A stretch of DNA of 64,000 bases, taken from IMG/VR virus record IMGVR_UViG_3300025133_000023; one strand, given 5' to 3'. Source of the DNA: a virus. The position numbers were made by a program, and so were the translations under genes. The notes under the pieces are model-generated. The model did no database searches. It had not been told where the DNA came from and saw nothing but the letters and a program-made list of their open reading frames with translations. Positions 1 to 64,000 of the stretch are shown here, piece by piece (position 1 is the first letter of the stretch; each line of letters opens with the position of its first letter).

Positions 1-3000
1 AGCGTCTGGGGTAATGACAGAAATGAAACCATTCTCTGGAGTGAAAATATGGGTAACTTCCTCGACTTCAATTGGTCCAGCGATACCGTTATAGTCATCA
101 GCTAACATAATAATATCATAAGGCTTGATTCGAGCATTACCAATAAGGGTGATAGAACCCTTATACATGTCTCGTAGCCCTTTCATAATAGACGCAACAC
201 CGTAACGAGTGGCAAGCTGTTTACCATTACAGTTGAAGAAGTCGATATTCTCAGCAAGAACATCTTCATCAGGCATAGAGCTGTGAGCCTTCATCTCAAG
301 AGTGTTCCACCAGTTAGCTCCAGAGTTCTTCTTACCCATTCTTGTTCTTGCGCGAGTGCTTTCATCAAAGTCAAATAGTTTCTCTGTGCTAGCGTCCCAA
401 CTCTTAGTATAGGTAACTGAAACAGCATTCCAAACACCATAACTTGAAACTGCAATGTTGTTTCCAACAAGATTAATGGAAGAGCTAGCAAGATGATACC
501 CACGGAAGGGCTTAAATCGAGCATTCAGTCCTTCAATATATTCAGCAATTAACAAGTGGAAAGCTTCCTTATTTTCATAGCTTCGGTTGGTTATCTCGGC
601 AAGGTCTTCATCAAGCCTCCTAAGAATACCTTTTCGAAGCGTGGTCATCCTTTCCTTATAGCTTGTGGGAACAGGACGAGCCCAGTATCTCTGACTTGGG
701 ACTCCAAAGAACATTGTCATACGCCGACCGTAGGGAACAGGAGATGCAATCCACCCAGGATGCCTTAGGGTCATCTCTTGGAAGACATCCCAAACAGTTG
801 TGTTCATTAAGAAGTACATGATATCATTGGGGTGCATCTTCCCAGTCACGTCGAAGACCCCCCAGTCAACAATATCTTCTACCGATGGAGCAAAGACATT
901 ATCGTCTACAGGGTTGTTGAGCCTATGTCGCATTTTATACTTAAACTCTGCATCAGAAGTATAGAGGGCATCAGCTGCTTCGATTGCACCAAGGGCTAGA
1001 ACTGCTCCGACTGAAATCGGAGCGGCCAGCGGCATCACCACGGCTCCAACAGCACCAGTAGCGATAGCTCCAGCGATTCTCCATAGACTCCAGTGAGGCT
1101 TAGAGTGAATCGTTGTGCGTGACTTACGTGGGCCAAAAATTTCTGGACGAGGAGGCCTGGTTCCGTGCTCTAGTTCGAAGTCAGCTTGCTGAGCCTCTCC
1201 TGGCTGGAATGTAGACCCATAGGTGAACCTGCCAAAGTGCAAAACCTCAGGCGACTTGAGCATTGTGTCAAGGAGCTCGGCAGTGTCTACATAACCGTAA
1301 GCTCTCGAGAGAGTCCTATTATTCATAACCTCATCCCCCTTCATCTTCTTACCAGAGACGCCCTTTTCTACAGCGACAAGCTCAGCTGCATAGGACTGGG
1401 CCATGATGGAAACATGATCGTTGTTGTCACCCCAGCTGACTTGAAGGACACGACCATTGAAAAGGTTCTCCATGTACTGAGGGTTGTTAGCAAACCCAAG
1501 ACGGAGGCGAATGTCCATGCCCTCTCTGAGAACTATAGACTCAAATCGCTGCTTAGAATTATCTGCTTGGCGTCTTTCATCAGCTTCATTAGCCCTACCT
1601 GTAGTTGCCCCATTCTTAGTTTCCCTACCGATGTAGTCAATGTCTCGCAGTCCGGCAGGCATTGTTCCGTCAAGAACACCACCAACATTCTGAAGCTCAA
1701 TAATAACCAGGTCTGCTGGGATCTTACGGCTGCGTGTACAGGTGATCTTTTTAACAGCGGAGTAGCCGTAGAAATCGCTAAGGGATCTCCACCCTTCGGT
1801 CCCGTTGTCATCAACGAATTCAATCTTAAAGGTTGGAAAGGCTCTCCTCATCAAGAAGATTCCTTCACTGAGCATCCCGTTAGCAGACTCAAGACATAGC
1901 TGCTGGATAGCCTCATCCCCATAGATGTGGTCTGTGTTTTTGTTCCCACTAAATACACCAGCCTCCTTAGAGGCCATGCGCCCAGTAGCCCCATCAACAA
2001 AGTCATTCTCTGCTTCCATGAAGTCTTTAAGGTCCTCGGATGGCTCATAAACCTTAATAGAAGATCGCGTGTTGCCTTCACCGCCATCTCCACTACCGTC
2101 TGGGACTGCAAGCTTATCTGCTATTTCTGTATCCTCTAGTTCTTCTTTGAGCTTCTTGCCACTTGAGAAATCCTTCAAACTCCCCCAAGCATTGCTAGCA
2201 CAAGTACGGAGCTGGGCTTCCCATGGAACCCCACTAAGGTCATCCACTCCACCATCTTCGCTTGGATTATAGAAGTAAAAGTCAGGGTAAGTCATGACAC
2301 GACTATGCATGATTGGGTGAGTGGGAAGAATAAGATCAGGATATGCATCTGGCATGTGAGCATATGCGCTCTTCCTTGCAAGGGCAATAGTCTCGGGGAA
2401 ATGCTGGTCATCTCTGTCTACAAGATCTGCAATGATTTGCTGGATCATGTTTGCCCAGCCCCTCTTGTAAATCTCATAAATAGACCTCTCCAGTTCAGGA
2501 GAAGTGTGGGTTCCGAAAAGAAGACGGTCATCCTCGGGAGTGTAACGAACTATAGTCTTAGTTCTGTTCCGAGATACTGGGAGAATCTCCGTTGTTCCTC
2601 TGGCTCGAATTGCGGCAAGCTCCGCTCTTACACTTTCTGTGTGTTCAGAGCCAGTAGCGACTCTAGCCTCATAGGCTCCAATAGGCCCTTGAATACCTCG
2701 CACAGCATATTTGTTAAAGGTAAGATTCGCATACTCTTCCCAAAGAGCATCAAGCTGATCATTGTGCCAACCCTTGGTGGATTCTTGCTGAGCAAAGGAT
2801 GATCTATTAGTAAGGGAATCCACCCAGGCGGTATGCTCCGGATAGGTTAATGAAAGGGTTGCCCCGCTTCCAGAAACATACTGTCTTCTATTCCCAAACA
2901 TTGGGAGGATCACTTCTTCAAAGCCCCACAAATCAAATTCTGCTTTAATCTCAGCTTCAGTAAACCCTCCATACCACTTATCACTGAAGACATGACAACC

Positions 3001-5523
3001 TAGAAGGAGACGCAAAATCACCTGATTGACCATGTTTTCCGCATAGCTACTTTCTCCAGTTGGGTATTTGTTAGTGTAGTCTGCGTACCATTCTCCAGAG
3101 TTGTTCAGTTCAGGCCTATTGACAGCTACACCGTCTCGATGAACCTCTGTGCCAGGTCTTCTGTTGAGGGTGCTTGCGACGGTAAAGAACTTCCTCACCT
3201 CTTTGAAGAACTGACGGAAGACCTCGTCCTTGTCATAGGTTACGCTTTCGAGCACAACGTTGTGGAACTCAGCACTTGCGTCAAATTCCATTTGAATCTG
3301 ATACAAGCCAGGAGAGCCTGGGATAGAGCTAGTACCCATGCTGCTGATAACCCAATTAGATGATCCGGCAAGATTGCTTCCAATGAAGTCAATGTTTGCG
3401 CACCATGCCATGGGAATGTTTCTAAACTTCCGAGCATTGTATTCAAGAGTAGCCCTCATGCTCCAAAGCTGACGAGCTTCTGGGGAGAGACTATCTAGCC
3501 TCCTATCTCCGTCATAGGTTCCCTTCTTAGCCTCACGTCCTAGACGGTCTACGCCTTCTTGCTCGAAGGTGCTATTAAGGTCAAGAGCCTGGAAGAAGAT
3601 CCGCGCCTCCTGTCCTCCCATGTACTGAGCGGTAGGAAGCTCATGTCCAACAAGAGGAATACTAGCAAACCTGTTAAGGAGCTCAACTCCCCACACGGTA
3701 ATGACTGTTCCATCCTTAGGCCTGTTTCCACTGGAAACAATAATACGCCTGGGACGATAGAGAGTAAGGGGAACATGAGGACTGTTATAGAGATGCCACC
3801 CTTCTTCCTGCAAGCTTATAGCTTCGAGCTTTGCTGCGTCTCGCTCCTCTTGAGTTGGCTCTTCATACTTGAATTCCTTAGATGGACTAACATCTTCTAC
3901 TTCAATAGCATCAGCCCGAGCAACTACACCTCCAGCTGCATCCACAATGCCTGGGTTTACATTCTCGATATTCATTAGGCGAGGCTCGCCACCCATGTCA
4001 GGATTTGGAGAACCATTCTCCCATAGCTCAACGTGAGCGTGAACACCGTGAACTCCACTCGTGCCACTTCCTCTGTCTGCGTTAGACGTTCCGGCATTGC
4101 CAACCTGCTGTCCAACCGTAACAAAGGCTCCGTTTCTTGGAAGGCTGGCATTCTCCATGTGTCCTATGCGAACCCAAAGACCGTCATGATCGCCGGTTCC
4201 TTGGATTACAATATACCCACCAAAAGAACCAGAGGGATTTCCTCCTCCTGTTGTATATCGGATGACACCATTGATTGGACTATGAATAGATGTGGTTGTT
4301 CTGCTGTCAGTTCCACCCCAGGCAATGTCTGTCCCCTTATGGCTTCTGCTTCCGCCAGAAGGGGTCGAGCCTCTTGGCCCAACTCCATCACCCACACTAC
4401 CGACATTGTTAGTAACGACCATAGCCGTACCAACACCTTCGTAGACCTTTTCATTTCCATTAATAGTTCCAGTGCCAAAGACACTAGAGTCGAGCCCAGG
4501 GATACGATCGGCTCCACTGTAGGTGTCGGCGCTGTGACGAATCTTTGCGAAGGACTTATGTAGGAGTTTACCTAGAGCAGTGTTCGGAGAGAGAGCCGTA
4601 TATTCTCTATAGTCGAAGATAACATTTTGACCAGGACTGAATTGCCCGTAGCTAAACGGAATTGGATTAAACTGACTGGTATGGCCGCCGGTCACCCCTC
4701 CAACACGAGTGAGGCTATTGTCAGTTCGATATCTGTTTCTTTCGAGTCGGGAAGTCTTTGCACTATTTCTAACGGCATCAATCATTCCAAAACCATCAAA
4801 GTCTCGCTCCATGGCAATGGCTTGGAGATGATTCAGATAAAGAATGTAAATGTTTGATTCATTAGCAGAGACAGGATTCGTTGGAAGGTTGGGAACAATA
4901 GGAGGAGTAACGTCTGTGAACTCCATAAACTTAGCCTTTTGGATAAGGTCTGTTGGTTCATCAGACTGAGCTGTAGGGAAACTTGATCCTGCTGGAGGGC
5001 GAATATCGCTGCCTCCCCCGTCTTCAATCTCTAAGATGGTTACTTCTTTTCCGCTCTTCCTTTTAAAGCGCCAGTTTTGTTTGTAGCTAAAGAGTGGGCT
5101 AAAGGGGGAGTAGTTGAACCATGACAACATAAGCTGAACGGACAATGCATCAGGGTTCTCTTCGATAGAAGTGATGGTCATGGCTTCAGCACATACAGCC
5201 ATAGGAACAGCATCAGTCGCATTGGCAAGCATGACGGACCGAATGTAGTTATTTTCTATTTCCCAAAATGGGGTGTACTTGAACTGCTGGATTAACCTAT
5301 GAAGCTTCCAGACCTCTCCTGGGAGGACAATCATGGTTAGGTTGATTGCAGCTATACCTCGGCCCGTTTTCGTCTTGGACGAAGTTCGAGATCTTAGATA
5401 AGACGATTCATTAATAGCCCCACGATGAGATATAGAAATATCTGTAGGTGGAACGATAAACCCAAGGTCATTAAATCTAAAGTATCCTTCTTGGACCTGT
5501 TGATATGAATTAAATGCTGTCAT
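1..5523 (-). CDS. Giant baseplate hub protein with inserted M23 peptidase; >1841 aa, 3'-truncated by the window edge, absent from the ORF track
   Basis: ATG at 5523, 3 nt downstream of the previous TAA. I found no stop in the parts of this frame I translated (about 1-1200 and 3540-5523), and the track lists no ORF in this frame. M23 motifs HKGTD (4327-4341) and HAH (4033-4041). The last residues GSITLIGNARIKPYDIIMLADDYNGIAGPIEVEEVTHIFTPENGFISVITP resemble the C-terminal part of gpD/gp27-type hubs. Confidence 0.8.
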   Translation of the reverse strand, partial: MTAFNSYQQVQEGYFRFNDLGFIVPPTDISISHRGAINESSYLRSRTSSKTKTGRGIAAINLTMIVLPGEVWKLHRLIQQFKYTPFWEIENNYIRSVMLANATDAVPMAVCAEAMTITSIEENPDALSVQLMLSWFNYSPFSPLFSYKQNWRFKRKSGKEVTILEIEDGGGSDIRPPAGSSFPTAQSDEPTDLIQKAKFMEFTDVTPPIVPNLPTNPVSANESNIYILYLNHLQAIAMERDFDGFGMIDAVRNSAKTSRLERNRYRTDNSLTRVGGVTGGHTSQFNPIPFSYGQFSPGQNVIFDYREYTALSPNTALGKLLHKSFAKIRHSADTYSGADRIPGLDSSVFGTGTINGNEKVYEGVGTAMVVTNNVGSVGDGVGPRGSTPSGGSRSHKGTDIAWGGTDSRTTTSIHSPINGVIRYTTGGGNPSGSFGGYIVIQGTGDHDGLWVRIGHMENASLPRNGAFVTVGQQVGNAGTSNADRGSGTSGVHGVHAHVELWENGSPNPDMGGEPRLMNIENVNPGIVDAAGGVVARADAIEVEDVSPSKEFKYEEPTQEERDAAKLEAISLQEEGWHLYNSPHVPLTLYRPRRIIVSSGNRPKDGTVITVWGVELLNRFASIPLVGHELPTAQYMGGQEARIFFQALDLNSTFEQEGVDRLGREAKKGTYDGDRRLDSLSPEARQLWSMRATLEYNARKFRNIPMAWCANIDFIGSNLAGSSNWVISSMGTSSIPGSPGLYQIQMEFDASAEFHNVVLESVTYDKDEVFRQFFKEVRKFFTVASTLNRRPGTEVHRDGVAVNRPELNNSGEWYADYTNKYPTGESSYAENMVNQVILRLLLGCHVFSDKWYGGFTEAEIKAEFDLWGFEEVILPMFGNRRQYVSGSGATLSLTYPEHTAWVDSLTNRSSFAQQESTKGWHNDQLDALWEEYANLTFNKYAVRGIQGPIGAYEARVATGSEHTESVRAELAAIRARGTTEILPVSRNRTKTIVRYTPEDDRLLFGTHTSPELERSIYEIYKRGWANMIQQIIADLVDRDDQHFPETIALARKSAYAHMPDAYPDLILPTHPIMHSRVMTYPDFYFYNPSEDGGVDDLSGVPWEAQLRTCASNAWGSLKDFSSGKKLKEELEDTEIADKLAVPDGSGDGGEGNTRSSIKVYEPSEDLKDFMEAENDFVDGATGRMASKEAGVFSGNKNTDHIYGDEAIQQLCLESANGMLSEGIFLMRRAFPTFKIEFVDDNGTEGWRSLSDFYGYSAVKKITCTRSRKIPADLVIIELQNVGGVLDGTMPAGLRDIDYIGRETKNGATTGRANEADERRQADNSKQRFESIVLREGMDIRLRLGFANNPQYMENLFNGRVLQVSWGDNNDHVSIMAQSYAAELVAVEKGVSGKKMKGDEVMNNRTLSRAYGYVDTAELLDTMLKSPEVLHFGRFTYGSTFQPGEAQQADFELEHGTRPPRPEIFGPRKSRTTIHSKPHWSLWRIAGAIATGAVGAVVMPLAAPISVGAVLALGAIEAADALYTSDAEFKYKMRHRLNNPVDDNVFAPSVEDIVDWGVFDVTGKMHPNDIMYFLMNTTVWDVFQEMTLRHPGWIASPVPYGRRMTMFFGVPSQRYWARPVPTSYKERMTTLRKGILRRLDEDLAEITNRSYENKEAFHLLIAEYIEGLNARFKPFRGYHLASSSINLVGNNIAVSSYGVWNAVSVTYTKSWDASTEKLFDFDESTRARTRMGKKNSGANWWNTLEMKAHSSMPDEDVLAENIDFFNCNGKQLATRYGVASIMKGLRDMYKGSITLIGNARIKPYDIIMLADDYNGIAGPIEVEEVTHIFTPENGFISVITPDA

Positions 5524-5526
5524 AGA

Positions 5527-8500
5527 TTAATAGTGATCAATTGCTGATGGGTAGAGGGGCCGACGGTTGTCGTTAATTCGTGTTCGAATATTTGCCCCAG
5601 GACGACGTCTGCGATATTCAGAGATGGCTCTATCCATTTCGCTTGACTGCATGTTCGCTCCCGTTCGTGCGCGACTTGTTGTCCCGGTAGAGGTGACCCT
5701 GGCGGTGGGAGAATGGGTCACGCCACTTCTTCCAGGCATTGCAGACTGAGGAGCTACTCCCTGTGGGGTGATATTGGCAGCAGGCATGTTAAGCATACTT
5801 CCATCTTGAATGTGCTGTAGCAGTCTAGGATCAAGCCCAGCCTCATCTCCTAGGGGAGCTCCACCATAGCCAGGACCACCCATTACACCCTGCATTAGGG
5901 CTGTTCCTGCAAGGCCTATAATCGCTGCAGTGCCTAGTGTTCTCTTGTGTTTTCCGAGTTCCTTAGTAGAGACGTTAATCTTTCCTAGCATCTCTTCGAC
6001 AAACCCAGCCATAGTGCTTTGGCGATTGACTGTGCTTACAGCCCGAGCCAACTGATCTTCACCAGCCATGCCATGCTCTATAGCATACCGAGCAGCCTTA
6101 AGTGTATCATCTAAAGACATATTGCGCTTGGCTCTGCTTAAGTTGAAGACCCTTCTCTTGATGCCACCTTCTTCATTCTGGTAGTTAGCCATGACGGTCA
6201 TGAGAGCTTTTCTGTCAGCTTCACCCCAGGCGAATCTCTGAGACTTTCCACCAATCTCAATATTGTAGCCTGACCTAATGTTTCCCTTGCCCATGAAGAT
6301 GTCTTCCATAACCCCAATGAACCTGCCAGTGTCCATTTGAGCTTTTGTGGAACCTTGTGGTCCATAGAGAGCTTTGATTAATTCATCTCCAACATTCATA
6401 GCTTCAGGAAGATGACGAGATTTTAGAGTAGCTGTTTCTTCAACAGCACTAAGGATAGAGTAGATTTTAGATCGCTGCTGCTCTGGCATATCCTCAAGGA
6501 GCATAGCGTATTTGACTTCCTCAAGGGTCCTCGAGACGCGCCCAACATCTTTACCGTAGAAGAGCTTTTTGGATTGCTGAATACGTAGATCACTGACAGC
6601 TTCTTGACTGTAGCCCTTTCTTTGCCCATAGTCGATCATACTATCAAAGACATCTTTGTTAACCTTCTTCTGCCAAACCATTGCATAGTCATATTGCCGG
6701 GCGATCTTTTCCATAGCGCCTTTTCTGCGCATCATGCGAACACCATCTGGGTCGGTCATGAGCTTAACGAAAGCCCTATCCGCGTCATAGTCCATACCCA
6801 TGCCTGGAGCAAGGCCTAGCTCGTAGTCGCTCTTCACCCCATTAACGGTAACGCTAACCAGTCTTTGAGCAATCTTGATGATCTCTTGATCCTTAGAGGA
6901 TCCTCCAGTGTAGACAGCAATTCGAGCAGGCTGAATAGATCCCTGATAAGCAGCAGGCATTCGGCCAACGATACCCGACCAAGAAGCCTCCCCTCTAAGA
7001 AAGGCTCCCTTCTCAAGCTTGCTAGGCAGGGTTCCGGCATCTTCCATTTCGCCAACAAGTCGCTTTGCCAGTTTCTGACTAATGAAGGCCGTGTTGCCAT
7101 CGGCTAAGTCCATCCCAACCCGAGTATTAATTCCTTCCCTAGCGCCAATCATGCTATCTTCAAGGATGTCACTAATAGCTGGCAAGCCAGCAACCTGAGC
7201 ATAGGAAGAGCCTGCCCCAAGCTTATTCTTAGTGAGGCTCCTCTTCGCGGACTGGTAAAGGCCAACAACCCCTGCCATTCCGCTTTGCTCATGTCCACTC
7301 ATGATCCGAGCTAGGCGGGTGTCCATGTCAAGATCCTCATATCCATCAGGAGCCAACAGCTGGAACATCTTTTTAACCTGATTACGGTAAGCCTTTTCCT
7401 GCAGCTCACCACCCTGTGCACGAGCATAGCCAGCTGTGCGGATCTCTGCCCCTAGCTCAGCGCTCACAGACTGCATACCAGGGACGTGCCAAGAGGTAGA
7501 CATACCTCTAGCCTTAAGGGCTCCATGCATTTCCTTTGGCATTTCTACTACAGCACCCCTGCCACGGAACCAATCTTCCTGAGTAATGTCTGCAAGACTC
7601 TGGGAGGCAAACTTCACTCTAGGTAAGCTTTCATCTATCTGGGTAGCGTCACCGGTCATGCTCCAAAGCATCTTGCCAATAGCATTGAAGTCATCAATAG
7701 TCGCAGCAGAGGAGGTGCTTCCATAGATGTCCCTAACAAGTGCTTCTGTTAGGTTCTCCCCACCAGACATGATCTGCTTGCTAAGGAGCATGTCAAAGTT
7801 ACGAGCCTCAACACTTCCCATACGGCCCTGAGCCAGATGGGGAAAGTCACCTATAAACTGCGATGAGCCTCCAATAGCCATTTTAAGTCTAGCAAGGCCG
7901 GCTACGTGACCGGAGTCTTTAAAGACACCAGTAAGCATTGACTCATAAGCAGCAACGGCTTCTGGACTACCTTGCTTTCCGCCATAGAAAATGCTACCGC
8001 CACCAAAGACAAGTCCAATTGACTCGCTTCGACCTAGCCCCAGAAACTTCGCTTTCTCAGCGACAGCACGTAGGATATCGGGAACTTCCTGTCCCGCAGC
8101 GTTGAGTGTCTTTCGTGTAGTATCATAAAGCTTACCTTGATCTTGAGCTAGGAACTGCTTAAGCCTAAGCATCTGTGGAGTCTCCCCCAAGGTTGCATTC
8201 AGCTTATCAAGACTGCCTCTGGCAGCAGCGAGGTCTGCCCTCCATGAGGCTGGTGAGCCATAATCGATAAGTCGCTTCTCTAGACCACGCTTTTTATCTA
8301 CAGCAGCAAGTGTTTTTTGAACATCGAAACTTTCAATTGGTGCCGAACTTAGCTTTCCTAACATAGCCCTTGCTTTCTTATAGTCCTTTCTAAGCTTATT
8401 CAATTCTGGATGCTTTAGACCGATCTTCTTCTCAAGATTAAGGATTTTACCCTTTAGCTTAAGCAGGTCCTCGGCAGCCTTAGAGTTATCAAGATACCTC

Positions 8501-10833
8501 TTCTGCTGAAGCCCTTCAAGCTCTTGTCCTGCAACAATCCTAAGTCCACTAACTGCCTGCTCGTGTACAGCGAAGAGGTCCTTCGTGAGAGGAGAGGTGT
8601 TGGTGATTTGGTCAATATGCTGAGCAAGCTTACTCATTTCCTTTACAGACATTCCCATGTGCTTTGCTAACTGAGCTAGATTCTTATCCATTATCTCTTC
8701 GGAACGAATCTTCAAAGTTGTTTTTGTTCCATGGAAAACCTTCATATGCTCAACAGCATCGATATCCTGCTTCACATGGAGACGTAAATATCCTTCATGG
8801 GAAAGCGTTGCCCCAACAAGAGTCTCTGACACATAACTTTCACCCGCAGCTCTAATGACCTGCCCAGACTTAGTTCCTGAACCAAGGCCTAAAGCCTGAC
8901 CTCGGCCTAGACTAATTCCACCTTTGGTTTCTGCAATACGTGCTCGAATAGCTTGAGCCATTTCTTCTGGGCTAAGGTTCCCAGCCGATAGCTTCTTAAG
9001 GGTTGCTTCTCCAAGAGGCAGACTAACAGGGGAGCCAGGCGCAGCAATAATATTGTAGCTCTTTGTCTTTTGAGCTCTTAAAGCTTTAGAGAAACCTTCA
9101 CGAATAAAAGACTCACCATCCATCATCCCCCATCGACGCAAGATGCCTGGGATTTTGCCTGGCTGACCATCTGCCCTAATCCCATCACCCAGGACATGCA
9201 AGGTAATAGCAGAAGGAGTCACATAACCGAACCCCTTCATGAATAGGTCCTTATACGTTGCTCCAGCATTCACTGGAACAAATCTCTTGAGAGCGCTGAC
9301 AGTCTTGACTGAACGACGACCTGTCCCCTTATCAAAGGCTCCCTCAATTTGAAAGCTTGGCCCCATGCCAACACTTTGGAGATGCTTAGAGTCCATAAGG
9401 TCAAGGACAAACTTCCCATCGTGTCCCTTCTTTCCCCACTCCTTGCGAGCTGTCTCTGTAGGAGTCCAGTTTAAATCTCTGACAAGCTGGAACAGCCTTC
9501 GACTTCGGTCAAAGCTGTGCTGGTCTTTAAACAAGTTCAATAGATTGTGAGAAGGACCACCGGGGGCTATTCTGAAGTGAGCCATATCGACAAACCCACC
9601 CCTGGTCAAAGTACCAGGACCAATAGCTTCTACGCTTGGGTTCTTCCTCATAAAAGCTTCCATCATGTCTGCAGTGTAGTGATCGTCTCCTAGAGCGGCT
9701 GGATCAAAGACGGTATTCCGAGCAAAGGCAGCGCGTAGCCTTTCCCCTGGAGTGGAGTGACTAGTTTCAAACTGACCAATCTTTCTCAGATCTGAATAGA
9801 AGCCTCTATAGGACATCGCTCTGTCTGCTCCAGACATACCTCCCATCTTCACAATCTGTGCGGCTAACTTATCATTTACAGACTGATTCGACCCAAGAAC
9901 ATGACCCACAGAGAAGATCGACATACCCTTAGGAGAAACAACTCGCTCTCCTGTTGGGGTTCTTTTCCCTTTGGGGCCTAGACTCTCATTCCCAAAGATA
10001 AACCTAAACTCTCGCTTGCTTCCTTTATACTTCACATTGAGTTCGCGGAAGGTAGAGCCATCTCTTCCTGTTAGCTTATGCATCGTCATGTGAGCATTAA
10101 CCTTAGCTAGTCCAGCACTTCTTCTCCATCCCTTAAAGCTTGCAACCTCTTCTCTTTCAAAGAAGTCAGGAACCTTCATCTCGCTACCAGCACCAAGGAA
10201 GCCCATGTTGCTATAGAAGCTACTAAGCCCATGCTTCTCCCAAAACATTCCAGTGCCAATAATCTGTCCACCCTTAGCTACACCTCCCCTGCGGGGACCG
10301 TGTTGTCCTTTAATGTCGATATACTTACTGGGATCAAGCATCTGCCACTTCTTCCAGAGAATGCTTGCATCACTACTGGACATTCCGGAAACAATTCCCT
10401 GCATTCGAGAAGCATAGGCAGTACGGTCTCCACTTGATCCTAGGGCTTGCTTGGACATTGACTGTGCTTCAAAGAGCGCCTGAAGCATGTTCTGTTTGTT
10501 AAGGCTTACTGCTGGGTCTGCAATAGCTGCTGCATAGGCAAAGGCTAGTCTCTTGGCTGAGTTGGGACCGAAGCTTCCACCCAGAGATTGCTTGAGCATT
10601 TTACGAGCATCCAGCACATTACCTGCAGCGTTCCTAGCAGCCAGACGCATACCCTTAATAGACCTAGCCGCCCTACCTGCTGCATCTGCTGCGGTAGTTC
10701 CCTGAGAAGCCTGGTTGGATTGAATGTCCCTATACACAGATAGTCCACCCAGACCCACAGCGCCCAACAATGGAGTGTAGGTGAAGACGGTGGCAAATGG
10801 GTTTCGACCCTTTCTGTTTTTATTGTCAGACAT
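5527..10833 (-). CDS. Putative virion single-chain two-barrel (DPBB) RNA polymerase, 1768 aa
   Basis: Beta-like motifs GMMDGESFI, MKVFHGTK (8722-8745) and HIDQITN are followed by beta-prime-like motifs GRMP (about 6955-6966) and GMDYDADR (DYDAD 6778-6792), in the canonical order. The gene lies inside the tail module. Confidence 0.7.
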   Translation of the reverse strand: MSDNKNRKGRNPFATVFTYTPLLGAVGLGGLSVYRDIQSNQASQGTTAADAAGRAARSIKGMRLAARNAAGNVLDARKMLKQSLGGSFGPNSAKRLAFAYAAAIADPAVSLNKQNMLQALFEAQSMSKQALGSSGDRTAYASRMQGIVSGMSSSDASILWKKWQMLDPSKYIDIKGQHGPRRGGVAKGGQIIGTGMFWEKHGLSSFYSNMGFLGAGSEMKVPDFFEREEVASFKGWRRSAGLAKVNAHMTMHKLTGRDGSTFRELNVKYKGSKREFRFIFGNESLGPKGKRTPTGERVVSPKGMSIFSVGHVLGSNQSVNDKLAAQIVKMGGMSGADRAMSYRGFYSDLRKIGQFETSHSTPGERLRAAFARNTVFDPAALGDDHYTADMMEAFMRKNPSVEAIGPGTLTRGGFVDMAHFRIAPGGPSHNLLNLFKDQHSFDRSRRLFQLVRDLNWTPTETARKEWGKKGHDGKFVLDLMDSKHLQSVGMGPSFQIEGAFDKGTGRRSVKTVSALKRFVPVNAGATYKDLFMKGFGYVTPSAITLHVLGDGIRADGQPGKIPGILRRWGMMDGESFIREGFSKALRAQKTKSYNIIAAPGSPVSLPLGEATLKKLSAGNLSPEEMAQAIRARIAETKGGISLGRGQALGLGSGTKSGQVIRAAGESYVSETLVGATLSHEGYLRLHVKQDIDAVEHMKVFHGTKTTLKIRSEEIMDKNLAQLAKHMGMSVKEMSKLAQHIDQITNTSPLTKDLFAVHEQAVSGLRIVAGQELEGLQQKRYLDNSKAAEDLLKLKGKILNLEKKIGLKHPELNKLRKDYKKARAMLGKLSSAPIESFDVQKTLAAVDKKRGLEKRLIDYGSPASWRADLAAARGSLDKLNATLGETPQMLRLKQFLAQDQGKLYDTTRKTLNAAGQEVPDILRAVAEKAKFLGLGRSESIGLVFGGGSIFYGGKQGSPEAVAAYESMLTGVFKDSGHVAGLARLKMAIGGSSQFIGDFPHLAQGRMGSVEARNFDMLLSKQIMSGGENLTEALVRDIYGSTSSAATIDDFNAIGKMLWSMTGDATQIDESLPRVKFASQSLADITQEDWFRGRGAVVEMPKEMHGALKARGMSTSWHVPGMQSVSAELGAEIRTAGYARAQGGELQEKAYRNQVKKMFQLLAPDGYEDLDMDTRLARIMSGHEQSGMAGVVGLYQSAKRSLTKNKLGAGSSYAQVAGLPAISDILEDSMIGAREGINTRVGMDLADGNTAFISQKLAKRLVGEMEDAGTLPSKLEKGAFLRGEASWSGIVGRMPAAYQGSIQPARIAVYTGGSSKDQEIIKIAQRLVSVTVNGVKSDYELGLAPGMGMDYDADRAFVKLMTDPDGVRMMRRKGAMEKIARQYDYAMVWQKKVNKDVFDSMIDYGQRKGYSQEAVSDLRIQQSKKLFYGKDVGRVSRTLEEVKYAMLLEDMPEQQRSKIYSILSAVEETATLKSRHLPEAMNVGDELIKALYGPQGSTKAQMDTGRFIGVMEDIFMGKGNIRSGYNIEIGGKSQRFAWGEADRKALMTVMANYQNEEGGIKRRVFNLSRAKRNMSLDDTLKAARYAIEHGMAGEDQLARAVSTVNRQSTMAGFVEEMLGKINVSTKELGKHKRTLGTAAIIGLAGTALMQGVMGGPGYGGAPLGDEAGLDPRLLQHIQDGSMLNMPAANITPQGVAPQSAMPGRSGVTHSPTARVTSTGTTSRARTGANMQSSEMDRAISEYRRRRPGANIRTRINDNRRPLYPSAIDHY

Positions 10834-10835
10834 TC

Positions 10836-13800
10836 TTATAGGCCATATCTCTTACGGAACTGATCTTCCTCGCCCATGCGAGAGTCGTTTACTTCAAGAT
10901 CAAGTGTGTGGCTTGGGTTAGCTGAAGAGTAGCTAATGGTCCTCATGTTAGTAGAGCTGAAACCATTGGCCCCAAAAGCTAAGTGACCCAAGTCTCGGTC
11001 ATTGGTGGGCTCAAAGTAATTTCCCTGAGCAATCACCTCATCTGTTAGATAAGGTTTTCTAGAGAGAAGACGCGACTGGCTTTCCCACATTCCATAATCA
11101 TGGATGTCTTTCCCTTGTTGCTGAACAACCCTTAGTTTAACATCTTCAAGGTCAACAGCAGGGTTAAAGCCAACCCAATCTACAGCAGGCATCGTGTCAC
11201 CAAGCTCAGCCTCAGTACGCTGCAGCTTTTCGAAGTCGCCAAACGACATCCAGCTAGGGGCTTCCTTTTCATATCTCGAATATCTGGCTGTGCTGAAATC
11301 TTCTCCAGCAGTAGAGCCCCAGTCTTGAACAAGCCGACCTAGCTTTTCATCTCCTGTTCTAAGATAGTCAGCCTTAAGCCATTGTGCCTCATAAATGCGA
11401 TGGAGAGACTCGGGTACTAAATCAAGGATTTCCTTTCGTCTTCGCTCGCTAGTGGTGCTAGCAAACGCCTCGAAGAAGTCTTGTTCCTCACGAGGCAAAG
11501 CAGCTTTCACAGCTGCAAGTCTATCAAATGGGTTGACTCCAGTTACCGTCTTACTGGCAAGCTTCTCGTAAAGAGAAGCGTTCCGTGTATCTCCAGCTTC
11601 ATGGGCCTGCTCTTCAAGCATCTTCCATTTATAGTATTCAAGCTTATCGTAGTGGTCATTGAATCCACGAATCGTCTTAATGTGTCCAGGGATGGCATCT
11701 ACACCGAACCAGTCATGGAGGGTCTGGTTAATGAATGGTCTGAACCAATCACGCCACATTTCCTTAAGTCCCCAGAAAGCGAACCGAGTACCATACACAA
11801 CAGTGTCTTCATACTCTGAGATTGGGTCAAGATACTTGAACAACTTTTCGACAGGGCGGAAGCCAAGAGGGATAATCTTAGAGGGACCAGAGAAGACATC
11901 ATGGATAACTTCATTGAAGCCCTTCCATGCCATGCCTGCTGCTCTGCCAACTAGCCCACGTCGCTTGGTGTTCTCGTTAAGAGCTGGAAGATAGCTTTGC
12001 CATTCTCTCTTAGCTCTCTTCTGCTGCATGCGAGACTCTGCTGCTTGAACAAACTTAAGAGCCTCTTCTCCAAACTGTCCCTGAGCTGTACGGAACTTGA
12101 CTGCTCTCTGAACTTCTCTGAATTCCTGAGACCATGCAGCAACATCACCAAGAACGGCATACTTGTAAACTAGCGGCCAACTTTCCGGATCCTTTCCTTC
12201 TAGTTCGGGGTGCAAGGCAGCGTAACCCTTGCCAGGTAGTCGATACTCTCCACCCGCTACATTGCTATAGGGATCACCGAAGCGTAGTTCTTCGGGCATC
12301 CAGCTAGGCATGTTGTTAGGGATGGGGTTGTACTGCTGTATGGAACTAAGAGGACGGGGGAAGAATCGACGGATTGGCTCAGACAAGAATCCAAAACCAC
12401 CTAGGTTCTGTTCCCAGTAACGCCTAGTCCATGAGTCAATAGCATTCGCTGACTGGAGCTGTGAGCCTTGAGTTCCTGGTACGTCTACTCCAGCAAGATG
12501 CTTACCAACCTCTCCCAAAGTGAAACCCCACAGACCGGGGCCTTCAACAAGGTTCTGATAAAAGAACTGACCCAGTCGACGTTTCCCGCTATAGGGACTG
12601 TCTGGAGTTCCTGGCTGCAGGCCACCCAGAGAATAGGCTGGCTGAATCTCCAGGGAGTTAGAGATGTGCTTCAGCTCTAGGCTACCTGTTTCTCTGTTAA
12701 CTCGAGCCCACTCTCCTACATGCATTAAGCGAGCTGGCTTAATCAGCTTGCCAATAGGATCGAGGAAGAGCTTAGCGAAAGGAACCTCTTCAAAGGCCTG
12801 CCCAGTAATTGGGTATGGCCTATCTTTATAGTTTCTTTCTTCTAGCTCATAGGTAAAGTGCTTACGATAGAACTTGCCAATAGGAGAGTGCCACGCACCA
12901 CCAACAGGGTTCCAGAAATCAAAGTCTTCGTCTTCACCCCATACGGACTTCTCAATAGCTCTCGACTTAGACAACGCCAACCAGTGAGGCTTGAAGTGAC
13001 TAATAGCGCCACCTTCCCAAGCAGTACCACCGCCTTCCCACCATCTACCCTTACGGACTGGCTGAAGCTTTCGTCCTTCATAGATCGCACTTAACTCTTC
13101 AGTAGTCTCAGACGTAGCAAGCTTTCCGGCAAGCACCGACCAAGCAGCAGCAGCTGTGACGAATCGCATACCCCAAGATGAGCCAAAGGGAAGACTCCAC
13201 TGTTTGATGTTCTTTATTCCACCAGCACGCCAGAACTTGTCACCTAGCTCAGAGCGAGCAATGACTCTCTTAGGGTTAGCCCCAGCCCATGCAGCTTGAA
13301 CCTGAAGCCCCATTCTCTTCCAGGGGTTCTCTTCTCCTACAATCCTAGTAGCCCAACTGATGTCGTGGTTGATTTGCTTGGTCATCCACTTCGGGATCTC
13401 TCCACCCTGGATGCCTTCTGTTACCGAGTGTCTCCAGGCAGAGCGTTTGGAGATTTCGTTAATAGCATAGACCGAGTCACGCATACGCTGCTGACCCTTA
13501 CTAAGGACAGCTCCGCCGGACTTCTTAGACTCATTAACTAATCCACGTTCATTATAGATGTTCCAGAACTGAGTAGCATACGTTCCAGTGCTAGCATGAA
13601 TTCGCTGAAGGATTGTTCCACCCTTCATACTTGGACGCATTTCCTTACGAAGCATACGGTCTAGGACATGACCAACTCCCACACCAATAATACCCATACC
13701 AATAGCTGTTGAGCTATCAGTGGAGCCTGGCATGTTGGTTTCAAACCATCTTCTCCAGCCACTACCAATGAACGGGACGGGGCTGAGGGCATTCGTAACT

Positions 13801-15077
13801 GTTGATCGAAGCTTGTTTGCAATAGCTCCAACGTTTCCGAATCCAGCGAACAAGCCATCCCTGAAGGGAGGAAGCAGACTACCTACTGCACCAATAGCAG
13901 CTCCGCGACCAATGTGAGACCACTTCTTTCCAAAGATGCTTCCAAAGTAAGCGCCAGTAATACCAAAGGCAGCTGCTCCACCGACAGTATCATGCTGCTT
14001 TGCCCAGCTTGCAGAACTTAGGAGAAGCCCAGCCATGCCGACAGTCCCCGCCTTGCGGGCATACATGAATGAGTTCTTTAGGAAGCTTCCTTCTTTTCCA
14101 TAAAGCTTAAAGGGTAGCTGTCCACCAATGTCTGACAGGATAGGGATCTGCTGCCAAATAGTACGGATAAGCTCGTTGAGCCGACCACTACCAGCAGCCC
14201 CTACTAGGCGTCCCATATGGATAGCGGTGTCTGCTGGGCCTGCCCCTGTTACTGTGGGGATGTGTATTGGCAAGAACTCTAAGTTTCTACCAACAGCCTT
14301 AATGGCATCGTCCTCCATAGCAGAACCAACATGGTAACCAATACCAGCACGAACCTTGGAAATCTTCATCTCCTGTCCTGCAGTAGCTACTAGGCTGGGG
14401 GCTGTCTTGTGACTGTAGGCTTTGGAAGAAGCTTCACCGCTTCCATACTTCTGGCGTTCCCAATCTGCCTGAACCCTAGCCAACAGGTCTGGATTCTTAA
14501 TAGCAAGATCAGCCTGGATCATTCGCTGAAGCTCTCTAGCTCTACCGCGCTGACCCAACACTAGACGGTCTTGAACGAGCTCTCCTGACTTTGCGTTATA
14601 GGCTTTGTAGAAGACACTGTCTGCGGATTCTCTCTCAAGCCTTAGCCCGTGCTGTCCTGCATCAATAAGCTTATGGGGCTCTACCCCCATTACCGAAGCC
14701 ATCACCTCGCGGATGAACTTGTTCCCTCCATCAATGTTAAAAGCTTCAGGGGGCAAGAATGGCTTGAAGAGCTTCCCAGTAGCCTCCATAATCCGCTCAT
14801 GATCAACAAACGGAGACACCATAAATGGTAGTCTGAAGGTAGCCATCATGCCACCAGGCAGGACGAATCTCTCAGCTACTTGAAGGGTTCTGTAGGCTTT
14901 CGTAAAGCCTCGCTCTCCGCCATGGCGGAGCATCCCTACCCCAAAAACACCAGCGCCCACAGCAGCGCCAGTAGCCCAACCAAAGAGCTGCCTTCCTGTG
15001 GAAGGCTGTGTTAGCTCATCTTGGCGTTGGCTACTCCACGTTGTGTGCGGGCCGGAGTTTGAGTACAGATTGGACAT
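10836..15077 (-). CDS. Tape-measure or ejected internal virion protein, 1413 aa
   Basis: Long Gly/Ala-rich protein with several hydrophobic segments, directly after the putative tail chaperones (the usual tape-measure position). Confidence 0.55.
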   Translation of the reverse strand: MSNLYSNSGPHTTWSSQRQDELTQPSTGRQLFGWATGAAVGAGVFGVGMLRHGGERGFTKAYRTLQVAERFVLPGGMMATFRLPFMVSPFVDHERIMEATGKLFKPFLPPEAFNIDGGNKFIREVMASVMGVEPHKLIDAGQHGLRLERESADSVFYKAYNAKSGELVQDRLVLGQRGRARELQRMIQADLAIKNPDLLARVQADWERQKYGSGEASSKAYSHKTAPSLVATAGQEMKISKVRAGIGYHVGSAMEDDAIKAVGRNLEFLPIHIPTVTGAGPADTAIHMGRLVGAAGSGRLNELIRTIWQQIPILSDIGGQLPFKLYGKEGSFLKNSFMYARKAGTVGMAGLLLSSASWAKQHDTVGGAAAFGITGAYFGSIFGKKWSHIGRGAAIGAVGSLLPPFRDGLFAGFGNVGAIANKLRSTVTNALSPVPFIGSGWRRWFETNMPGSTDSSTAIGMGIIGVGVGHVLDRMLRKEMRPSMKGGTILQRIHASTGTYATQFWNIYNERGLVNESKKSGGAVLSKGQQRMRDSVYAINEISKRSAWRHSVTEGIQGGEIPKWMTKQINHDISWATRIVGEENPWKRMGLQVQAAWAGANPKRVIARSELGDKFWRAGGIKNIKQWSLPFGSSWGMRFVTAAAAWSVLAGKLATSETTEELSAIYEGRKLQPVRKGRWWEGGGTAWEGGAISHFKPHWLALSKSRAIEKSVWGEDEDFDFWNPVGGAWHSPIGKFYRKHFTYELEERNYKDRPYPITGQAFEEVPFAKLFLDPIGKLIKPARLMHVGEWARVNRETGSLELKHISNSLEIQPAYSLGGLQPGTPDSPYSGKRRLGQFFYQNLVEGPGLWGFTLGEVGKHLAGVDVPGTQGSQLQSANAIDSWTRRYWEQNLGGFGFLSEPIRRFFPRPLSSIQQYNPIPNNMPSWMPEELRFGDPYSNVAGGEYRLPGKGYAALHPELEGKDPESWPLVYKYAVLGDVAAWSQEFREVQRAVKFRTAQGQFGEEALKFVQAAESRMQQKRAKREWQSYLPALNENTKRRGLVGRAAGMAWKGFNEVIHDVFSGPSKIIPLGFRPVEKLFKYLDPISEYEDTVVYGTRFAFWGLKEMWRDWFRPFINQTLHDWFGVDAIPGHIKTIRGFNDHYDKLEYYKWKMLEEQAHEAGDTRNASLYEKLASKTVTGVNPFDRLAAVKAALPREEQDFFEAFASTTSERRRKEILDLVPESLHRIYEAQWLKADYLRTGDEKLGRLVQDWGSTAGEDFSTARYSRYEKEAPSWMSFGDFEKLQRTEAELGDTMPAVDWVGFNPAVDLEDVKLRVVQQQGKDIHDYGMWESQSRLLSRKPYLTDEVIAQGNYFEPTNDRDLGHLAFGANGFSSTNMRTISYSSANPSHTLDLEVNDSRMGEEDQFRKRYGL

Positions 15078-15079
15078 GG

Positions 15080-15694
15080 TTATTCTCTAAGGGCTTTCTG
15101 TGCTTGCGCAATTTCTTCAGCGCTTACAACCCCATAACCAGTCTTTTGATTAATTTGCCTTGTGGTTCCGTCAGGATTTACTCCAACGGCAGGTGCTCCC
15201 TCCTCTAGGGAGTAGATAATGGCAGGCTCTGAGATCAATCCTTGATCAAGAAGAACACCTTCTGCCTGAGTAAACACCTGGATTATTTCGGGGAACGTAA
15301 GCTCATCAAGCTTATCCATAGTATACCCTGAAAAGACTCTGCAGATAGTTGTCTTCATCATTAGGTCTATTTGCTGTGACTTAGTTCTGCAAGTCACAAG
15401 CATGGCGTTCTGATAGTTAGTGTCTCCAGGAGAAGACAGCTCTACGATGAGTAAGGCTACTGTCTGGACAATACCTGCTTCGAGAGTCTCTCGATAATCT
15501 TTGTAGTAGTCTTCGCTGACACACTTATCAAACAAATAATCAAACAGCACCCAATCATCAACATCCTCTGAATCCAGAGCGGAGCTGATGACTTTATATT
15601 CTCCATAGTTCAGAAGCCGAAAAGGGATCACACGACTATCAAAAAGCTGAAAGCCATAGAGATCCCCTTTGGCCCCAATCCTGTAATCAAGCAT
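15080..15694 (-). CDS. Putative tail assembly chaperone 2
   Basis: Position between tube genes and tape-measure candidate; acidic 204 aa. Confidence 0.45.
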   Translation of the reverse strand: MLDYRIGAKGDLYGFQLFDSRVIPFRLLNYGEYKVISSALDSEDVDDWVLFDYLFDKCVSEDYYKDYRETLEAGIVQTVALLIVELSSPGDTNYQNAMLVTCRTKSQQIDLMMKTTICRVFSGYTMDKLDELTFPEIIQVFTQAEGVLLDQGLISEPAIIYSLEEGAPAVGVNPDGTTRQINQKTGYGVVSAEEIAQAQKALRE

Positions 15695-15722
15695 GGGGTT
15701 TTATTATCCTAGCAGTTAAGGA

Positions 15723-16253
15723 TTATAGTCTTAGAGTCTGACGAAGGGCCTGCTCTGTTGGCATGAAGTAGCTTCCAGCCATGATAACTTCGTAAAGAAG
15801 ATTCTTCAAACCTGCTGGCTGCTTGTCTGCCTTAACTGGATCTAGAATATTCTCTCGTGGCCACACGATACATCGTGCCAACACCTGAGTCTGAATCCAT
15901 TCCTCAACCTTCTCTGGGTCAACGGCTGCAAGGCCTGACTGGATATCTCTCCACTCTCCCAACTCTAGATAACGCCAGACATACCAGTCGTCGTCCCTTA
16001 GGCTAAGGGCATAAATGGAAGTGTATCGTTCTCGCCATTCAGCGATTTGTTCTAGTGTTGGTCCGTCGACAAGAGACGTTAGGAGAGCCTCTGGGCCGTC
16101 CTGTACGGCCTCTTCTACTGTGGGAGTATCTGAGTCTACCTCGGGCTCGTCCAGAGCCTCCTCGGTTGTCTCAGCGGCCTCTAGTTTGGCCTCTTCTTCT
16201 CTCTGCCGCTTAGCGGCTGCTTCTTTAGCAATTCTTTGTGCTGCAGATGACAT
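15723..16253 (-). CDS. Putative tail assembly chaperone 1
   Basis: Synteny; acidic N-terminus; YVWRYL..GEW and VLARCIVWP segments of the kind seen in myophage tail chaperones. Confidence 0.5.
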   Translation of the reverse strand: MSSAAQRIAKEAAAKRQREEEAKLEAAETTEEALDEPEVDSDTPTVEEAVQDGPEALLTSLVDGPTLEQIAEWRERYTSIYALSLRDDDWYVWRYLELGEWRDIQSGLAAVDPEKVEEWIQTQVLARCIVWPRENILDPVKADKQPAGLKNLLYEVIMAGSYFMPTEQALRQTLRL

Positions 16254-16254
16254 A

Positions 16255-16944
16255 TTAGGTTACTTCCCTGCAAATAAATGGGTATTGTTCTAGGACAGGC
16301 TCACCTTCTACAGTGATCGTTTGTCCAAAACCCGTAAGTTGAACTTGGCGCAATGTGCGCACTGCGGAAAGAGTAAAGCTAGGTTGGTTATCCTGGCTTC
16401 TCAGTTGATTACCAAACGCATCACCATAGGTGACGATAATATCGAAAGGTAGGTAGTGATCGTCTGGGCGAGCAAGGCTAGTGCTACTTAACACATCCTG
16501 CCTAGATAGCTCGGAGCCTGCGTCTCCACCCCAGAACCTTCTTTTAAGAGTGTCTCTATCTTGACCTGCATGATCGGGGTCGCTTGGGTTTACCAAAGCC
16601 TGGGCACTCTGTCCCAGCTTCTTTTCAAACTTGTTTGTGTAGAAGTCTGATTCTACATCAAGACCATGGGTTCGTGCGATTAAAGTTGGAAGAAACTGCG
16701 CATACTGAAAGTTAACCATGAGAAATCCAGAACACTGGACCGTTCCCCAGGCAACCCCATCCCACAGTTGGGACGCATATCCCCACACTGGTCGCTTATT
16801 TTGGACTAGAGAAAACTCTATGCCCACCGCCGTTCCGATTAGGATCTCGCGAATATAGAGGCCGATATTGGAACCAGTAAAGTAATCATAGGTAAAATGA
16901 GAGGTATCATTATTATCATATCCGCTACGGTAGGTCTTTGTCAT
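16255..16944 (-). CDS. Tail tube-like paralogue 3
   Basis: Shares YFTGSNI, RPVWGY, PFDIIVTYG and FICRE with the two upstream paralogues. Confidence 0.6.
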   Translation of the reverse strand: MTKTYRSGYDNNDTSHFTYDYFTGSNIGLYIREILIGTAVGIEFSLVQNKRPVWGYASQLWDGVAWGTVQCSGFLMVNFQYAQFLPTLIARTHGLDVESDFYTNKFEKKLGQSAQALVNPSDPDHAGQDRDTLKRRFWGGDAGSELSRQDVLSSTSLARPDDHYLPFDIIVTYGDAFGNQLRSQDNQPSFTLSAVRTLRQVQLTGFGQTITVEGEPVLEQYPFICREVT

Positions 16945-16946
16945 TG

Positions 16947-17819
16947 TTAGCCCCCACCCCCGCCCCGGTCGGGTCGCCTAGCTGGGAGAGCAGCTTCAGC
17001 TCGCTCCCGCCCACTAGCAAAGCCAGGGTTCTGTACAGCGATATGCTCTCTTGCTCTTTCGAAAGTATAGGAGATCTCGTTCTCAAGGGCTTGACGCTGT
17101 ACGGCGCTAAGGTCACCAGACTGAAGCCTCGTAGCTCCAAGTAAAGCATTAAGCCTTTCATCGTCCGCGATGTTGGTGTGTCCACTCCTGTTAGTTGATG
17201 TCCTATATGAATGTTTAGGATCACGAGAGTTTCTGTAACCTTCAAAGATGTGCATGTCCCGGGCTACATACTGATAGGTGTTTTCAGTTAAAAGGTCATC
17301 AATAGAGGTGACCATACCATCGTTCGTTAGCGTTACTCCAAAGATTGTCAATGTCCCCCAAGTTGGAAAGGGAACCCTTCTCGAAGCGTTTTCCTCAGGA
17401 GTGATCCTGGCAGGAAGCTCCGCACTATAAACAAGATGAATATTAAACGGTGGAATTTGATCAGGGAAATTATGACCATCCCAATAACCAGTGTCATAGG
17501 AATATTCATAAATCCATGTATCTAGTAACTTTCTAAGTGGATGCTCGTCAATAACGGCAAAGATCAAAGAGCCAGCAATCGTTCTAGTACCTCTCGTATG
17601 TCCTCGGACATTACGATACCCGATAGCCCGAACTGGGCTAACATCTCTATAGATAGAAACTGAAAGGGTTTGTAGGTCTTTGATCCTTACGAGACCAGGG
17701 TGTCTAGCACCCCCGTCTCGATCATAGGCACCCTTAAAAAACATATAAGGGATGGTTGCGTAGGCTTTGACGTCTGCCCCACTGAAGCTCAGTCCAGCGA
17801 TACTGGCTGATTGGCTCAT
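16947..17819 (-). CDS. Tail tube-like paralogue 2
   Basis: SFSGADVKA, RGTRTIAGSLIF, PDQIPPFNI, SIDDLLTENTYQYVARD. Confidence 0.65.
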   Translation of the reverse strand: MSQSASIAGLSFSGADVKAYATIPYMFFKGAYDRDGGARHPGLVRIKDLQTLSVSIYRDVSPVRAIGYRNVRGHTRGTRTIAGSLIFAVIDEHPLRKLLDTWIYEYSYDTGYWDGHNFPDQIPPFNIHLVYSAELPARITPEENASRRVPFPTWGTLTIFGVTLTNDGMVTSIDDLLTENTYQYVARDMHIFEGYRNSRDPKHSYRTSTNRSGHTNIADDERLNALLGATRLQSGDLSAVQRQALENEISYTFERAREHIAVQNPGFASGRERAEAALPARRPDRGGGGG

Positions 17820-17840
17820 AGGAGAGAGTTCCTTTTGCTA

Positions 17841-18533
17841 TTAGTTTGCGTTAGTAGCGCCCTGACCCTCTTCATTTGCTTCTAACTCAATCCAAGGTAC
17901 GAGTTCACGTGCGATGAAGGTGTACTGGAACTCAGAGACTAGGTCGTCAATGGAGATTCCATAACCTTCGTTTACAAGCTCAACTCCAATCACAGCCATG
18001 CTAACTACCGCACCATATTCGTTAGAAGCGGTGAGGGTAATGTCGAATGGAGGGATCTGGTCTGGGTACCAAGGGGTAGTCAGAATCTGATCGTTGAAGC
18101 TGTTACCGTCTGGCAAAATGTCGTTACTACCGATAGAGGTTGGATTTCCTACCTGACTAATGTCGGTGATTGGCCTGTCCCCGGTAAACATAATGGAAGG
18201 ACGAATTTCTTCTTCATCTGCCCAGAACTTATTTGCATTTTCATCTTTAGAGAAAATAGGCTGAGTCGCAGAGCTAGGGTTAACTGGCCCTACTAGAGGA
18301 TGCTTATTAAACATCGCAAAGACTAGTGTCCCAGCAATGCCTCTCTTCCCTCTAGAGAATGCTCGTGGGTTTGCATAACCCATTGTGTAGATAGGAGCCT
18401 TCTCACGCTGAACAGCATAAGAGAAGGCCTGTAGCGGTACAGCTACTGTGCTATTAAAAACAGCCTTAATATCGATTCCAGTGAACGAGTTATACGCGTT
18501 CGCTCGACTTTGCTGTCCTGCTGGAAGTGCCAT
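17841..18533 (-). CDS. Tail tube protein (paralogue 1, probably the major tube)
   Basis: Immediately after sheath; SFTGIDIKA, RGKRGIAGTLVF, PDQIPPFDI, SIDDLVSEFQYTFIARE. Confidence 0.7.
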   Translation of the reverse strand: MALPAGQQSRANAYNSFTGIDIKAVFNSTVAVPLQAFSYAVQREKAPIYTMGYANPRAFSRGKRGIAGTLVFAMFNKHPLVGPVNPSSATQPIFSKDENANKFWADEEEIRPSIMFTGDRPITDISQVGNPTSIGSNDILPDGNSFNDQILTTPWYPDQIPPFDITLTASNEYGAVVSMAVIGVELVNEGYGISIDDLVSEFQYTFIARELVPWIELEANEEGQGATNAN

Positions 18534-18558
18534 GTTTTACTTATCCTCCCTGGATAGT

Positions 18559-18588
18559 TTGGTGGGGCCATATTTCAGACCCCACCAA
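18559..18588 (-). promoter_or_regulatory. Stem-loop between sheath and tube genes
   Basis: TTGGTGGGG...CCCCACCAA 9-bp inverted repeat; no U-tract, so a processing or stabilising hairpin is more likely than an intrinsic terminator. Confidence 0.45.
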
Positions 18589-18598
18589 GTCTGTTGTC

Positions 18599-20443
18599 TT
18601 ACTCTGCAGCAAGGGTAATTGTGAGTGGGATGAACCTTACTTCGAAACTAGGTACGAGTAGAAGATCAATCACTAGCTGCCCAAGGACTCTCTGCTGTGG
18701 AGTAGAAGAAACCTTAAGGTCGAATCTCCTTAGAGACCCATCAGAAACTCTTGACTGAAGAGCAGTCTCGAGGATCGTCTTAAGAGCCTGCTGCTGTGCA
18801 GGACTGTTAGGTTCACCTAGGAATGGATCAGCTTCATCACGTACTGTGTTCACAATGCTCTTAACGATCCTAACCGTAGACAGTCGCGTATAGTTACTCG
18901 TTGGACGAGCAGCTGTTGGAGCGTCAGTAACAACAACACCCTTAGGCTTGTTGGTTAGAGAAACGATCCTGACTCCAGCCATGTCGTCCAGCTTTCGCGC
19001 CTTGAGGTCTCTAATGAGACGAAGGTTCTTAACTGCCTTGTTGGTTGGTGCTGACTGAGGAGCCAAGCTGGCAATGAAGCCACCATAGGAAGCCTCGATT
19101 CCTGAAATGTAACCGCTCGACTGGTAGTTGTTAGTGTGGATTGCGATTGCACCGCAAACGCTAATGTACTTACCAATGTCAACAACGTTATCTTCTGCGT
19201 CAGTCAGTTCGGCTCCGTCGAGGAAGCCGTCATCTGTAGCGATAAATCCACCGCCGGTGACTCCTGCTCTCCAATCGTCTTGCCCAGCAAGGAACTTATT
19301 ACCTAGCATACCATTACCATTCGCTGAAGGTCCAGCAATGTACCGAACTTGTGTGATTGGGTTAGTCGTATAGGTAGGAAGCTTACCGACCCAACTAGCT
19401 AGCGCAGCCAGACTAAAGCCGGTTGGAGCTAGGAAGCTAATCACGCCGACAACGAACTGCCACTTGTCTGTTGCGTTGTGGCAGAAGTTGGCTAGCTGGT
19501 AGGCAAAGTTAACTTCATGGAAGTCGCTTGCAGTAAGAGTTACGCCATCTGCGTCAGCAGAAGGTCCAGCACTACCAACATGTGGAACGATCTCAGCAAC
19601 ACCGTCGCCGTCCATGTCCCACCAGAAGTAGTTAACCCCGGCGACCTCCTGAACGAATACCTTTCCAAGTACATCCTGTGCACTATCTTCGGTTGGATAG
19701 TCACTAAGACCACCAAGGGCACGTGTGACAATTTCTCCAGCCGCTAGGTCTGCGACGTTTAGATCGTCAATGAATACACACATTGGAACGACAATGTCAA
19801 AATCAGCAAAGTCTAGAAGCTCAAATGCATTGTAAAGATTCTCATACATGACAGTCTTAATGCAGCTAATACCATCCGTACCTGCGACGTAGGTGGCGCT
19901 TCCGCCTGGAACATCTTCCATTGCGACAGGAGCAGAGACCGTACCAATGTCAATTCCACCTGCGGTGAAGCCAACACTAGCAAGAGTAACTGTTACGCCA
20001 GTGGAGAATGGTGCAAGGACACCGACTGAGTCATGGACCCAATCCCCAAGAGTGCTATCGAACACTGCAAGACGTCCAGTAGACGCTTCGTACCAAATTA
20101 GATATTGTGCACCAGCTCCGTCGTCAAAAGAATCAGTAACAACTGACCAGCCTCCGACACCACCGATACCTGTTAGTGAAGCTGATGTTCCGCCAACTCT
20201 TAGAGCCACAATGTTTCTTGCACCCTGGGCCTTGGCCTCATGAATTCCTCGAAGAAGAGTTCCTGCAACACCAAAAGTCCCCCTGGCACTAGATGTAGTA
20301 GTGACTGGAATTGGCTGGAGTGACGGCCCCTTTTCTGCTGTTCCAATAATTAGGACTCGTGGTGACGGGTCCTGACTATCGATAACCAGCGGGGTGTCAA
20401 TCAGCGCAGGCTGTACGCCTGGTAGAAAATTGTAAAAAGCCAT
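18599..20443 (-). CDS. Contractile tail sheath protein
   Basis: N-terminal PRVLIIGTAEKGP; C-terminal RLSTVRIVKSIVNTVRDEADPFLGEPN...LVIDLLLVPSFEVRFIPLTITL, typical of sheaths. Confidence 0.9.
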   Translation of the reverse strand: MAFYNFLPGVQPALIDTPLVIDSQDPSPRVLIIGTAEKGPSLQPIPVTTTSSARGTFGVAGTLLRGIHEAKAQGARNIVALRVGGTSASLTGIGGVGGWSVVTDSFDDGAGAQYLIWYEASTGRLAVFDSTLGDWVHDSVGVLAPFSTGVTVTLASVGFTAGGIDIGTVSAPVAMEDVPGGSATYVAGTDGISCIKTVMYENLYNAFELLDFADFDIVVPMCVFIDDLNVADLAAGEIVTRALGGLSDYPTEDSAQDVLGKVFVQEVAGVNYFWWDMDGDGVAEIVPHVGSAGPSADADGVTLTASDFHEVNFAYQLANFCHNATDKWQFVVGVISFLAPTGFSLAALASWVGKLPTYTTNPITQVRYIAGPSANGNGMLGNKFLAGQDDWRAGVTGGGFIATDDGFLDGAELTDAEDNVVDIGKYISVCGAIAIHTNNYQSSGYISGIEASYGGFIASLAPQSAPTNKAVKNLRLIRDLKARKLDDMAGVRIVSLTNKPKGVVVTDAPTAARPTSNYTRLSTVRIVKSIVNTVRDEADPFLGEPNSPAQQQALKTILETALQSRVSDGSLRRFDLKVSSTPQQRVLGQLVIDLLLVPSFEVRFIPLTITLAAE

Positions 20444-20464
20444 ATCCCGTTAGATCCTCCCTAG

Positions 20465-21202
20465 TTAACCCACACCCACGGCTATGTTGACCAAAAGGTC
20501 ACGAAGTGTGGAGGCACTGATCTCAAAAGTTCGATCAGTTCTTACATAATAATGCATGGACCTACTCTTTAGCAAGTTGCCACTGGTTCGCGTATCTTCC
20601 CAATACTTGTCAGCCAGTCGCTGCTTAAAGACAATTTCCTCGACACCCATATATTTATAATACCAGTGTCGTGCATCCATAAATTCTTCAAACCATAAAG
20701 CTCTTGCATCAACAGCTTTGTTGGTTTTTGCCCAGCATGTAAATTCTACCACGTTATCAAACTTCTGTCCCATCACCATAATGCTTTGGAGAGGTCTAGT
20801 GGCATCCTTTGTAACATACCTAATGCGCGGACGCCATTCTCTAACGACCGAGTCATCATTTCCAAGAATATCAGGTAAACGTCCGGAATGCGCGCCTGGT
20901 CTTCTTTCAAGTACTTTAAATGTGATTACCTCATTTTTAAAGTCTGTAGGTGGCCCCTCTTCAACGAAACTAACTCTTTCGGCCTCAACCGTATTACAGC
21001 GGTCTTGAAAGTCAGTTAGTGTTGTATTGACAAGCTCAAAGAACCCACGCAAGTCTCTTGCGGGATATCTTTTCATCTGATTCCGTAGATTGACAGGAAT
21101 AGGCCATTCACTATCAATCGTTACAGATTCCATAATCTGAACACTAGTGTGATTAGCCCATGCCAAGGTCTCTGGAGAAATGTCTCTTAGTTCGTCGGCC
21201 AT
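20465..21202 (-). CDS. Tail completion/terminator-like neck protein
   Basis: Directly upstream of the sheath; FDNVVEFTCWAKTNKAVDARALWFEEFM segment. Confidence 0.5.
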   Translation of the reverse strand: MADELRDISPETLAWANHTSVQIMESVTIDSEWPIPVNLRNQMKRYPARDLRGFFELVNTTLTDFQDRCNTVEAERVSFVEEGPPTDFKNEVITFKVLERRPGAHSGRLPDILGNDDSVVREWRPRIRYVTKDATRPLQSIMVMGQKFDNVVEFTCWAKTNKAVDARALWFEEFMDARHWYYKYMGVEEIVFKQRLADKYWEDTRTSGNLLKSRSMHYYVRTDRTFEISASTLRDLLVNIAVGVG

Positions 21203-21768
21203 TACTTCATGTATCCGTCTTCATCAAGCTGGATAGCATCCTTTTGAGAGACAAAGACGGAGTAATACTCGATACGCCCTATGTCGCTTCGGTGCTCAAC
21301 AACAGCCTGTGGCTTATGTATCTTCCATCTACGATATGGCTTAACTGGAGCACCCTCAATATCATGAACCATTTCAACGATACGATCATAGTGCTTGGGA
21401 AACGCAGTGTACTCCATATAATACACAACGGTGTCAATATTAATGACTCCGCCTGGAAGATGCTGGTTCTTAAGTACCAGTTTTTTCATGTTGGACCCAA
21501 TGTCCACTTTTCGAACCCAGGCCCAATCCTCATCCCAAAGATAGCCTTCACCCTTACAAGTGGGGCACCGAGTGGTTGCTTCGTTAGTTAGGGAATCTAC
21601 ACACTCACAGGGGATAAGTTTGTTGTCACTAGTCCATCTCATTTTACGAAATAGAATCCTATGAGCTTTGGGAACTTCGTAGTCGTTCCCAAAGAACATA
21701 TCATTGAGTTCTTTTCTAAGGTCAGCTTCAATCGAGCCACTTCCCGTATATGGGTTATAAAGAGACAC
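21202..21768 (-). CDS. Head closure/neck protein
   Basis: Synteny; CECVD...CPTCKGEG Zn motif; RSDIGRIEYY. Confidence 0.45.
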   Translation of the reverse strand: MSLYNPYTGSGSIEADLRKELNDMFFGNDYEVPKAHRILFRKMRWTSDNKLIPCECVDSLTNEATTRCPTCKGEGYLWDEDWAWVRKVDIGSNMKKLVLKNQHLPGGVINIDTVVYYMEYTAFPKHYDRIVEMVHDIEGAPVKPYRRWKIHKPQAVVEHRSDIGRIEYYSVFVSQKDAIQLDEDGYMK

Positions 21769-21773
21769 GATAA

Positions 21774-22835
21774 TCAGTACCCGCTACCAGAGCCCCACTT
21801 GCTTGGGAACGGATCTCTACGATCAGTTCCTGACTTGCCCTTGGTTCTCCGACCCTTGTAGGTCTTGGTTTTTCGGCTACCCCTGTTCTTATAAACATAA
21901 ACGTTTCCGCCACCACGCTCTCCAGCAACAAATCCCCTACCAAACTCTGGGTAGTCGGGATGGTTGAGTCCCTTAATCGTTGTACTCAGAGGCAGTGAAG
22001 AACCGGGACTAATGTTGCCGCCAGCCTGAAGGATGGGTGTAAGTTCATCAAGACAATCTTGAAGGTCATCAATCTTTGCACCCCAGCTTAGATCATACTC
22101 TACAGTCAAGTCAGCAAGCTGCTTCTTCTTGACCATATTGCTGACAAGGTTAGTCATAACAAGTCGACTCGCCATACAGGTTACCCACCTACGCTTAACC
22201 CATTCATAGTATTCACTATTGGGTCGGGTTGTTACAAAGCTCAACACATCAGCATCAAGTGACGCCTGGTAGATTGCAAGAAGGATAGAGCTTTCATCTA
22301 CGCCTCTCAAATACCCACCAACCTCTGCCATTACTAGGGAGGTCGACGTATAGACTGGAGTGAACTCTGTCCAGAACCTAATCTCGACATCACTTCCAAG
22401 AGTGGTAGCGTCTTCATCAACGATGGATGAGTCCAGGGTGATGAGAACACAACTGTTGAGATTGAGGGTTGCTGACTCAATACGAGATCTTGTTAGAACG
22501 TCAAATGTAAAATCAACAGTAGTAACTACACTATCCTGAGTGAAGGTCCATCTATCTGTCCAAGTGCCAATAGTAGTGTCTGCAAGAATGGGGAAAATAT
22601 ATGAGTAAAGCCCGATGGACTCCCTTACCAGAAGATTAGTTCCCTGCTGTCCGGCGTCTCCTAGGCTTGTAGTAGATGCATTTAATACATCAGCAAGAGT
22701 ATCGTCTGAAGTGTCAACAGAAGGCGCAAAGATATCTACTACCGGTCCAACAGCTGGATCGAATAGGTTGTCTTCTGCATCCCTAAGCTCAACAATGAGC
22801 TTGAAGACTGAGTTGTCTTGATATGTAATGCGCAT
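21774..22835 (-). CDS. Head-tail adaptor with N-terminal beta-sandwich
   Basis: C-terminal helical region ending KKKQLADLTVEYD, like gp15/gp6 adaptors; basic tail. Confidence 0.5.
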   Translation of the reverse strand: MRITYQDNSVFKLIVELRDAEDNLFDPAVGPVVDIFAPSVDTSDDTLADVLNASTTSLGDAGQQGTNLLVRESIGLYSYIFPILADTTIGTWTDRWTFTQDSVVTTVDFTFDVLTRSRIESATLNLNSCVLITLDSSIVDEDATTLGSDVEIRFWTEFTPVYTSTSLVMAEVGGYLRGVDESSILLAIYQASLDADVLSFVTTRPNSEYYEWVKRRWVTCMASRLVMTNLVSNMVKKKQLADLTVEYDLSWGAKIDDLQDCLDELTPILQAGGNISPGSSLPLSTTIKGLNHPDYPEFGRGFVAGERGGGNVYVYKNRGSRKTKTYKGRRTKGKSGTDRRDPFPSKWGSGSGY

Positions 22836-22941
22836 TCAGATCCCTTAAGGTGCTGGGGTAAAGGTCATTTGTAGGTCAGAAAAGATCGCCTCGTACTCTG
22901 CAGCAACGCGAATCATGTCGCGCTTCGGCTAGCTGTAGACA

Positions 22942-23331
22942 TTAGACTGTATCCGTGACGACTGGGAGATCACTTAAGTCGACAATGCCTCCTCGCCAAG
23001 TGACGCTGGTAAAGTTAGGAGCTGCTGCTATAGCAGACCAACTTCCAACCATGTCGATTTCAGCTACCGTTCTTGATTCATTCATATTGAGAAGCTCTGT
23101 AGAAACAACTCGTCCCCTTCCATTTGGATGGAAGATAGGACTGTTGACTTCAAACCTTGGTTGTCCCAATTGGTTAGCGTTAGGGTTAACGGTACGTCCC
23201 GCCCCCCAATTAGCAAACAGACTCTTTCTGAGAAAGAAACCACTCATTGTGATTTCATCAATTCTGATTGTGTCCCCTGCTGCGTTCTTGTATTGCCTCA
23301 AAACTGAGAAAAATGCTAGGTCTTGACCCAT
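22942..23331 (-). CDS. Hypothetical virion protein, 129 aa
   Basis: ORF in the structural operon with an SD (GGGAGG). Confidence 0.5.
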   Translation of the reverse strand: MGQDLAFFSVLRQYKNAAGDTIRIDEITMSGFFLRKSLFANWGAGRTVNPNANQLGQPRFEVNSPIFHPNGRGRVVSTELLNMNESRTVAEIDMVGSWSAIAAAPNFTSVTWRGGIVDLSDLPVVTDTV

Positions 23332-23345
23332 TAGTCGATCCTCCC

Positions 23346-24413
23346 TTAGATCTGGATTGTCAGTACTCTCCCACTGACACTTAGGATTTTGGGAATATCA
23401 GACTGACCAGTAACGCCAGTATACAAGCCAAGGGCTGGCAAGATATCTATCGCCACCTGATCTGGAGTGATAGTACCCAAATTATTTGTAAAAGTAATTG
23501 TAATTGTACGTTTGCTTCGACTAATGCTAGTCGCAAGATTCACGGGGTTAGATGTACTAACCTCAAAGATCGTAGGAGCAACCGGGGTACCCACATCACC
23601 AATAACGCTTGTACTGGTAGAGCTAGGTACGGTTGTGATGTCACCACTGCCTGTGGTAAAGACCCACGAGGACGTAGTTGTCATATACTCAGGAGGGTCT
23701 ACCCTTGTCGTAAAGCGATCTCCAACACGGAAATCGCTTCCTGAAAAACTTAGATATACTCCTTCATTGAGGATAACTTCATTCTGGCTCACTGTTCCTG
23801 TTCTAATATTGAGAGGGTTGGAGGTTCTCCACCAACTAAACTTCGCTGTACCAAACTCACCAGCAAGTGTAACCTCAACAACATACTGATCTTCAGCTGT
23901 TCCAATGTAGCCACCAGTAAAGCTAGCTCCACCAGAGCCTAGATTAGTCCCAAGCTCAGTGTCTCCAACAGTACGAGAAGCAATGCCAATCCTAACGGTA
24001 TCAGAAGAGTTTTCATCTCCTGCAACGTAGACCCTAAACTGAACCCCAGGCGCCATTATCTTGGTTGGGGTAAAGGTTAGTTTAGTCTTAAAGGCACTAG
24101 CATCAGGATCATAGGTGGGGCTTGAGGTGGAAACACCCAAAGCTGTGAGCTTCTCGTAGGTGAATGTCCCTTCAAGGATTCCCTTATAGCCTGGAGTATC
24201 TAGATAGAAGTCAGGAGTTGGGGTAAGGGGTCGATCATATAAAATCAAATCAGGGCCAGTCCAACGATCACTATCATTAGCCTCAACCAAAAAAGCTCTA
24301 GCCACTGAAGCTGGATCAATCTCTTTATCAAAGATTACCCAAATAGGCGAACCAAGAACCACTCCTGTTTGGAGGTTGGCCGGGTTTACGCTTTCAATAG
24401 TTGGAGCTGCCAT
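23346..24413 (-). CDS. Ig-like (Big_5-type) domain virion protein
   Basis: APTIESVNPANLQTGV...IWVIFDKEIDPASV and a second Ig-like unit STSNPVNLAT...ITITFTNNL. Confidence 0.65.
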   Translation of the reverse strand: MAAPTIESVNPANLQTGVVLGSPIWVIFDKEIDPASVARAFLVEANDSDRWTGPDLILYDRPLTPTPDFYLDTPGYKGILEGTFTYEKLTALGVSTSSPTYDPDASAFKTKLTFTPTKIMAPGVQFRVYVAGDENSSDTVRIGIASRTVGDTELGTNLGSGGASFTGGYIGTAEDQYVVEVTLAGEFGTAKFSWWRTSNPLNIRTGTVSQNEVILNEGVYLSFSGSDFRVGDRFTTRVDPPEYMTTTSSWVFTTGSGDITTVPSSTSTSVIGDVGTPVAPTIFEVSTSNPVNLATSISRSKRTITITFTNNLGTITPDQVAIDILPALGLYTGVTGQSDIPKILSVSGRVLTIQI

Positions 24414-24416
24414 GTC

Positions 24417-24797
24417 TTAGATCCTTCCGGTAAAGAGGAACACTAGGCGTTCCCATAGAGTCATTTGATGATACTTGGCAACCTTATCTTCAAGGGAACG
24501 AATCTCTTGATCCTTGGCGTCAAGCGCAGCTTCGAGACTATCTCTATAAGCATAGATGACTTTCATCTCTTCAAGCTGATCGTCGGAGGGAAGACCTTTC
24601 TGTAATGCTACAGTAACTTCTTCTTCCTCTTCAGTAATAGAAAAGAACTGAGCTTCCTTCTCGGACTTGGCTAGTTCTTTCTTCATAGCAATCATAAGCT
24701 GCTGGTGTTTCGCCTCTTCAAGACGCTTCTTAGACTCTGGGTTACTTACCCAGTCATTAAGCTTACCTAGATCGAGGGCTTTTCTTTGTCCTGACAT
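24417..24797 (-). CDS. Hypothetical coiled-coil protein, 126 aa
   Basis: ORF track; ends TLWERLVFLFTGRI. Confidence 0.55.
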   Translation of the reverse strand: MSGQRKALDLGKLNDWVSNPESKKRLEEAKHQQLMIAMKKELAKSEKEAQFFSITEEEEEVTVALQKGLPSDDQLEEMKVIYAYRDSLEAALDAKDQEIRSLEDKVAKYHQMTLWERLVFLFTGRI

Positions 24798-24864
24798 ATT
24801 TGTGTTCCTGTGTATTACTACTCCACCCCTGATAAGGAAAGTGTTCTCTTAGTATACCACTCAA

Positions 24865-24912
24865 AACAAAAAAAGGCCGAGGTCACTAGTTATGTTCTTC
24901 TAGATAATCGGC
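24865..24912 (-). terminator. Intrinsic terminator-like hairpin
   Basis: On the minus strand, GCCGA...TCGGC followed by a run of 8 T. Confidence 0.5.
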
Positions 24913-25081
24913 TAGTTTTCGTAAGGCTAATGGGCTTTCTGAAGCTAAGCCAATAGCTAGATTACATCCTATGCACAACAATCCTCTAACCTTTTCCGTC
25001 AGCTTTTGACTTATCCTTACGGAAACAAGAAGGACTTTTCCTCTCTTTGCATCGCGAACAGATCTTTTGCTCTAATAACAT
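24886..25081 (-). pseudogene. Remnant of an Endonuclease VII-family HNH homing endonuclease
   Basis: Frame A reads MLLEQKICSRCKERKSPSCFRKDKSKADG; the +1 frame reads TEKVRGLLCIGCNLAIG...LRKLADYLEEHN*. The central DH-containing part is missing. Confidence 0.75.
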
Positions 25082-25095
25082 GCTATCTTCCACAG

Positions 25096-25128
25096 AAAAA
25101 GGCAGAGCCTACAGATGTAGACTCTGCC
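25096..25128 (-). terminator. Rho-independent terminator after the major capsid gene
   Basis: GGCAGAG-CTACA/TGTAG-CTCTGCC stem followed by TTTTT on the minus strand. Confidence 0.75.
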
Positions 25129-25155
25129 CAATTTCTTTAGGTCAGACTACCCGAA

Positions 25156-26445
25156 TTATACGACTGCGGTCGTCATCGGGATTGCTGCAATGGAGTTACT
25201 TACGTTGTAAGTAGCGGTTGCCGGCAGTACCACCTGGTTAGGCGTGACCTTGACGTTCTTCGCGACCATGATTCCCTGGCCTTCGTCATAGATTGCAACA
25301 CCGTATCGTTCACGGAGCTTAATCTTTCGAACATCAACTCGTGGGTCATTCCACTCTTCGGTCATCAGCTCTTCGTCTACAAGAAGGGCACCAAGGGCAC
25401 CAGACTGGAAGACGAACACGTCAGTCAGTAGAGTCTCAGGATCGAAAGGCATAAATGGACTTACGATAATCCTGAATGGGAATGGGAAGTACGCGCTTGG
25501 TAGCGATGGACCAGAGTCCAGAGCGTTTGCGTAATCCGCAACACCGGATGCGTCAGCGCCATGAGCGTTGCCATCAGGCAGGCCTGGGACGATGTCCCTA
25601 CCCTGACTAATACCGGTGCGGTCACCGTTGTTGAATGGATCTTGGTGTGCAACTCGACCCTGCCACTGCTGGAAGAAACTTCCTGCACCGTTCTGAAGCG
25701 CGAACGCTCGCATAACGGGGTCCTTGACCCACATGAGCCAAGTAAGTGGGTGGCAAAGAATGGTGTCAGGCGTATAGCCGTTGTGCCATGCTGCTGCCAT
25801 CAGGTCAAATAGGTCATCCATAATCATAGAACCGTTAGCGGTTCCGTCTAGTGCACGACCGTGCGTTACGCCGAATAGTGACGTGGTTGGGTCAGCATTG
25901 TCATAGGCGACAATACCCAGACCAAGAATGTGCTGCCAGATCTTGCTCTCCTTATGGCGAGCCATTGCCTTACCAGCCTGTCGCATGTACAGACCCATCA
26001 GATCCCAGTCACTGTAGCGAAGCATCTCTTCGGTGAATCCGAAGGCCATTCCGACCTTTCCGACATTCGCCGTAACAGTTGCTCCACCCAGGTTTGGCTG
26101 GTGCTCTGGGTAAGGACCACCCTCAGGAATGTCATCTGCGCTCATAGCACCAAGTGCTGGCATGACAAACTGAGTGTATGGCTTGAACTGAACCTTGTCT
26201 AGAAGGCTCACACCAATCATGAGAGGCTCCTGGGCCTCCTTGATGATTGAGACGACGACCTTAGGAAGAAGTGGAGAGGCATTACTCGTGTTGAGAATAT
26301 CCTTGATATCCATCTTCTTACCGTTCGTGAAGTCGAAACCGTCATTCAGGAACACATTCTTAAGTCGAAGGAAGTCGCCACGGCTAGCAATTGCTTCGCC
26401 ATTTCGATCCTGTAGGCTGACGTTTACGTTTTCGTTAAACCTCAT
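25156..26445 (-). CDS. Major capsid protein (HK97 fold)
   Basis: DIPEGGPYPE, VGKVGMAFGFTEEMLRYSDWDLMGLYMRQAGKAMARHKE, PDTILCHP, KIKLRERYGVAI; strong SD; canonical position. Confidence 0.9.
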   Translation of the reverse strand: MRFNENVNVSLQDRNGEAIASRGDFLRLKNVFLNDGFDFTNGKKMDIKDILNTSNASPLLPKVVVSIIKEAQEPLMIGVSLLDKVQFKPYTQFVMPALGAMSADDIPEGGPYPEHQPNLGGATVTANVGKVGMAFGFTEEMLRYSDWDLMGLYMRQAGKAMARHKESKIWQHILGLGIVAYDNADPTTSLFGVTHGRALDGTANGSMIMDDLFDLMAAAWHNGYTPDTILCHPLTWLMWVKDPVMRAFALQNGAGSFFQQWQGRVAHQDPFNNGDRTGISQGRDIVPGLPDGNAHGADASGVADYANALDSGPSLPSAYFPFPFRIIVSPFMPFDPETLLTDVFVFQSGALGALLVDEELMTEEWNDPRVDVRKIKLRERYGVAIYDEGQGIMVAKNVKVTPNQVVLPATATYNVSNSIAAIPMTTAVV

Positions 26446-26467
26446 TGTTTTTCCTTTCTCCTTAGAA

Positions 26468-27787
26468 TTACCTGTTAATCAGGCTGACTAGAACTTCCTT
26501 GTCTGCGCCTTGTGCATACATGACGGTTGAGGGAAGACCTTCGGTAGCGGTACCTGGCATTCGGTTTACGTTACCCAGCATTGTGTACTGGGACTTAACT
26601 CTATGCATGAGGTCCTTGGGGTAGGTCTTGAATCCGAACACCTGGCCTACTCGGAAGTTAGTCCAAGTAGCATCGCCAACGCCCGTCTCGACCGCAAAGT
26701 TACTATCAGAGTCACACACCAAGAAGTCACCGTTGCGGATCTCGCGACCAGCAACTGGAACAGCAGATGCGTAAATGCTAACTGCAGCGGGTGGTACGTC
26801 ATAACTGAAGTAGGTAATGGTGCCAGTTAGGTTGGCTCCAATCACTGTCTGAGATGCACTGTATAAGAACAGTACACCAGCTTCTGCGTCGACATAGTAA
26901 TCACCAAGAACGGAAAGAGCGTCAGGCCCTGACCGTAGTCGAGTGAGGACACCAGTTCCTGACTCAGTCAGGGGCGCAAATAGCGTAGTAGGTCCAGCAA
27001 GGGGATAATGATCAAGGAACATAGCAAGCCATGTTCCTGTAGCAGATAGGTTATCCCACCGCTCCATTGCAATAACAGAAGCTCTGTCTTGAAGACGGGG
27101 GGTTCCTAGTACTGGAGCAGTAGCCGTAATGGCACCCGGAACCGATTCCGTGGCGACAACCCCAGGAATGTAGGGTAGTCGTAGCTGGTAGGAGACCAGG
27201 ACCTGAACCTGGTGCTGAAGACTGAAGTTGTGACTCTTTCGCTGAAGAGCGTTGAACTTCTCGCCGTTGTAGTTAGACCATGCCCAGAATGCCTGTGCAG
27301 CAACCCCTAGTGGGTAACTGACGAAGGCATCGCAAGTCTCACCGGTTTCGATGAGTCCACGATCAATCAGGGCTGTAGTAATATCAGCGGCTGTGTAGGT
27401 AGTTGTACCGTTGACGTCATATACATCTCCGGTTGTTAGGTCAATAGTCTGCTCGGTGAAATCGTCAGCCGTGTATGTGAGGCCGGTTCCTGCGGCAAAC
27501 AGGATCTTAAGACCTGCTGGCACGACGTGCTGACTATCTTCCCAATCGCTGACTGCACTCTTAACTGCTTCTGCCTGACGAGTCAGGGAAACGATCTTTC
27601 CGGGGCTTACAACACTCCAAGCTTCAAAGTGCTTGTCGTATCGTTCCACTGGTAGCCATGGAGCAGGAATAAAATCCCCTGCCAGACGACCGTGAGGTCC
27701 CTTCTCAGAGTGCTCAACGTTAGGGAATAGATTTTCAACATGATCCCACTGACGGTGCGTTGCACTATATCTGTTAGCGTAAGACAT
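26468..27787 (-). CDS. Head decoration or minor capsid protein
   Basis: Between protease and MCP; beta-rich 439 aa. Confidence 0.55.
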   Translation of the reverse strand: MSYANRYSATHRQWDHVENLFPNVEHSEKGPHGRLAGDFIPAPWLPVERYDKHFEAWSVVSPGKIVSLTRQAEAVKSAVSDWEDSQHVVPAGLKILFAAGTGLTYTADDFTEQTIDLTTGDVYDVNGTTTYTAADITTALIDRGLIETGETCDAFVSYPLGVAAQAFWAWSNYNGEKFNALQRKSHNFSLQHQVQVLVSYQLRLPYIPGVVATESVPGAITATAPVLGTPRLQDRASVIAMERWDNLSATGTWLAMFLDHYPLAGPTTLFAPLTESGTGVLTRLRSGPDALSVLGDYYVDAEAGVLFLYSASQTVIGANLTGTITYFSYDVPPAAVSIYASAVPVAGREIRNGDFLVCDSDSNFAVETGVGDATWTNFRVGQVFGFKTYPKDLMHRVKSQYTMLGNVNRMPGTATEGLPSTVMYAQGADKEVLVSLINR

Positions 27788-27806
27788 TTAGGTTCTACTC
27801 CTTGTA

Positions 27807-29639
27807 TTAGTCCCCATCAGTAACACCTGAAAGGTGCTTCGTGATGTCAAAATCCCTAGGTAATACATCGACTTGCTTCATTCGATGTAGCCAATTGTTA
27901 GCGTGCTCTTTGCTCTCGTACTCTTCTAGCCAACGATAACGCTGGATTTGGGACTCGTAAAGCTTAGATTCTTTCTCAGTGGCATCCTTAACGGAGTGCT
28001 CAGAGTTAGTTCCTGCACCTGGCAGGGTAGGGTCATCCACTGCCACGTTTGTTACAACACCCGAAGTTCCATCGGGCCTCAGAACCATGTTATCAAAGTT
28101 AGCTTTCTCTCGCAAGTCATTGAATTCACTTTCAAGCTGAGAGATAGTTTTTTCGGACTGAGCCTCCTTCAAAACATCGAAACTATCTTCCTTGCTATCA
28201 ATCATACGGAGAACCGTAGTAAATTCAACAAGTACGTCATGAATTCTAGAAATAGACTCATCACGCTCTTCAGTTAGTTTCTTCTGTGCGGTAAACATTT
28301 CAGACAACTCAGAGCGCATAAAACGCTTATTGTCTGTTGCATCCTTAAGGGTCTGACGCAGATTATCTGCCTCTGTCTTAAGTGTAGTGAACTCATCCTG
28401 AGCAACGTAGTTACTCAAGTCAACCTCTTCCTTCTTAGGTGCTAGCTCGTACCCCTTGACTACAGCTGCTGATAGAACAGCACCGTAGAGGGTCTTGAGG
28501 CTCGCATCGTCAGAAAAGGCTGGGATAAGCCTTTCAGCTACATCATTAATAGAATGCCCAGAAAGCTCAGAAACAATGTTCTCAACAGAAGCTCCAGCAA
28601 GAGTAAGCATATCTTCTAGCTTAACCTCTTCCTTTGGCTCTTCCTTGACATCGTCTTCCAGCTTTACAGCGGCTTCTGGTTCCTGAGCATCGTCCTGAAG
28701 TTCGACTTCAGTCTCCTCAGGCTGATCGGTATTGGTATCTGCCATGCTCTTCCTACTCCCGTAAGCGTCCGTAAAGGAGAGTGAAATAGGGTAGGTAAAG
28801 AAATCTTCCCGTAAACTCTCCGTCATAATATTGGTGACTTCATGACCGTTATCGTTAACGATCTGGAAGGAAACACTCTGTGCAAGAGTATCACCAGGGT
28901 TAACTACATAGGAGAAGGCCTCCTCGTAAGTTAGTTTGCCAGGAATGACAAAGCATCCATCGGCTCCAGGCTCATGATCACACATACCGTCCTTAATAAA
29001 GTCAGTATGGCATTCAGAGCAATAGGCTTCATTTGAAGACATTCCAGTAGACACTGTAAGCCACCGCTGATCGAGGATCTTTTCAATAGCATCCTGATCA
29101 TAGATCATTGCGTCAACTACAAGATGCCCAAGTCCTTCCCAATCTCTCTCATAGAGGAGACCTGTTTTCTTGAGATCCTTAACTGCGTCAAGCCAGTAAC
29201 CCATTCCCTGCTTACCGTTATGGTCAGACAGTCGGAAGGGAGACTTCCCAAAGCGATCGGTGTGTTTGTTTGTTGCAAAATCATATGCAACATAGTGGTT
29301 ACCGACTGCCCTACCTAGAACACGCCCTTCACCCTTGCCTCCAAACATACTAGGAGATCCGTCATCATGACCAACAAGAACTGGCTTGTCGTATCCGGCG
29401 GTTCCACCCCTAGCCCTAGAAAGCATAGAGCCACGTCCCTCTTCTACCTTAGCTGGTAGATAAAGAGCGTGGTTACGCGTGATACGGGCTGCGTGCTGTG
29501 CAATAGACCTCACAAAGAGGCCTTTGCCAGACGATAGATAGCTATCAATAAACGCCACCTTAGCCTTAGTGTCTTCGGGGACTCTAAGACCAACTGGGGT
29601 TACTGTTCGTGAATCGCGAAAAAATGCGACCTTAGACAT
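27807..29639 (-). CDS. Prohead protease with C-terminal scaffold
   Basis: KPVLVGHD and LTVSTGMS...YCSECH...CDH protease-like motifs; acidic coiled-coil C-terminal half. Confidence 0.75.
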   Translation of the reverse strand: MSKVAFFRDSRTVTPVGLRVPEDTKAKVAFIDSYLSSGKGLFVRSIAQHAARITRNHALYLPAKVEEGRGSMLSRARGGTAGYDKPVLVGHDDGSPSMFGGKGEGRVLGRAVGNHYVAYDFATNKHTDRFGKSPFRLSDHNGKQGMGYWLDAVKDLKKTGLLYERDWEGLGHLVVDAMIYDQDAIEKILDQRWLTVSTGMSSNEAYCSECHTDFIKDGMCDHEPGADGCFVIPGKLTYEEAFSYVVNPGDTLAQSVSFQIVNDNGHEVTNIMTESLREDFFTYPISLSFTDAYGSRKSMADTNTDQPEETEVELQDDAQEPEAAVKLEDDVKEEPKEEVKLEDMLTLAGASVENIVSELSGHSINDVAERLIPAFSDDASLKTLYGAVLSAAVVKGYELAPKKEEVDLSNYVAQDEFTTLKTEADNLRQTLKDATDNKRFMRSELSEMFTAQKKLTEERDESISRIHDVLVEFTTVLRMIDSKEDSFDVLKEAQSEKTISQLESEFNDLREKANFDNMVLRPDGTSGVVTNVAVDDPTLPGAGTNSEHSVKDATEKESKLYESQIQRYRWLEEYESKEHANNWLHRMKQVDVLPRDFDITKHLSGVTDGD

Positions 29640-31794
29640 TCGGCTCTCCTGCAGGAATCACTTCACATCCGCAAAATGGATGGTGAGGTGGAATTGAATC
29701 AATAGTAACAGTATCAAGACGTAGTGTCAATTTAGAGAGCTCTACACACTCTTGACACGGATCTTGAGAACGAATCTCAAACCTAAGTGTCTCTACACCT
29801 TGAATCTTGTATGCTGCAATTCTACCACGACTGTATGCTGCTTTGCGTTCAGTAATGTAGATTGCATTGATACGATTCATGCTGATGTCCATTGCTGCCA
29901 TGATTTCGCGGTTACTTTCTTCTGGATTAATACGACTAACATGACTTGAGATGTCGAAAGCTAAACGTCTAATTACAGAGTTAACACTACTCTCTACGGA
30001 TCGAAGCTCATCGGTAAACTCGTGTTCCCATCGATTTAATCCAGTAGAAGAAGCTCCATCTCTAAAGCGTGAAATAGCCAAGGTAATAAGTCTGTTGGCT
30101 GTGTCATTCTGCCATGCCTCGATGACCCCTTCAATCCAGCTAATAGGAGAGCCTACAACAATATGGTACTTCACATCCTTAAGAAGACTAGAGAAGGCAT
30201 TAGAGATGAGATGGTCCTTAAAGGCTACCTTGGAGGGGAAACAAAGGGCTTCCTTCTTCTTAGCAGCCGCTGGTGCCCTGGGAAGCTGCGGCTTAGCCTT
30301 GATCTCTCTTTCCTTGTTCTTCTGCCCAGCTTCAATGTCAGACTTCTCAATAGAGGTCATAGGGTTGACAGCAGCAGCACTAGCCATTGGGCTCGTTGCC
30401 ATGCTTGCTTGCTTTAACATCTCTAAGGGTTCTACATGTAGCTTAGCGAAGCTTAGTTCTCGTCGTTCGTCGTCAACTTCGAGTGCGTCAAATCCAACCA
30501 TTTCACGAGCTTCATTCTCCATGATAAGGTGTTTGGTGAAGATATCTGCTGCGTGCTCTTCCATTTTGATCTTCTTGTCGATGTCAATTTCTTTGAACAC
30601 GAGTGAAGCATCATTGCCAGCCGCCAACGGATCATAGTCAAACTTACCCTCTGCAAGAAGCTCATCTAGAATAAGGAACTTGAACTGACAAGCGAAGTCA
30701 TTCTGAACAGCCTTTACTGTATCGATTAACTGAATAGACAGCTGCGCTGCAGTTGCCTTGTTTGCAGTAGCTCCCTCACCAAAGTCAACAGCACTCATTC
30801 CAAGTCCAGCAAACACACGAAGCTTGAAGTGGGTAAGGTAGTTTTCTGCTCTAAGAGCTCTACCTTCACTGCCAATCAGTTCAATCTCGTGTCTCTCTGG
30901 AGTAACCAGTACACCCTCTGGGGGCATGTAACTAATCTCAGAACGGACCACGTCAATCTCTGTAGAGCCATCTGGATATACTTGAGCCGGCCTGTCGGGA
31001 GTTCCTACCTTGTACTGGAATAGAGGGAATAGGTTTTGGTAGATAAGGAGGTCGATGTTTTCTTCAATACGACGTAAAGTCCGGATGTCATCGATGACAG
31101 GAGTTACCGTAGGAGTGCCTACGGCCCAACCGGCTTTCTTGTTAATGTAGAAATGAACGATATCGTTCTTAGGCCAAGTCTTCTTTCGACCGTCTTCCAT
31201 TCGCTGCTGCACATGAGTAATGTGCCCCATGTTGTTTCTCTTAAACTCAATGGTCTCCATGGGAACATGGAAGTATGCAGCAACTGGCTCAACAATAGTA
31301 AAGGTTCCATTAGCCTTGAAGACTCTTCTAGGGAATCCACCAGAGGCTTTACGGTCTCTAGACTTAACCAGAATAGCATTGCTAAATCGGTTAAGGTCTC
31401 GACCAATATCTTTCTTGAGGTGAGCCCAGGGTTTTCCTTGCGCCCGTTGGGTCTGAGCTAGGCGTTTGTCAACATAGGTTTGGGTATCGGGGTTAATAGA
31501 GACAACCTTATACCCCTCCTTAAACATAAGATTAGTCTTCTTCTCGACAGCACGGGCGAAGTATCCCTCTGCGTCTTCTGCAGACAAGATTTCATCAAAG
31601 TCATACTCTGCTGGCTCAAAACTAGATCTGGATGATCCATCCTTATAGGCAAAGACTCGATTCCTTTGAAGAGGAATCTTTGCAATACGATTAGGAACAT
31701 CAGGATTTGTTTCAGCTCTGTCTAGACTAAGAAGCCTTTCAGATACTGTTCGAGTCCCGTTACGGTCTACTTGAATGTGTCTAATTTTTGCCAT
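29632..31794 (-). CDS. Portal protein with C-terminal MuF-like domain
   Basis: Portal-like core (IVHFYINK...VGTPTVTPVIDDIRTLRRIEE, LVTPERHEI); C-terminal ITERKAAY...CQEC...IPPHHPFCGC matches the MuF PPxHPxCRC motif. Confidence 0.8.
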   Translation of the reverse strand: MAKIRHIQVDRNGTRTVSERLLSLDRAETNPDVPNRIAKIPLQRNRVFAYKDGSSRSSFEPAEYDFDEILSAEDAEGYFARAVEKKTNLMFKEGYKVVSINPDTQTYVDKRLAQTQRAQGKPWAHLKKDIGRDLNRFSNAILVKSRDRKASGGFPRRVFKANGTFTIVEPVAAYFHVPMETIEFKRNNMGHITHVQQRMEDGRKKTWPKNDIVHFYINKKAGWAVGTPTVTPVIDDIRTLRRIEENIDLLIYQNLFPLFQYKVGTPDRPAQVYPDGSTEIDVVRSEISYMPPEGVLVTPERHEIELIGSEGRALRAENYLTHFKLRVFAGLGMSAVDFGEGATANKATAAQLSIQLIDTVKAVQNDFACQFKFLILDELLAEGKFDYDPLAAGNDASLVFKEIDIDKKIKMEEHAADIFTKHLIMENEAREMVGFDALEVDDERRELSFAKLHVEPLEMLKQASMATSPMASAAAVNPMTSIEKSDIEAGQKNKEREIKAKPQLPRAPAAAKKKEALCFPSKVAFKDHLISNAFSSLLKDVKYHIVVGSPISWIEGVIEAWQNDTANRLITLAISRFRDGASSTGLNRWEHEFTDELRSVESSVNSVIRRLAFDISSHVSRINPEESNREIMAAMDISMNRINAIYITERKAAYSRGRIAAYKIQGVETLRFEIRSQDPCQECVELSKLTLRLDTVTIDSIPPHHPFCGCEVIPAGEPNV

Positions 31795-31797
31795 AGG

Positions 31798-33309
31798 TTA
31801 TACGCTAGAAGCTTCAAGCTCTTCAATCCAAGAGGCGACCTCTGTCTGAAGGCTATCGGGTACAGAGCCAATACATGTAGGAATAGTGTATGTCTGATTA
31901 AGGACAGGGTCATTCACAACTAGGGCACCAGCTTCATTAATGTTAACGCTGAATACGTCGGGAATATCACCGACTTCAATGTCAGGAATTTCTTCAAGTA
32001 CGGCAATCACATCTTCAGGAGATAAAGGCACCGTAGGGTCAGTACAAATCTCTTTATTCTGTAAGACCCTAATCATCGCTTCAATGAACACGATAAGACG
32101 AATGACTTCCGCAATCTGCAAAACTAAGTTCATTTTATCAGTCATTGCCTTCGTTAGCATCCCAATGATTGCTTGGCAACTTTTCTTCCAAATATCTGTG
32201 AGCTTTTTAATCTTTTGCTCAACACCCTTAAGCTGAGACAGCATTGTATCGAATGAGCTTAGGTCACCAATAGCATACTCTCGATTAATGTTTGACTCAA
32301 ACCAGTCAGCAGCAATACGGGTAGCCTTAGCAGCCTTCTTTTCTGCATCGCTAACTGTGTTGCCAGCCTTATTGGCGGCTTGATTAGCTTTAGGTGTGGC
32401 TCCATCAATCTTCTTGATGTTCTTATCGAGGACTTCAGGGGTATCCTTTCCAGCTAATGCAAGTGACTGAGCAGCTGTACTTCTTACTGCATCTCCGGCT
32501 TCTGCTTCATCGTTTTGATTTACAGGAATGAGGGTTCCCTTACTGAATCCATAATCTCCAGCCCCCATGGCGGGAGCTACATCAATCCCCAATGACATAT
32601 CCTTAAAGGCGTCAAGGAACTGAAAGGCACATTCAAGTGGACCCAAAGCGATTGACCCAATTGCATCAAAGGAAATATAGGATAGAAGAAACATGGGAAA
32701 TAACAACAACCCTACAAGGGCCATCATATCAACCTCAAACTTAAGGCTTTTGATAATTATCTGGACAATCTGAAAACGCAAAGCGGCTAACATTAAGAGA
32801 AGGTCTTGCGGACAGAAGAACCTCATGGCATCTACCATCATACAAAGCTCTTCCATGAACTTAGTCTTGTCCATAAGCTTGCTCATCTTGAGGATGAATG
32901 ATTCAATAGCAGCAATAAGATCGTCAAACAGACTAAGGAAGCCGGGTTTGGGAAGGTTCTCTGAACAGAAGACTGTTCTCAGATCACAGCTCTCAAAACT
33001 AGGTAGCTTTGCATTAAAGCCGAAACAGTCAGAGAAGGGATTGTTGGGGATAAGGTCTGTATCGATAGTTATCTCAGGAGTCTTAAATCCTGTAAAGGTT
33101 GTCCCTGCATCCTTCATAGCTTGAGCAGCCTCGTGCTGCTCTTGAACATCCCCAAAAACAGAAGCGAGCACAGACGTCTCATCTTCTCTTCCACGAGCCG
33201 ATGCCTCATAGGCTTCTATAATTTGAAAGACATCAATCGAGGCAAAGGGAGCCTCCAGAATGAGGTCATCCTCTCTTTGTAGAAATTCTTCAATTGGGTT
33301 TGTGGGCAT
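31798..33309 (-). CDS. Hypothetical protein, 503 aa
   Basis: Long ORF coupled by a TAATG overlap; helical and hydrophobic segments. Confidence 0.65.
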   Translation of the reverse strand: MPTNPIEEFLQREDDLILEAPFASIDVFQIIEAYEASARGREDETSVLASVFGDVQEQHEAAQAMKDAGTTFTGFKTPEITIDTDLIPNNPFSDCFGFNAKLPSFESCDLRTVFCSENLPKPGFLSLFDDLIAAIESFILKMSKLMDKTKFMEELCMMVDAMRFFCPQDLLLMLAALRFQIVQIIIKSLKFEVDMMALVGLLLFPMFLLSYISFDAIGSIALGPLECAFQFLDAFKDMSLGIDVAPAMGAGDYGFSKGTLIPVNQNDEAEAGDAVRSTAAQSLALAGKDTPEVLDKNIKKIDGATPKANQAANKAGNTVSDAEKKAAKATRIAADWFESNINREYAIGDLSSFDTMLSQLKGVEQKIKKLTDIWKKSCQAIIGMLTKAMTDKMNLVLQIAEVIRLIVFIEAMIRVLQNKEICTDPTVPLSPEDVIAVLEEIPDIEVGDIPDVFSVNINEAGALVVNDPVLNQTYTIPTCIGSVPDSLQTEVASWIEELEASSV

Positions 33310-33647
33310 TACTCTTCCTCGGGGGTCTCTTCTTCGGAAGCTTCATCGTCATCATCGTCAATCTCAACTAGGTCTTTGAATAGTTTAGTCCCATCCTTTC
33401 CAGTCTCAACGACATCCTTATAGAGAAGAGCTTTCGTCATAGCCTTGGCCCCGCTAAGAGTAAGGCGACCAACAGGAGCACCACCGGTAAAGCCGGATAG
33501 AAGATCTAGAACACGCTGAAGAAGATCAAGGATGTCTTGCATGTCTTCCTTAGCAACAAAGTCTCGGCCTATTTTGGGGAACATTCTTTCGTACTGCTCC
33601 TCAAGCCCCTTCTTCTGCTGTCCACCCTGGTCTGGGGATCTTAACAT
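33309..33647 (-). CDS. Hypothetical protein, 112 aa
   Basis: ORF track; acidic tail. Confidence 0.55.
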   Translation of the reverse strand: MLRSPDQGGQQKKGLEEQYERMFPKIGRDFVAKEDMQDILDLLQRVLDLLSGFTGGAPVGRLTLSGAKAMTKALLYKDVVETGKDGTKLFKDLVEIDDDDDEASEEETPEEE

Positions 33648-33651
33648 AGAC

Positions 33652-34248
33652 TTACTCCTCTTCCTTCTTCTTAAGTTTTGGGCATGGTGGCTCGCCCATC
33701 TCTTTCTTAAGGGTGGCTTCTAGCTCTTGTTTGCGAAGCTTTTGCCTTAAGTCGAGGGCTTGCTTATACATATCAAAAGTGATGATGTTTGTTTTCTTTC
33801 CATAGAGTCGAGCAATAGCTCTGCGAAGATTAACGTTCTTCTTAGTGTCAACACGAACATCAACCCCACCCGCAGCTCGGACCTTTTTGTCGATAATAGA
33901 CCCTAGCTTATTTAAGGTTGCCTGAAGCTCAGTTGCCTTATCAATGCGAGCCCCCAGCTCTTTGCGGGTATCTTCTAAGTCCATATCTGTAATGTGGAGC
34001 TTAGAGTCATCAATGAATGAAAGTCCAGTTTCAGCATCCGTTACTCTAAAGGGACTGTCTGGGCCTAGAACGTCCGAGACAAGGAGCTTGTCTGGGGTAA
34101 TAGGGTTGCCCTCACCATCCACACCAACCCCAACCTCAAGGCCATTCTTGTCTATGGCTGTTCTTGACGATTTAGGAAGAGGTGTATCTTCTACTATACG
34201 AGAAATCTTCTGAAGGATCTCAAGTCCTTTGAGGGGATCAGAGGGCAT
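33652..34248 (-). CDS. Hypothetical protein, 198 aa
   Basis: ORF track; operon context. Confidence 0.6.
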   Translation of the reverse strand: MPSDPLKGLEILQKISRIVEDTPLPKSSRTAIDKNGLEVGVGVDGEGNPITPDKLLVSDVLGPDSPFRVTDAETGLSFIDDSKLHITDMDLEDTRKELGARIDKATELQATLNKLGSIIDKKVRAAGGVDVRVDTKKNVNLRRAIARLYGKKTNIITFDMYKQALDLRQKLRKQELEATLKKEMGEPPCPKLKKKEEE

Positions 34249-34251
34249 CTA

Positions 34252-34698
34252 TTATGTTCCTATGAGTCGCTGGCTACCAGATACAATCAGAGAGATATCG
34301 GCCTTAACCAGAGCTGGGGTAAGTCCAGGGACAACAACCCTTATATAAAAGGGGTAGTAGCCTGAGACATCTGCTAGAGCGGTATCTCCAATAGTTCCAA
34401 CATTAGCGATGTTATTCCAAGCAATAGCGTCCCACTCTCTCTTGGTAGGACGCCTACTCCCTGCACTGACCTTAACCCCCCAGCCACTACCCCCCGGGCC
34501 TAGAAGGTCATTGCCTGTTGAGGGGTCACTGTCTTGAAACTGAACGGTAAGATCCTCATAGTAATGATTGGGATCATCGTTACGAAGATAGAGCAAAGTA
34601 TCTACTGCCTCACCTAGGGTACCGTTATGACTAGTCACAATGGTATTAGCAAAATCAGCGATCTTGATCTTTAAAGAGTCATAAATAGCTAAGGACAT
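34252..34698 (-). CDS. Hypothetical beta-rich virion protein, 148 aa
   Basis: ORF track; TAATG coupling. Confidence 0.6.
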   Translation of the reverse strand: MSLAIYDSLKIKIADFANTIVTSHNGTLGEAVDTLLYLRNDDPNHYYEDLTVQFQDSDPSTGNDLLGPGGSGWGVKVSAGSRRPTKREWDAIAWNNIANVGTIGDTALADVSGYYPFYIRVVVPGLTPALVKADISLIVSGSQRLIGT

Positions 34699-35204
34699 TA
34701 TCGGTTTCTTCCTGTCTCACCATGGTGGAACTGGGTATAGTGTTTCTTCCTACGACTACCGCCGCGCATAAAGCCAAAGGCTCCATAGGCTCCAACAAGA
34801 GCAGCTGCGTTTCGTCTAGGATTTTGAAATAGTTGACGGTTGCTGATTTGAGAAGTAATCGAGGCACGACTAGCTTGGTCGCTGGAGGGGATAAGCATTC
34901 TGGATTTCTTGAGTCCTCGAACGTTTCGCCTCATGGCTAGGCCTCCTATTCCGGCAGCGGCACCCCAGAAGGCTCCACCAGTAACGCCCGGGACAAGCCG
35001 TCTATCTCTGTCAACAACAGCAGTACCTCCACCAATAGCAGCGCCAACTCCAGCACCAGCTAAGGCATGAAGCATGGCCACTCTAGTATCGACATTAAGA
35101 CTTCTGGCTCCTCTAATAAGGCCAGCACCTAGATTGGGTGTATTCTTAAGGTGACTCAAGGCTATTTCTGAGGCCTTCTTTACTCCTGCACCGATTCCGA
35201 GCAT
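34698..35204 (-). CDS. Gly-rich basic membrane-active protein (possible internal/ejection protein)
   Basis: GxxxG-rich hydrophobic stretches (ALAGAGVGAAIGGG; GAFWGAAAGIGG). Confidence 0.5.
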   Translation of the reverse strand: MLGIGAGVKKASEIALSHLKNTPNLGAGLIRGARSLNVDTRVAMLHALAGAGVGAAIGGGTAVVDRDRRLVPGVTGGAFWGAAAGIGGLAMRRNVRGLKKSRMLIPSSDQASRASITSQISNRQLFQNPRRNAAALVGAYGAFGFMRGGSRRKKHYTQFHHGETGRNR

Positions 35205-37660
35205 TAGACTTTCCTCCTAGTGGGTTTGGAGCTGCTACGTTTCATTACTCGCGCTCCTGCACGAGAGAACCTTTGCTGAAGCTTAAACTTCCATTCGGTA
35301 TCATTCTCAATGCCTGGACGGAGAGTCGTCACCTTACCGGTAACGGACTCACGAGGTTTCTTTTCAATAGCCCTGGATCTACTTCTAACTTCTCCTGAGC
35401 GCTCAAGAACCTTCTCCGCTTCTACCATCTTAAGGTATTCGGGGTCATAACGCACGGCCAACCCACTATACCCTACAGCAGGGTTCCCGTCTGGCTGAAG
35501 GGGAACGTTTTGTCTAACCTCAGTTAGGATTCTGTCCCCTTGCTTTACTGTTCTAGTGTTGTGGTTTGAGCCAAACCCTTGAAGCTTGGCAATATTATTT
35601 GCAGCAGGCGCATTCATAGCAAAGGATGTTCGCTCAAGCTTGTACGCAACTAGAGCCAGGTTGAGAGCATCAACACGGTGATCTCCAATCTTCTTATCGT
35701 TCTGTCCGTAGCGAGGAATACCGGTGATTGACACGTTCTCCTTGATGTAGTTGAGGAGTTGGTTGTGCAAAGTCTTGTCTGTGAAGGGGAAGAAGATCAG
35801 ACCGTTTTCGAACTGTCTAATAGAATTCTCTACAAGGAAGGGCTTAGCGAGCGCCTTCTTCATTGTTCCCGTGTTGGGGTCTCTGAACTCAATCTTCTTA
35901 GAGAAGTCATAAGAGACAAGCTTATCTTCGATGTGTGCATCTGGACTGTTGGGATGAGTAACTTTAGCGTGCCTTGATGCGGCTTGCATATGTTCAATCT
36001 GCCCAACACCGTAACCAGCATCAACATAGATGAACTGTGGATTCCAGTGCTTGTGAAGTTCGAAGATTCTCTGCTCTGCCTTGATCATCATCCAGTTCTG
36101 CTTAGGGATGTTGATAGCATCAACGACAAAAACTCTCCCCACTTCATCCATACCGGTTACTACAATCTCTGTACCGGCATTGGAGTTCCAGTCAACCCCA
36201 ATACTATATACCCATCTAGGCATAGGGCGACTAAGGTCAAGGGGCTTTCCATTCCATAGGAAGTTTGATTCACCATAGCCATAATTTACCTCTGCATTCC
36301 CCACATACTGAGGCTGATACACACCCATCATCTGAGCAATAAAGTCACCCATGTACTCTTGCATGAAAGCATCGTGAGTCATGTCGATGGTGTTCTTAAT
36401 ATCATCCCAGTTATCTAGAACGGTAGAGGGGAAGTAAAACTCCTTGGTGTGGGGAGATTCTTTACACTCCTTATAGAACCACTCTCTCTTACCGCTGGGG
36501 GTTGAGGATGACCACATCTTTACATGTGGGTAGGTTAGGAGGATAGGCTCAATGGCCTTCCTAAGGTCGTTGGTTGGGATGTAGTCGACTTCGTCTGCGT
36601 AGATGAGGTCCGAGGACTGACCACGGACCGTGGAGGCTTCCTGCTTCGACTGAGCGCCTGTGGTGAAACCCTTAACAACAGCAGTCTTCCCACCACCTAA
36701 ATCAATCTCCAGTCTGTGGTAGGGAGTCTTGACATGCCTGGACTTCATCGCAAATAGATCATCATTACGCTGTAGTAGCTCGATGAGGTTATCAAAGATA
36801 AGTTCAATCTGAGACAAGAACGGACTAAGGATTAGAACGCTTCCGCCCCGATACTTCTTATCTCCCTGAGCATCTGTTCCGTCAGGGAACTGTACATTGA
36901 ATAAGAAGTTGAGCATGTTCATTGCCATGCCATATGTCTTGCCGGAACGTCGTCCCCATCTGAGGACCTTGTACTTGGCAGAGCATCGGTTAGATACTTC
37001 CTGGTGTGGCCTGAGCGTACGGGCTAAGAATTTCTGAGCCCACATGCTGGGGTCCATAGACGCAATAGCAAATTTCTTCTGCTCGTCGGTAAGGACATCG
37101 TCATAGTCAGGAGGTAGCCGATATTCCTTAGGAATGAAGTCACACTGAATCATGAAGCCCGTAAGGTCACTTTTCTTTACCCAACCCTTGGCGTGCTTGG
37201 TAATGACGGTGAATTCACTTTCACACTCATCACACTTACGCTCCGTAAAGGAACGCTGGCTCATTGAAGCAAGCTTCTTATGTTCCTTGGGGTGACGCAT
37301 GCAGGTCGCAATGTACCTACTTACGCTAACATTAAAGAGCTCACCCTTACGTTCGATAATGTCTACGTGCTGGTGCTTCTTTAGGGGGAGGGTTTTCTTT
37401 GTGAGGGCCTTGTCTCTATACAGGAAGGACTGAGAGTTCTTGATCTTCCATGTCGTTCGACTAGGGTACTTTTCAAGCTGACCGATTTGACACCCCAAAC
37501 AAGCATTGTGGCAGTCGGTATTGATATTGTACATCTCTGCATAGTCGGCTACTAGCTCCTGAGGAACAGGTCTGTAGTAGTCGATATAGGTGATTTCTCT
37601 ACCTTCAACATCTGTGTAGCCATTGCCTACAAGAATATTATCGAAAAGTGGATGTGGCAT
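35204..37660 (-). CDS. terL: Terminase large subunit
   Basis: Walker A WGRRSGKT, Walker B LIYADEVD, motif SSTPSG, nuclease IGVDWN. The start is moved from 37741 to 37660 because of the TAATG overlap with the upstream gene. Confidence 0.93.
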   Translation of the reverse strand: MPHPLFDNILVGNGYTDVEGREITYIDYYRPVPQELVADYAEMYNINTDCHNACLGCQIGQLEKYPSRTTWKIKNSQSFLYRDKALTKKTLPLKKHQHVDIIERKGELFNVSVSRYIATCMRHPKEHKKLASMSQRSFTERKCDECESEFTVITKHAKGWVKKSDLTGFMIQCDFIPKEYRLPPDYDDVLTDEQKKFAIASMDPSMWAQKFLARTLRPHQEVSNRCSAKYKVLRWGRRSGKTYGMAMNMLNFLFNVQFPDGTDAQGDKKYRGGSVLILSPFLSQIELIFDNLIELLQRNDDLFAMKSRHVKTPYHRLEIDLGGGKTAVVKGFTTGAQSKQEASTVRGQSSDLIYADEVDYIPTNDLRKAIEPILLTYPHVKMWSSSTPSGKREWFYKECKESPHTKEFYFPSTVLDNWDDIKNTIDMTHDAFMQEYMGDFIAQMMGVYQPQYVGNAEVNYGYGESNFLWNGKPLDLSRPMPRWVYSIGVDWNSNAGTEIVVTGMDEVGRVFVVDAINIPKQNWMMIKAEQRIFELHKHWNPQFIYVDAGYGVGQIEHMQAASRHAKVTHPNSPDAHIEDKLVSYDFSKKIEFRDPNTGTMKKALAKPFLVENSIRQFENGLIFFPFTDKTLHNQLLNYIKENVSITGIPRYGQNDKKIGDHRVDALNLALVAYKLERTSFAMNAPAANNIAKLQGFGSNHNTRTVKQGDRILTEVRQNVPLQPDGNPAVGYSGLAVRYDPEYLKMVEAEKVLERSGEVRSRSRAIEKKPRESVTGKVTTLRPGIENDTEWKFKLQQRFSRAGARVMKRSSSKPTRRKV

Positions 37661-38046
37661 TAAATGATGATTCCATCTAGGAGCGTTGTCGACTTTGTTG
37701 TGACGATATCTGTGCTTAGGCCTGATCTGATAGAGTTCCACTCAGAAATAGGGACCTGTTCATACTGACTATACTTACCAAAGGGAAGGAGAAAGACAAG
37801 ATCAATAATAGCAATCATGATCTGGCTACCAAGAAGGCCAACAATAGACAAAGTAATCTTCGCGTCTTCCTTTTTCCTAATTCCTGGCCTTGCTCCGGAG
37901 CGGGAGAGAAAACCTTTATTATCCCAAAGGATGAAGTCTACACTGTCAAACAAGTTAAAGACACTGGTAAAGGTAGTGATATGAGAAGCGTCGAACCTTC
38001 CCTCAATCATATGTCGAGTAATAATAGGGGCTGAAGTAACGGGCAT
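37660..38046 (-). CDS. Hypothetical protein, 128 aa
   Basis: TAATG-coupled on both sides. Confidence 0.55.
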   Translation of the reverse strand: MPVTSAPIITRHMIEGRFDASHITTFTSVFNLFDSVDFILWDNKGFLSRSGARPGIRKKEDAKITLSIVGLLGSQIMIAIIDLVFLLPFGKYSQYEQVPISEWNSIRSGLSTDIVTTKSTTLLDGIII

Positions 38047-39020
38047 TAGAATCCTCTCCTGTGCATGTACTGCGCCTCGTTGCCTAAGGCAGATCTAGCA
38101 TTAAGATGAGAGCGCTGAATGGCCTGTACAGACATTTGCCTAGAGGTAAAGGCCCCTTTGGTGGAGAAGGCGGCTAGTGAGCTTGAAGTATTAATCCCAA
38201 GGCTTCTGTGCCCTGCATCAATATCCCTACTGGCACGACCCGTAGCAGCTGTTACATGCCCAATGCCTGCCATGACTGGAAGCATAGCTAGTGTCTGCAT
38301 AGCAAAGGCTCTCGATCCAAGGAGAGCAGCTCTAGTCAAAGGACCCGCCGATCCGGCCGTGTAGCCTAGAGCAGCACTGCCAGCCTTGGTTGCCCAACCA
38401 GCCTTAGCGCTAGCCGCACCGCCAGGTATATGCCTAGCTCTAGCACCAGCACTAGCACTACCTTTAGCCCAGCTAGCCTTTGCTTTAGTCATCCCTCTGG
38501 TGTGCCCTAACTTCATCATAGTTCCAGCACCTGAGCCCTTAAAAGTTCTTCCTACCCCAGAGAATGCAGCAGAGAAGCCAACACTCATAGCTCCCCACTC
38601 TAGGCCTCCGCCAATAGCACCACCGATTCCTCCCTCATTATATCCTGACTTAATGGAATGGCCCATAAATAGCCAGGACACAGCCGGAAGAGCCCTAAGC
38701 CCAAACCTTCCAGCTCCCTTGCCTAGAGCACTAGCCATTCCCCGTTTAGTGGTTGCTGCACCCCAGCCTTGCTTGAGCTTGCTAAGGTCCATAGCCCAGC
38801 CTCTTCTTCCACCGAAGAACTCCCACCCTCTGCCAGTTTTGCTGAAACCATACTCAGCAGCAATACCATGCCCAACGGCACGGGCAAACCCACCTGGGGT
38901 TTTGCTATAGAACTTTTCGCGATGAAGTAGCTTTTCTTTAAGCTCACTTCTAGTGGGGCTACTCTTGCGCCCTGAATACAGCTCAAACTTTTCAGCAGGT
39001 CGGGGAGCTATATTAAACAT
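38046..39020 (-). CDS. Gly/Ala-rich basic protein (possible internal/ejection protein)
   Basis: Hydrophobic GxxxG segments; C-terminus RQMSVQAIQRSHLNARSALGNEAQYMH. Confidence 0.55.
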   Translation of the reverse strand: MFNIAPRPAEKFELYSGRKSSPTRSELKEKLLHREKFYSKTPGGFARAVGHGIAAEYGFSKTGRGWEFFGGRRGWAMDLSKLKQGWGAATTKRGMASALGKGAGRFGLRALPAVSWLFMGHSIKSGYNEGGIGGAIGGGLEWGAMSVGFSAAFSGVGRTFKGSGAGTMMKLGHTRGMTKAKASWAKGSASAGARARHIPGGAASAKAGWATKAGSAALGYTAGSAGPLTRAALLGSRAFAMQTLAMLPVMAGIGHVTAATGRASRDIDAGHRSLGINTSSSLAAFSTKGAFTSRQMSVQAIQRSHLNARSALGNEAQYMHRRGF

Positions 39021-40312
39021 TAACCTTTCCTCCTATTATTCATGGCAAAGACTAAGTCTCCTGTAGCCCCCATGTGGCCTCCCTTTACTCTTCTTCCTGA
39101 GAAGGTAGGGTTAACTTGTTTACTAGTATCTCTTGGGGCTGCGGAATTAAGAATCTGTTGACGACTCATTTGATGATGTTGCATATACATCTGGTTCATT
39201 TGCATTGCCTTATTGGCTCCACTTTTTCCAATGCCTACCGTTGCTCCACCAATAGCCGTTACTGCAAGCATGGCCATCATCTTCCGTGGGTTGTTCGCCA
39301 TCTTACCAACTGTCCATGCGCCAAGCCGTCCAAGCTTAGAACCACCAAGCCATTCAACACCACTAGCTACCCCTCGACCACCCTTGGCGGCTGTGTCGAA
39401 GATAGTATCAGCTCTGGTTGCGGGGTTCTGAACTTTTTTAAGAAAGTCATCCCCAGCAGGAAGGCCCTTTTCTGTTACCCAATCTGCGGCCCTACCAAAG
39501 GCTCCACTTTGGAAGCCCTTATGTATTCCATAACCAGCAGCGCCTATTCCAGCTATTCCCAGTCCTGCAATAACAGGATGATCCCACATAGTAACCGCTA
39601 AACCAAAAGCAGCAGCTGTGCCAACAGCAGCAGCACCCGCCTTTCCGAGCCTCTTAGCCGCAGGAGAGGTAAAGGCTCCTTTGACCTTACCTGGAAGGAG
39701 GTCGGCATGATACCAAGCCCTGCCTTCTCCAGGGGAGTGCATTACTGGAGAGCTGAGCTTTGCCTTGCTTCCACCTTTTGCTCCAAAGTCTTCGCCCATT
39801 TCAACAACGCTAGACATGTTAGCCGCACCTGGGCGTCTCTTGCTTCCACGCCACGGGTCTCGGCCTGCTGCTGTTGCTGCCTTAACGTCTCGAGTATGTC
39901 TTCGAAGGGATGTGTCGCGGGCCTCCCTATCCATAGCCATTGCCTGTTCGTACAGGAAGTCAAGACGAGCGCCACTGACTCTACCGAAGGGAAGGTTTCT
40001 CTTCTGCCGTACTCTCTTGTTGTGTAGTTTGTCAGCAAGGGTTCGGGCCTGGGATGGCGTTCTTCCTCGACCCTGAGTTCTTCCTCTAAAAGCTCCAAAA
40101 GCTTCAGCCCTACTTTCAGGACCCATAGAGAATTTACCCATGGAAACCCTATACCCAGTTGCACCATGAATGGGGTCTAGGAGAGCTCCAGTTCCAACAA
40201 AGGTTATCCCCGAGCGGCGGCGCTGGCCAGCAGGACTAAGGGGATCTGTAGGATTACGCCTAGGCCTTTGCCGATCAAGGAATCGTTTTCTTTCGTCAAA
40301 TGGGTTTGACAT
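39020..40312 (-). CDS. Gly/Arg-rich protein (possible internal/ejection protein)
   Basis: Two hydrophobic hairpins; C-terminus GHMGATGDLVFAMNNRR. Confidence 0.55.
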   Translation of the reverse strand: MSNPFDERKRFLDRQRPRRNPTDPLSPAGQRRRSGITFVGTGALLDPIHGATGYRVSMGKFSMGPESRAEAFGAFRGRTQGRGRTPSQARTLADKLHNKRVRQKRNLPFGRVSGARLDFLYEQAMAMDREARDTSLRRHTRDVKAATAAGRDPWRGSKRRPGAANMSSVVEMGEDFGAKGGSKAKLSSPVMHSPGEGRAWYHADLLPGKVKGAFTSPAAKRLGKAGAAAVGTAAAFGLAVTMWDHPVIAGLGIAGIGAAGYGIHKGFQSGAFGRAADWVTEKGLPAGDDFLKKVQNPATRADTIFDTAAKGGRGVASGVEWLGGSKLGRLGAWTVGKMANNPRKMMAMLAVTAIGGATVGIGKSGANKAMQMNQMYMQHHQMSRQQILNSAAPRDTSKQVNPTFSGRRVKGGHMGATGDLVFAMNNRRKG

Positions 40313-40314
40313 TA

Positions 40315-43300
40315 TTAACTACCTCCACGGTGGTGATTGATTGGTGATGAGAATTGGTCTTTTGAGGCTGCTGTTTGAGCACGGGCCATCCTCATTTTAC
40401 GCGCCTGACTTCTTGTTTTTGAAACTGCCCTCTGGAGATGTTTTCCTTCAATTTTAGCACCTCCAGCCTTTTGACTAAAAAAGCTTTTCGCATCAAGGTT
40501 CTGGAGAAGAGCTCCTTCCACAGCATCAATAGAACCCAAACCACTCAACATATCCCTATAGTCAGCTGGAGCAATTCTCCCTCGCCCTAGCCCATACAGA
40601 ACATTACTTGAAGGATCTCTTACCTTTTGGTGCCGAGAAGTCTCATAGGTTTGAGTCCGTGGTTCACCCCAAGGAGTCATACTAGTACTTGTTTCAGTTT
40701 TTGTTCTTAAAATCCTACCAGCTAATTCATCCTTATCAAGAGAGAGAACTCCTTGGGGAGTTAGCTCTGTTAACGGAATTCCCTTCTTTTCGAGTGTTGA
40801 CGTAAAGGTATCAAGGATTTCTTTGCTTATCTTATTATCATTGTAAGCGGCAGTTTCCCTGATTCCATCTGCTCTCACGCTAGAGAAAGTAAGAGGGTCT
40901 CTGAAGAAACCAGACCTAACCTTGTAGTCTCTTAGAATCATTTCGTTTTGAGTGGCCTGAGAGGCAAGGGCAGAAACAGGCTCATCTATGTTATCAGCAA
41001 CTCTTCTTCCCGAAGCTGTAAGGGTCGATCCAATATCCTTAGTCGCCCAAGTGTCAACCTGACCAGAACTATAGAGAAAACCAAGAGGGGTATTCTTGAA
41101 GATGAAGTCATGGCCTTCTTTAGCTGGATTAATTAAACTAGCTGAAATACCCCCTGTTCGAGCTTCCTCTGTAAACATTCCCTTAACTCTTGCTTCAAAT
41201 GTTTCTCTTCCCATAGAAGAGGCCGTTGCCGCTTCATCAAGAATAAGACCAGCAACAGCAAAAGGTTCGCCCCCAAAGGCTTCAGTATACTCTCCCTTAA
41301 GACTCTTAACTGTTCCTCGTGCTCCTGGCCCATAGGATGGAGAGGGTAGAGCTTTTTCTAAGTTCCTCTTACCCAATCCTCCCGACCTAAGGGCATCTCC
41401 CATAGGCCTAAGGCTGGACCAAAGATCCAAAACCATAGGAGCAATCTTGCCAATGCTGGGACTACCAAAACCAAACATAGGTCGATACTCACTAGCTATG
41501 CCTCCGTGCTGGAAACCCTGGATGTCGTTGTGGGCTCTTGGGTTACCCTTACGCTTAGCGCGCTTCTTGTTCCTAGAATTGAACCTTCCTACAGTAGAGC
41601 GAAGCCTAAAGCCATAGTCTACAAATTCCTGCTCATCCTCAATATAGCCTCGCTCATGGGCCCCCCAAGCAGACATAGTCATTTGCTGTAGGGCAGCATC
41701 CTTGGCCAACTTATCCATACGGGTCATGGTGTTAAAGGTGACTCTAGAACCAGCCTCATCCATGGCGATCTTCTGAGCTTGCCAGAAAGGATCTCCCCAC
41801 ATTCCGCTTCTAGATCCAGAAGCCACATCTTCAGCTCTTTGGAACTGACCTCTATCTACAATGGAAGAACCAGAGTCTCCGAAGGGAAGGTGAGCTGCCT
41901 GACCGCCTCGCACAAGCTGAAGGTTGATGTTTTGCTGGTCTTCACCATAGAGGAAACCAATCTGTCTACCGTAGGTGCTGGCTTCTGGATCATAGGCTAG
42001 AGTAAGGCTGCCTTGAGCCCTGATGATTTCTTCAAACTGTTCTGCCGACACCTTACCGTGAGGCTGGTCCTGACCAACACGAACTGGCTCTAGGGGATCG
42101 TTTGCGTGACCACCAGTTTCGGGAGCATCAATACCGGCAAGACGAATGGAGATTTTCTTTCCAGTACCAAAGCCTAGGAAGTTCTTTCTCCTAAGCATGA
42201 GAGTGTCGGCGTCATCGAACTCATACTTGTACTTGTCTTTACTAATGTCTACCACCGCCAGGCGCTTCTGTAGCATAGGGTTAACACCACTCAATAGAGC
42301 GCCTCCAGAGGCGTCCTGAATAGCCTTAACCTGTTCGGGGGTGTAGGTTATGCCTGCTCCTAGTGGAATCCTTCCTAGCTTACTCTGGGCCTTGGTCTGG
42401 GCCTCCTTGATCATCATCTGCTCTACGGCAAAACGACCTGGCTCCTGCCAGACATCTCGTTCCCACTTAGCCTGCTGAGCTCGATACTCTCGCTCTTGCT
42501 GAACACGGAAGAACCACGGAGTTCCCATTCCCTGATAGCCAGAACCGAATTCAGTATTCTGCTTACGCAGCTGAGGAGCTACACCAAGTTCACTCAATCC
42601 TTCTGCGACAAGACGCTCGTCCTTGTCTGGACTCATAAAGGACGTAAGGACTTCAAAGCCAATCACCGCAGCAGTGAGGGTACCTGCAGACTTAAAGGGA
42701 TACTTCCTCGCCAACAGAGCAGCACTGTCTCTAAGTCCCCATTTGCCAGCAGCATCCATCTTTGAAAGAAGCTTCTTGTTAAGCTGAGCTTCTGCCTCTA
42801 GGCTAACTCCAGTGTGCTTGAGAGCTTCAAGCTTGCTAGTGCGCATGCGATTGACTTTACTAGCCTCTCCGTCCCAGTCAAAGCCCTCACTGCCATTCAT
42901 GTGAACGGTCTTCAAATACTCAACAGCTTCACTCCATTTCTTTGTTCTAACTTTGTTGGCTACACTGATTGGGGTTGATCTAACAAACGGACTGCCATGA
43001 GTAAACACTGGGGCTTCCCAGCTTCTTCTCCCAGTAACTACCTCTACACCCTTGCCCGTTCTAATCTCTAGCTTGGCGTCGGCTAGGGCTCTACGAATGG
43101 CTCGATGCTTAAGCTCTGGTCTGACTGCTTCCAGTCTCTTCATTACTTGAAGATCGTCTTTGGCCCCGGGGGAAAACAAAGCGCCTATGGCCCCCATAAA
43201 CCCCTGGTTCAACCCACTCATTCTCTGATTTAGCCCAAGGAGCCCTCCTGGCGTTCCCGCCTTACCCAACCTAGGGCCAAACAACACCTTGGCTTCCTGC

Positions 43301-44043
43301 ACAACATCGCCTGCTGCACGGTGAGTTTCGGCTTCCATGCCCATTGCCATACCCATGACGTTAATTGAGGTGCCTGTGTAGGTGCCTTTTTGGGAGAAGA
43401 TTCCCAAGTCCATAGCCTGAGAAAACACACTCCTAGCTACGTCCTGAACATCCCTTACCTTGGTACTGGCTCCAGCTCCTGATTTGGCATATTGTTCAAT
43501 AACACTTGCCCAGTCTCCGGTAGCATAGGCAGCGCCTCTGGCAGCTTGGACTCGCCTACCAGTAACGTAGAACATGTTGCCAATGTTTCCCTTTCCTGCA
43601 GGGGCTGTTTGGAATTGCTTGCTGAACTTGACTAGTTCTTCATCACTTAGATGGTCTCTAGCCATTGCTCCTAGTTGTCGAGACTCAAAGGGTGCGTTGG
43701 CAATCCATACTTGCTTGCCTTGTATTTCTGCAAACAGTTCCCGTAGGAAGTTCCCGGGAGTAGATGATCCCTCAGCAAAAGAAGCGGCGATTCCTGCTCT
43801 GGTTGAGGGCTGTCCTTCGAACCTTGCTCTAGTCCATGGCTCCATGGACTCAGCAGCTGCGTCTGCAGCGATTGCTTCTTTCCCTGCATGTGGCCTAATG
43901 GACCACCTTCTTACTTTGCCGGTTTGTAAGTCATACCAAGCCGCTTCCCAGACGGGACTTCCTTTCTCAAGACCAAAGGTCTCAATATCTAGGAAGCCTG
44001 CATTAAGGGCAAATGGATGGATGTTCTTTAAATTTGACTTCAT
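40315..44043 (-). CDS. Multidomain protein: DEDDh 3'-5' exonuclease-like + SNase (thermonuclease) + unknown C-terminal domain, 1242 aa
   Basis: FLDIETFG, IANAPFE and THRAAGD (about 43300-44000); DDADTL, IRLAGIDAPE, STYGRQIGFLY, INLQLVRGGQA, AEDVASGSRSGMWG (about 41795-42216). Confidence 0.8.
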   Translation of the reverse strand: MKSNLKNIHPFALNAGFLDIETFGLEKGSPVWEAAWYDLQTGKVRRWSIRPHAGKEAIAADAAAESMEPWTRARFEGQPSTRAGIAASFAEGSSTPGNFLRELFAEIQGKQVWIANAPFESRQLGAMARDHLSDEELVKFSKQFQTAPAGKGNIGNMFYVTGRRVQAARGAAYATGDWASVIEQYAKSGAGASTKVRDVQDVARSVFSQAMDLGIFSQKGTYTGTSINVMGMAMGMEAETHRAAGDVVQEAKVLFGPRLGKAGTPGGLLGLNQRMSGLNQGFMGAIGALFSPGAKDDLQVMKRLEAVRPELKHRAIRRALADAKLEIRTGKGVEVVTGRRSWEAPVFTHGSPFVRSTPISVANKVRTKKWSEAVEYLKTVHMNGSEGFDWDGEASKVNRMRTSKLEALKHTGVSLEAEAQLNKKLLSKMDAAGKWGLRDSAALLARKYPFKSAGTLTAAVIGFEVLTSFMSPDKDERLVAEGLSELGVAPQLRKQNTEFGSGYQGMGTPWFFRVQQEREYRAQQAKWERDVWQEPGRFAVEQMMIKEAQTKAQSKLGRIPLGAGITYTPEQVKAIQDASGGALLSGVNPMLQKRLAVVDISKDKYKYEFDDADTLMLRRKNFLGFGTGKKISIRLAGIDAPETGGHANDPLEPVRVGQDQPHGKVSAEQFEEIIRAQGSLTLAYDPEASTYGRQIGFLYGEDQQNINLQLVRGGQAAHLPFGDSGSSIVDRGQFQRAEDVASGSRSGMWGDPFWQAQKIAMDEAGSRVTFNTMTRMDKLAKDAALQQMTMSAWGAHERGYIEDEQEFVDYGFRLRSTVGRFNSRNKKRAKRKGNPRAHNDIQGFQHGGIASEYRPMFGFGSPSIGKIAPMVLDLWSSLRPMGDALRSGGLGKRNLEKALPSPSYGPGARGTVKSLKGEYTEAFGGEPFAVAGLILDEAATASSMGRETFEARVKGMFTEEARTGGISASLINPAKEGHDFIFKNTPLGFLYSSGQVDTWATKDIGSTLTASGRRVADNIDEPVSALASQATQNEMILRDYKVRSGFFRDPLTFSSVRADGIRETAAYNDNKISKEILDTFTSTLEKKGIPLTELTPQGVLSLDKDELAGRILRTKTETSTSMTPWGEPRTQTYETSRHQKVRDPSSNVLYGLGRGRIAPADYRDMLSGLGSIDAVEGALLQNLDAKSFFSQKAGGAKIEGKHLQRAVSKTRSQARKMRMARAQTAASKDQFSSPINHHRGGS

Positions 44044-44081
44044 TGGGGCCTATGCTAGTACAGAAGGGAAGGAGTGGGCGA

Positions 44082-44954
44082 CTACTCTAGGGTATCATCC
44101 TCCTCATCATCCAGCACTTCAACAACCTCAGCTTCGATAAAGTCATCTCGTTCTTGAAGGCGACGAGCAAGATCTGCCATTACCTCTGTGAGCTCATTTT
44201 GACGACTAGTGCCAAGAGCTGCCTGGGCCTTGACCTTGGACTGCCTATCTCCAATCATGGCTCGGATTAGTTCCTGCTTCATGCGGTGGATCTTTTCTTT
44301 AAGCTCGAATGCGGGATGGAGGCGCTTGTTGGTGATTTCTGTCCCAGGATCATCGGTGCGGGGGTTGATGATAATGGTCGCTACCTCATCCATAATGATA
44401 GCCTCTTTGGCTAGAATTTGCGAGGCACGAGCGTCATATATGTCAAGTTCAGCTAATTTGCTAATGATCGACATGTCTGTGACGTTATTACTGTCACTGG
44501 GATCTACATTGAACTCCATGCACAGATCTTGCACCTTCATAGCAATGAGGGTGTTCTCATAGGGACACTGCTCAAACACCGGCCACTTGGAGTTGGCAGT
44601 GTCAATCACAGGCAGGCTGTCGTGACCACGCTGCGGCTTGTTTGTTTTTTTGTCCATGACAAACCTAGTCAAACCACACTGCCTACCTACTGGACACTTA
44701 ATCCCACCCGGACATATCATGGGAACCCTGGCGTGAAGCCCAGTCCGCAAACTTATCATGGAGTTCTTAAACCTTTCAGCTGTGGTTGGATCTAGTTCCA
44801 AATCATAGCTGGCAAGGGGGATTTTGAGGAACTTGAAGTACTCTTCCTTATCTATAGCTTTAGTAGAGGCTACGTCATGGGTGATTGTGTCAAGCCCTAT
44901 TGTTTTGACTAGAGTTGTGCTGCTGTTGTTGTCATTGTTGTTGTTTGATGACAT
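44082..44954 (-). CDS. Cys-containing hypothetical protein; possible terminase small subunit
   Basis: Start probably at 44954 (TAATG overlap). CPGGIKCP..RQC motif; helical C-terminus with acidic tail; upstream of TerL. The TerS call rests on synteny only. Confidence 0.4.
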   Translation of the reverse strand: MSSNNNNDNNSSTTLVKTIGLDTITHDVASTKAIDKEEYFKFLKIPLASYDLELDPTTAERFKNSMISLRTGLHARVPMICPGGIKCPVGRQCGLTRFVMDKKTNKPQRGHDSLPVIDTANSKWPVFEQCPYENTLIAMKVQDLCMEFNVDPSDSNNVTDMSIISKLAELDIYDARASQILAKEAIIMDEVATIIINPRTDDPGTEITNKRLHPAFELKEKIHRMKQELIRAMIGDRQSKVKAQAALGTSRQNELTEVMADLARRLQERDDFIEAEVVEVLDDEEDDTLE

Positions 44955-45208
44955 TATCTTTTGTTCCGTTCCCACTCACTGACAAGGTCTTCGTTCTCCC
45001 CTAGCCATTGGATGAACTCTTCCTGCTCGAGTTGTTCAAACAGCTTCTTTGTTTTCTTAGCATAGGCGCAGTTGTGATAGTAGGGGCCTCTGGAGGAGAA
45101 ATATCTATAGCGCCTAGCATGGCTATTCCACCAACGCCCACTTCTTTCTTCACCCAAATAGTTGAGCAAGTCCCCAAAGCCTTTAAGCTGATTGATTGTG
45201 ATTTCCAC
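44954..45208 (-). CDS. Hypothetical protein, 84 aa
   Basis: ORF track; coupled to the downstream gene. Confidence 0.5.
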   Translation of the reverse strand: MEITINQLKGFGDLLNYLGEERSGRWWNSHARRYRYFSSRGPYYHNCAYAKKTKKLFEQLEQEEFIQWLGENEDLVSEWERNKR

Positions 45209-45224
45209 GTGAGATTATTTCAGC

Positions 45225-45956
45225 CTAGGCATTGACACGAGTAAGGTCATACCTATATACGCGCGACTTACTAAGAGCATCCTCAAATCCCTGCTTCTGC
45301 CAGCGATCTTTTCTTCCCTGAAAGGCTTCAAACCTTGAGTAGCGGGCCCTTTGCATTGCATCAATCTTAGCATCCAATACTTCACCATAGATGAGCTTAC
45401 CATTGGTGAGCCTAAGCCCGGGGATTGAGATGTGCAACCAAGCACTACGGGCCCCTACTTCATAAATGGCCTGGCCAAACGGATTTGGACACTCTTCTCT
45501 CGCCCAGTCCCATAGCTCTCGTACAGGAATTCCACTAACCCTTACATCGGCGGCTTCACCTCTGCTGTGTTGAGAACGAGGCTTGTACTTTTTCTTAGCA
45601 TAGACGGATCTAATGTCAACATCGATGCCTTCCCACCAGTTAGTAGATTGATCTAGCTTGATGGTGTCTTGCTCTGCCCATCTCATTGCTGAGTTAATCA
45701 TTATGGGGCGCTTAAAGTAGTCCCTCATAGGCTGCAACAAGGTTGTGCAGAGTTTGGTAAGAGATGCTCGATAATAGTGCGCATAGAGGAAGTTAACCGC
45801 TTCCGTACGACCGGTACGCCACGTGTTGGCCATTTCCCATAGGGAAAAGTTGGGCGATAGTTTGTCTTTGCGACTGGCTTCTATAAAAGCAGGCGTAATA
45901 GAGCTAAGTTTAAGTGTGAATTGTGTCATTGGTTGTGGTTGGCTTAACTTCGTCAT
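45225..45956 (-). CDS. Peptidase M15-family endolysin
   Basis: LSPNFSLWEM, LQPMRDYFKRPIMINSAMR, SQHSRGEAADV, WLHIS; SD AGGAGG. Confidence 0.85.
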   Translation of the reverse strand: MTKLSQPQPMTQFTLKLSSITPAFIEASRKDKLSPNFSLWEMANTWRTGRTEAVNFLYAHYYRASLTKLCTTLLQPMRDYFKRPIMINSAMRWAEQDTIKLDQSTNWWEGIDVDIRSVYAKKKYKPRSQHSRGEAADVRVSGIPVRELWDWAREECPNPFGQAIYEVGARSAWLHISIPGLRLTNGKLIYGEVLDAKIDAMQRARYSRFEAFQGRKDRWQKQGFEDALSKSRVYRYDLTRVNA

Positions 45957-46392
45957 TGGTTGTTCTATTCCTCCTAAAGGGACCTTAGTTAGGAACCATG
46001 GGTAGATTCTATCATAAGATAAGATTCATATAAAGAAAAGAGAATTGGGTGAAAACGAGAGAGAAAAGCTTAATGAAAGCCTAATAGGGAAGTGAAAAAT
46101 GAAAAAGAGTATGGGAGTAGAGTTAAGTAAGGTTAGCTAAGCTAGGGTTGTCGGTTTTTCAAAAAAAACTTATGAAGTTGAGGAATACCTAATGAAATTG
46201 AGAAAAGCCCTATGGGGAAAGAGAAAAGTAAAATAAAATATCGGGGAGGGAGGTATAGAGAGACTAGGACTGTAGGGGTCCCAGTTTTTCGGAGACCCCC
46301 GGGGTCCATATCTGGCATGTAGTCAGGTCTGGTAATCCTAGGCGTCTCACGGGCAACCCTGCCCACTCACACTCTTGAAGGGAGTGTTACAC
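45957..46392. promoter_or_regulatory. Divergent control region at the strand and composition switch
   Basis: 436-nt non-coding gap; purine-rich plus strand at 46020-46260; GGGGTC/GACCCC/GGGGTC inverted repeats at 46275-46306. Confidence 0.6.
46369..46387 (+). promoter_or_regulatory. Conserved hairpin, copy 1 (ACACTC-TTGAAGG-GAGTGT), overlapping the SD
   Basis: Covarying stem shared with 48325, 55908 and 61333. Confidence 0.7.
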
Positions 46393-48177
46393 ATGGCTAC
46401 CATCGATATGTTCCTGTTCGTCCTCTTCGCCATCTGCTTCGCCGCCCCCACCGTCGCCTGGATCTTCCTCATCGTCACCGAGCGGGCCTCGACCTGCTCG
46501 CCCCTCCAGGTCGCCGTGACCTTCACCCCGCCCCTCCCCAGGTACAACGAGGTGGACTACGAGGTGGTGGATGTGTCCCCCATGCCCACCACCTACTCGT
46601 CCATCCTCTTCGTGCGCACACACGTACTGGACCTGCGTCCTGATGGTGATGTCGTGCTCGATGGTGAGTGGAGCATGGTCAAGGCTGAGGACAAGCAGTC
46701 ATACACCATGCGTGCCCATGGTAGCGTGGTGCGCTACCGCTACCACCACAACACCAACTACTCCCGTGCTGTCAACACACGCAGCACCCTCAGCACCACG
46801 ATCACCGTGCATGAGGAGAGGGTCAAGGTGCCTGTGCCCACCCTCACCCCTGAGCCCACCTACCACTACATCCTGGTAGGCAGCACGGCAAGTGAGCAGG
46901 ACATGGTGGACTACGTGTCCGCCTTCGACCTCGTGCTGTATCAGGTCTACCCTGGCTACATCGGGAACACCACTGTATGGGACTTCACCTCCAAGGACGA
47001 CCCGTACACCATCCACAGCTGGGTGTTCCTCGACAATCCCGAGCTGGTCATGGAGACAGAGGAGGAGATGTGGGAGCGCAAGGCTTCCCGTGTCCGTCCC
47101 TCTGCTGCCCTGGGTGTGCGTGGTAGCCACACCAAGGGGTGGAAGCACGACCGCGTGGCCCGACAGCGGTGCGTCTACAAGCACAGCATGGTGATGGACA
47201 AGCAGTGGGGTCACACCACCTACATGCCCACTGATGAGGATGTGCGTGCATGGCAGGCTGATGAGGATGTGCACGTGAGCACCCGCACGGTGCAGTCGAA
47301 CAAGCCCTCTCCTCGCAAGCCCCGGCAGAAGTACAAGGGCAAGGTTGTGCAGGCTGACATCCTCAACGCCGACTACCTCACCGACGCGGTCTGGGAAGCG
47401 AGGGAAGTCAGCAACGACCAGTGGAAGGCTGGTTGGTGCAAGTGGGACGAGATCGACATCGACCTCGAATGGGTCGATATGTCGAACGCCATCGACGCCG
47501 AGGAGCTGCTCCACCAGGGAGAGTGGCCCTTCGAGTTCCTCTGCGACATCTGTGGCAGCAACGCCTGCAGCTGCGAGGAGGACGACGACGGCGAGCACTG
47601 CTGTGGGTATGGTGAGTGCGACTGCGACTTCGGGGATGAGCGGTGCAGCCGATGCAGGCAGTGGTACGCCACGTGCTCGTGTGGTGGCTCGCTGGTCTCC
47701 GAGACCTGGGCCGAGTACGCCAAGAGGGAGGCCTACCTCGACACCGTGGTCGAAGGCAAGACCAACCGTGAATGGGAAGACATCCATAGCTCCCTCAAGG
47801 AGACGGATGAAGGTCCCGGCCAGCAGGCTGACGAGGACTTCAAGCCCGACATGGACGTGCTCTGGGCCAACGTGGTCAAGTCCTTCGAGCTGTTGGGGCA
47901 GTGGCCGTTCGAGTTCCGCTGTGACACCTGTGGGAGCAACGCCTGCTCCTGCGAAGAGGACAAGGCCATCAACGACCAGGAGGAGTACGACAAGGCCAAC
48001 AACCTGTGCCTGAACTGTCACCAGAACCCCTGTTGCTTCGACTGCGTCTACGATGACGATCCGCAGCAGGAAGAGGACGACTTCGGGGCAGAGGCCGAGG
48101 TCGCCAAGCGTAAAGAGGCCAAGACGGACTGGTCCAAGGTCACGATGGAAGACCCCTTTTCCATCACAGACTTCTAG
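46393..48177 (+). CDS. Acidic Cys-rich protein with N-terminal membrane anchor and a duplicated Cys module
   Basis: ATG 46393 after the SD; WPFEFxCDxCGSNACSCEED occurs twice (47524-47580, 47902-47958). Confidence 0.8.
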   Translation: MATIDMFLFVLFAICFAAPTVAWIFLIVTERASTCSPLQVAVTFTPPLPRYNEVDYEVVDVSPMPTTYSSILFVRTHVLDLRPDGDVVLDGEWSMVKAEDKQSYTMRAHGSVVRYRYHHNTNYSRAVNTRSTLSTTITVHEERVKVPVPTLTPEPTYHYILVGSTASEQDMVDYVSAFDLVLYQVYPGYIGNTTVWDFTSKDDPYTIHSWVFLDNPELVMETEEEMWERKASRVRPSAALGVRGSHTKGWKHDRVARQRCVYKHSMVMDKQWGHTTYMPTDEDVRAWQADEDVHVSTRTVQSNKPSPRKPRQKYKGKVVQADILNADYLTDAVWEAREVSNDQWKAGWCKWDEIDIDLEWVDMSNAIDAEELLHQGEWPFEFLCDICGSNACSCEEDDDGEHCCGYGECDCDFGDERCSRCRQWYATCSCGGSLVSETWAEYAKREAYLDTVVEGKTNREWEDIHSSLKETDEGPGQQADEDFKPDMDVLWANVVKSFELLGQWPFEFRCDTCGSNACSCEEDKAINDQEEYDKANNLCLNCHQNPCCFDCVYDDDPQQEEDDFGAEAEVAKRKEAKTDWSKVTMEDPFSITDF

Positions 48178-48210
48178 GCCCTACACCTAGTCGTCGCTCC
48201 CTTCAGGCCA

Positions 48211-48343
48211 CATCCATCCCAATGGGGTGGATGCTGCGCCTTAGTACCAGTGGTGTCCCAGATGGGGCATTACTGTTACTAAGATGCGGTATCCGACCGC
48301 TAGGGGTAATCATACCCCACCTTTGCACTCTTGAAAGGAGTGT
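48211..48343 (+). ncRNA. Structured leader with five consecutive hairpins, ending in conserved hairpin copy 2
   Basis: Stems at 48211-48233, 48241-48282, 48286-48300, 48303-48318 and 48325-48343; several G-U pairs. Confidence 0.55.
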
Positions 48344-48348
48344 TAGTT

Positions 48349-49008
48349 ATGTTGCTGTTGCTGGCCATTTTGGCCATGGTGTCCCTCGCCACCCTCGTCC
48401 GTCTCCAGATCCGGACGGCGTCGAAGAACCGTTTCACCCTCATCGAGGAGATGATCATCATGGGCCCCATGTGGTTCGTGCTGCTCCCGATCATGTCCTG
48501 GATGTTCCCCGACATCTGGGTGGGAGTGATCGGCCACTTCTTCATGAGCTGGGGGTACGTGTACAACACCGTGCTCACGGGGGTGCTGTGTGTGTCGATC
48601 GGATTGAGTCTGGATCGTCCGACTTATCTCTGGGACAAGCCAACGGCTGTCCTGAGTTCCGTCATCCTCCTGGCCTTCGGCCTGGGCATGATGTGGGACC
48701 GCATCCCCTACGTCCAGTGGGACAGCAACGTGCACCAGTTCCTGAAGGACACCTTCGTCCAGTGGATGAACACCTGTGGCCATGCCATGCTCATCCTCGT
48801 GTGGTTCCGGGCCGCTCGGTACTGGGACTGCACCATGGGTCGGGCCTTCATGAACAGCCTCATGTGCAGTGCCAAGGCCATGCGTCTCACGGTCAGGGTG
48901 CTGAAGCGTGACGGTACCTCGACATGGTCGGCGTTCTGGATCATTGCGATCCTCGCCTTCGCCTTCGGGCACAACGTCGTCGTCCTCTTCAACACAATCG
49001 GATACTAA
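48349..49008 (+). CDS. Multi-pass membrane protein
   Basis: About 6 hydrophobic segments; GC3-rich codons. Confidence 0.75.
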   Translation: MLLLLAILAMVSLATLVRLQIRTASKNRFTLIEEMIIMGPMWFVLLPIMSWMFPDIWVGVIGHFFMSWGYVYNTVLTGVLCVSIGLSLDRPTYLWDKPTAVLSSVILLAFGLGMMWDRIPYVQWDSNVHQFLKDTFVQWMNTCGHAMLILVWFRAARYWDCTMGRAFMNSLMCSAKAMRLTVRVLKRDGTSTWSAFWIIAILAFAFGHNVVVLFNTIGY

Positions 49009-49018
49009 GGAGTAGACA

Positions 49019-49111
49019 ATGCTCATCGATGACGACCTGGGCCTCGCCCTCCACCTGTTCATCAACGAGATGAACCTCAAGATCCTGTTGGGCTACATGA
49101 GCCTCAACTAA
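49019..49111 (+). CDS. Small ORF, 30 aa (MLIDDDLGLALHLF...)
   Basis: SD AAGGAG; same codon style as neighbours. Confidence 0.5.
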   Translation: MLIDDDLGLALHLFINEMNLKILLGYMSLN

Positions 49112-49118
49112 CCTTCTT

Positions 49119-49239
49119 CCCAGGGCTGCGTCTGGAGAAACAACGCAGTAACACCCCATCCAGGGTCACAAGGCCTGGAGCCACAATCTCGTGGTAGCTG
49201 TGGAGTGAGTCGATAAAGGGTAACCAATCCCTGTAGGAG
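49119..49239 (+). ncRNA. Structured element, copy 1 (H-type pseudoknot ... TAACCAAT-loop hairpin)
   Basis: Shares CCCAGGGCTGCGTCTGG, CAACGCAG, ACAAGGCC and GGGTAACCAATCCC with copy 2. Confidence 0.6.
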
Positions 49240-49247
49240 TGCTAGAC

Positions 49248-49532
49248 ATGACCAAGCCTTTCCGTTCTCACTTCTGCCCTCGCTGCCGGCACAAGGGCAG
49301 CACTCAGGTGGACAACATGCGCTGCGACGTCTACCTTTGCGGAGGGCCCCATCAGCGGCAGGAGATCTGGGGAGAGGTCCACGAGTGGCCGTCCCAGAAA
49401 ATCATCGTCCGCCACGGGCGATTCGTTAAGGGTGAGCAGCTCGGTGAGGGCGTGGTCTGGGAGGACCAGATCCTCAACGGCACCACCACCATCGTCAAGG
49501 CCGCGAAGGCCATCCTCAACAAGGAGTCCTAG
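49248..49532 (+). CDS. Hypothetical protein with CPRC motif
   Basis: SD TAGGAG; ORF track. Confidence 0.65.
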   Translation: MTKPFRSHFCPRCRHKGSTQVDNMRCDVYLCGGPHQRQEIWGEVHEWPSQKIIVRHGRFVKGEQLGEGVVWEDQILNGTTTIVKAAKAILNKES

Positions 49533-49533
49533 A

Positions 49534-49698
49534 ATGAAGATCAAGCTTGCCGCAATCATCGAGTTCCTCTACATGGCCCAGCGTGACGGCTGGACCCTGG
49601 ACTTCATCCTGCAGCAGTTGCACTTCGTGCACTCGGGTACGCGGGACGAACGCCTGCACGACAACATGATCGTGCTCATCGAGGCCATTGAGGACTAA
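49534..49698 (+). CDS. Small hypothetical protein, 54 aa
   Basis: ATG after TAGA; SD AAGGAG. Confidence 0.6.
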   Translation: MKIKLAAIIEFLYMAQRDGWTLDFILQQLHFVHSGTRDERLHDNMIVLIEAIED

Positions 49699-49706
49699 CC
49701 AACCTC

Positions 49707-49841
49707 ACCCAGGGCTGCGTCTGGGTTATCAACGCAGGAGCTACAAGGCCACTCGTTCTTGAGTGGTGGGGTGCGAAGGCCTAGGCCCCCGTAAGCAAAG
49801 TAGAGGCATCAACAAGGGGTAACCAATCCCCAAGCTAGGAG
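49707..49841 (+). ncRNA. Structured element, copy 2
   Basis: ACCCAG/CTGGGT and CTGCGT/ACGCAG interleaved stems; GGGG-TAACCAAT-CCCC hairpin. Confidence 0.6.
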
Positions 49842-49849
49842 ATAGTCAG

Positions 49850-50242
49850 ATGACCACGCTCGAATTCGCCACCCGTTTCCCCATGTTCCTCATCCTCCTC
49901 CCCACCCTCATCAGCATGGCGCTCCTCATCTACTGCAGCTGGGAGGATGAGATCGTCGCGGTCTACGACTTCGTCACCATGGGCATCAGCTCCTACCTGC
50001 AGCGCCGCACCGCCATCGTGCTGGAAGAGATGGTCGAAGAGGAGGAGAAGGAGGAGTTCATCTTCCCCGAGGGCATCGACTGGGACGGCGTCGAAGACAT
50101 CACCGAAGATGAGGTCTTCGGCTACATGCCCATCCCGGCTTCTACCCCCGAGGGCCGGCGCCAGCACCAGGCGTTCATGCTGTCTGAAGCCCGCGTGGTG
50201 GGGCAGAACAACGATAACATCGACCGCTGCCCCCGCCGTTAG
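49850..50242 (+). CDS. Membrane-anchored acidic protein
   Basis: N-terminal TM segment; SD. Confidence 0.7.
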   Translation: MTTLEFATRFPMFLILLPTLISMALLIYCSWEDEIVAVYDFVTMGISSYLQRRTAIVLEEMVEEEEKEEFIFPEGIDWDGVEDITEDEVFGYMPIPASTPEGRRQHQAFMLSEARVVGQNNDNIDRCPRR

Positions 50243-50272
50243 TTGGTCTACTCCAACTTCCGTAAGGGGGTC

Positions 50273-50620
50273 ATGATCTGCCGTGAATGCGGTGGTGAGT
50301 GTCCCCTGGGGACGGACGACTACGACAGCGTCATCCACCAGGGTGACTGCTCTCGGCTTCGGGTCATCCGAATGCTGAGGCAGTTCCCCATCATCAGCGA
50401 TCTCGAGGTGCAGGCTCACACCTGCCACGTCGATGGTCGCATCATCGACCACGGGATCAGCCGCACTTGCCCTGCCTGGGGTAGGCTCATGCGGGTCATT
50501 TCCCGTAACCCTGTTCCTGGCTGTTTCTGCAGCAAGGAGCAGATCCTGAAGTGCTACAACAAGCACTTCGTCACCTACGAAGAGGACGTGCTCGCCGCGG
50601 CCTTCTTCATCGAAGACTAG
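50273..50620 (+). CDS. Cys/His-rich hypothetical protein
   Basis: CRECGGEC and other Cys pairs; ATG after AAGGGGG. Confidence 0.6.
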   Translation: MICRECGGECPLGTDDYDSVIHQGDCSRLRVIRMLRQFPIISDLEVQAHTCHVDGRIIDHGISRTCPAWGRLMRVISRNPVPGCFCSKEQILKCYNKHFVTYEEDVLAAAFFIED

Positions 50621-50648
50621 CCCATACAGGGCAGAAAGAGAGAAGCTA

Positions 50649-51275
50649 ATGTCTACCAACAACTACGTCAACCTCTTCATCCACGAGGAGACGGTCAAGC
50701 GCACCAAGGTGCTCAAGTACCGCTCCCGGGTGAAGAAGACCGACCGCCTCGGCCGCAGCTACTACAAGCTCGAGGTCACGATGACCAAGGAGATCAAGGT
50801 CAAGCGCCTGGTCTACCGCGATCAGCGCAACGGACGCTTCGCCAGCAAGGCTGCGTTCCTGGCCGAGCAGGAGGGTGAGGTCCTGCCCCAGGTGTGGCCG
50901 AGTAACCCCATGGGTGAGCTTCCTACGACCACGGTGATGAGCATGGAGGGCATCGACGCCGACTGGAAGGTCAAGAGCGAGCTGCTGGAGGCGGCCTACG
51001 ACAGCCAGGAGCTGGCCGAGTGGATGGAGGGCTTCGACGCCTCCCATCCCGTGGGGAGCAAGGCCGAGAAGCGGCTGCCGACGAGCGAGGCCCGCTACAA
51101 CGAGGTCATGGAGTGGCTGCAGTTCGAGCAGAGCTGGGACCACAGCATCCTCGTGGTGGTGGAAACGCCCGAGCCCCGCGTCCTCAACAACCTGGCCTTC
51201 CAGCAGGCCCGCGTCAAGCTGCTCGTCCGCAAGGGCATGAGCAAGGAAGACGCCTACAACGAGGTGATGGCATGA
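50649..51275 (+). CDS. Hypothetical protein, 208 aa
   Basis: High GC3; basic N-terminal half with RDQRNGRF. Confidence 0.75.
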   Translation: MSTNNYVNLFIHEETVKRTKVLKYRSRVKKTDRLGRSYYKLEVTMTKEIKVKRLVYRDQRNGRFASKAAFLAEQEGEVLPQVWPSNPMGELPTTTVMSMEGIDADWKVKSELLEAAYDSQELAEWMEGFDASHPVGSKAEKRLPTSEARYNEVMEWLQFEQSWDHSILVVVETPEPRVLNNLAFQQARVKLLVRKGMSKEDAYNEVMA

Positions 51276-51784
51276 TCAAGTCTCAGACAAACCCGTGGCT
51301 GCACTTTGGTCGGTGCGTGGACGCTCTTCGGAGTGCTCTGCCCATGGCCAAGTTCCTGTACGAGGGAGATCTCGTTCAGGACCACATGCACACCAACACC
51401 CCCACCCCCACCCTGTTCGTTCGACACGAGTGCGGACGGATCGTGGGCCACGTGCGCTACGACAAGAGCATGGTCTGCAGTCGACGGTACGTGTCCTACT
51501 ACACCCGTCTCAGCGGTGGCAAGGGTGGCGGCGGCGAGGTCACCATCGAGGAGCTCTTGCGGGCGTTCAAGGAGACGTACAAGGACAGCGAGCCGATTCC
51601 CTACCCGCCGAAGCCCCTGTGGCTGGCCGAGAAGAACTACCGCTGGTTCACGTTGCAGATGGCAGTGTCGGAAACGTTCTGGCACATCCTCGACCTCCGG
51701 TTGGATCGGCACAAGTCCGACCAGCGTGTGGGTACCATTCGTCCCGGTCGTGTCAGCGGCTGGGACATCAACTGGAGCCAGTAG
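51272..51784 (+). CDS. Hypothetical protein, 170 aa
   Basis: ATGA overlap with the upstream stop. Confidence 0.65.
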   Translation: MIKSQTNPWLHFGRCVDALRSALPMAKFLYEGDLVQDHMHTNTPTPTLFVRHECGRIVGHVRYDKSMVCSRRYVSYYTRLSGGKGGGGEVTIEELLRAFKETYKDSEPIPYPPKPLWLAEKNYRWFTLQMAVSETFWHILDLRLDRHKSDQRVGTIRPGRVSGWDINWSQ

Positions 51785-51785
51785 C

Positions 51786-51941
51786 ATGGACTTCCCCAAG
51801 ACCAAGGGCGCCACCTACGTCAACCTCCTGAACATTCTGGACCAGCTCCGGTTCCAGAAGTTCATCAATCAGAATCGCTGTGAGGACTGGGTCGTCGAGA
51901 TCTGCTCCTACATGGCACCCATCAACAAGCAGGAGAACTAG
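51786..51941 (+). CDS. Small hypothetical protein, 51 aa
   Basis: TAG-C-ATG junction. Confidence 0.6.
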   Translation: MDFPKTKGATYVNLLNILDQLRFQKFINQNRCEDWVVEICSYMAPINKQEN

Positions 51942-51943
51942 CC

Positions 51944-52126
51944 ATGTTCGAGACCCTTTTCTCTTCCCTGTCCCTTCAGGTGGAACTGGACGGCTTCAAC
52001 AATGCGCTCAAGGCGCTCCAGGCCGAGTACACCGAAGAAATGGACCAGGTCGTCTGGGACTGGTCCTGGGAGCTCGAAGACGACCACATCGCATACGCCA
52101 ACACCCTCACCCCGGCTGTTGCCTAG
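51944..52126 (+). CDS. Small acidic protein, 60 aa
   Basis: SD CAGGAG; ORF track. Confidence 0.65.
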   Translation: MFETLFSSLSLQVELDGFNNALKALQAEYTEEMDQVVWDWSWELEDDHIAYANTLTPAVA

Positions 52127-52177
52127 CTAGACTCAACTCATCCACGCCAGGAATGGCGAGATCAAGGAGAAGAAGTA

Positions 52178-52789
52178 ATGCCCGTTTTCGACCCCAACAA
52201 CCCCAATGATAAGGTGGCCCTGGCCGCCTTCAGCAGCAACCACTTCTACGCCGACACCCGCAACCCGCTCCTCAAGGAGGACAACACCATGACCAGCAAG
52301 CTCAAGAACATCGCCACCCTCGCCCTCATCATCTTCTGCCTGGGGGCGGTGCTGTTCCTCACCATCCGCGCCGTCAGCGTGCTCAGCAACCCCACGAGCA
52401 ACGGCATCATCACCATCCCGTCCTGGGGTGAGGGCGTCCTCCTCTGCGGGGACAAGCACAACAAGGTGACCGAGGGGGACAACCACTACTGGAACGACGT
52501 CTACGGTGCCTGGACGGTCAACGCCGGCCACATGGACGACATCGAGCTGGACGAGCTCAAGTATGTGGCCACCTTCACCTGCCCCTACAACACCAAGGGC
52601 ATCCGGGGCATCGCCACGCACGACCACTTCTTCACCAACGACGGAAAGGAGATCAAGTTCCACGCCGTTCAGATCGTGGAAGAGGGTGTCGACATCAGCA
52701 ACGGTGGACTCAAGACCGCCGACGCTGAGCTGGAGCAGCACATGCGCTACGTGTGTGACCATGACTTCAACGCCATCCTGAGGAAGTAG
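52178..52789 (+). CDS. Membrane-anchored or exported protein; possible second start at 52289
   Basis: Hydrophobic segment after internal AAGGAGG-N8-ATG. Confidence 0.75.
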   Translation: MPVFDPNNPNDKVALAAFSSNHFYADTRNPLLKEDNTMTSKLKNIATLALIIFCLGAVLFLTIRAVSVLSNPTSNGIITIPSWGEGVLLCGDKHNKVTEGDNHYWNDVYGAWTVNAGHMDDIELDELKYVATFTCPYNTKGIRGIATHDHFFTNDGKEIKFHAVQIVEEGVDISNGGLKTADAELEQHMRYVCDHDFNAILRK

Positions 52790-52826
52790 TCGCTAGAAAC
52801 ACCCCAAACTTGAACTGATCGCACTT

Positions 52827-52860
52827 ACTGCTCATGGCCTAATTCTGGGTCATGGGCAGT
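52827..52860 (+). promoter_or_regulatory. 15-bp RNA hairpin with 3 G-U pairs
   Basis: ACTGCTCATGGCCTA-ATTC-TGGGTCATGGGCAGT; no U-tract. Confidence 0.6.
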
Positions 52861-52895
52861 GGGGGTTATTAGTTCAACTGCTCATAGGAGATAGA

Positions 52896-53033
52896 ATGAA
52901 AAGCTGCTTTTCCATCCTTGCCCCCCTGGCGATCATCGCCCTCATCTTTTTCATGGGCCTCACCAAGGCCTTCGTCATCTTCATCATGATCATGATCGTC
53001 GGGGGATTCACCCTCGGCCTGCTGGGAGAATAA
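52896..53033 (+). CDS. Small hydrophobic protein, 45 aa
   Basis: SD TAGGAG; two TM-like segments. Confidence 0.6.
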   Translation: MKSCFSILAPLAIIALIFFMGLTKAFVIFIMIMIVGGFTLGLLGE

Positions 53034-53039
53034 AAATAA

Positions 53040-53405
53040 ATGTCTAGCCTGTTCACCGTTCCCGCCACCAAGTACCTCACCGTTCAGTTCTTCATGGGGA
53101 AGCGCGACGACCGCACGTTCTCGGTGTGGTGCAAGACCAACATGGGCTTCAAGCCCGACGAGCCCCACGAGTGGTACTACGACGTCAAGCTCGGTGAGCC
53201 CGGGGAGCTGATGGTCTCCGTGCCCAAGAGCCACAGCAGCGAGAACTGGTTGCGGTGGGGGGATCGCGGTACCGAGATCGACATCAAGGACGCCTACGAC
53301 TTCCTGGCCCAGCTGGAGAAGGAGCAGTCGCACCGTGGCGACATCAAGCTGACCGTCAACATGCCCCCGTCCGAGTTCAACATCAACTTCGTGGAGGCCA
53401 AGTAG
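53040..53405 (+). CDS. Hypothetical protein, 121 aa
   Basis: ORF track; codon style. Confidence 0.7.
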   Translation: MSSLFTVPATKYLTVQFFMGKRDDRTFSVWCKTNMGFKPDEPHEWYYDVKLGEPGELMVSVPKSHSSENWLRWGDRGTEIDIKDAYDFLAQLEKEQSHRGDIKLTVNMPPSEFNINFVEAK

Positions 53406-53407
53406 TC

Positions 53408-53638
53408 ATGAACAACAACATCGCGCTCATCGTGCTCGGCTGCCTCTGCCTCGGGTGGGTCCAGTTCGCTACCGTCCTCATCGCCTATAGTGCCACTCAG
53501 GCCAAGAGCAAGCCCCTCGGGGTGATGTCGGTGCTGTGCTGGCTCATCCTCGCCTTCCTCTGCTCGGTCATCGTCATCGACCAGTTCATCCTCCTCCCCT
53601 GGTTGGAGGAGACCAACTTCCACGTCTGCGGCAAGTAG
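53408..53638 (+). CDS. Small membrane protein, 76 aa
   Basis: TAGTCATG junction; two TM segments. Confidence 0.65.
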   Translation: MNNNIALIVLGCLCLGWVQFATVLIAYSATQAKSKPLGVMSVLCWLILAFLCSVIVIDQFILLPWLEETNFHVCGK

Positions 53639-53663
53639 CCCGTAGAAGAAAGGAGAATGCTAG

Positions 53664-54068
53664 ATGTCTGAGAAAATCAAGTGGCGGTTCCAGTTCCGTA
53701 CGGGACTGGACAAGCAGTGCAGCTGGACCAACCCCGACGAGATGTATCCACATTTCGATCGAGAGATGATCACCGAAAACATGATCACGGGATTCATGTC
53801 CAAGTACCTTTGGGGACCGAACAAGAAGACGGTCCTCGAAGTTCATGACGAGCACAAGGGTGACAAGCACCTGCAGGACGTGACCGCTGCCAACACCTAC
53901 TGGGTGTGGCGCACCGGCTTCACGATCTACGTGTGCCACGGTGTCCACTTCAAAACCAACAACATCGAGCCCAAGAAGATCGGAGCCCACAAGTGTCACA
54001 TCTCGGAAGAGGTGATCGACACGGTGTGGGAGCTCATGTTCGAGGGTGCGGCTGAGGAGAACGGTTAG
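53664..54068 (+). CDS. Hypothetical protein, 134 aa
   Basis: SD AAGGAG. Confidence 0.7.
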   Translation: MSEKIKWRFQFRTGLDKQCSWTNPDEMYPHFDREMITENMITGFMSKYLWGPNKKTVLEVHDEHKGDKHLQDVTAANTYWVWRTGFTIYVCHGVHFKTNNIEPKKIGAHKCHISEEVIDTVWELMFEGAAEENG

Positions 54069-54254
54069 ATGGCCAAGAAGAAGTTTGAGAGGAACAACAG
54101 TCTCGGGGGACGAACCGCCTCGCGGGTGAACAAGCTGATCTCGCAGCGACGGCAGGTCGCTCTTGACAACCGGTGGGATCGCGGACCTCGCGTGACCACT
54201 ACCAACCGTAACAAGGACTGGAAGCGCATCAGCATCCAGTCCGAGGAGAGCTAG
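54069..54254 (+). CDS. Small basic protein, 61 aa
   Basis: TAG-ATG abutment. Confidence 0.6.
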   Translation: MAKKKFERNNSLGGRTASRVNKLISQRRQVALDNRWDRGPRVTTTNRNKDWKRISIQSEES

Positions 54255-54256
54255 TC

Positions 54257-55105
54257 ATGTTCGGAATAGCACAGCAGTTCAGCGAAGAGGGCCTGACCAA
54301 GAAGGTGCTGGAGCGCGTCTTCTTCCTGGCCTTCGGCGTCTGGGCCATGTTCTTCATCATGGACCACATGGCGAGCACGTGGGCGACTGTCATCGCCTCT
54401 CTCCTGGCGGTGGGTACGGCTCTCAGCAGCTCCCTGCCGCGTTGGGCGTTGCTCTGGTACGAGCGTCGCCACTTCCTGATCGAAATCACCTTCGGGGGGG
54501 TGTCATGGCTCCTCAGCGGGGGAGCTGGCGGCATCGGACTCGTCAACTTCATGTTCGCGTCGACGGCGGCTGTGAGCTTCATCAAGATGCTCAACGCCCG
54601 CCGAGGCACACTCAAGGGAGAAACCTTCTACCAATACCTCCTCAAGAGCCGCTTCCACTGGCTCTTTGCCTACGGGTTCCGACCCATGGACAAGAACTGG
54701 CGATGGCCCTCGACCCGTGTCGAGGACGAGGATGGCGTACACTACGAGTTCGAGAAGGCGGGCTTCCTTGATTGGAAGTACCTGCTCGGGCACTGGCGGA
54801 ATCGATCGATCAAGGGCTACGACTACTGGGTCACGCCTGAAGTCCATCCCATGCCCCCGCTGTGGATGAAGTACGTCAACAGTAGCCAGTACTGGCTTGC
54901 TGTCGATGACCACAACGCTTCGATGGCTTCCAGCCAGCACATGACCCAGCTCGTGGGAGTGCGGAACGAGGCCGTCAAGAAGCTCGAAGAGCTGCTCTCC
55001 AACAAACCCTCCAACAAGAACCAGAACTCGGTGTGGATCGCACGGATGCATCGCCTCCAGATCCTCATCGACTCCCTCAACACCCAGATCGAAGGGATTA
55101 AGTAG
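54257..55105 (+). CDS. Membrane protein, 282 aa
   Basis: Four N-terminal TM-like segments; TAGTCATG junction. Confidence 0.75.
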   Translation: MFGIAQQFSEEGLTKKVLERVFFLAFGVWAMFFIMDHMASTWATVIASLLAVGTALSSSLPRWALLWYERRHFLIEITFGGVSWLLSGGAGGIGLVNFMFASTAAVSFIKMLNARRGTLKGETFYQYLLKSRFHWLFAYGFRPMDKNWRWPSTRVEDEDGVHYEFEKAGFLDWKYLLGHWRNRSIKGYDYWVTPEVHPMPPLWMKYVNSSQYWLAVDDHNASMASSQHMTQLVGVRNEAVKKLEELLSNKPSNKNQNSVWIARMHRLQILIDSLNTQIEGIK

Positions 55106-55107
55106 TA

Positions 55108-55584
55108 ATGAACATCGACAAGCCCAAGTGGGCGCAACTCCTTGACAGCGGAACGGATCTCCTCCTCCGTGGTGGAGACACCATCATGGACAACACCTTG
55201 GGGCGGCTGAAAGCTCCTCTGGCTGATGAGGAAAAGGCCCGCATCTACGTCGAGACCACGACCAATGTCCTCTCCCACACCACGGGAGCGGACCTCGGTG
55301 ACCAGGAGAAGCTGGCGAAGTTGGCAGCGATAGAGGACCAGCTTGCCCAGTATGGCGAGCTCAACCGTCAGCAGCGGAACAGTGTTGGGAAGCAGTTGCT
55401 CAAGGACATGAGCAACCCCGACACGTTCGTCGCGGAAGAAGAGAAGAAGGAAGTGGAAGAGCGTCCCGCGTGGCAGTGGGTGCTGTTCCTCATCGTTAAT
55501 TTGTTTATGCTCCTGTTCAACCGGGGACTCTACACCAACAAGGAGGTCGAGAACTACATCAACCAGAGCAAGGAGAAGAAGTGA
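55108..55584 (+). CDS. Hypothetical protein with C-terminal TM segment
   Basis: ORF track. Confidence 0.7.
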   Translation: MNIDKPKWAQLLDSGTDLLLRGGDTIMDNTLGRLKAPLADEEKARIYVETTTNVLSHTTGADLGDQEKLAKLAAIEDQLAQYGELNRQQRNSVGKQLLKDMSNPDTFVAEEEKKEVEERPAWQWVLFLIVNLFMLLFNRGLYTNKEVENYINQSKEKK

Positions 55585-55835
55585 TGCGTACCAGAATCCT
55601 CATGGTCGGTGAGATCGACGGCGACGGCATCCAGTTCCAGCTGGATGAAACCAAGAACACCTACATGTGGAAGGGTGAAGCCACCCTCGGCTACGGCATC
55701 CACCGCATCGTCCGCGACACGGACATGAACGAGGTGGAAACCCTCCACGATGTTCAGCAGTCCGTTGCTGGCGCCCTGTTCGAGTTCAACAAGCTGGCCG
55801 TCCTGATCAAGGCTGGTGCTTTCAAGTCCAACTAG
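55584..55835 (+). CDS. Hypothetical protein, 83 aa
   Basis: TGATG overlap; SD AAGGAG. Confidence 0.7.
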   Translation: MRTRILMVGEIDGDGIQFQLDETKNTYMWKGEATLGYGIHRIVRDTDMNEVETLHDVQQSVAGALFEFNKLAVLIKAGAFKSN

Positions 55836-55907
55836 AGGAGGCAGAGGAAATGTGCATTCGTGGTCCACCGTCCTTCTCTTCAACAGAGACGGACACCAAC
55901 AACATAC

Positions 55908-55922
55908 GCTCTTGAAAGGAGC
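55908..55922 (+). promoter_or_regulatory. Conserved hairpin, copy 3 (GCTC-TTGAAAG-GAGC)
   Basis: Same loop, compensatory stem change. Confidence 0.65.
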
Positions 55923-55928
55923 AATCTC

Positions 55929-56372
55929 ATGGAAGACATCCGCAACAAGTACTTCATCCTCGAAGACGATATGGGGAACCAGTACGTTGAGTACGCCACC
56001 TCCGACACCCAGGCCTTGGAGCAGGCAGAAGAAAAGTGGCCCACGGTCACCTTCGTCCGCATCACCTTCCACGGAACCAACCCCCCGCTCTGGTACAAGC
56101 AGAGCAACAAGGAGAACAAGATGAACACCAACACCCAGGCCGGATTCACTCTCATCGAGCTCATGATCGTCATCGTGATCATCAGCATCATCGGGGCCCT
56201 GGTCCTCTCCAACTTCGACATCATCGGCACCCTCCTCGGTGCCGTCACGTTCGTCGTGTTCGTGCTCGTGGGTTGCGCCATCAGCGCGGGCTACAGCTCG
56301 GTCAAGTCGATCAAGCAGAAGATGGACAACACGATGTCTTTCACCCCCAACAACAACAAGAAGGGAAACTAG
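55929..56372 (+). CDS. Protein with an internal type IV prepilin-like N-methylation motif (own SD and ATG at 56121)
   Basis: MNTNTQAG-FTLIELMIVIVIISIIGALVL. Confidence 0.8.
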   Translation: MEDIRNKYFILEDDMGNQYVEYATSDTQALEQAEEKWPTVTFVRITFHGTNPPLWYKQSNKENKMNTNTQAGFTLIELMIVIVIISIIGALVLSNFDIIGTLLGAVTFVVFVLVGCAISAGYSSVKSIKQKMDNTMSFTPNNNKKGN

Positions 56373-56374
56373 TC

Positions 56375-57790
56375 ATGGGTGCACACTGGCTCGGACAGAA
56401 CTACATCGCCTGCAAGGGTGACGGCACCACCACCGCCAAGGGTGGAATCGCATTGAGCCCGAAGGAGGTCACCTGCCGCCGATGCCGTCGGTGGATCGTG
56501 ACCCTCATGGGAGCGAAACGATTCGACCGAAACTGGACAACGGAAGACGTCCAGGCCGCTGAGATCAACAACAACCCGGAGAACACCGACATGCCCCCGA
56601 CCGACCCCACCACGCCCGCCGCCCCCAACGCCTACAACTGCGCCAACTGCAACAAGGAGCAGAAGCTGACGATCGTCACCGACCAGAAGGTCTTCTGCGA
56701 CGAGAAGTGCATGCTGGAATACGTGCAGGCGAGTGCCAAGGAGCAGGATGATATGGACAAGGAGATCGACGACCTGATCGCCAAGGAGCGGGAGATCAAC
56801 AGCCCCAAGGGCACCACCCCCAAGACGGAGAGCAAGACCATGCCCGACCCGACCCCCACCGCCCCGACCAACGACAACCCCAACAAGGATGACAAGACCA
56901 TGACCGACCCGACCCCCACCGCCCCGCCCCTGTTCACCTACGACCCCGAGAACAAGGAGACCGCGTTCCACTACCAGAACCTCCCCGCCGCCATGGCTGA
57001 CTGGAAGGAGGCGATCGTCTTCAGCTACATGGGCAAGGACGACAAGAAGGTCATCCGCCGCGAGGAGATGGAGGTCAAGGACCTGATGAACCTGTTCGAG
57101 ACCATCCTGAACAACCGCACGGACAAGTACGGCTTCAACCCCATCCACCAGTACGTCTCCCTGACCGGTGACGTCACGCGGATGTTCGTCTACGCCGTGG
57201 ACCGCAAGACGAAGAAGGCGACCCACACCCTGATCGAGCTCAAGCTCAAGGGCAAGGGCGACAAGGCCCGCGTGGTGGACACCTGCCACAGCAACCCCCG
57301 GGGCAAGGGCAACCACCCCAACATGGTCGCGCTCGGCGTGGCCTTCTCGGCCTTCAAGGCCAACACCAACGACAAGGAGAGTGACATGGAGAAGAAGAAC
57401 GTGTTCATCCGCATGGCGCACAGCGTCAAGGACATGGCCATCAAGTTCGGCAAGAAGATGATGGGCTGGGCCCGCAGCTTCATGGGCTGGAACATCGAGC
57501 AGCGCTACGCCATCCTGGGTTCCGTGAGCGCGATGTACGGCGGCATGTGGTTCTGGTACCTGATGGGTGGCGCGCTGCCCATCTACGTGTTCGGCGTGAG
57601 CAACATCCTCTGGGTCGCGACCTGCGTCGGCTTCCTGGCGTCTTACGCGATCCTGGCCTACCTCTCCTACGCGGCCATCTACGCCGTCGTCGCGGGACTC
57701 GTGGCTCTGAAGAACACCGTGGGTGAGTTCATGGCCCTGAGCGATGCGTCCGTCTCCCCCGAGATGACCACCGCTGCCGCCAACGCCTAG
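56375..57790 (+). CDS. Multidomain protein: Zn-finger-like motifs, Pro/Thr repeats, C-terminal TM segments
   Basis: CRRC; CANC...FCDEKC; KTM(P/T)DPTPTAP twice; near-saturated GC3. Confidence 0.8.
   Translation: MGAHWLGQNYIACKGDGTTTAKGGIALSPKEVTCRRCRRWIVTLMGAKRFDRNWTTEDVQAAEINNNPENTDMPPTDPTTPAAPNAYNCANCNKEQKLTIVTDQKVFCDEKCMLEYVQASAKEQDDMDKEIDDLIAKEREINSPKGTTPKTESKTMPDPTPTAPTNDNPNKDDKTMTDPTPTAPPLFTYDPENKETAFHYQNLPAAMADWKEAIVFSYMGKDDKKVIRREEMEVKDLMNLFETILNNRTDKYGFNPIHQYVSLTGDVTRMFVYAVDRKTKKATHTLIELKLKGKGDKARVVDTCHSNPRGKGNHPNMVALGVAFSAFKANTNDKESDMEKKNVFIRMAHSVKDMAIKFGKKMMGWARSFMGWNIEQRYAILGSVSAMYGGMWFWYLMGGALPIYVFGVSNILWVATCVGFLASYAILAYLSYAAIYAVVAGLVALKNTVGEFMALSDASVSPEMTTAAANA
56833..56926 (+). 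repeat. 34-nt direct repeat (1 mismatch), 60-nt period
   Basis: CAAGACCATG(C/A)CCGACCCGACCCCCACCGCCCCG at 56833 and 56893. Confidence 0.85.
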
Positions 57791-57875
57791 TCTGGCAACC
57801 AACAACCCATAGCTGAAGTCTAACCCAGGGGAATGGCACGTGGACCCATACTAACCGTGCCCAAAAGGAGAACAC

Positions 57876-58382
57876 ATGTTCAACTGGTTGTGGAGCAAGA
57901 TCAAGGCTCCCTTTGAGACAGTTCCCGAGACCTTCGAGGTTCGGGATAGCGAGAACAACGCCATCGTGGCATACCAGCGGCCTGAGGAGATGGCCATCAA
58001 GCGGTGGGTGGCTGGAGCAGGCTACTCGATCCGTGAAGACATCGAAGAGGCCGTGGAGCTGGGGCAGGCGAGCACGCCCATGATCGGACTCGCCGTCCTC
58101 TACATCGGGATCATGTGGATCGGCTTGCTGGTCAGTGTGATCTTCGGCATGGCCCTGAAGGGAGCTGGTCTCCTGGCGATCTTGGTAGTGGTGTGGAAGA
58201 TCACCTACGTCATGGTCGTCGCCACCCTGTTCCTCGTCAGCATCTACGGGGCGTTCCTCGGACTCGCTCTCGTGATCGCGAAGCGGGGATGGAAGCTGTT
58301 CAACCGCTACATCCGGCGTGAGCCGATGTCGTGGAAGGATGCCTTCCAGCGTACCGTGGGCCGATTCGTCTACGCCAACTAA
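57876..58382 (+). CDS. Membrane protein, 168 aa
   Basis: SD AAAGGAG; hydrophobic C-terminal half. Confidence 0.75.
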   Translation: MFNWLWSKIKAPFETVPETFEVRDSENNAIVAYQRPEEMAIKRWVAGAGYSIREDIEEAVELGQASTPMIGLAVLYIGIMWIGLLVSVIFGMALKGAGLLAILVVVWKITYVMVVATLFLVSIYGAFLGLALVIAKRGWKLFNRYIRREPMSWKDAFQRTVGRFVYAN

Positions 58383-58513
58383 CCCATAGCTAGGAGAACA
58401 ACATGAACCCGATTAGGGCTCCTTGAGACTAACTGTTAACCTCGACCATGGGCGTATGTCGTTAAAGATCGCCCACCTTCGAGACAATCAACGTTACACG
58501 GAGATAGAGAACA

Positions 58514-59179
58514 ATGGCTACCAAGAGCAACGACCGCACCGGCCTCAACCGTCACCCCTTCAGCGATACGGGCGTCCACCCGTGGCGTTACCTGAACGTT
58601 CACATCAGCAAGATGCCGAAGCCCGTCCCGATGGTGGACTTCGAGCGGCTCGCTGAAACGGAGGGCGTCAGCCCCACCTTCATCGGCTACATCCGCAGCC
58701 ACGAGGGTGACTTCCTGGGTGATGATGGCATCGCGTGGACCGGCAACTACCGTGGGCTGAACGGGTTCCTGACGAAGGCTCTGTTCGAGCGGATCGATGG
58801 CATCCGCGAGATCATCGTCAAGAAGTCCTTCCTCGTGAAGGCCGACAAGACGATCAAGGGTGGGCACATGCCCACCTCCAAGTACAGCGAGAGCCTGTAC
58901 TGCCACCTCGTCATCGGTCCCGTCAAGGGCGAGAACCTGCAGCCGGACACGTCGTACGTCCAGAAGGGAGACAAGTACTACAAGGTGGTGGAGCTGAAGG
59001 GCTTCAACATCGTGGACGTGAACGACAACAGCTACGGGCTGCCCAAGCCCTGCGAGCACCCCGACGCCCCCAAGATCCGCAAGTGGGTCCAGGGGCTCTA
59101 CGCGGCTCACGCGGCGAAGATGGCCAAGGCCAAGGCCAAGGCGGCTGACGTCGACACGACCGAGGACAACCCGCTCTAG
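58514..59179 (+). CDS. Hypothetical soluble protein, 221 aa
   Basis: Strong codon bias; KAKAKA tail. Confidence 0.75.
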   Translation: MATKSNDRTGLNRHPFSDTGVHPWRYLNVHISKMPKPVPMVDFERLAETEGVSPTFIGYIRSHEGDFLGDDGIAWTGNYRGLNGFLTKALFERIDGIREIIVKKSFLVKADKTIKGGHMPTSKYSESLYCHLVIGPVKGENLQPDTSYVQKGDKYYKVVELKGFNIVDVNDNSYGLPKPCEHPDAPKIRKWVQGLYAAHAAKMAKAKAKAADVDTTEDNPL

Positions 59180-59193
59180 GTCAACAGAGCGAT

Positions 59194-59227
59194 CAGGGTG
59201 GGGGCTCTTAATTGAGCCCTCGCCCTG
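59194..59227 (+). promoter_or_regulatory. 14-bp RNA hairpin with 2 G-U pairs
   Basis: CAGGGTGGGGGCTC-TTAATT-GAGCCCTCGCCCTG; no U-tract. Confidence 0.6.
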
Positions 59228-59251
59228 GGTGGGAGAAAGGAGGTAGCAACA

Positions 59252-59464
59252 ATGGCCGCATTTGATGACTCTTCGTATCGCCGTGCTGCTTACAATGCGT
59301 TCTGCCCCCTGTGCTACACAAGGGTCAGAAAGAATGATCTCATCTGTCCACCCTACGGTGGTGGTAAGTGGGCACACTACTCGTGTGCGTTTGAGGTCAA
59401 TCATGGACGACCGCCCCAGCCCCCCCGGAGGGAGAAAGAAGAAAACCATGACCAAACTGAGTAA
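59252..59464 (+). CDS. Small Zn-binding protein (CPLC...WAHYSC)
   Basis: SD AAGGAGGT. Confidence 0.55.
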   Translation: MAAFDDSSYRRAAYNAFCPLCYTRVRKNDLICPPYGGGKWAHYSCAFEVNHGRPPQPPRREKEENHDQTE

Positions 59465-59609
59465 TCTACTCGAAACCTCAATCCCACCCCCGGAGGGGAA
59501 TCAAACCCTCCCCGGAGGGGAGTACAACCAGAACAACAACAACCATTCCTACTACTACTCTACTACTACTATAACCACAACTAACAATACCCTTAGAAAG
59601 GGAAAACAA

Positions 59610-60107
59610 ATGAGCGTTTTCGCAACCATGACTGCATGTGCAGTCGGTACCACTGTCACTGTCGGTCTGATTAAGACCGTCAAGGACCTCATCGTCCACC
59701 GCAAGGACCGCAAGCACGAGGCCTGGACCTGGAAGAAGAAGCTGAAGAGCTTCGCCTGGAGCTTGGCGTCCCTGCCTCTCACCGTTCTCAGCACGCCCTG
59801 GGAGGTCTTCATCAACGACCTGGGCTGGGGCCACACCTACAGGGGTGTGTGGTACCATCGTGTCCTGGCTGCTGCTCTCGTGGGCATCATTGCCTTCTTC
59901 AAGCCCCTGTGCTTGGCGACGGCTTTGATGTTCTACGGCTGCACCGGCCTTTACACGTGGTTCAAGGAGTGGGAGAACGACTACCACAACTCCTACCGTA
60001 GGGTCGTTAGTGAGTTCAGCAAGGCTGAGCCTGCTGCCACGCCCAAGCCGTCCGGCATCCACCACGAGTGGAAGGTCGTCCCCCCGGAGGGAGCTGGTGC
60101 CGAGTAG
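59610..60107 (+). CDS. Membrane protein (the frame is also open from ATG 59448)
   Basis: AAAGGGA SD-like site before 59610; the upstream in-frame part is low-complexity N/Y/T. Confidence 0.7.
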   Translation: MSVFATMTACAVGTTVTVGLIKTVKDLIVHRKDRKHEAWTWKKKLKSFAWSLASLPLTVLSTPWEVFINDLGWGHTYRGVWYHRVLAAALVGIIAFFKPLCLATALMFYGCTGLYTWFKEWENDYHNSYRRVVSEFSKAEPAATPKPSGIHHEWKVVPPEGAGAE

Positions 60108-60300
60108 GAACTACTGGAAGGCAAAGTATCGCGGAAGCGTCTGCATTCCCGGAGGGCATACGATTAACGGCGGTACGTTGATCTGTGTGTGGGGAGACCG
60201 GACAAACAAGCGATACGCATGCAAGCGCTGTGCGGAGAAGCATGACAAGAAGCAGAAGGTGGAGAAGAAGAAGCAGGACCCGCAAGGCTCCCTCTTCTAG
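60097..60300 (+). CDS. Small Cys-containing basic protein
   Basis: GTG after GGAGGGAG; YACKRCAE. Confidence 0.55.
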   Translation: MPSRNYWKAKYRGSVCIPGGHTINGGTLICVWGDRTNKRYACKRCAEKHDKKQKVEKKKQDPQGSLF

Positions 60301-60900
60301 ACTCCCCACTCAACGTTAACCTTAACTCCCTGTATGGGGACCTTAGTACACTGGTTAAGATTGAGGTTCGAGTTGTCTTCCCATACACAGCAATGTGTAT
60401 TCAGATGCTTGAATCGACGTTTTTGCTAGTGTGTTGAGGTCCCCCTATAGGGAAGAAAGGAGGTGTGAGCTTGGGTATACGAACCCAAGCGAGGAGAATG
60501 CCAGCACCCTAGGGGAAGGGGCTGGTTTGGGATTGTGAAGGTGTGAAGTTAGCGGAGTTTGGCCTAAACTCCGCGTAGTGACACCCAATCAACCTACCTG
60601 TCATTTGCAAGGGAATCTGCCCCATGTAGCATAGCTCTCTATGTGGGACAAGTTGTACTATATGCTGACGCTGTGCCTTGCAAGGCTATGACACCCCACT
60701 ATGAGCTTTCTGCAATCTCCCTTCAACAGCTATGCTGATTACCCCCCTGGCAACAGGGGGCACCATGGGAGCAACCCTACTAGCAAGGGTTTAATGTGCG
60801 GCGTTCAACTCCGCTTCAACAATCCTCAATCAAAGAGGGAGACAAGCATGATGCTGTTGTTGGGGAGTAAGATGAGAGGGTGAGTCTTTGTGGGGGACAG
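60301..60900 (+). ncRNA. Candidate structured non-coding RNA region
   Basis: Hairpins at 60383-60400 (GCAA loop), 60469-60490, 60552-60574 and 60743-60760 (GCAA loop); no convincing ORF. Confidence 0.4.
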
Positions 60901-60911
60901 ACCCTTAAATC

Positions 60912-60974
60912 AACCCTACCCCCATTAAACGAACCCTACCTCCATCTAAACACGAACCCTACCTCCATCTAAAC
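60912..60974 (+). repeat. Three tandem 20-23-nt repeats (AACCCTACCTCCATCTAAAC consensus)
   Basis: Units at 60912, 60932 and 60955. Confidence 0.8.
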
Positions 60975-61332
60975 TACTCTTCGAGCTCTTAACCCTATTC
61001 ATATTCAAGGGGAGAGACTCTGATAAGGTTAACTAACTCTACTAGGGTCATACCCATAGGGAGTATGGTAATGACAAAGGGGATAAGCGTTCGGGTCTGA
61101 TGACACCTCACTCACTAAGCCTAACCAACCTCACCTCCTACCTATCTTTCCATCTTCACCACTAACAAGGGCTAGCATCCTAACCAACAACAACGCCTGT
61201 CTTACTTCACCAACACTCAACCTAGGGTACATACCCAAACTACCCACTAACCTCTCCCTTTTACGGTACTAGGCACAAGGTTCAAGTGTCCAAAGAAGAG
61301 AGCTTTTTTGTTGTGAAACCTGTTAATCACCC

Positions 61333-61351
61333 TGATTCTTGAAAGGAATCA
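61333..61351 (+). promoter_or_regulatory. Conserved hairpin, copy 4 (TGATTC-TTGAAAG-GAATCA)
   Basis: Same loop, different fully paired stem. Confidence 0.7.
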
Positions 61352-61360
61352 ATACCAATC

Positions 61361-61801
61361 ATGGATAGCACCAAGTCCAACCTTCCTGATCGCGAATTCA
61401 CCCTTCACGAGCAGTCCCGCCTCGCCCGCTTCACCCGCATCCTCACCGTCATGACCATGGCTCGCAAGTATGAGGCCATGCTCAAGGTCAACCTCATCGA
61501 CGACCCGTTCAACATGAATCAGGTTCAGAAAGGCATGCTCGACAAGGTGGTGGGAATAGAGGTGGAGGCGTTCCTTCAGCGCCACATCTGCGTACCCAAG
61601 GGCAAGAGCGGCAGCAAGCCCTGTCGGGCGACCTGGACCAAGAACATCAGCGTGGGAGTGGACGACGCCTGGGTCGGCTTCGAGAACGGTCTCATCACCT
61701 GGGGTGAGTTCCTCAACCAGTACATCTTCGACTTCAACGAGCGCTTCAGCGGCTTCCTCAAGTACTGGGACATGAGCGCTGCTCGCAACCTGTTCGCCTA
61801 G
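61361..61801 (+). CDS. Hypothetical protein, 146 aa
   Basis: ORF track; follows hairpin copy 4. Confidence 0.75.
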   Translation: MDSTKSNLPDREFTLHEQSRLARFTRILTVMTMARKYEAMLKVNLIDDPFNMNQVQKGMLDKVVGIEVEAFLQRHICVPKGKSGSKPCRATWTKNISVGVDDAWVGFENGLITWGEFLNQYIFDFNERFSGFLKYWDMSAARNLFA

Positions 61802-61888
61802 GCTCAACTAGGCTCAACCAACAACAACTTCAGGTGGCTCCTTAGCACAATACGTGTTAGGGGGCCATACCTGTGTAATGGAGAGACA

Positions 61889-62491
61889 ATGGAATCCCTT
61901 CCTGGCTATGATAACTGGAAGCTCGCGACTCCTCCTGAGTACGAGTTCGACAACGAGTACCCTCACGACTGCGCCCCTCACGGTGAGCCCTGTCCCACCT
62001 GTCAAAACATCGAGATGGAAATGCTCGAAGCCATGCCCGAAGACAAGAGCGAATGCCCTCACTGCGATCAGCTCCCCTGTACGGGACTCAACATCCGTAC
62101 TAAGACCAACATCAATCACGAGGACACGTGCAACAAGTGGGTTCCTCACTGCGACTGCAACAAGATCTACGTCGATAAGTGGGTAGGAACTGTGCCCGAG
62201 TGCCAGCTCATGTGGGGTGGCCACTGCTACGGGGTCAAGCTCGACAACAACCAGAAATGCAGCTGCATTCCCGACATCACCCACTACTACACCATGCCCA
62301 ACGGCAAGGGGTTCCACATCTATCAGGTGTGGTATCCCTGCAGTGGCAGCATCTGGAAGTGCAAGTGTGGCCATGAAGACCACACCGGGGACACTGAGTG
62401 GGACAAGCACATCTGCACGCTCCGTAAGATGATCAAGACTTCTGCCAACACCTGGGTCAACGAGAACGACCCCACCGACATCCCCTTCTAG
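61889..62491 (+). CDS. Cys/His-rich multi-Zn-binding protein
   Basis: HDCAPHGEPCPTC, CPHCDQLPC, HCDC, WKCKCGH and others. Confidence 0.7.
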   Translation: MESLPGYDNWKLATPPEYEFDNEYPHDCAPHGEPCPTCQNIEMEMLEAMPEDKSECPHCDQLPCTGLNIRTKTNINHEDTCNKWVPHCDCNKIYVDKWVGTVPECQLMWGGHCYGVKLDNNQKCSCIPDITHYYTMPNGKGFHIYQVWYPCSGSIWKCKCGHEDHTGDTEWDKHICTLRKMIKTSANTWVNENDPTDIPF

Positions 62492-62500
62492 GAGAACACC

Positions 62501-62755
62501 ATGCAACTCACCATCACCTTCGACCCCTACGATGACCAACAGATTCACACTGCTCGTCAAATCGTCAACAAAGCCCACTACGGGTCCAATACCCGAAGGA
62601 TGAATAAAATCGAACTGATCAAAGCAATCCGCGCCGGTACTGAAGTCATCCGCAAACAAGACAAGGAAAGTGATACCAACTTCCCTGTATTTCCCACTCA
62701 GCTGGGACTCAAGGAAGCCAAGCGACTGGCTGACATCATGTGGGAACAGCTTTAG
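62501..62755 (+). CDS. Hypothetical protein; C-terminus resembles the L7/L12 C-terminal-like KIELIKAIR...LGLKEAKRL motif
   Basis: MNKIELIKAIRAGT...TQLGLKEAKRLAD. Confidence 0.6.
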   Translation: MQLTITFDPYDDQQIHTARQIVNKAHYGSNTRRMNKIELIKAIRAGTEVIRKQDKESDTNFPVFPTQLGLKEAKRLADIMWEQL

Positions 62756-62797
62756 TGTCAGTTCCAAGCTAAACCTTACATCCACGGGAGCACCTAG

Positions 62798-63256
62798 ATG
62801 ATCATCTACAAGGAAGGCGACCTGACCAAGTCAGGAGCTAACGTACTTATTCACGGCTGCAACTGCTACCACACTATGGGAAGCGGAGTAGCCCAAGCCT
62901 TACGAGCAGCATGGCCAAGGTGCTACACCGTCGACGTCATGACCACCAAGATTGCTGATGGCAGTAAGTTGGGCAACTGGTCCTGCTCCGGTGAAGCCAC
63001 CGCTGAAGAGCCTCTCATTATCAATCTCTACACCCAGTACAACTACGGGACCCATCAGCGCCAGCTCAACTATGAGGCTGTCGCAACCGGCATGCTTCAC
63101 ATAGCTCGTCGTCTAGAAGAGCTCGACCCCGACATGAATTGGCGTATAGCCATGCCTCGCATCGGAGCTGGCCTGGCAGGCGGAGACTGGGATATCATCG
63201 AGATGATGATCAACAAGGCCTTCGGTGATCGTGAAGTGGAAGTGTGGGTTCTTTGA
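62798..63256 (+). CDS. Macro domain protein (Appr-1-p processing family, T4 Tk.4-like)
   Basis: EGDLT, IHGCNCYHTMGSGVA, IINLYTQ, IAMPRIGAGLAGGDW. Confidence 0.9.
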   Translation: MIIYKEGDLTKSGANVLIHGCNCYHTMGSGVAQALRAAWPRCYTVDVMTTKIADGSKLGNWSCSGEATAEEPLIINLYTQYNYGTHQRQLNYEAVATGMLHIARRLEELDPDMNWRIAMPRIGAGLAGGDWDIIEMMINKAFGDREVEVWVL

Positions 63257-63387
63257 TGTCAAATTTCCGAATCCGAAAACACATGAAGAGTGTTGCCAAA
63301 GGCATGATTGAAGTAGTTCTATTCACCATCGTTCTGGCAGCAATCCACCTTGACCCAAGCCTGAGGATTGACCTCACCCCTCGATAG
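63256..63387 (+). CDS. Small hydrophobic protein, 43 aa
   Basis: TGATG overlap; its TAG overlaps the next SD (TAGGAG). Confidence 0.5.
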   Translation: MSNFRIRKHMKSVAKGMIEVVLFTIVLAAIHLDPSLRIDLTPR

Positions 63388-63397
63388 GAGTCAACTC

Positions 63398-63742
63398 ATG
63401 CTTCAAGCCATTAAGGACCTAGCTTCACCCTGGAACTTTGAGTTGGGATGCAAGTCTCTCCTTATCCTCAACTTCCTTGACGCCATCTTCACCCTCATTT
63501 GGGCACTTACCGGAGCCTTAGTAGAAGCCAATCCCGTAATGGCGGCAGCTATTGCAACAGGACCAGGCTTCTTCATCTGGACCAAGGTGATTCTGGTCTG
63601 TCTGGGAATCTGGTTGCTATGGAGACAACGCCATCGTTTGTGGGTACGAGTCGTCATGGTTCCTGTTTTGCTTCTCTACACCTTTATTGTGGCAGGACAC
63701 CTTGGGGCTTTCCTCTTTGTCTACTGGCCCATTTTCTTCTAG
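63398..63742 (+). CDS. DUF5658-like membrane protein
   Basis: LILNFLDAIFT...EANPVM...WTKVIL. Confidence 0.7.
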   Translation: MLQAIKDLASPWNFELGCKSLLILNFLDAIFTLIWALTGALVEANPVMAAAIATGPGFFIWTKVILVCLGIWLLWRQRHRLWVRVVMVPVLLLYTFIVAGHLGAFLFVYWPIFF

Positions 63743-63752
63743 GAACCTAACA

Positions 63753-63959
63753 ATGACCAACAAAGAACTATGTGATGCAATCGCATCACACTATTCCACT
63801 ATTTTTGGGCCCACCCGTACTGATGTACTCGATGCCCTAGACAAACTCATCGACTCCGAAGAGTCTGCCTGGAAACAGCTGGAAGAGCTCAAGGACAACG
63901 ACAAGTCCATGCAAGAACCTCGCGACCTCAACACCACCCTCAAGATACTAGACAACTAG
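63753..63959 (+). CDS. Small hypothetical protein, 68 aa
   Basis: SD TAGGAA; ORF track C-terminal part. Confidence 0.6.
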   Translation: MTNKELCDAIASHYSTIFGPTRTDVLDALDKLIDSEESAWKQLEELKDNDKSMQEPRDLNTTLKILDN

Positions 63960-64000
63960 ACAATGACCCGTACCACAGTAGCCATTGTAGGCACCGCAGG

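What the first reader, a model, noticed from the sequence alone, without database searches (positions are those of the whole stretch)
5527..10833. Single-chain two-barrel RNA polymerase in the tail module (DYDAD catalytic motif)
Seen: the 1768-aa ORF carries, in order, AITLHVL..GMMDGESFIREGFS, LRLHVKQDIDAVEHMKVFHGTKTTL and HIDQITNTSPLTK, then AKRSLTKNKLGAGSSYAQV, GIVGRMPAAYQGSIQPARI and GMGMDYDADRAFV. Established: cellular RNAP beta has GxNxEDsiiis, GDKxxxRHGxKG and DxxxNPxxxxSR; beta-prime has NRxPxLH and NADFDGD. crAss-like phage virion RNAPs and the Thermus phage P23-45 tape-measure-fused RNAP are single-chain two-barrel enzymes carried in the virion. Inference: this is a virion-packaged RNAP with a DxDAD variant of the Mg-binding loop. 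It sits as a separate gene between tape measure and hub of a contractile-tailed phage, and a pipeline would probably mislabel it as a tape measure or hypothetical protein.
Basis: partly seen in the sequence, partly recalled or inferred. Interest (0 to 1): 0.9.

Follow-up and report, generated by a model that had tools for sequence, protein, structure and literature searches.

The report
Phage tail-module RNA polymerase candidate
A 1768-residue gene among the tail genes of a large contractile-tailed phage encodes an unclassified protein whose predicted core folds like the catalytic (beta-prime) subunit of cellular RNA polymerases and keeps that subunit's active-site residues, so it is most likely an RNA polymerase that the virus particle carries into its host.

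Summary
The ORF is real (window 5527-10833, minus strand, 1768 aa) and all six quoted motifs are present in the stated order. It has no Pfam, PHROG, NCBIfam, PDB-sequence or GenBank-phage match. Only about ten relatives turned up among billions of proteins, all on phage-like contigs of 140-180 kb with the same three giant genes in a row.

R1291-x-P1293 and D1348-x-D1350-x-D1352 are invariant in all 10-11 members, down to about 23% identity. These are five of the eight residues universal to two-barrel RNA polymerases.

An AlphaFold model of residues 960-1560 (pLDDT 69.5, pTM 0.58) matched only RNA-polymerase entries:
- Foldseek: all 49 rows listed (ranks 1-50) are RNA-polymerase entries (by chain letter and length mostly the largest subunit) or QDE-1; best E 7.8e-4, probabilities up to 0.98.

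Profile comparisons of the barrel beat every column shuffle against crAss gp66, RpoC and P23-45 gp96.

The second (beta-like) barrel was not verified. There are candidate residues (E574, K698, K704/K708) and a weak beta fork-loop-like segment. Virion packaging is inferred from context only.

The parts
5527..10833 (-). Whole ORF, 1768 aa (protein B, P0001). No cysteine, net charge about +65.
10735..10797 (-). N-terminal hydrophobic, membrane-span-like segment (residues 13-33).
   Evidence: Kyte-Doolittle scan
9592..9690 (-). Residues 382-414. Segment resembling the beta-subunit fork-loop region (..FM..NP..A.GPG.LTR.GF against E. coli beta 502-545). Tentative.
   Evidence: hhalign score 19.1 against shuffle null 10.7+-2.3, 0 of 80 shuffles; 17.8, 1 of 100; conservation shown
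8689..9156 (-). Residues 560-715. Beta-strand-rich domain with G573/E574, invariant K698 and K704/K708. Candidate second (beta-like) barrel, unverified.
   Evidence: secondary structure and pLDDT 70-83 in model 1; conservation; no profile signal
7954..8586 (-). Residues 750-960. Long helical, coiled-coil-like insertion; variable in length among relatives (about 100-285 aa).
6154..7656 (-). Residues 1060-1560. Beta-prime/Rpb1-like module (N-terminal clamp-core-like part, catalytic barrel, following long helices).
   Evidence: AF2 model 2; Foldseek; VIA-align
6754..7227 (-). Residues 1203-1360. Catalytic double-psi beta-barrel (DPBB-A).
6955..6963 (-). R1291-M-P1293, the counterpart of Rpb1 R446/P448. 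Invariant in the family.
   Evidence: PMC2919709
6778..6792 (-). D1348-Y-D1350-A-D1352, putative Mg-binding triad. The three Asp are invariant; the fourth position varies (A/K/G).
   Evidence: aligned to NADFDGD, DFDGD and DFDID by hhalign
6619..6717 (-). Residues 1373-1405. A 33-residue helix directly after the barrel, bridge-helix-like. The conserved SRxLEEVKYA and EETATLK motifs follow it.
   Evidence: VIA alignments extend through this region
5875..5940 (-). C-terminal hydrophobic segment (residues 1632-1653), followed by a conserved basic tail ending in RRPLYP.
10836..15077 (-). Upstream partner gene A, 1413 aa. No cysteine, hydrophobic segment 31-50, 37% identical to its counterpart in L001. 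Always precedes B.
1..5523 (-). Downstream partner gene C (more than 1841 aa, runs off the window). M23 peptidase domain and PHROG 'endolysin' region. Always follows B.

Best explanation
The gene encodes the founding member, in this window, of a very rare family of giant phage proteins. Their C-terminal half (about residues 1060-1560) is a beta-prime/Rpb1-type catalytic module of the two-barrel RNA polymerase superfamily. It comprises a clamp-core-like region and a double-psi barrel in which R1291-x-P1293 positions the basic residue and D1348/D1350/D1352 bind the catalytic Mg2+. A bridge-helix-like helix follows the barrel. The fold and the conservation are shown. The following steps are inferred. 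(1) The N-terminal 1000 residues supply the beta-like half: a fork-loop-like segment at 382-414 and a strand-rich domain at 560-715 with invariant K698. The protein would then work as a single-chain RNA polymerase. (2) It is made late with the tail. It is carried in the virion together with its two constant neighbours, the 1413-aa protein A and the M23-peptidase protein C. Its N- and C-terminal hydrophobic segments help it cross or anchor in the envelope. (3) It is delivered with the DNA and transcribes the first genes, probably the divergent + strand arm that starts at about 46.4 kb, independently of host RNA polymerase.
Confidence: 0.62

Rival explanations
1. It is only the beta-prime-like subunit of a multi-subunit phage RNA polymerase. 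The beta-like barrel is supplied by another protein, most simply the 1413-aa protein A encoded immediately upstream, in an rpoB-then-rpoC-like order.
For: The best fold matches are the largest subunits of multi-subunit enzymes, including their N-terminal clamp part, rather than single-chain enzymes. No beta-type barrel was detected within the chain by profile tests. Protein A is 37% identical between distant phages, rich in W/P/Y, and not tape-measure-like. A and B are adjacent with a 2-nt gap and always co-occur.
Against: Protein A gives no signal against RpoB, RpoC, crAss or gp96 profiles and has no family or PDB hit. Protein B itself has about 1000 conserved residues upstream of the beta-prime-like module. 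These include a beta fork-loop-like segment and a strand-rich domain with an invariant Lys. QDE-1 aligns with its connector upstream of the barrel, as expected if a first barrel precedes it in the same chain.
Confidence: 0.2
2. The two-barrel-type module is active but does not transcribe early genes. It could act as an RNA-dependent or primer-synthesising polymerase (QDE-1- or YonO-like), or as a translocase that helps pull the genome into the cell.
For: QDE-1 and plant RDR2 are among the structural matches. The language-model neighbours of residues 1240-1500 are PF05183 RdRP clusters, but at a score of 0.76 this is a lead only. One relative has a fused 3'-5' exonuclease, which is unusual for a transcriptase.
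Against: Matches to DNA-dependent RNAP largest subunits rank higher and cover more of the model, including the clamp-like part. There is no Pfam RdRP hit and no YonO profile match. All characterised virion-borne two-barrel enzymes are early-gene transcriptases.
Confidence: 0.1
3. It is a structural tail or ejection protein (a tape-measure-like or pore-forming component). Its barrel is an inactive relic or serves another role, such as cell-wall binding like RlpA/expansin-type barrels.
For: The gene lies in the tail module between tube/chaperone and baseplate genes. The protein has a long coiled coil and terminal hydrophobic segments. BFVD and language-model neighbours of other parts are tape-measure-like, though not significant. 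Generic DPBB proteins also match the barrel.
Against: The R, P and three Asp residues are invariant across about 20-25% identity, which argues for retained catalysis. RNAP largest subunits outrank all generic barrels and align far beyond the barrel. There is no 3D-domain, RlpA or tape-measure family hit. A structural role is compatible with, and does not exclude, polymerase activity, as in P23-45 gp96.
Confidence: 0.06

Closest known systems
crAss-like phage phi14:2 gp66 virion RNA polymerase (PDB 6VR4; bioRxiv 10.1101/2020.03.07.982082)
   Same: Both are giant virion-associated single chains. Both have a DxDxD motif with a non-Gly fourth residue (DFDID/DFDVD against DYDAD/DFDKD). The RxPxxxQxSxxPxxI strand pair and the FxS strand align by hhalign over 89-90 columns. 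Outside the barrel neither has recognisable sequence similarity to other RNAPs.
   Different: There is no PHROG or BLAST relationship. gp66 belongs to podovirus-like Crassvirales and is packaged with the head contents, whereas this gene sits in a contractile-tail module. The barrels here would be about 650 residues apart, with a coiled-coil insertion, against a 140-residue connector in gp66. The crAss DPBB-B profile finds nothing here.
Thermus phage P23-45 gp96, tape-measure-fused virion RNAP (PDB 8H2M; PMC10770324)
   Different: gp96 is one 5002-aa fusion in a siphovirus. Here the polymerase-like protein, the M23 peptidase protein and the 1413-aa protein are three separate genes in a myovirus. 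gp96 lacks a clamp, while this model matches the clamp-core part of beta-prime/Rpb1. tblastn finds no similarity.
Largest subunits of multi-subunit RNAPs (bacterial beta-prime, archaeal A', Rpb1; phiKZ and AR9 split beta-prime)
   Same: These are the best fold matches. The RxP...DxDxD barrel is in the same register as E. coli R425-P427 and D460/462/464. The N-terminal clamp-like region and the helices after the barrel are also aligned.
   Different: There is no detectable sequence-family membership (Pfam RNA_pol_Rpb1 domains absent). The fourth motif residue is not Gly. The module is embedded in a 1768-aa protein with hydrophobic termini and a coiled coil. phiKZ-type virion RNAPs are made of four or five separate subunits (PMC7598289 abstract).
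QDE-1 / YonO-type single-chain two-barrel polymerases (PF05183)
   Different: There is no Pfam PF05183 hit. A 63-sequence YonO profile does not align at the catalytic loop.
Coliphage N4 virion RNA polymerase
   Same: It is a functional analogue: a giant protein ejected with two other ejection proteins to start transcription (abstracts of PMC13434306 and PMC11445570). It also has a three-protein arrangement.
   Different: The N4 enzyme has the unrelated T7-like (palm) fold, and the phage is a podovirus (PMC7824862).

Membership tests
Two-barrel (double-psi beta-barrel) RNA polymerase superfamily | DxDxD Mg-binding triad on the beta-prime-type barrel (Rpb1 D479/481/483) | tested here: met
   D1348, D1350 and D1352 are invariant in 10-11 relatives. 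hhalign aligns them to the triads of RpoC, gp96 and gp66.
Two-barrel (double-psi beta-barrel) RNA polymerase superfamily | Invariant Arg and Pro (Rpb1 R446, P448) upstream on the same barrel | tested here: met
   R1291 and P1293 are invariant, 55 residues before the triad, on a predicted strand-turn-strand. The feature is defined in PMC2919709.
Two-barrel (double-psi beta-barrel) RNA polymerase superfamily | That region adopts a double-psi beta-barrel within a beta-prime/Rpb1-like architecture | tested here: met
Two-barrel (double-psi beta-barrel) RNA polymerase superfamily | Second barrel supplying one Asp and two basic residues (Rpb2 D837, K979, K987) | tested here: inconclusive
   Candidates are E574 (7/8), K698 (8/8) and K704 or K708 (8/8 combined) in a strand-rich domain. 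Profile tests against the crAss DPBB-B region and RpoB barrel segments stay within the shuffle nulls.
Two-barrel (double-psi beta-barrel) RNA polymerase superfamily | Mg-dependent, template-directed RNA synthesis | not testable with these tools
   Needs biochemistry.
Virion (injected) RNA polymerases | The protein is present in the virion and enters the host with the DNA | not testable with these tools
   Only context is available: the tail-module position, conserved A-B-C synteny, absence of cysteine, and hydrophobic termini.
crAss-like vRNAP (gp66) family | Family-level sequence homology across the polymerase core | tested here: not met
   No PHROG hit and no tblastn hit in phages. Only the DPBB-A barrel aligns (hhalign P 0.003, 89 columns). 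The DPBB-B and connector regions do not.
P23-45-type tape-measure-fused vRNAP | Polymerase fused in one chain to a tape measure with membrane and metallopeptidase domains | tested here: not met
   The gene is separate. The M23 peptidase lies in the next gene. No tape-measure family hit was found in B.
QDE-1/YonO RdRP family (PF05183) | Match to the PF05183 or YonO profile | tested here: not met
   No Pfam hit even at E<=10 on the cropped domain. The YonO profile gives no alignment at the catalytic loop. Structural similarity to QDE-1 remains.
Phage tail tape measure proteins | Match to a tape-measure family model | tested here: inconclusive
   No Pfam, PHROG or NCBIfam tape-measure hit for B or for the upstream protein A. 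Non-significant tape-measure-like neighbours appear in BFVD and the Atlas.

The most novel reading that the evidence does not exclude
This is a previously unrecognised lineage of two-barrel RNA polymerase: a single beta-beta-prime-type chain. Its beta-prime half is closer in fold to cellular Rpb1/beta-prime, clamp core included, than to the QDE-1, crAss or P23-45 class. It travels down a contractile tail as part of a three-protein ejection set (A, B, C) and starts transcription of a separately wired early arm. In one branch it has acquired a DnaQ-type 3'-5' exonuclease, which would be the first two-barrel RNAP with a fused proofreading-type nuclease.
Probability: 0.3. Interest if true: 0.85.

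Novelty: new variant of a known kind. Interest (0 to 1): 0.75.

Why it matters
Virion-borne two-barrel RNA polymerases have been shown experimentally in three settings: crAss-like podoviruses, phiKZ-like jumbo phages (multi-subunit), and the siphovirus P23-45 (fused to the tape measure).

A stand-alone giant polymerase gene inside the tail module of a contractile-tailed phage of about 140-190 kb would add a fourth solution. It would suggest that tail-associated delivery of a transcriptase is more general than the single Thermus example.

The family is invisible to Pfam, PHROGs, NCBIfam and BLAST. It would therefore be annotated as hypothetical or as a tape measure, and host-independent early transcription in such phages would be missed.

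The module's resemblance to the clamp-bearing largest subunits of cellular enzymes bears on how phage and cellular two-barrel polymerases are related. So does the exonuclease fusion in one relative.

Tried and rejected
**Sequence libraries**
- Pfam, PHROGs and NCBIfam on the whole protein gave nothing. Pfam on the cropped barrel at E<=10 gave nothing.
- PDB sequence searches with the protein and with two profiles returned only chance rows.
- tblastn against 50,697 GenBank phage records found no match.

**Searches for more relatives**
- The full HMMER scan of 1.84 billion representatives found 8 proteins.
- Two word-indexed searches, an IMG/VR scan and a metagenome scan added only L016.

**First AF2 model (residues 500-1500; pLDDT 60, pTM 0.34)**
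- Foldseek put beta-prime chains on top, but at E>=0.07.
- Both VIA runs were swamped by the coiled coil and told nothing about the barrels.
- BFVD returned non-significant tape-measure-like and 'polyvalent' proteins.

**Profile comparisons**
- Whole-length hhalign against gp96, gp64, gp66 and RpoC always picked the DxDxD loop, but with P only 0.013-0.23. A 67-sequence crAss profile did not improve this until both sides were cropped to the barrel.
- The YonO profile gave no catalytic-loop alignment.
- Second barrel: residues 555-760 and 960-1240 were tested against the crAss DPBB-B region and RpoB segments, all within the shuffle nulls.
- Protein A as a beta-like subunit: no signal and no PDB hit.

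**Other checks**
- Atlas language-model neighbours all scored below 0.9 and are leads only.
- P0010 and P0011, which looked like short stand-alone barrel proteins, lie on a low-coverage or a very short contig and are probably fragments.
- A lytic-transglycosylase or 3D-type barrel was considered and rejected, because RNAP largest subunits outrank generic barrels and align well beyond the barrel.

- Complex prediction, the atlas fold library, the look-up of sequencing runs and the window's whole genome could not be used.
Full report
**Observation.** The window holds an uninterrupted 1768-codon ORF at 5527-10833 on the minus strand. DYDAD lies at residues 1348-1352 and GRMP at 1290-1293. This is the only ORF of at least 100 aa in the window that combines DxDxD with an RxP within 90 residues upstream.

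**Context.** All genes from about 45.9 kb down to position 1 are on the minus strand and form a tailed-phage late region:
- large terminase, 35204-37741
- portal, 29632-31794
- major capsid protein, 25156-26445
- tail sheath, 18599-20443 (PHROG E 1e-66)
- three tube-like paralogues, 16255-18533
- two small ORFs
- a 1413-aa protein, here called A (10836-15077)
- the target, here called B
- a protein of more than 1841 aa, here called C (1-5523), with an M23 peptidase domain and a PHROG 'endolysin' region

The A-B-C order, followed by baseplate-like genes, recurs in every relative for which context could be read: a 142-kb ENA contig, IMG/VR contigs of 151 and 178 kb, L015 and L098. A contractile-tailed phage is therefore confirmed. 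A has no family or PDB match. It is 37% identical between distant phages, against about 25% for B, and its long W/P/Y-rich blocks do not look like a tape measure.

**How rare it is.** B has no Pfam, PHROG or NCBIfam family. It has no PDB sequence match and no tblastn match in 50,697 GenBank phage records. A full HMMER scan of 1.84 billion cluster representatives found eight proteins. Word-indexed searches and scans of IMG/VR and JGI metagenomes added one more. The family therefore has about ten known members.

**Conservation.** Identities to the window protein run from 79% down to 20-25%. Across these members R1291, P1293, S1299, P1302, V1307, G1344, D1348, D1350, D1352 and K1357 are invariant or nearly so. 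The fourth motif position varies: A here, K in most relatives, G in one. Ruprich-Robert and Thuriaux (PMC2919709) define eight residues shared by all two-barrel polymerases:
- on the beta-prime-type barrel: Rpb1 R446, P448, D479, D481, D483
- on the beta-type barrel: Rpb2 D837, K979, K987

The five beta-prime-side residues are thus present and invariant here.

**Fold.** The first AlphaFold2 model covered residues 500-1500 and was weak (pLDDT 60, pTM 0.34). Foldseek put beta-prime chains on top, but only at E>=0.07. Both VIA-align runs were dominated by a long coiled coil at about 750-960.

The second model covered residues 960-1560 with an 11-sequence alignment and was better (pLDDT 69.5, pTM 0.58).
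- *Foldseek against the PDB.* All 49 rows listed (ranks 1-50) are RNA-polymerase entries (by chain letter and length mostly the largest subunit) or QDE-1. They include bacterial beta-prime, Pol I A190, plastid PEP, cyanobacterial, AR9 and phiKZ enzymes. The best E is 7.8e-4 and probabilities reach 0.98.

**Sequence-profile support for the barrel.** Whole-length hhalign of the family against RpoC, P23-45 gp96 and gp64, and phi14:2 gp66 always chose the catalytic loop as the best local alignment, with P between 0.013 and 0.23. With both sides cropped to the barrel, I calibrated the scores against column-shuffled versions of the family alignment:

| Target | Real score | Shuffle null | Shuffles reaching the real score | hhalign P |
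|---|---|---|---|---|
| 67-sequence crAss profile | 22.6 | 11.8+-2.4 | 0 of 150 | 0.003 |
| RpoC | 27.3 | 11.4+-2.1 | 0 of 100 | 6e-4 |
| gp96 | 24.2 | 12.1+-2.4 | 0 of 100 | 0.002 |

The crAss alignment spans 89 columns. Besides the GxDxDxD loop, it matches an FxS strand and the RxPxxxQxSxxPxxI strand pair.

**The second barrel.**
- Model 1 predicts a strand-rich domain at about residues 586-700 with pLDDT 70-83. It carries G573/E574, the invariant K698, and a second basic position that is always filled at K704 or K708.
- It lies upstream of the region that QDE-1's connector aligns to, which is where a first barrel should be.
- Profile tests of residues 555-760 and 960-1240 against the crAss DPBB-B region and the RpoB barrel segments stay within the shuffle nulls.
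- The proposed GxNxEDS match scores within the null.
- The proposed NPxxxxSR match is not conserved in the family.
- One new hint did appear. Residues 382-411 align to the highly conserved beta fork-loop segment (..FMDQNNP...ALGPGGLTR), scoring 19.1 against 10.7+-2.3 with 0 of 80 shuffles (single-sequence version). It is well conserved only in the five closer members.

I therefore rate 'single chain with both barrels' at a little over one half. The main alternative is that a partner, most simply protein A, supplies the second barrel, although A shows no similarity to RpoB.

**Other evidence for a nucleic-acid function.** The relative on the 151- and 178-kb contigs (P0009) carries a DnaQ-type 3'-5' exonuclease domain (PF01612, E 4e-27) inserted in its N-terminal region. 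B is strongly basic, with a net charge of about +65. The language-model neighbours of residues 1240-1500 among named clusters are PF05183 RdRP clusters, but at a score of 0.76 this is only a lead.

**How it probably works.** The beta-prime-like catalytic module with conserved active-site residues is shown. The rest is inferred.
- B is expressed with the tail genes.
- B and A both lack cysteine entirely and have N-terminal hydrophobic segments. B also has a C-terminal hydrophobic segment and a conserved basic tail.
- C brings an M23 peptidase.

This is the same functional set that P23-45 unites in its 5002-aa gp96: polymerase, membrane segments and metallopeptidase. It also parallels the three ejection proteins of N4 (abstracts).

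The likeliest mechanism is delivery of B with the DNA through the tail, followed by host-independent transcription of the first genes. A candidate target is the divergent + strand arm beginning at about 46.4 kb. That arm has a different composition (58% against 47% GC). It has no recognisable protein families and fewer sigma70-like sites than shuffles (2 against 7.1+-2.4).

No virion, expression or promoter data could be obtained. The whole genome was not held, so a second, non-virion polymerase cannot be excluded or found.

**Comparison and novelty.** The module belongs, by fold and by five of eight signature residues, to the two-barrel polymerase superfamily. It is not a member of the crAss gp66 family, the P23-45 gp96 family or the YonO/QDE-1 family by any sequence test. 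Literature searches found no description of such a gene in a myovirus tail module. I class it as a new variant of a known kind: virion-type two-barrel RNA polymerases.

The scan's earlier notes on this stretch are first-reader notes only. I verified the cysteine-free observation and the existence of the four hairpins. Those hairpins contain an AGGAG ribosome-binding site 5-9 nt before each ATG, so they may be translational elements rather than promoters.

Noticed in passing
window 10836-15077 (-): The upstream 1413-aa protein A has no cysteine. It is 37% identical to its counterpart in a phage whose protein B is only about 25% identical. Its long W/P/Y-rich conserved blocks (for example around residues 638-1000) look like a globular enzyme rather than a tape measure. 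It has no family or PDB match.
   Followed up: partly
L001 6361-11823 (= L017 3997-9459), protein P0009 residues 234-389: This distant relative of the target carries a 3'-5' exonuclease domain (PF01612, E 4e-27) inserted in its N-terminal region. The window's protein lacks it.
   Followed up: partly
window about 45960-64000: There is an abrupt change at about 46 kb. GC rises from about 47% to 58-60% with positive AT skew. Genes switch to the + strand, use GC-rich third codon positions and have no Pfam families. Sigma70-like promoter matches are below the shuffle expectation (2 against 7.1+-2.4). This may be a differently regulated early arm, or less likely an assembly join.
   Followed up: partly
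window 46369-46387, 48325-48343, 55908-55922, 61333-61351 (+): Four hairpins have a TTGAA(A/G)G loop and different but paired stems, each 5-9 nt before an ATG. The 3' arm plus loop contains AGGAG, so the hairpin sequesters the ribosome-binding site. Three further matches to the loop motif with stems lie on the minus strand inside coding sequence (2165-2185, 8509-8523, 10149-10165).
   Followed up: partly
window 45960-46370: An AT-rich 400-nt intergenic region lies between the two divergent arms. It has repeated GAGAAAAG / AATGAAA words and a GC-rich hairpin (GGACTGTAGGGGTCC followed by a T run at 46267-46290).
   Followed up: no
window 40315-44043 (-) and 45225-45956 (-): A 1242-aa protein has a staphylococcal-nuclease domain (PF00565, E 1e-11, residues 633-750). 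A 243-aa protein has an M15 peptidase domain. Both lie at the start of the late arm.
   Followed up: no
window 16255-18533 (-): Three consecutive paralogous genes (229, 290 and 230 aa) all hit phrog_9206, which is annotated 'major head protein'. They sit directly after the sheath gene, where a tail tube is expected.
   Followed up: no
window 1-5523 (-): The downstream giant protein C (more than 1841 aa here, 1938-2088 aa in relatives) combines an M23 peptidase domain (residues 394-506) with a C-terminal region matching the 'endolysin' family phrog_20474. It runs off the window's start.
   Followed up: no

What the first reader, a model, noticed from the sequence alone, without database searches (positions are those of the whole stretch)
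5527..61351. System hypothesis: an injected RNAP drives a separately wired early arm
Inference from several independent observations. A virion RNAP candidate and several Gly-rich ejection-type proteins are made late. The divergent right arm has its own repeated cis-elements, its own codon and stop-codon style, no obvious sigma70 TTGACA/TATAAT consensus that I could find, and host-interference-type cargo (prepilin-like peptide, macro domain, many small membrane proteins). This would be a host-RNAP-independent early programme in a sheath-bearing phage.
Basis: inference. Interest (0 to 1): 0.8.

Follow-up and report, generated by a model that had tools for sequence, protein, structure and literature searches.

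The report
Tail-encoded RNA polymerase plus codon-split early arm
An uncultured marine contractile-tailed phage of about 190 kb encodes a new family of cell-type RNA polymerase-like protein among its tail genes, and its opposite gene arm uses a sharply different codon and stop-codon style; the idea that the first transcribes the second is plausible but not shown.

Summary
The 1768-aa protein (5527-10833, minus) has an invariant RxP...DxDxD signature across about 20 metagenomic relatives. A model of residues 1180-1660 matches only beta-prime-type RNA polymerase subunits. The gene sits between the tape-measure-position gene and an M23-peptidase giant, and this order is kept in distant relatives.

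The plus-strand arm (46393-62491) has GC3 of 0.84 and TAG stops (17/22). The structural arm has GC3 of 0.43 and TAA stops (27/30). Intergenic GC is alike in both arms, so the bias acts on codons. Independent marine assemblies bridge the junction. A relative only 32% identical shows the same split and also carries the polymerase homologue.

The prepilin motif, the macro domain (at 62798-63256, outside the stated range) and many membrane proteins are real.

The link is unproven. The four "TTGAARG" hairpins are real, but they bury the Shine-Dalgarno sequence and are absent from the distant polymerase-bearing lineage. The lack of sigma70 consensus applies to both arms. Virion packaging, polymerase activity and early timing are all inferred.

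Other notes of this scan, on this same genome, had already flagged the polymerase and the hairpins.

Verdict: new variant of known virion RNA polymerases, plus an unusual conserved two-dialect genome.

The parts
5527..10833 (-). 1768-aa single-chain two-barrel RNA polymerase-like protein of a new, metagenome-only family, with a hydrophobic C-terminal segment at residues 1633-1651
   Evidence: There is no Pfam, PHROG, PDB-sequence or cultured-phage hit. The family has about 20 representatives. The AF2 model of residues 1180-1660 has pLDDT 72.9. All of the top 50 Foldseek hits are RNAP beta-prime/Rpb1-type chains. VIA Z is 9-11 over 205-253 residues.
6778..6792 (-). DYDAD (D1348, D1350, D1352), the candidate Mg-binding catalytic loop
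   Evidence: All three Asp are invariant in alignments of 16-21 sequences. hhalign places the loop on NADFDGD of E. coli beta-prime and on DFDID of phi14:2 gp66.
6955..6963 (-). R1291-x-P1293, counterpart of the beta-prime NRAPTLH motif, 57 residues before the Asp triad
   Evidence: Invariant in 16 full-length homologues. It aligns to RIP of gp66.
10836..15077 (-). 1413-aa protein in the tape-measure position, ending 2 nt before the polymerase gene starts
   Evidence: Gene order. Relatives have 1319-1433-aa proteins at this place. The only family hit is a weak Gly-zipper.
1..5523 (-). Giant protein (more than 1841 aa, cut by the window edge) with an M23 peptidase domain, followed in relatives by baseplate genes
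   Evidence: PF01551 at 30.2 bits and PHROG endolysin-type hits. Relatives are 2021-2088 aa and are followed by Baseplate_J.
18599..20443 (-). Tail sheath, which marks the phage as contractile-tailed
   Evidence: phrog_16991, E 1e-66.
34698..40312 (-). Terminase (35204-37741) flanked by three Gly/Ala-rich basic proteins (34698-35204, 38046-39020, 39020-40312); their function is unknown
   Evidence: Composition. Terminase. No Pfam hit.
45957..46392 (.). 436-nt AT-rich divergent control region between the two arms
   Evidence: Sequence. It contains GGAGGTATAGAG, also found upstream of the first divergent-arm gene in L012, and with two extra bases (GGAGGTAGGTAGAG) in L013. It also holds two copies of CCTA-N-GGGGAA.
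46393..62491 (+). Right arm of about 27 tightly packed small genes, nearly all without known family, with GC3 0.84 and TAG stops; presumed early genes
46369..46387 (+). Hairpin copy 1 (ACACTC ttgaagg GAGTGT), 5 nt before the ATG at 46393
   Evidence: The RNA fold is an 8-bp stem with a GAA triloop, -8.2 kcal/mol, with the SD in the stem.
48326..48342 (+). Hairpin copy 2, 6 nt before the ATG at 48349
   Evidence: An orthologous copy is present in L012.
55908..55922 (+). Hairpin copy 3, 6 nt before the ATG at 55929
61333..61351 (+). Hairpin copy 4 (TGATTC ttgaaag GAATCA), 9 nt before the ATG at 61361
   Evidence: Its stem changes are compensatory.
56121..56372 (+). 83-aa prepilin-like peptide (MNTNTQAG/FTLIELMIV...)
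   Evidence: PF07963 N_methyl, 33.8 bits against a cutoff of 21.2.
62798..63256 (+). Macro domain protein, with lower GC3 (0.63) and a TGA stop, just past the strongly biased block
   Evidence: PF01661, 26.8 bits against a cutoff of 22. GC3.
40315..44043 (-). 1242-aa protein with a staphylococcal-nuclease domain, used as the anchor to find relatives of the arm junction
   Evidence: PF00565, E 1e-11. Homologues P0024 (82%) and P0025 (32%).

Best explanation
The 1768-aa protein is a divergent single-chain two-barrel (beta/beta-prime type) RNA polymerase. It is made late together with the tail. It is probably carried in or on the tail next to the tape-measure-position protein and delivered with the DNA, as in Thermus phage P23-45 (polymerase fused to the tape measure) and crAss-like phages.

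Once inside, it would start transcription of at least the first genes of the divergent plus-strand arm, a block of small takeover-type genes. That arm is written in a different codon dialect (C/G-ending codons, TAG stops), most likely so it can be translated well on the unmodified host machinery. The late arm uses A/T-ending codons, including AGG, the codon read by the tRNA-Arg(CCU) that another note of this scan reports elsewhere in the genome (not checked here).

Shown: the polymerase-like fold and motif, the tail-module position, the codon split and its conservation.

Inferred: enzymatic activity, packaging, injection, early timing, and which polymerase reads the arm.
For: Polymerase-like protein:
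- RxP and DxDxD are invariant in the 16 full-length family members, and nearly so (at least 90%) once fragments are added. Distant members have the canonical DxDGD.
- The AF2 model has pLDDT 72.9 and pTM 0.70.
- The top 50 Foldseek hits are all RNAP largest subunits, at E 1e-3 to 1e-2.
- VIA gives Pol I Z 11.0 over 224 aa and Mtb beta-prime 9.4 over 253 aa. P23-45 gp96 scores 8.4 (99 aa) and 8.0 (193 aa), and QDE-1 7.2 over 251 aa. These alignments are longer than those to bare DPBB domains.
- BFVD hits are mostly viral RNAPs.
- The sole hhalign hits land on the catalytic loops of rpoC and gp66.
- One homologue carries a 3'-5' exonuclease domain.

Tail-module position:
- Start/stop gaps of 2-3 nt join the gene to its two giant neighbours downstream of the sheath.
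- The same order occurs in five other contigs.

Codon split:
- The split itself.
- The junction is bridged by two Logan assemblies, and both arms are present at similar depth in four marine runs.
- The distant lineage L013 has GC3 0.70-0.80 with 9 of 11 TAG stops, against GC3 0.29-0.45.
- That lineage carries family member P0010 after its sheath.

Precedents: PMC10770324 and bioRxiv 10.1101/2020.03.07.982082.
Against: - There is no evidence of packaging, activity or timing.
- The second barrel (DPBB-B) was not folded. hhalign against rpoB found nothing, and profile searches of PDB sequences and Pfam found no RNAP.
- Individual Foldseek E-values are marginal, and the model rests on 22 sequences.
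- No repeated promoter-like motif was found in the right arm. The most repeated 7-mers are Shine-Dalgarno-like.
- The hairpin is absent from L013.
- The codon bias is confined to third positions, with intergenic GC of 0.49. Translation-level selection explains this without any special polymerase.
- Language-model features of residues 540-1060 resemble tape-measure proteins most closely (scores 0.82-0.86, a lead only).
Confidence: 0.4

Rival explanations
1. The two features are real but not coupled. The right arm is read by host RNA polymerase from non-consensus or host-specific promoters, and its C/G-ending codons and TAG stops only tune early translation to the host tRNA pool. The tail-encoded polymerase has a narrower or different job: a few pre-early transcripts elsewhere in the 190-kb genome, priming, or helping pull DNA in.
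For: - The bias is confined to codon third positions, and the TAG:TAA ratio (17:3) matches the general G-over-A preference.
- No polymerase-specific motif recurs.
- The sigma70 scan is equally empty in both arms.
- In P23-45 the virion enzyme reads only a 9-kb pre-early region.
- Most of the genome lies outside the window.
Against: - The split and the polymerase co-occur in two deeply diverged lineages.
- T-runs and classical terminators are scarce in the arm (TTTT 0.52 per kb against 1.85 per kb), whereas the capsid gene has a strong one.
Confidence: 0.33
2. The DYDAD protein is a structural tail or ejection protein, for example a second tape measure. It keeps a double-psi barrel with an acidic loop but does not polymerise RNA.
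For: - It sits in the tape-measure/hub position.
- Its nearest language-model neighbours are tape-measure clusters.
- It has a hydrophobic C-terminal segment.
- There is no sequence-level RNAP hit.
- DPBB-only proteins also score Z of about 8.7.
Against: - Three Asp plus RxP are invariant over sequences only 15-20% identical.
- RNAP subunits outrank bare barrels and align over 200-250 residues.
- P23-45 shows that tape-measure character and polymerase activity coexist.
Confidence: 0.15
3. The right arm is an assembly chimera or a recently acquired foreign island.
For: There is an abrupt GC step at about 46 kb.
Against: - Single contigs in two runs span 42-50 kb, and both arms have proportional depth in four samples.
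- The same split exists in a relative with 32% protein identity.
- The genes are phage-style orphans.
- Intergenic GC is not raised.
Confidence: 0.02

Closest known systems
Thermus phage P23-45 gp96 (virion RNA polymerase fused to the tape measure protein; PMC10770324)
   Same: - It is a single-chain two-barrel polymerase encoded in the tail-length/hub part of the structural operon.
- A metallopeptidase and membrane segments are in the same neighbourhood.
- Sequence similarity to known RNAPs is limited to the DxDxD region.
- The structural match is Z 8.0-8.4.
   Different: - Here it is a separate 1768-aa gene between a 1413-aa and a roughly 2030-aa gene, not a fusion.
- The tail is contractile, not a siphovirus tail.
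- The fourth motif residue is Ala or Lys in close relatives.
- The fold matches cellular beta-prime better than gp96.
- No second (non-virion) polymerase was seen in this window.
crAss-like phage phi14:2 gp66 virion RNA polymerase (PDB 6VR4)
   Same: - It is a giant virion-module protein flanked by two other giants (1421, 2180 and 1797 aa there).
- The fourth position of the motif is not Gly (DFDID against DYDAD).
- hhalign aligns the RxP and Asp loops in register.
- gp66's early transcripts also lack a common promoter motif.
   Different: - hhalign gives E 0.19 and probability below 1%, so there is no family-level homology.
- gp66 belongs to a podovirus.
- gp66 is closer to QDE-1, whereas this model is closer to cellular-type subunits.
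phiKZ/AR9-type jumbo phage virion RNA polymerases
   Same: - The host virus is a contractile-tailed phage that brings its own beta/beta-prime-type polymerase.
- The structural hits include the AR9 and phiKZ beta-prime-like subunits, which come from the non-virion enzymes (Z 9.0 and 8.4).
   Different: - Those enzymes are split into 4-5 subunits and are not encoded in the tail operon (from memory, they are packaged in the head).
- This one is a single chain in the tail module.
N4 virion RNA polymerase and its hairpin promoters
   Same: It is an injected giant polymerase reading early genes. From memory, N4 promoters are short hairpins with 3-nt loops, and the hairpins here fold as 6-8 bp stems with a GAA triloop.
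   Different: - The N4 enzyme is T7-like and is not a two-barrel polymerase.
- The hairpins here contain the Shine-Dalgarno sequence 5-9 nt before start codons, so an RNA-level role is simpler.
- The resemblance was not tested.

Membership tests
Two-barrel (double-psi beta-barrel) RNA polymerase superfamily | Barrel A carrying an invariant DxDxD metal-binding loop | tested here: met
   D1348, D1350 and D1352 are invariant. The modelled barrel at residues 1248-1358 matches beta-prime/Rpb1 chains. The loop aligns to NADFDGD.
Two-barrel (double-psi beta-barrel) RNA polymerase superfamily | R-x-P motif (beta-prime NRAPTLH) upstream of the Asp loop | tested here: met
   R1291 and P1293 are invariant in 16 sequences and are aligned to gp66 RIP.
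Two-barrel (double-psi beta-barrel) RNA polymerase superfamily | Bridge helix and trigger-loop region after barrel A | tested here: inconclusive
   Long helices follow the barrel in the model. VIA alignments to RNAP subunits run to model residue 400 or so, over 205-253 residues. I did not map which helices correspond.
Two-barrel (double-psi beta-barrel) RNA polymerase superfamily | Second barrel (B) supplying two basic residues | tested here: inconclusive
   K698 and R1011 are invariant and lie in beta-like motif contexts (K-x-F-H-G-x-K; R-M-G-S-V-E). The region was not folded, and hhalign against rpoB found nothing.
Two-barrel (double-psi beta-barrel) RNA polymerase superfamily | Template-dependent RNA synthesis needing Mg and the three Asp | not testable with these tools
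   Needs biochemistry.
Virion-delivered phage RNA polymerases | Gene in the late structural module | tested here: met
   The gene lies between the tape-measure-position gene and the M23 hub-side gene, with 2-3 nt gaps. This synteny holds in five other contigs.
Virion-delivered phage RNA polymerases | Protein present in virions and injected | not testable with these tools
   The phage is uncultured and no proteomics exists.
Virion-delivered phage RNA polymerases | Early genes transcribed independently of host polymerase from own promoters | tested here: inconclusive
   No recurrent promoter-like motif was found. The hairpins are SD-linked and lineage-restricted. The sigma70 scan is uninformative.
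crAss-like gp66 family | Detectable sequence homology across the polymerase core | tested here: not met
   hhalign gives E 0.19 over 91 columns only. tblastn against 50,697 phage records found nothing.
P23-45 gp96-type tape-measure fusion | Polymerase and tape measure in one polypeptide | tested here: not met
   The ORFs are separate, with stops at 10836 and 5527. The same holds in the relatives.

The most novel reading that the evidence does not exclude
This phage lineage keeps two translation dialects as a timing device. An early arm is written in C/G-ending codons with TAG stops and is started by a tail-delivered single-chain cell-type RNA polymerase. A late arm is written in A/T-ending codons with TAA stops and depends on phage tRNAs. 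A late change in tRNA supply or in TAG termination would then silence early genes and favour late ones. This would be a host-independent early programme in a contractile-tailed phage, driven by a previously unknown polymerase family.
Probability: 0.15. Interest if true: 0.85.

Novelty: new variant of a known kind. Interest (0 to 1): 0.66.

Why it matters
Injected two-barrel RNA polymerases are known from crAss-like podoviruses, from one Thermus siphovirus and, as multisubunit enzymes, from phiKZ-like jumbo phages. A single-chain, cell-type version encoded beside the tape measure of a contractile tail would extend the strategy to a new morphotype. It would also add a family with no cultured member and no Pfam or PHROG model, and it bears on how a 190-kDa enzyme could travel through a tail.

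Separately, the synonymous-codon and stop-codon split between two arms (GC3 0.84 against 0.43) is conserved between phages with 32% protein identity. It is an unusually clean natural case for studying how phages schedule translation. It may also help host prediction for this marine group.

Tried and rejected
- **Direct searches with the 1768-aa protein.** Pfam, PHROGs, PDB sequences and tblastn against INPHARED found nothing. The same was true for distant members P0016 and P0011.
- **Family profile searches.** The family profile against PDB sequences gave no RNAP. Pfam scans of all members gave only one exonuclease domain.
- **First AF2 run.** Three sequences, residues 880-1660, pLDDT 39; unusable.
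- **ESM Atlas.** It returned only an unnamed cluster and tape-measure-like neighbours below 0.9.
- **Search for related loci.** IMG/VR scans with right-arm protein R1 and with the family alignment found no relatives. Alignment A4 was too divergent to use for a scan. The metagenome scan with the nuclease protein gave only a 1.1-kb contig.
- **Access limits.** The 151-kb contig carrying P0006 could not be searched, and the 142-kb contig of P0001 has no DNA on hand. No whole genome is held for the window.
- **Word-index profile search.** It added no new members.
- **RNA elements.** There are no Rfam matches and no tRNAs in the window.
- **Sequencing runs.** No RNA holder is listed, so expression could not be examined.
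- **TTGAAAG heptamer.** It is not enriched as a bare word.
- **CCTA-N-GGGGAA.** Four plus-strand copies lie in the two large non-coding regions. This is too few to call a promoter.
- **Chimera or foreign island.** Rejected.
- **Stop-codon recoding.** Rejected, because all frames are open under table 11.
- **A second polymerase in the window.** Rejected, because there is no other DxDxD open frame except a chance DMDGD in the sheath.
Full report
**What the window is.** It is part of an uncultured marine phage.
- Its own nuclease protein occurs on a 189,626-bp contig, and marine metagenome runs hold the sequence.
- From 1 to 45956 all genes are on the minus strand. They include the terminase, portal, major capsid and tail sheath.
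- They also include an M15 peptidase, a 1242-aa staphylococcal-nuclease protein and, at the far end, three giant genes.
- From 46393 onward, about 27 short genes run on the plus strand.

**The polymerase candidate: sequence evidence.**
- The 1768-aa protein (5527-10833, minus) has no Pfam, PHROG or PDB-sequence match and no match in 50,697 phage records.
- Exhaustive profile search found a small family of 20 representatives, all from metagenomes.
- Every member that covers the region has D-x-D-x-D at the same place. Close relatives have DFDKD or DYDAD, and distant ones have DLDGD, DVDGD, DYDGD or DNDGD.
- In 16 full-length sequences of 17-78% identity the invariant residues are G491, G573, G649, K698, R1011, R1291, P1293, D1348, D1350, D1352 and E1466.
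- R-x-P followed about 57 residues later by DxDxD is the signature of the beta-prime-type double-psi barrel.

**The polymerase candidate: structural evidence.**
- A first model from three sequences failed (pLDDT 39).
- A second model of residues 1180-1660 from 22 sequences reached pLDDT 72.9 and pTM 0.70. It shows a beta-barrel ending at the Asp loop, followed by long helices.
- The top 50 Foldseek matches in the PDB are all RNA polymerase largest subunits: bacterial beta-prime, plastid, archaeal, vaccinia, AR9 and phiKZ. E-values are 1e-3 to 1e-2.
- An independent aligner ranks Pol I, Pol II, archaeal, Pol IV, vaccinia, mycobacterial and ASFV largest subunits first, with Z 9-11 and mostly 205-253 aligned residues.
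- These rank above bare barrels such as Cdc48-N (Z about 8.7 over 85-95 residues).
- P23-45 gp96 scores Z 8.4 and 8.0, and QDE-1 scores 7.2.
- Viral structure hits are mostly RNA polymerases.
- hhalign of the family against E. coli beta-prime and against phi14:2 gp66 gives a single hit each. Both are weak (E 0.085 and 0.19), but both land exactly on NADFDGD and DFDID, and for gp66 also on its R-I-P motif.
- One family member has a 3'-5' exonuclease domain at residues 234-389.
- I rate a polymerase-type fold at about 0.85 and real polymerase activity at about 0.65.
- The second barrel is unproven.

**Is it a virion protein?** Only position speaks to this.
- The gene is separated by 2 and 3 nt from its neighbours. 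These are a 1413-aa gene in the tape-measure position, after the sheath, tube and small chaperone-sized genes, and a giant protein of more than 1841 aa with an M23 peptidase.
- The order sheath ... ~1320-1430 aa ... polymerase-like ... ~2020-2090 aa M23 ... Baseplate_J recurs in relatives at 75%, 39%, 34%, about 25% and about 20% identity.
- The protein has a C-terminal hydrophobic segment.
- Language-model features of its middle part resemble tape-measure proteins, which is a lead only.
- This resembles P23-45, where the polymerase is the N-terminal part of a tape measure that also holds membrane and metallopeptidase domains. It also resembles phi14:2, where gp66 lies between two other giant virion proteins.
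- I rate delivery with the DNA at about 0.55.

**The right arm.**
- The codon split is extreme. Right-arm genes have GC3 0.71-0.94, with third positions C .52, G .34, T .10 and A .05. Left-arm genes have GC3 0.37-0.55. GC1 and GC2 are the same in both arms.
- Stops are TAG in 17 of 22 right-arm genes, against TAA in 27 of 30 left-arm genes. The TAG:TAA ratio fits the general G-over-A preference.
- Intergenic GC is 0.49 in the right arm and 0.45 in the left arm. The bias is therefore selection on synonymous sites, not regional composition.
- It is not a chimera. One 18-kb contig and one 28-kb contig from two runs span the junction at even depth, and two further marine samples hold both arms at similar low depth.
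- It is not recent either. A relative whose nuclease protein is only 32% identical (L013) has a divergent arm with GC3 mostly 0.70-0.80 and 9 of 11 TAG stops, against a structural arm with GC3 0.29-0.45.
- Walking along a second contig of that phage, matched to the first through an identical 481-aa protein, reached a 1708-aa gene after a 1388-aa gene downstream of the sheath. Its first 674 residues are identical to family member P0010, which has DYDGD.
- Polymerase and codon split therefore co-occur in two deeply separated lineages.
- This shows a conserved architecture. It is not a functional link.

**Cargo.**
- Twenty right-arm proteins, the larger genes of the arm, were scanned against Pfam. 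Only the prepilin N-methylation motif scored (56121-56372).
- A macro domain lies at 62798-63256, past the strongly biased block.
- Thirteen of 29 proteins have TM-like segments.
- This fits a host-takeover or early module, but timing is inferred.

**Cis-elements.**
- Four plus-strand hairpins with loop TTGAARG lie 5-9 nt before start codons at the heads of gene groups. Counting all hairpins of this kind in the window gives 5, against 0.12 expected.
- Six copies, including two in the 82% relative L012, pair in all 36 cells, with compensatory changes at two pairs.
- Folded as RNA, they become 6-8 bp stems with a GAA triloop (-6 to -8 kcal/mol). The 3' strand is the Shine-Dalgarno sequence AGGAG, paired to CUCUU.
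- The simplest reading is translational control or transcript-end protection, not a promoter.
- The distant polymerase-bearing lineage has none.
- No other motif recurs more than the Shine-Dalgarno sequence does.
- Sigma70-like sites are absent upstream of right-arm genes, but the left arm is also at chance.
- T-runs are about 3.5-fold rarer in right-arm coding sequence. The only textbook terminator seen follows the capsid gene.
- GGAGGTATAGAG stands upstream of the first divergent-arm gene here and in L012, with a related GGAGGTAGGTAGAG in L013. It is a candidate start region, untested.

**Verdict.**
- The observations are real and two of them are notable. One is a new, metagenome-only family of single-chain cell-type RNA-polymerase-like proteins in a contractile-tail module. 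The other is a conserved two-dialect genome.
- The system hypothesis that joins them is reasonable by analogy with P23-45, crAss-like, N4 and phiKZ phages. It rests on inference; I give it about 0.4.
- The main rival, at about 0.33, is that the codon style serves early translation regardless of which polymerase reads the arm.
- Other notes of this scan on the same genome had already flagged the polymerase motifs and the hairpins. I tested both here.

Noticed in passing
window 48178-48327: A 150-nt intergenic stretch before the second right-arm gene folds far better than shuffles: -66.7 kcal/mol against -46.0 +/- 3.9, z -5.25. Its hairpins keep pairing through compensatory changes in the 82% relative L012, for example GGGGTA-ATCA-TACCCC against GGGGCA-ATCA-TGCCCC. 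It is a candidate structured leader or small RNA, with no Rfam match.
   Followed up: partly
window 49112-49247 and 49699-49849: Two intergenic modules share an identical 17-mer (CCCAGGGCTGCGTCTGG, followed by the hairpin partner CAACGCAG) directly after a stop codon. They also share an identical GGGTAACCAATCCC just before the next ribosome site. The function is unknown.
   Followed up: partly
window 60301-61360: A 1,060-nt stretch has no GC3-biased open frame (one 60-aa ATG frame at 60701-60883 is listed). It contains a 23-nt unit, AACCCTACCTCCATCTAAACACG, repeated 2.9 times at 60912-60974, and several short palindromes. Possible readings are an origin, a protein-binding array or an RNA gene.
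   Followed up: no
window 46393-48177: The first right-arm protein (594 aa) has an N-terminal membrane segment, 25 cysteines and an internal 67-nt duplication (47517-47583 and 47895-47961, 85% identical) encoding a CxxCGSNACSCEED-type motif. In the 82% relative it is replaced by two shorter genes.
   Followed up: no
window 40315-44043: The 1242-aa protein combines a staphylococcal-nuclease domain (residues 633-750) with an N-terminus that looks like a DEDD exonuclease (FLDIETFGLE). It also shows weak similarity (E 0.03) to residues 556-701 of the polymerase-like protein.
   Followed up: partly
L013 7695-8126: The distant relative encodes a 143-aa protein with a release-factor RF-1 (GGQ) domain near the arm junction. 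This is of interest because the two arms use different stop codons. No counterpart is present in this window.
   Followed up: no
P0006 (L009-L011), residues 234-389: One polymerase-family member carries a 3'-5' exonuclease domain (PF01612, E 4e-27) and lies on a 151-kb contig.
   Followed up: partly
model of window 5854-7296 against BFVD: The closest viral structure matches by coverage include an uncharacterised giant protein of Acinetobacter jumbo myovirus vB_AbaM_ME3 (TM 0.41 over 485 columns) and several crAss-like giant proteins. This may point to unrecognised polymerase-like proteins in cultured phages.
   Followed up: no
window 48349-49008: The second right-arm protein (219 aa, about four TM-like segments) contains a second pilin-like stretch, RFTLIEEMIIMG, at residues 28-39.
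   Followed up: no

Follow-up and report, generated by a model that had tools for sequence, protein, structure and literature searches.

A recurrent hairpin over phage ribosome-binding sites as a probable RNA mask on translation initiation

Introduction

In the right arm of the genome of an uncultured marine phage, four copies of a short hairpin with a TTGAARG loop stand a few nucleotides before start codons, and they raise the question of whether such an element is read as DNA, for instance by the RNA polymerase (RNAP) of the phage, or acts in the messenger RNA on the Shine-Dalgarno (SD) sequence that it contains. The original prediction had named two candidates, a recognition element for the phage RNAP and an operator for one phage regulator, with a slight lean towards a role at the level of RNA. 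Here, we follow up the four hairpins in the stretch of 64,000 nucleotides analysed (IMG/VR record IMGVR_UViG_3300025133_000023, referred to as the window), which represents 64 of the approximately 190 kb of this phage, together with their counterparts in other phages.

The hairpins and their genes

All four hairpins were re-read in the window with the sequences and positions first reported for them. They are given below with the genes behind them, their covariance-model scores and the folding energies predicted for the RNA.

46369..46387, + strand: hairpin 1, ACACTC / TTGAAGG / GAGTGT, ahead of the ATG at 46393; 33.5 bits; -7.8 kcal/mol
46393..48177, + strand: gene behind hairpin 1, 594 aa, hydrophobic N-terminus, GC3 0.84
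48325..48343, + strand: hairpin 2, GCACTC / TTGAAAG / GAGTGT with an outer G.U pair, ahead of the ATG at 48349; 31.9 bits; -8.1 kcal/mol
48349..49008, + strand: gene behind hairpin 2, 219 aa, signal- or TM-like N-terminus, no family match, GC3 0.85
55850..55915, + strand: upstream ORF of 21 codons, SD GAGGAGG, TGA stop in the loop of hairpin 3
55908..55922, + strand: hairpin 3, GCTC / TTGAAAG / GAGC, ahead of the ATG at 55929; 31.4 bits; -6.2 kcal/mol
55929..56372, + strand: gene behind hairpin 3, 147 aa, residues 68-93 matching the prepilin N-methylation motif (PF07963, E 2e-8)
61333..61351, + strand: hairpin 4, TGATTC / TTGAAAG / GAATCA, ahead of the ATG at 61361; 32.3 bits; -6.2 kcal/mol
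61361..61801, + strand: gene behind hairpin 4, 146 aa, no family match, GC3 0.84

The loops begin at 46375, 48331, 55912 and 61339 on the + strand, the Watson-Crick stems comprise 6, 5 (plus the outer G.U), 4 and 6 bp, and spacers of 5, 5, 6 and 9 nt separate the stem ends from the ATG, in agreement with the 5-9 nt originally claimed. The SD of hairpin 1 (GGGAG) is formed by the loop edge and the 3' arm, and that of hairpin 4 is AAGGAA. The larger intergenic gaps said to precede the sites measure 436, 171, 93 and 477 nt, the 93-nt gap containing the 21-codon upstream ORF. In a database search, the 594-aa protein behind hairpin 1 matched only itself and is an orphan.

The central observation, that the stems differ in sequence and yet stay paired, was upheld by counts within the window. 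Its 31 TTGAARG heptamers include five flanked by at least four Watson-Crick pairs, against approximately 0.12 expected (31/256); four of these are the reported hairpins, and the fifth, at 10144-10170 on the - strand, is within coding sequence. A covariance-model scan (model R1) of the 64 kb, of the kind proposed with the original prediction, recovered only hairpins 1-4, at 31.4-33.5 bits, the next match reaching 12.5 bits. Pair counting over the four hairpins found 93.8% of cells paired and changes on both sides at four stem pairs, compared with 0-1 in slid controls. As hairpins 1 and 2 are identical at 20 of 21 bases (CACTCTTGAA-R-GGAGTGTTA), a resemblance that suggests they are probably one lineage, the covariation within the window amounts to about three independent stems.

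Folding of the sense strand

The hairpin is the predicted minimum-free-energy structure at all four sites, both alone and within contexts of 91-95 nt. As RNA, each closes further, with U.G and U-A (or U.G) pairs reducing the loop to a GAA triloop, just as had been suggested, at -6.2 to -8.1 kcal/mol, hairpin 1 folding with eight pairs in all. The antisense RNAs fold at -4.4 to -6.6 kcal/mol, which leaves the sense RNA stabler by 1.2-3.2 kcal/mol, and single-stranded DNA of either strand reaches merely -2.4 to -4.5 kcal/mol. The inner U.G pairs are impossible on the opposite strand. Both the difference in stability and the confinement of these pairs bear out the earlier lean towards RNA, and on these folding models the hairpin most likely acts on the sense strand, as RNA.

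The burial of the SD, a further part of the original prediction, is likewise seen in the folds, where the most stable local structure of the sense RNA engages SD bases in pairs at the four sites and the predicted cost of opening the SD is 4.5-9 kcal/mol, at the high end for the right arm. Occlusion of this kind is not special to the four sites, three other right-arm genes being equally occluded by unrelated structures.

Conservation of the loop

The near-invariance ascribed to the loop holds for the four hairpins of the window, but it is largely that of an extended SD, and the loop varies in other phages. The sequence GAAAGGAG, an extended SD complementary to a 16S tail CCUCCUUUC, covers five of the seven loop bases, and unpaired copies of it provide the SD elsewhere in the right arm, one of them ahead of the ATG at 53664; the feature that the hairpin adds to a plain extended SD is the upstream, anti-SD-like arm (N)CTCTT. 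On the reading that we favour, the conservation of the loop would stem mainly from GAAAGGAG rather than from a dedicated protein. At the two 5' loop positions, TT is found in 15 of 31 CTC-NN-GAARGGAG sites, and CC, TC and AC also occur. This preference exceeds what pairing of the SD needs, and a reader of the loop could underlie it.

Translational operators are bound in trans by proteins such as the MS2 coat protein, T4 gp43 and CsrA, and a phage- or host-encoded RNA-binding protein that reads UUGAARG loops, whatever the sequence of the stem, might co-regulate the four genes. A conserved loop on a variable stem over a ribosome-binding site is the classic anatomy of an operator, only some genes carry the hairpin (4 of approximately 27 here and 6 of 99 in the Arthrobacter phage Circum), and the bias towards TT would suit such a reader. 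We nevertheless regard an operator with a protein reader as doubtful: the extended SD itself accounts for most of the loop, the first two loop positions vary across phages, the motif is common to phages that share no protein with the window, and a comparison with Pfam and PHROGs of 6 large left-arm proteins and 20 right-arm ORFs, from the 64 kb of the approximately 190-kb genome, yielded no RNA-binding family. CsrA in particular fits poorly, a CsrA-type site being expected to present GGA in the hairpin loop, whereas here the loop ends with the first G and the GA belongs to the 3' arm. The proposal of an operator for one phage regulator is accordingly weakened by the SD content of the loop and by the unrelated carriers, and keeps in its favour the anatomy and the TT preference. 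Any reader would more likely be a host component such as the ribosome, because the motif crosses unrelated phages.

Distribution in other phages

Hairpin 3 is identical in sequence to a widespread 15-mer, GCTCTTGAAAGGAGC, that is present in at least 120 IMG/VR contigs, and 95 of the 130 occurrences listed (73%) sit 3-9 nt before an ATG. The control, a 15-mer whose scrambled 5' arm prevents pairing, was found in 22 contigs, with 4 of 22 (18%) before an ATG, a comparison that uses this one control, which contains a CpG. Among 146 other GAARGGAG sites, CTC stands exactly 2 nt upstream in 31, versus 2-9 at other distances. Extra copies with different stems accompany 17 of the 120 viral loci listed and none of the 22 loci of the control; for bacterial loci the figure is 3 of 120, and the copies there are not RBS-like. 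In all, 20 distinct 5' arms occur among 104 unique sites. The 6-bp stem of hairpin 4 is also found before an ATG in L296. The carriers are uncultured marine, soil and other phages as well as cultured Arthrobacter phages, and the IMG/VR copies often follow T-rich, terminator-like tracts.

The complete genome of the cultured Arthrobacter phage Circum, a siphovirus, has six copies of the hairpin before small hypothetical genes, and a related complete 55-kb phage in IMG/VR has nine, eight of which precede an ATG-led ORF, the genes again being small and hypothetical. Many copies in these two phages stand a few nucleotides past an upstream stop codon and are therefore internal cistrons, not transcript starts. 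At the orthologous gp49 site, GCTC/GAGC in Circum corresponds to TTTC/GAGA in Correa, a replacement of G-C by U-A and of C-G by U.G that keeps the pairing and is RNA-compatible on the sense strand only; this compensatory change points to selection on pairing. Some GenBank records start genes at the TTG within the loop.

The proteins of the window, the phage RNAP included, have no homologue in any of the motif-bearing phage DNA examined, and the 1768-aa protein had no match in five motif-bearing contigs of 140-240 kb in a search that lacked a positive control. Since the same hairpin occurs in many unrelated phages, it looks, from these comparisons, like a means by which phages in general control protein synthesis rather than a promoter for the RNAP of this phage.

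A signal in the DNA

The explanation to which we give least credence is a signal at the level of DNA, whether a promoter or recognition hairpin for an injected phage RNAP, following the logic of phage N4, or a palindromic operator of a DNA-binding protein. The sites do head gene clusters in an arm of distinct composition, and hairpin promoters are used by the N4 vRNAP, a T7-like enzyme whose promoters are template-strand hairpins, GC-rich and centred at -11, with a 5-7-bp stem and a 3-nt loop, read through a heptamer with a purine at -11 and G at -10 and -8 (PMC4496689). The hairpins described here share with them a small size, variable stem bases, a purine-containing central triplet and a position at the heads of early units (PMC4496689). 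The N4 hairpins are, however, structures of template-strand DNA, whereas the triloop form here exists on the sense strand only, over an SD presumed functional. The template (-) strand offers just a 4-6-bp stem that closes a loop of 7 nt (CCTTCAA or CTTTCAA), with DNA folding energies of -2.4 to -4.1 kcal/mol, and this pyrimidine-rich, A/T-rich loop is unlike the GC-rich N4 heptamer. Moreover, were transcription to begin approximately 11 nt past the centre of the loop, the transcript would start 3-8 nt ahead of the ATG and lack a well-spaced SD.

None of the large proteins in the 64-kb window of the approximately 190-kb genome showed a T7-like RNAP domain, and no further shared motif was found upstream of the four hairpins. 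Where promoters of two-barrel phage vRNAPs are known, they are linear and AT-rich (PMC10770324), and the identical motif is common in phages without a match to the 1768-aa protein, in the search that lacked a positive control. The conserved core TCTTGAAAGGA is not palindromic and its half-sites covary rather than stay conserved, which argues against a dimeric DNA binder. The weak template-strand fold, the unlike loop and the presence of the motif in unrelated phages leave an N4-type promoter unsupported. The idea of a recognition element for the phage RNAP likewise finds no support, the carriers examined sharing no protein with the window and the RNAP not appearing to be T7-like.

A mask on the ribosome-binding site

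The reading that we consider probable, taken as a whole, is that the four hairpins are cis-acting RNA masks on translation initiation in the 5' leaders of right-arm genes and that they belong to a widespread, phage-enriched class of RBS hairpins, CUC-YY-GAARG-GAG. The SD core, (A/G)GGAG or AGGAA, with the next 1-4 bases would pair with the upstream (N)CUCUU or UUCUU around the GAA triloop. Stability is modest and alike across the four sites (-6 to -8 kcal/mol), and loading of the 30S subunit is likely to be gated or throttled, not abolished. Breathing of the stem, with the 16S anti-SD as a better-matched competitor, may open the mask, and so may a ribosome that comes from upstream; at site 3, termination at the 21-codon ORF would melt the 5' arm and make coupling possible. 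Only hairpin 3 has such an upstream ORF with its own SD, and coupling would apply at most there, because long leaders, and not upstream stops, lie ahead of the four sites. The local fold could also make the ribosome-binding site a module of its own, shielded from the long structured leaders ahead. How strongly and in which direction the hairpin alters translation is inferred, as is the lack of a trans-acting reader; the effect of the hairpin could instead be neutral, stabilising or activating.

Pairing might also serve the message rather than its translation, by hiding GGAG from SD-directed or single-strand-specific endonucleases (RegB-like enzymes, host RNases or toxins) or by blocking the 5'-to-3' decay that follows cleavage upstream, and so yield longer-lived messages. 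T4 provides a precedent, its RegB cutting GGAG in the ribosome sites of early genes, where secondary structure protects (PMC3014915). The phage enrichment of the class, the T-rich tracts often ahead of it in IMG/VR and the long non-coding leaders at all four window sites are in keeping with protection, but the 6 large left-arm proteins and 20 right-arm ORFs scanned included no nuclease, RegB-like or otherwise, and the many internal cistrons elsewhere lie a few nucleotides past a stop codon. We consider protection unlikely.

A very improbable alternative is that the hairpin is mainly a homology patch for shuffling accessory genes between phages, with control of translation secondary. It goes with orphan or accessory genes here and in the Arthrobacter phages, and the PeSLs of T4-type phages, repeated regulatory cassettes that each have a stem-loop and an SD and flank ORFans, are a precedent (PMC2839356). 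Both are repeated intergenic stem-loops with an SD before orphan genes in a plastic genome region, but in the PeSLs the SD is unpaired and is preceded by a G/C-rich terminator stem and a strong sigma-70 promoter (PMC2839356). No sigma-70-type promoter is attached to the hairpins; a scan of 19 kb gave only two sigma-70-like sites, both away from the hairpins. Merely 13-19 nt are shared between copies, and their stems differ, so that homology is lowered, not maximised; the change at gp49 is again one that speaks for selection on pairing.

Comparison with known elements

Hairpins that mask an SD are textbook elements, usually one-off regulators. In RNA thermometers of the fourU type, uridines pair with the AGGA of the SD to give a marginally stable mask, an example being that of Salmonella agsA, reportedly described by Waldminghaus et al. 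in 2007, and these thermometers are single copies on heat-shock or virulence genes. The short stem, the U-A and U.G pairs to the SD and the marginal stability are common to both; temperature control, however, is not evident for a marine phage. In the masks of T4 genes e, soc, 49 and I-TevI, a short hairpin sequesters the SD in read-in transcripts (PMC3014915), as the hairpins here do with the SD of phage genes. The T4 masks hold a late promoter, and late transcripts lack the 5' arm, whereas no sigma-70-like sequence or shared upstream motif is so placed at the hairpins here, although the phage RNAP might use promoters of another sequence, and, unlike the T4 masks, many copies in other phages are internal cistrons.

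The SAS of Cluster K mycobacteriophages is an asymmetric motif of approximately 13 nt, with AGGAG inside and complementary outer bases GGG...CCC, which lies in one orientation and many copies 3-7 nt before starts, preferably ATG, of non-structural genes only, and for which Pope et al. (2011) proposed a role in translation initiation (PMC3203893). The hairpins here are similarly multi-copy, in one orientation and a few nucleotides before the starts of non-structural genes. The SAS consensus, 5'-GGGATAGGAGCCC (PMC3203893), differs, however, from (N)CTC-TTGAARG-GAG(N), the SD would lie in the loop in SAS but is in the 3' arm in our hairpins, and SAS is invariant in sequence and restricted to one phage cluster, whereas the stems here covary and the motif spans unrelated phage groups.

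Implications

Here, one 13-nt design recurs before hundreds of phage genes, with the pairing version strongly favoured. The hairpins drop out as evidence for how a putative injected RNAP finds early genes. Were the design a common translation rule for accessory and early genes, it would help to predict the expression levels of orphan phage genes, correct start-codon calls such as those GenBank genes begun at the TTG of the loop, and provide a compact natural RBS module for engineering. Much more tentatively, CUC-YY-GAARG-GAG may be a pan-phage gated RBS, convergent or horizontally spread, on accessory and early genes across very different hosts, either read by a conserved host component (30S, S1 or an RNase) or shielding the SD from SD-directed nucleases; if so, it would represent an undescribed, class-specific rule for the translation or stability of phage messages.

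The four hairpins and their covariation

Four hairpins lie in the right arm, with sequences identical to those first described, and each carries the heptamer TTGAA(A/G)G between complementary arms.

Hairpins of the right arm, with position and strand, arms and distance to the start codon
46369..46387 (+), hairpin 1: arms ACACTC/GAGTGT, arm end 5 nt before ATG 46393
48325..48343 (+), hairpin 2: arms GCACTC/GAGTGT with an outer G.U pair, arm end 5 nt before ATG 48349
55908..55922 (+), hairpin 3: arms GCTC/GAGC, arm end 6 nt before ATG 55929
61333..61351 (+), hairpin 4: arms TGATTC/GAATCA, arm end 9 nt before ATG 61361

With spacers of 5, 5, 6 and 9 nt, the placement 5-9 nt before an ATG given in the original prediction is confirmed. 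The window contains 31 TTGAARG heptamers, 5 of which are flanked by at least 4 Watson-Crick pairs against ~0.12 expected. The reported sites account for four of the 5, and the remaining one is within a gene on the opposite strand. The covariance-model scan originally proposed as a check was run on both strands of the 64-kb window with filters off, using a model built from the four hairpins (R1), which recovers them at 31.4-33.5 bits, all other matches scoring 12.5 bits or less. Pair counting across the sites finds pairing in 94% of cells and change on both sides of four pairs, compared with 0-1 in slid controls, so the stems do differ while staying paired, as had been claimed. Sites 1 and 2 are near-identical across 21 nt and are to be counted as a single lineage, which leaves about three independent stems in the window. 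A further hairpin at 49751-49768, CCACTC-GTTCTT-GAGTGG, has the stem CACTC/GAGTG in common with hairpins 1 and 2, though with another loop and no Shine-Dalgarno sequence (SD); it scores 10 bits with R1, on the opposite strand.

Fold, strand and the ribosome-binding site

Sense RNA folds into the predicted hairpin at all four sites, both in isolation and in 91-95-nt contexts, with free energies of -7.8, -8.1, -6.2 and -6.2 kcal/mol at sites 1-4, a predicted stability that is alike throughout although the stem lengths differ. The proposed zipping of the loop to a GAA triloop is reproduced in the RNA fold, where two outer loop positions on each side pair, as U.G and U-A or U.G. Antisense RNA is predicted to form the outer stem only, with a 7-nt loop (-4.4 to -6.6 kcal/mol), and single-stranded DNA of either strand folds weakly (-2.4 to -4.5 kcal/mol). 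The unpaired position next to the stem gave no information on strand, owing to flanking composition.

Burial of the SD is likewise borne out, the SD core being the 3' arm of the hairpin; it lies 7-8 nt from the ATG at sites 1-3 and 12 nt at site 4. The near-invariant loop of the original prediction stands as near-constancy among the four window copies, but five of its seven bases are simply SD consensus, since the extended SD GAAAGGAG is used unpaired by other right-arm genes, as in front of the ATG at 53664. It is the upstream arm, (N)CTCTT, that sets the four hairpins apart. A trans-acting factor that reads the loop is unlikely. Exposing the SD is predicted to cost 4.5-9 kcal/mol at these sites, which is high for this arm but not unique in it; strong repression is therefore not claimed. 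Pairing of the SD could instead shield GGAG from SD-directed nucleases, or stabilise the mRNA, and T4 RegB provides a precedent for the former (PMC3014915); we regard this as quite improbable.

Recognition by a phage RNA polymerase

The hairpins had also been proposed as recognition elements for the 1768-aa protein, the large putative phage RNA polymerase encoded in the window. In phage N4 a T7-like enzyme reads promoters that are GC-rich triloop hairpins on the template strand, with specific bases (PMC4496689), and the known promoters of two-barrel phage virion RNA polymerases are linear AT-rich motifs (PMC10770324); the four hairpins show none of these features of sequence and structure. Fold prediction formed no triloop on template-strand DNA at any of the four sites. 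Searched without a positive control, five large IMG/VR records with the motif gave no match to the 1768-aa protein, and comparison of the window proteins with Arthrobacter phage Circum, its relative and ~170 motif-bearing loci gave no homologue, the single match being a phosphatase in a control locus. The lack of a template triloop and of these promoter features, together with the motif's presence in phages where the 1768-aa protein had no match (again without a positive control), argues against polymerase recognition, and a DNA-level promoter or operator is unlikely.

TTGAAA as a -35 box had no consistent -10 box 16-18 nt downstream when the four sites were inspected by eye, and a search for a shared upstream promoter motif at these sites gave no enriched k-mer besides SD-type words. 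A boxB/nut-like antitermination site was rejected, since the loop differs from a GNRA-like pentaloop and the copies in other phages have internal-cistron placement. Rfam and tRNA scans gave no match.

Genomic setting

All four sites lie in a block from 46.4 to ~62 kb (+) whose genes have a GC3 of 0.8-0.94, against 0.37-0.55 for the left-arm virion genes. Codon style shifts sharply at the divergence point (46393-62500 versus 5527-45956), and overall GC is 58% and 47%, respectively. Nearly all genes in the high-GC3 block are orphans; Pfam and PHROGs searches with 20 right-arm ORFs gave no match except a prepilin-type N-methylation motif and a phosphatase. The former (PF07963, E 2e-8) occupies residues 68-93 of the ORF behind hairpin 3 (55929-56372), in which AAGGAG also precedes an internal ATG at 56121, making two isoforms possible. 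The gene behind hairpin 1, encoding a 594-aa protein, contains a 67-nt duplication (47517-47583 and 47895-47961, 85% identity) encoding a Cys-rich segment, which suggests a repeated small domain. A special tie of the hairpins to membrane proteins was rejected, the frequency being 21% versus 15% in a noisy control.

The gaps before the hairpin-led genes measure 436, 171, 93 and 477 nt at sites 1-4. The gap of 93 nt accommodates a 21-codon ORF that has a strong SD of its own and terminates at a TGA inside the loop of hairpin 3; it is the only credible upstream ORF among the four sites. The loop TGA as a general stop codon of the upstream gene was rejected, because frames in the TGA phase are not more open than the other two (12, 17 and 10 of 98 are open for at least 60 codons in the three phases).

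Several other structures occur nearby. A second hairpin family (48303-48318, 49216-49231 and 49815-49832), with GGGG/CCCC-type stems and the loop TAA(T/C)CA(A/T)(A/T), lies directly upstream of SDs, and its last two members close ~120-nt repeated elements starting CCCAGGGCTGCGTCTGG (49119, 49708). At 60912-60974, 2.9 copies of the 23-nt unit AACCCTACCTCCATCTAAACACG, which has an anti-SD-like CCTCC core, form a tandem repeat within a 480-nt non-coding stretch directly upstream of hairpin 4. The strongest terminator-like structure of the arm is an interrupted 18-bp hairpin at 52824-52863, without a clean T tract, in the gap behind the gene ending at 52789.

Occurrence in other phages

Searches for relatives of this phage gave little. 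A nucleotide search with 45.9-49.1 kb against GenBank phages gave no match, nor did protein-guided IMG/VR locus searches with the 594-aa, 1242-aa and 243-aa proteins and two-sequence alignment; a JGI metagenome scan yielded only a 1.1-kb fragment. The 594-aa protein found no homologue besides itself, and the 1242-aa protein one relative (82%) on a 117-kb contig.

The 15-mer of hairpin 3, GCTC-TTGAAAG-GAGC, occurs in at least 120 IMG/VR contigs and, among the matches listed, stands 3-9 nt before an ATG in 95 of 130 occurrences, in many unrelated sequence contexts. Enrichment of the pairing version was measured against one control with a scrambled, non-pairing 5' arm and the same SD, which occurs in 22 contigs and before an ATG in 4. 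Bacterial genomes have at least 120 occurrences of the 15-mer, and among those listed it precedes an ATG in only 36 of 120. Extra copies with other stems were found in 17 of 120 listed viral loci and in 3 of 120 listed bacterial ones, none of these three being RBS-like, against 0 of 22 for the control. CTC lies exactly 2 nt upstream in 31 of 146 further GAARGGAG sites of these loci, compared with 2-9 times at other distances, a peak indicating that the 7-nt loop spacing is selected. The intervening bases are TT in 15, CC in 6 and TC in 6 of the 31; judged from these sequences, UU is preferred, not always present, as the first two loop bases. The window's two other stems, among them the 6-bp TGATTC/GAATCA, likewise stand before ATGs in unrelated contigs, and on sequence evidence the hairpin element is not private to this phage. 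For a role as a cassette linker, PeSL offers a precedent (PMC2839356); we consider this very improbable.

Two complete genomes were read throughout: Circum (NC_041948.1), reached through an identical terminase, and a related 55-kb IMG/VR phage. Five of the six copies in Circum stand before annotated genes (gp28, gp49, gp51, gp53 and gp81, all hypothetical); the 55-kb phage has nine, eight of them before ATG-led ORFs. Many of these copies sit a few nucleotides behind an upstream stop codon and thus mark internal cistrons, not transcript heads. At gp49 (~87% identity), GCTC/GAGC in Circum becomes TTTC/GAGA in Correa, G-C being replaced by U-A, which is compensatory, and C-G by U.G, a replacement that keeps the pairing in sense RNA only. 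In the more distant Shiba and Salk the gp49-site hairpin is absent, the gene there overlapping its neighbour, and TTTTC/GAAAA is found at another gene. The GenBank starts of Circum genes 28, 51 and 53 and Correa gene 47 are TTGs inside the hairpin loop; 15 nt further downstream is an in-frame ATG whose SD is well spaced, so these calls are probably five codons too long.

A putative mask over the ribosome-binding site

The best-supported reading is that the hairpin is a putative cis-acting RNA mask over the ribosome-binding site. With its deliberate U.G wobbles, an anti-SD-like arm would pair the SD at modest, roughly constant stability and thereby limit or gate 30S binding; the mask might be opened by a better-matched 16S tail or by a ribosome coming from upstream. 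The hairpin may also hold the ribosome-binding site in a defined local fold whatever the surrounding leader.

The closest described element is the start-associated sequence (SAS) of Cluster K mycobacteriophages, which is similar in placement, copy number, orientation, gene class and unexplained function but differs in sequence and SD position, and is invariant and confined to one cluster (PMC3203893). The T4 masks of genes e and I-TevI likewise place a hairpin over the SD, a function that is predicted here, but they carry an internal promoter, and no promoter-like motif was found with the present hairpins. In predicted working they resemble fourU thermometers, temperature control being without support here. 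The motif goes unmentioned in the Arthrobacter phage paper, and literature searches by string and keyword found no description of it, the string TTGAAAGGAG giving unrelated primer sequences only. Single hairpins of this kind are ordinary in principle; one specific design recurring across unrelated phages appears to be undescribed.

Follow-up and report, generated by a model that had tools for sequence, protein, structure and literature searches.

A compact RNA pseudoknot at gene and tRNA boundaries of unrelated phages

A compact pseudoknot of approximately 33 nt, found in 18 independent groups of phage contigs (GC 31–64%), is an uncatalogued and widespread phage RNA motif. We analysed a window of 64,000 nt (IMG/VR record IMGVR_UViG_3300025133_000023), in which a first-pass annotation had pointed to two copies of an intergenic RNA element, each starting with an H-type pseudoknot, and every sequence detail listed there could be read directly in the window. 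It is almost certain that a real, conserved RNA pseudoknot heads each of the two copies, and homologues and covariation make it more than a chance fold. As for function, the best supported reading is that the knot is a robust boundary element, punctuating polycistronic phage RNA as a barrier to nucleases or ribosomes, because it is located at cistron and tRNA boundaries, occurs in several copies and has no shared neighbouring partner that we could find; we regard this reading as plausible, if somewhat short of probable.

The source of the window is an uncultured marine jumbo phage of approximately 190 kb, near-identical copies of which are present in Logan, JGI and ENA assemblies, including a contig of 189,622 bp, and for which the cultured-phage collection held no DNA match to the window. 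The virion genes lie on the minus strand (~47% GC) and encode a TerL and a major head protein that match PHROGs, as well as a portal ~40% identical to the portals of Bacillus phage 0305phi8-36 relatives. The early arm lies on the plus strand from 46393 onward, and the change from ~47% GC in the virion arm to 58–63% in the early arm is an abrupt step at the divergent intergenic region (45957–46392 / 46393–60107). The small early-arm proteins tested had no Pfam or PHROG match and are all ORFans. Early-arm proteins used as search anchors gave no usable relatives, and viral-contig searches with the portal and a 594-aa protein were likewise fruitless; the protein anchors failed because the proteins beside the cassettes are ORFans.

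Each pseudoknot heads a plus-strand cassette which fills the entire gap between two ORFs. Cassette copy 1 (49112–49247) separates a 30-aa ORF (49019–49111) from a 94-aa zinc-ribbon-like gene (49248–49532), and copy 2 (49699–49849) separates a 54-aa ORF (49534–49698) from a 130-aa membrane-like ORFan (49850–50242). In the knot of copy 1 (49119–49148), which follows a TAA at 49109–49111, stem S1 pairs (C)CCAG (49119–49123) with CTGG(A) (CTGG at 49132–49135), L1 is GG (49124–49125), S2 pairs CUGCG (49126–49130) with CGCAG (49144–49148), the junction base is U (49131) and L3, (A)GAAACA-A, extends to 49143. The knot of copy 2 (49707–49737), which follows a TAA at 49696–49698, has a 6-bp S1 of ACCCAG (49707–49712) and CUGGGU (49721–49726), L1 GG, an S2 of CUGCG (49715–49719) and CGCAG (49733–49737), junction U and the L3 UAUCA-A. 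The reading frame of these conserved letters relative to the upstream stop differs between the copies, and therefore the constraint acts on nucleotides and not on coding.

At its other end each cassette carries a terminal hairpin, A-GGG UAACCAAU CCC-U in copy 1 (49217–49232) and GGGG UAACCAAU CCCC in copy 2 (49816–49831), followed by the SD sequence TAGGAG (49234–49239 and 49836–49841) and by the ATG (49248 and 49850). These hairpins, the CCAC..GTGG hairpins, ACAAGGCC and TAGGAG are all present as first described. Conservation between the cassettes is limited to their two ends, the pseudoknot block on one side and TAGGAG with its GGG-UAACCAAU-CCC hairpin on the other; the middles differ and have in common only ACAAGGCC and a differently placed CCAC/GUGG hairpin. 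Within the window, the exact blocks CCAGGGCTGCGTCTGG (two occurrences) and GGGTAACCAATCCC (two occurrences, zero mismatches) are confined to the two cassettes. The whole leader, composed of the knot, variable hairpins, the hairpin with the 8-nt loop and the SD, is duplicated in the window phage and now stands before two unrelated early genes. Plain MFE folding of the cassettes, which is blind to pseudoknots, was no better than that of shuffles (z −0.24 and 0.16), and a promoter and terminator scan found nothing inside either cassette.

The proposal that the whole constitutes a single unit of 120–135 nt did not survive comparison, as the 33-nt pseudoknot is all that it shares with other phages, the terminal hairpin is separate and the middles differ between the copies. 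Similarly, a degenerate third start had been suspected near 57823, where CCCAGGGG is indeed present, but without S2 and without a model match. We also considered a mobile DNA insert with a TAACC target-site duplication, and dropped this reading because no more than 33 nt are common to other genomes and the hairpin is an independent motif. On the plus strand, the short sequence (C)TAACC(AA) occurs at 49108, 49695, 57820, 57851, 58379, 61121, 61180 and 61247; it is concentrated in early-arm intergenic DNA, where, or at stop codons, five of the six plus-strand TAACCAA sites of the window lie. Separately, a 15-mer of cassette copy 2, CTAACCAACCTCACC, recurs at ~61121.

Compared with the window, a variant contig shows 20 differences over 786 positions, one of which is in the cassette (49136 A>G, present also in a second contig) and converts a C.A mismatch in S1 of copy 1 to a C-G pair, giving this stem 5 bp plus a possible U.G pair. 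The Cys-rich 94-aa gene behind copy 1 (49248–49532) carries 18 of the 20 differences, clustered and mostly amino-acid changing, and is hypervariable in the phage population while its flanks are identical.

Relatives of the knot were sought by pattern scans and covariance models. The first scans, for exact 14- and 16-mers, returned mostly chance matches, and a very loose pseudoknot descriptor returned only noise. A pattern with fixed stem letters led to a phage tRNA-array contig, L143 (and L151, a second assembly of the same sequence), in which S1 reads GCCAG/CUGGC and the knot lies 3 nt before tRNA-Val. The same pattern, run on 185,579 species genomes, led to C16 (L287), a 27.8-kb contig of a MAG labelled Woesearchaeota. 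Four knot copies lie in consecutive gaps of the ORFan arm of C16, and none elsewhere in the 1.7-Mb bin; its genes for TerL, a portal and a major head protein identify the contig as that of a phage. In its copy B the S2 stem is GUGCG/CGCAC in place of CUGCG/CGCAG, and its copy C lacks S1. BLASTP found no protein in common between the window, C16 and L143, and their structural genes belong to different PHROGs. A relaxed pattern, AGGGNTGCGNCTG-N7-AACGCA, gave 52 IMG/VR loci with GC contents of 36–64%, where approximately 10 matches to its 17 specified bases were estimated to be expected by chance. One member is in a cultured phage, Corynebacterium phage PSonyx, where a copy that lacks annotation lies between genes 128 and 129 (~OR521085.1:67953–67990), and matches in Microbacterium phages were judged to be non-members. 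Several groups have ACCA after the knot, which is absent from the window copies. A tRNA-like reading of the element was not adopted; a weak tRNA-Asn called by ARAGORN overlaps copy A of C16, where Rfam finds no tRNA. An 11-mer common to C16 and one hairpin family, ATGGTTGACTG, was judged to be possibly a chance match.

The resulting alignment, A5, holds 49 distinct 38-nt sequences without gaps, both window copies included. On the mRNA strand, the consensus is a compact H-type knot, laid out as 5 bp, 2 nt, 5 bp, an extruded junction base, 5 bp, a 6-nt A-rich loop and 5 bp: S1 is 5 bp ending in ..AG/CU.., with an optional sixth pair, L1 is GG, S2 is NUGCG/CGCAN', its 5' strand is followed by one to three unpaired junction bases, and the A-rich loop N-A-W-M-A-A passes across S1. 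Once the knotted pairs are spelled out, paired cells amount to 92% across the 49 sequences. The first-pass annotation had asked for covariation among homologues, and this proved strong: the score over both stems is 0.270, against 0.075 ± 0.012 in shuffles, none of the 500 of which reached it, while slid partners gave at most 0.076. The S1 pair of columns 7 and 22 is GC in 26 sequences and CG in 20, that of columns 6 and 23 is CG in 23, AU in 11, GC in 5 and UG in 3, and the outer pair of S2 is GC in 32, CG in 8 and AU in 6. The base after the 5' strand of S2 can be any of the four letters, opposite a would-be partner A that is invariant, and this junction base is therefore unpaired. Because the search patterns prescribed the letters AG/CU, GG, UGCG and AACGCA, the invariance of these is only partly observed; L1 GG was nevertheless constant in all seven sequences recovered without fixing L1. 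Model R2 found copies with junctions of 1–3 nt and loops of 6–15 nt, as well as one copy in which the inner S2 changed to GUGUG/CACAC, breaking the 'invariant' letters in a compensated way. Copy 1 scores 61.3 bits with model R1 and 43.6 bits with R2, and copy 2 scores 55.1 and 45.4 bits, respectively.

The same pairs bear on whether the site is read as DNA, that is, as an operator, recombination or nuclease site formed by the inverted repeat CTGCG-N11-CGCAG. The repeat is perfect and its 11-nt spacing is fixed, which would fit such a site; yet its orientation follows the genes strictly, G.U pairs occur among the members, and the covariation of S1 crosses the inverted repeat, which would be meaningless in duplex DNA, making this the least credible of the readings we weighed.

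No family of Rfam 15 matched the knot in the window (49000–49900) or in its homologues, with gathering and E-value thresholds up to E≤10, and the core sequences were not found in any paper of the library searched, in agreement with the initial description of an unannotated structured RNA. The reported lack of a match to hammerhead, twister, pistol and HDV cores is borne out by the Rfam models and extends to twister-sister and hatchet. A ribozyme, a riboswitch or a processing element had been suggested, and these results speak against the first two, as there is no known core, no expression platform and no coherent set of genes, and leave processing as the most plausible of the three, in the form of a boundary or barrier element.

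Self-cleavage, which would cut polycistronic RNA or tRNA precursors, has a precedent in the theta ribozymes, since small ribozymes are common in phages, multi-copy and tRNA-associated (PMC10879173); it would also fit the spread of the motif, given that no partner is needed, and the presence of knots 3–5 nt before tRNAs. We consider it improbable. With 33 nt and two helices the knot is smaller than any known natural self-cleaver and has no Rfam ribozyme match. HDV-like and theta ribozymes are nested double pseudoknots with P3/L3, P1.1 and a catalytic C in J4/2, and in theta ribozymes the tRNA is immediately upstream of the cleavage site (PMC10879173), whereas in the phage knot the 5' strand of S2 runs straight into the 3' strand of S1, leaving no room for an HDV-type P3, L3 or P1.1, and the tRNAs are downstream, at a varying distance from the knot to their 5' end.

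A riboswitch aptamer as small as those of the preQ1-I class, with a universal metabolite as ligand, would account for a size and topology like those of the smallest known aptamers, and for the conserved unpaired junction bases and the A-rich loop. Indeed, preQ1-I (RF00522) is also an H-type knot, of ~34 nt, whose 3' loop is rich in A and occupies the minor groove of its first stem. The phage knot has other conserved letters, however, and did not match this model at E≤10 in 49000–49900 or in the other members, nor did it match any other Rfam riboswitch at that threshold. The fold contains neither a terminator nor an SD and is not linked to queuosine genes; downstream lie unrelated genes (ORFans, DUF932, ERF, helicases, tRNAs), and one operon can hold several copies. 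A riboswitch is therefore unlikely in our view.

The knot and the genes beside it always share a strand. At the 17 sites where the last 16 nt before S1 include the end of an ORF of 30 aa or more, the stop codon, TAA in 12 cases, lies 6–12 nt before S1 in 15, the remaining two being at 2 and 15 nt. At other sites a hairpin stands between stop and knot, and many copies are ~50 nt from a stop or in ORF-less tRNA arrays. Downstream, the next start codon is in many cases 11–32 nt away, the SD abuts the knot in L306, and a tRNA gene begins 3–5 nt after the knot in L143, L323 and L346. Early or replication genes surround the knot, among them DUF932, ERF and helicase genes and others that only a sequence pattern marks as encoding ParB-like and HNH proteins, and in L301 (2023–3227) a DUF932 gene is bracketed by two knot copies; DUF932 genes are found just upstream of the knot also in the largest phage group. 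Copies can be clustered, with four in ~520 nt in L310 and three in L336. In such arrays, 3–4 knots are spaced ~100–250 nt apart with no obvious ORF (L310 3200–3820, L336 990–1260, L316 8745–8824), and each knot is preceded by a small hairpin ending at S1. In the window the knots are 100–113 nt from the next start, and therefore cannot act directly on that ribosome-binding site.

A pseudoknot shortly after a stop codon has the geometry of viral recoding signals, and with the knot at the ribosome entry channel readthrough or frameshifting could take place at the upstream ORF; its architecture is that of the luteovirus frameshifting knot. The luteovirid −1 frameshifting knots of the BWYV/PEMV type have a 5-bp S1, a 2-nt L1, an extruded junction base and a 6–7-nt A-rich loop (AACAA-like) in the minor groove of S1, an architecture that the phage knot shares almost entirely and, like them, with no further spacer. 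The two differ in that the phage S2 has 5 bp instead of 3, in sequence, in the prokaryotic hosts of the phage knot, in the placement of some of its copies before tRNA genes, and in that the phage knot lacks both a slippery heptamer (X XXY YYZ, 5–9 nt upstream and in frame) and an overlapping −1 ORF. Reading on past the stop gives only short, unconserved extensions in frames 0, +1 and −1, the frame relative to the knot varies between copies, and the copies far from a stop or within tRNA arrays also count against recoding, which we judge very improbable.

Luteovirus-type triplex pseudoknots are known for their mechanical strength. If the phage knot acts as a boundary element, it would be a mechanically robust structure placed directly after stop codons and just before ribosome-binding sites or tRNAs, which would stop or slow enzymes that thread RNA, be they 5'–3' or 3'–5' exonucleases or ribosomes arriving from the upstream cistron. 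In this way the knot would determine where mRNA and tRNA segments end and how long they last, and would keep the translation of adjacent genes separate. REP/BIME elements of bacteria are likewise multi-copy, orientation-specific and located right after stop codons, where they shield the upstream mRNA and can stall terminating ribosomes; REPs, however, are plain hairpins and species-specific, whereas the phage element is a pseudoknot common to phages of many hosts. The leader knot of gene 32 in T4 and T2, a cis-regulatory and stabilising 5' element, resembles the phage knot in that it is a compact H-type fold which lacks L2 and precedes a ribosome-binding site in the leader of a phage mRNA, but it is tied to one gene and to that gene's own protein, while the phage knot has unrelated downstream genes, multiple copies and a sequence common to unrelated phages.

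A further parallel is with small knot-like RNAs of plant and fungal RNA viruses, coremin and xrRNA-C, which were shown by experiment to stall the exonuclease Xrn1 and scanning ribosomes and to promote frameshifting, and which also lie between genes (PMC10520033, PMC10321173). Like the phage knot they are tiny and intergenic and have an A-rich spacer, and a second hairpin often follows directly, as it does in C16 (PMC10520033, PMC10321173). The letters that define coremin, a GUC/GAC stem closed by YGAD and the spacer GUUAAACUAC (PMC10520033), are absent from alignment A5, and the two are alike in kind and not in sequence; moreover, the pseudoknot of coremin is only hypothesised, and coremin acts on the eukaryotic Xrn1. 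Several points count against a barrier, the distance of the window knots from the next start among them. Known −1 frameshifting pseudoknots did not stall Xrn1 (PMC10321173); the sets of exonucleases differ among hosts; and a mechanical barrier alone leaves the near-invariant L1 GG and inner S2 letters across unrelated phages only partly explained, although base triples could lie behind the remaining invariance.

This invariance is what a trans-acting factor would account for. The knot would then be an operator for a conserved host component (ribosomal protein S1, the 30S subunit, or RNA polymerase, as in put-type antitermination) or for a common phage RNA-binding protein, which would read the invariant GG/UGCG/AACGCA face and regulate the translation or transcription of early operons. 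Conserved letters in L1, in S2 and at the last bases of the loop across unrelated phages, multiple copies along early operons, a knot that abuts the SD in several phages (L306 among them) and pyrimidine-rich CCUCC flanks that could pair with the SD are all in line with such an operator. Against it, much of the letter invariance was imposed by the search patterns, some copies stand before tRNA genes without a ribosome-binding site, the hosts apparently range from SD-using to SD-less, and within about 7 kb of the knot there is no protein common to the 18 groups, nor any protein family common to more than four of them. We hold an operator to be a serious but rather doubtful alternative to the boundary element.

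More tentatively, the knot might represent the first counterpart in a prokaryotic virus of RNAs that resist exoribonucleases and ribosomes, a triplex knot of 33 nt that needs no partner and which, at cistron and tRNA boundaries, would program transcript ends, survival and translation. Structured RNAs of phages are poorly catalogued, and this one is tiny, sharply defined, strongly covarying, multi-copy and absent from Rfam 15, and the phages that carry it differ widely in host and GC content. If it does punctuate transcripts as a barrier, it would explain differential stability and independent translation in long early operons and tRNA arrays, and would provide a compact, portable part for synthetic operons. 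As one member is in the cultured phage PSonyx, with C. glutamicum as laboratory host, the question is directly testable.

The GGG-UAACCAAU-CCC hairpin is a motif separate from the pseudoknot. It recurs in many unrelated viral contigs (IMG/VR L015–L127) with covarying lower stems, and more than 113 contigs of IMG/VR contain the 14-mer GGGTAACCAATCCC. In 38% of 94 GGGTAACCAATCCC contexts the stem gains two or more pairs from its flanks, against 10% for a permuted-loop control. The hairpins are intergenic and co-oriented with genes, often just after major head or tail-tube genes and in some cases followed by T-runs, and are single-copy in the five records checked; in the window phage they lie 16–19 nt before start codons, without a T-run. 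A third copy in the window, without a pseudoknot and with a variant loop (GGGG UAAUCAUA CCCC, plus strand, 48303–48318), lies upstream of a 219-aa gene. Directly after it, at 48325–48343, is one of the SD-burying hairpins with a TTGAA(A/G)G loop which the first-pass annotation had listed in the window at 46369, 48325, 55908 and 61333. Four related contigs (L047, L051, L092 and L116) have in common, ~260 nt upstream of their GGGTAACCAATCCC hairpin, a long, highly structured and ORF-poor stretch that ends in the hairpin. This stretch matches nothing in Rfam and could belong to the larger non-coding RNAs.

In C16, other small hairpins directly follow the knots, several of them with a conserved GACCACG loop and covarying stems. 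Four hairpins of this type, on the minus strand of C16 (L291) at ~8195, 8790, 7799 and 6031, have the invariant 7-nt loop GACCACG on differing complementary stems of 3–5 bp, and two of them stand directly after knot copies. All four are in a 1.5-kb GC-rich island (50–64%) within a contig of ~35–40% GC.
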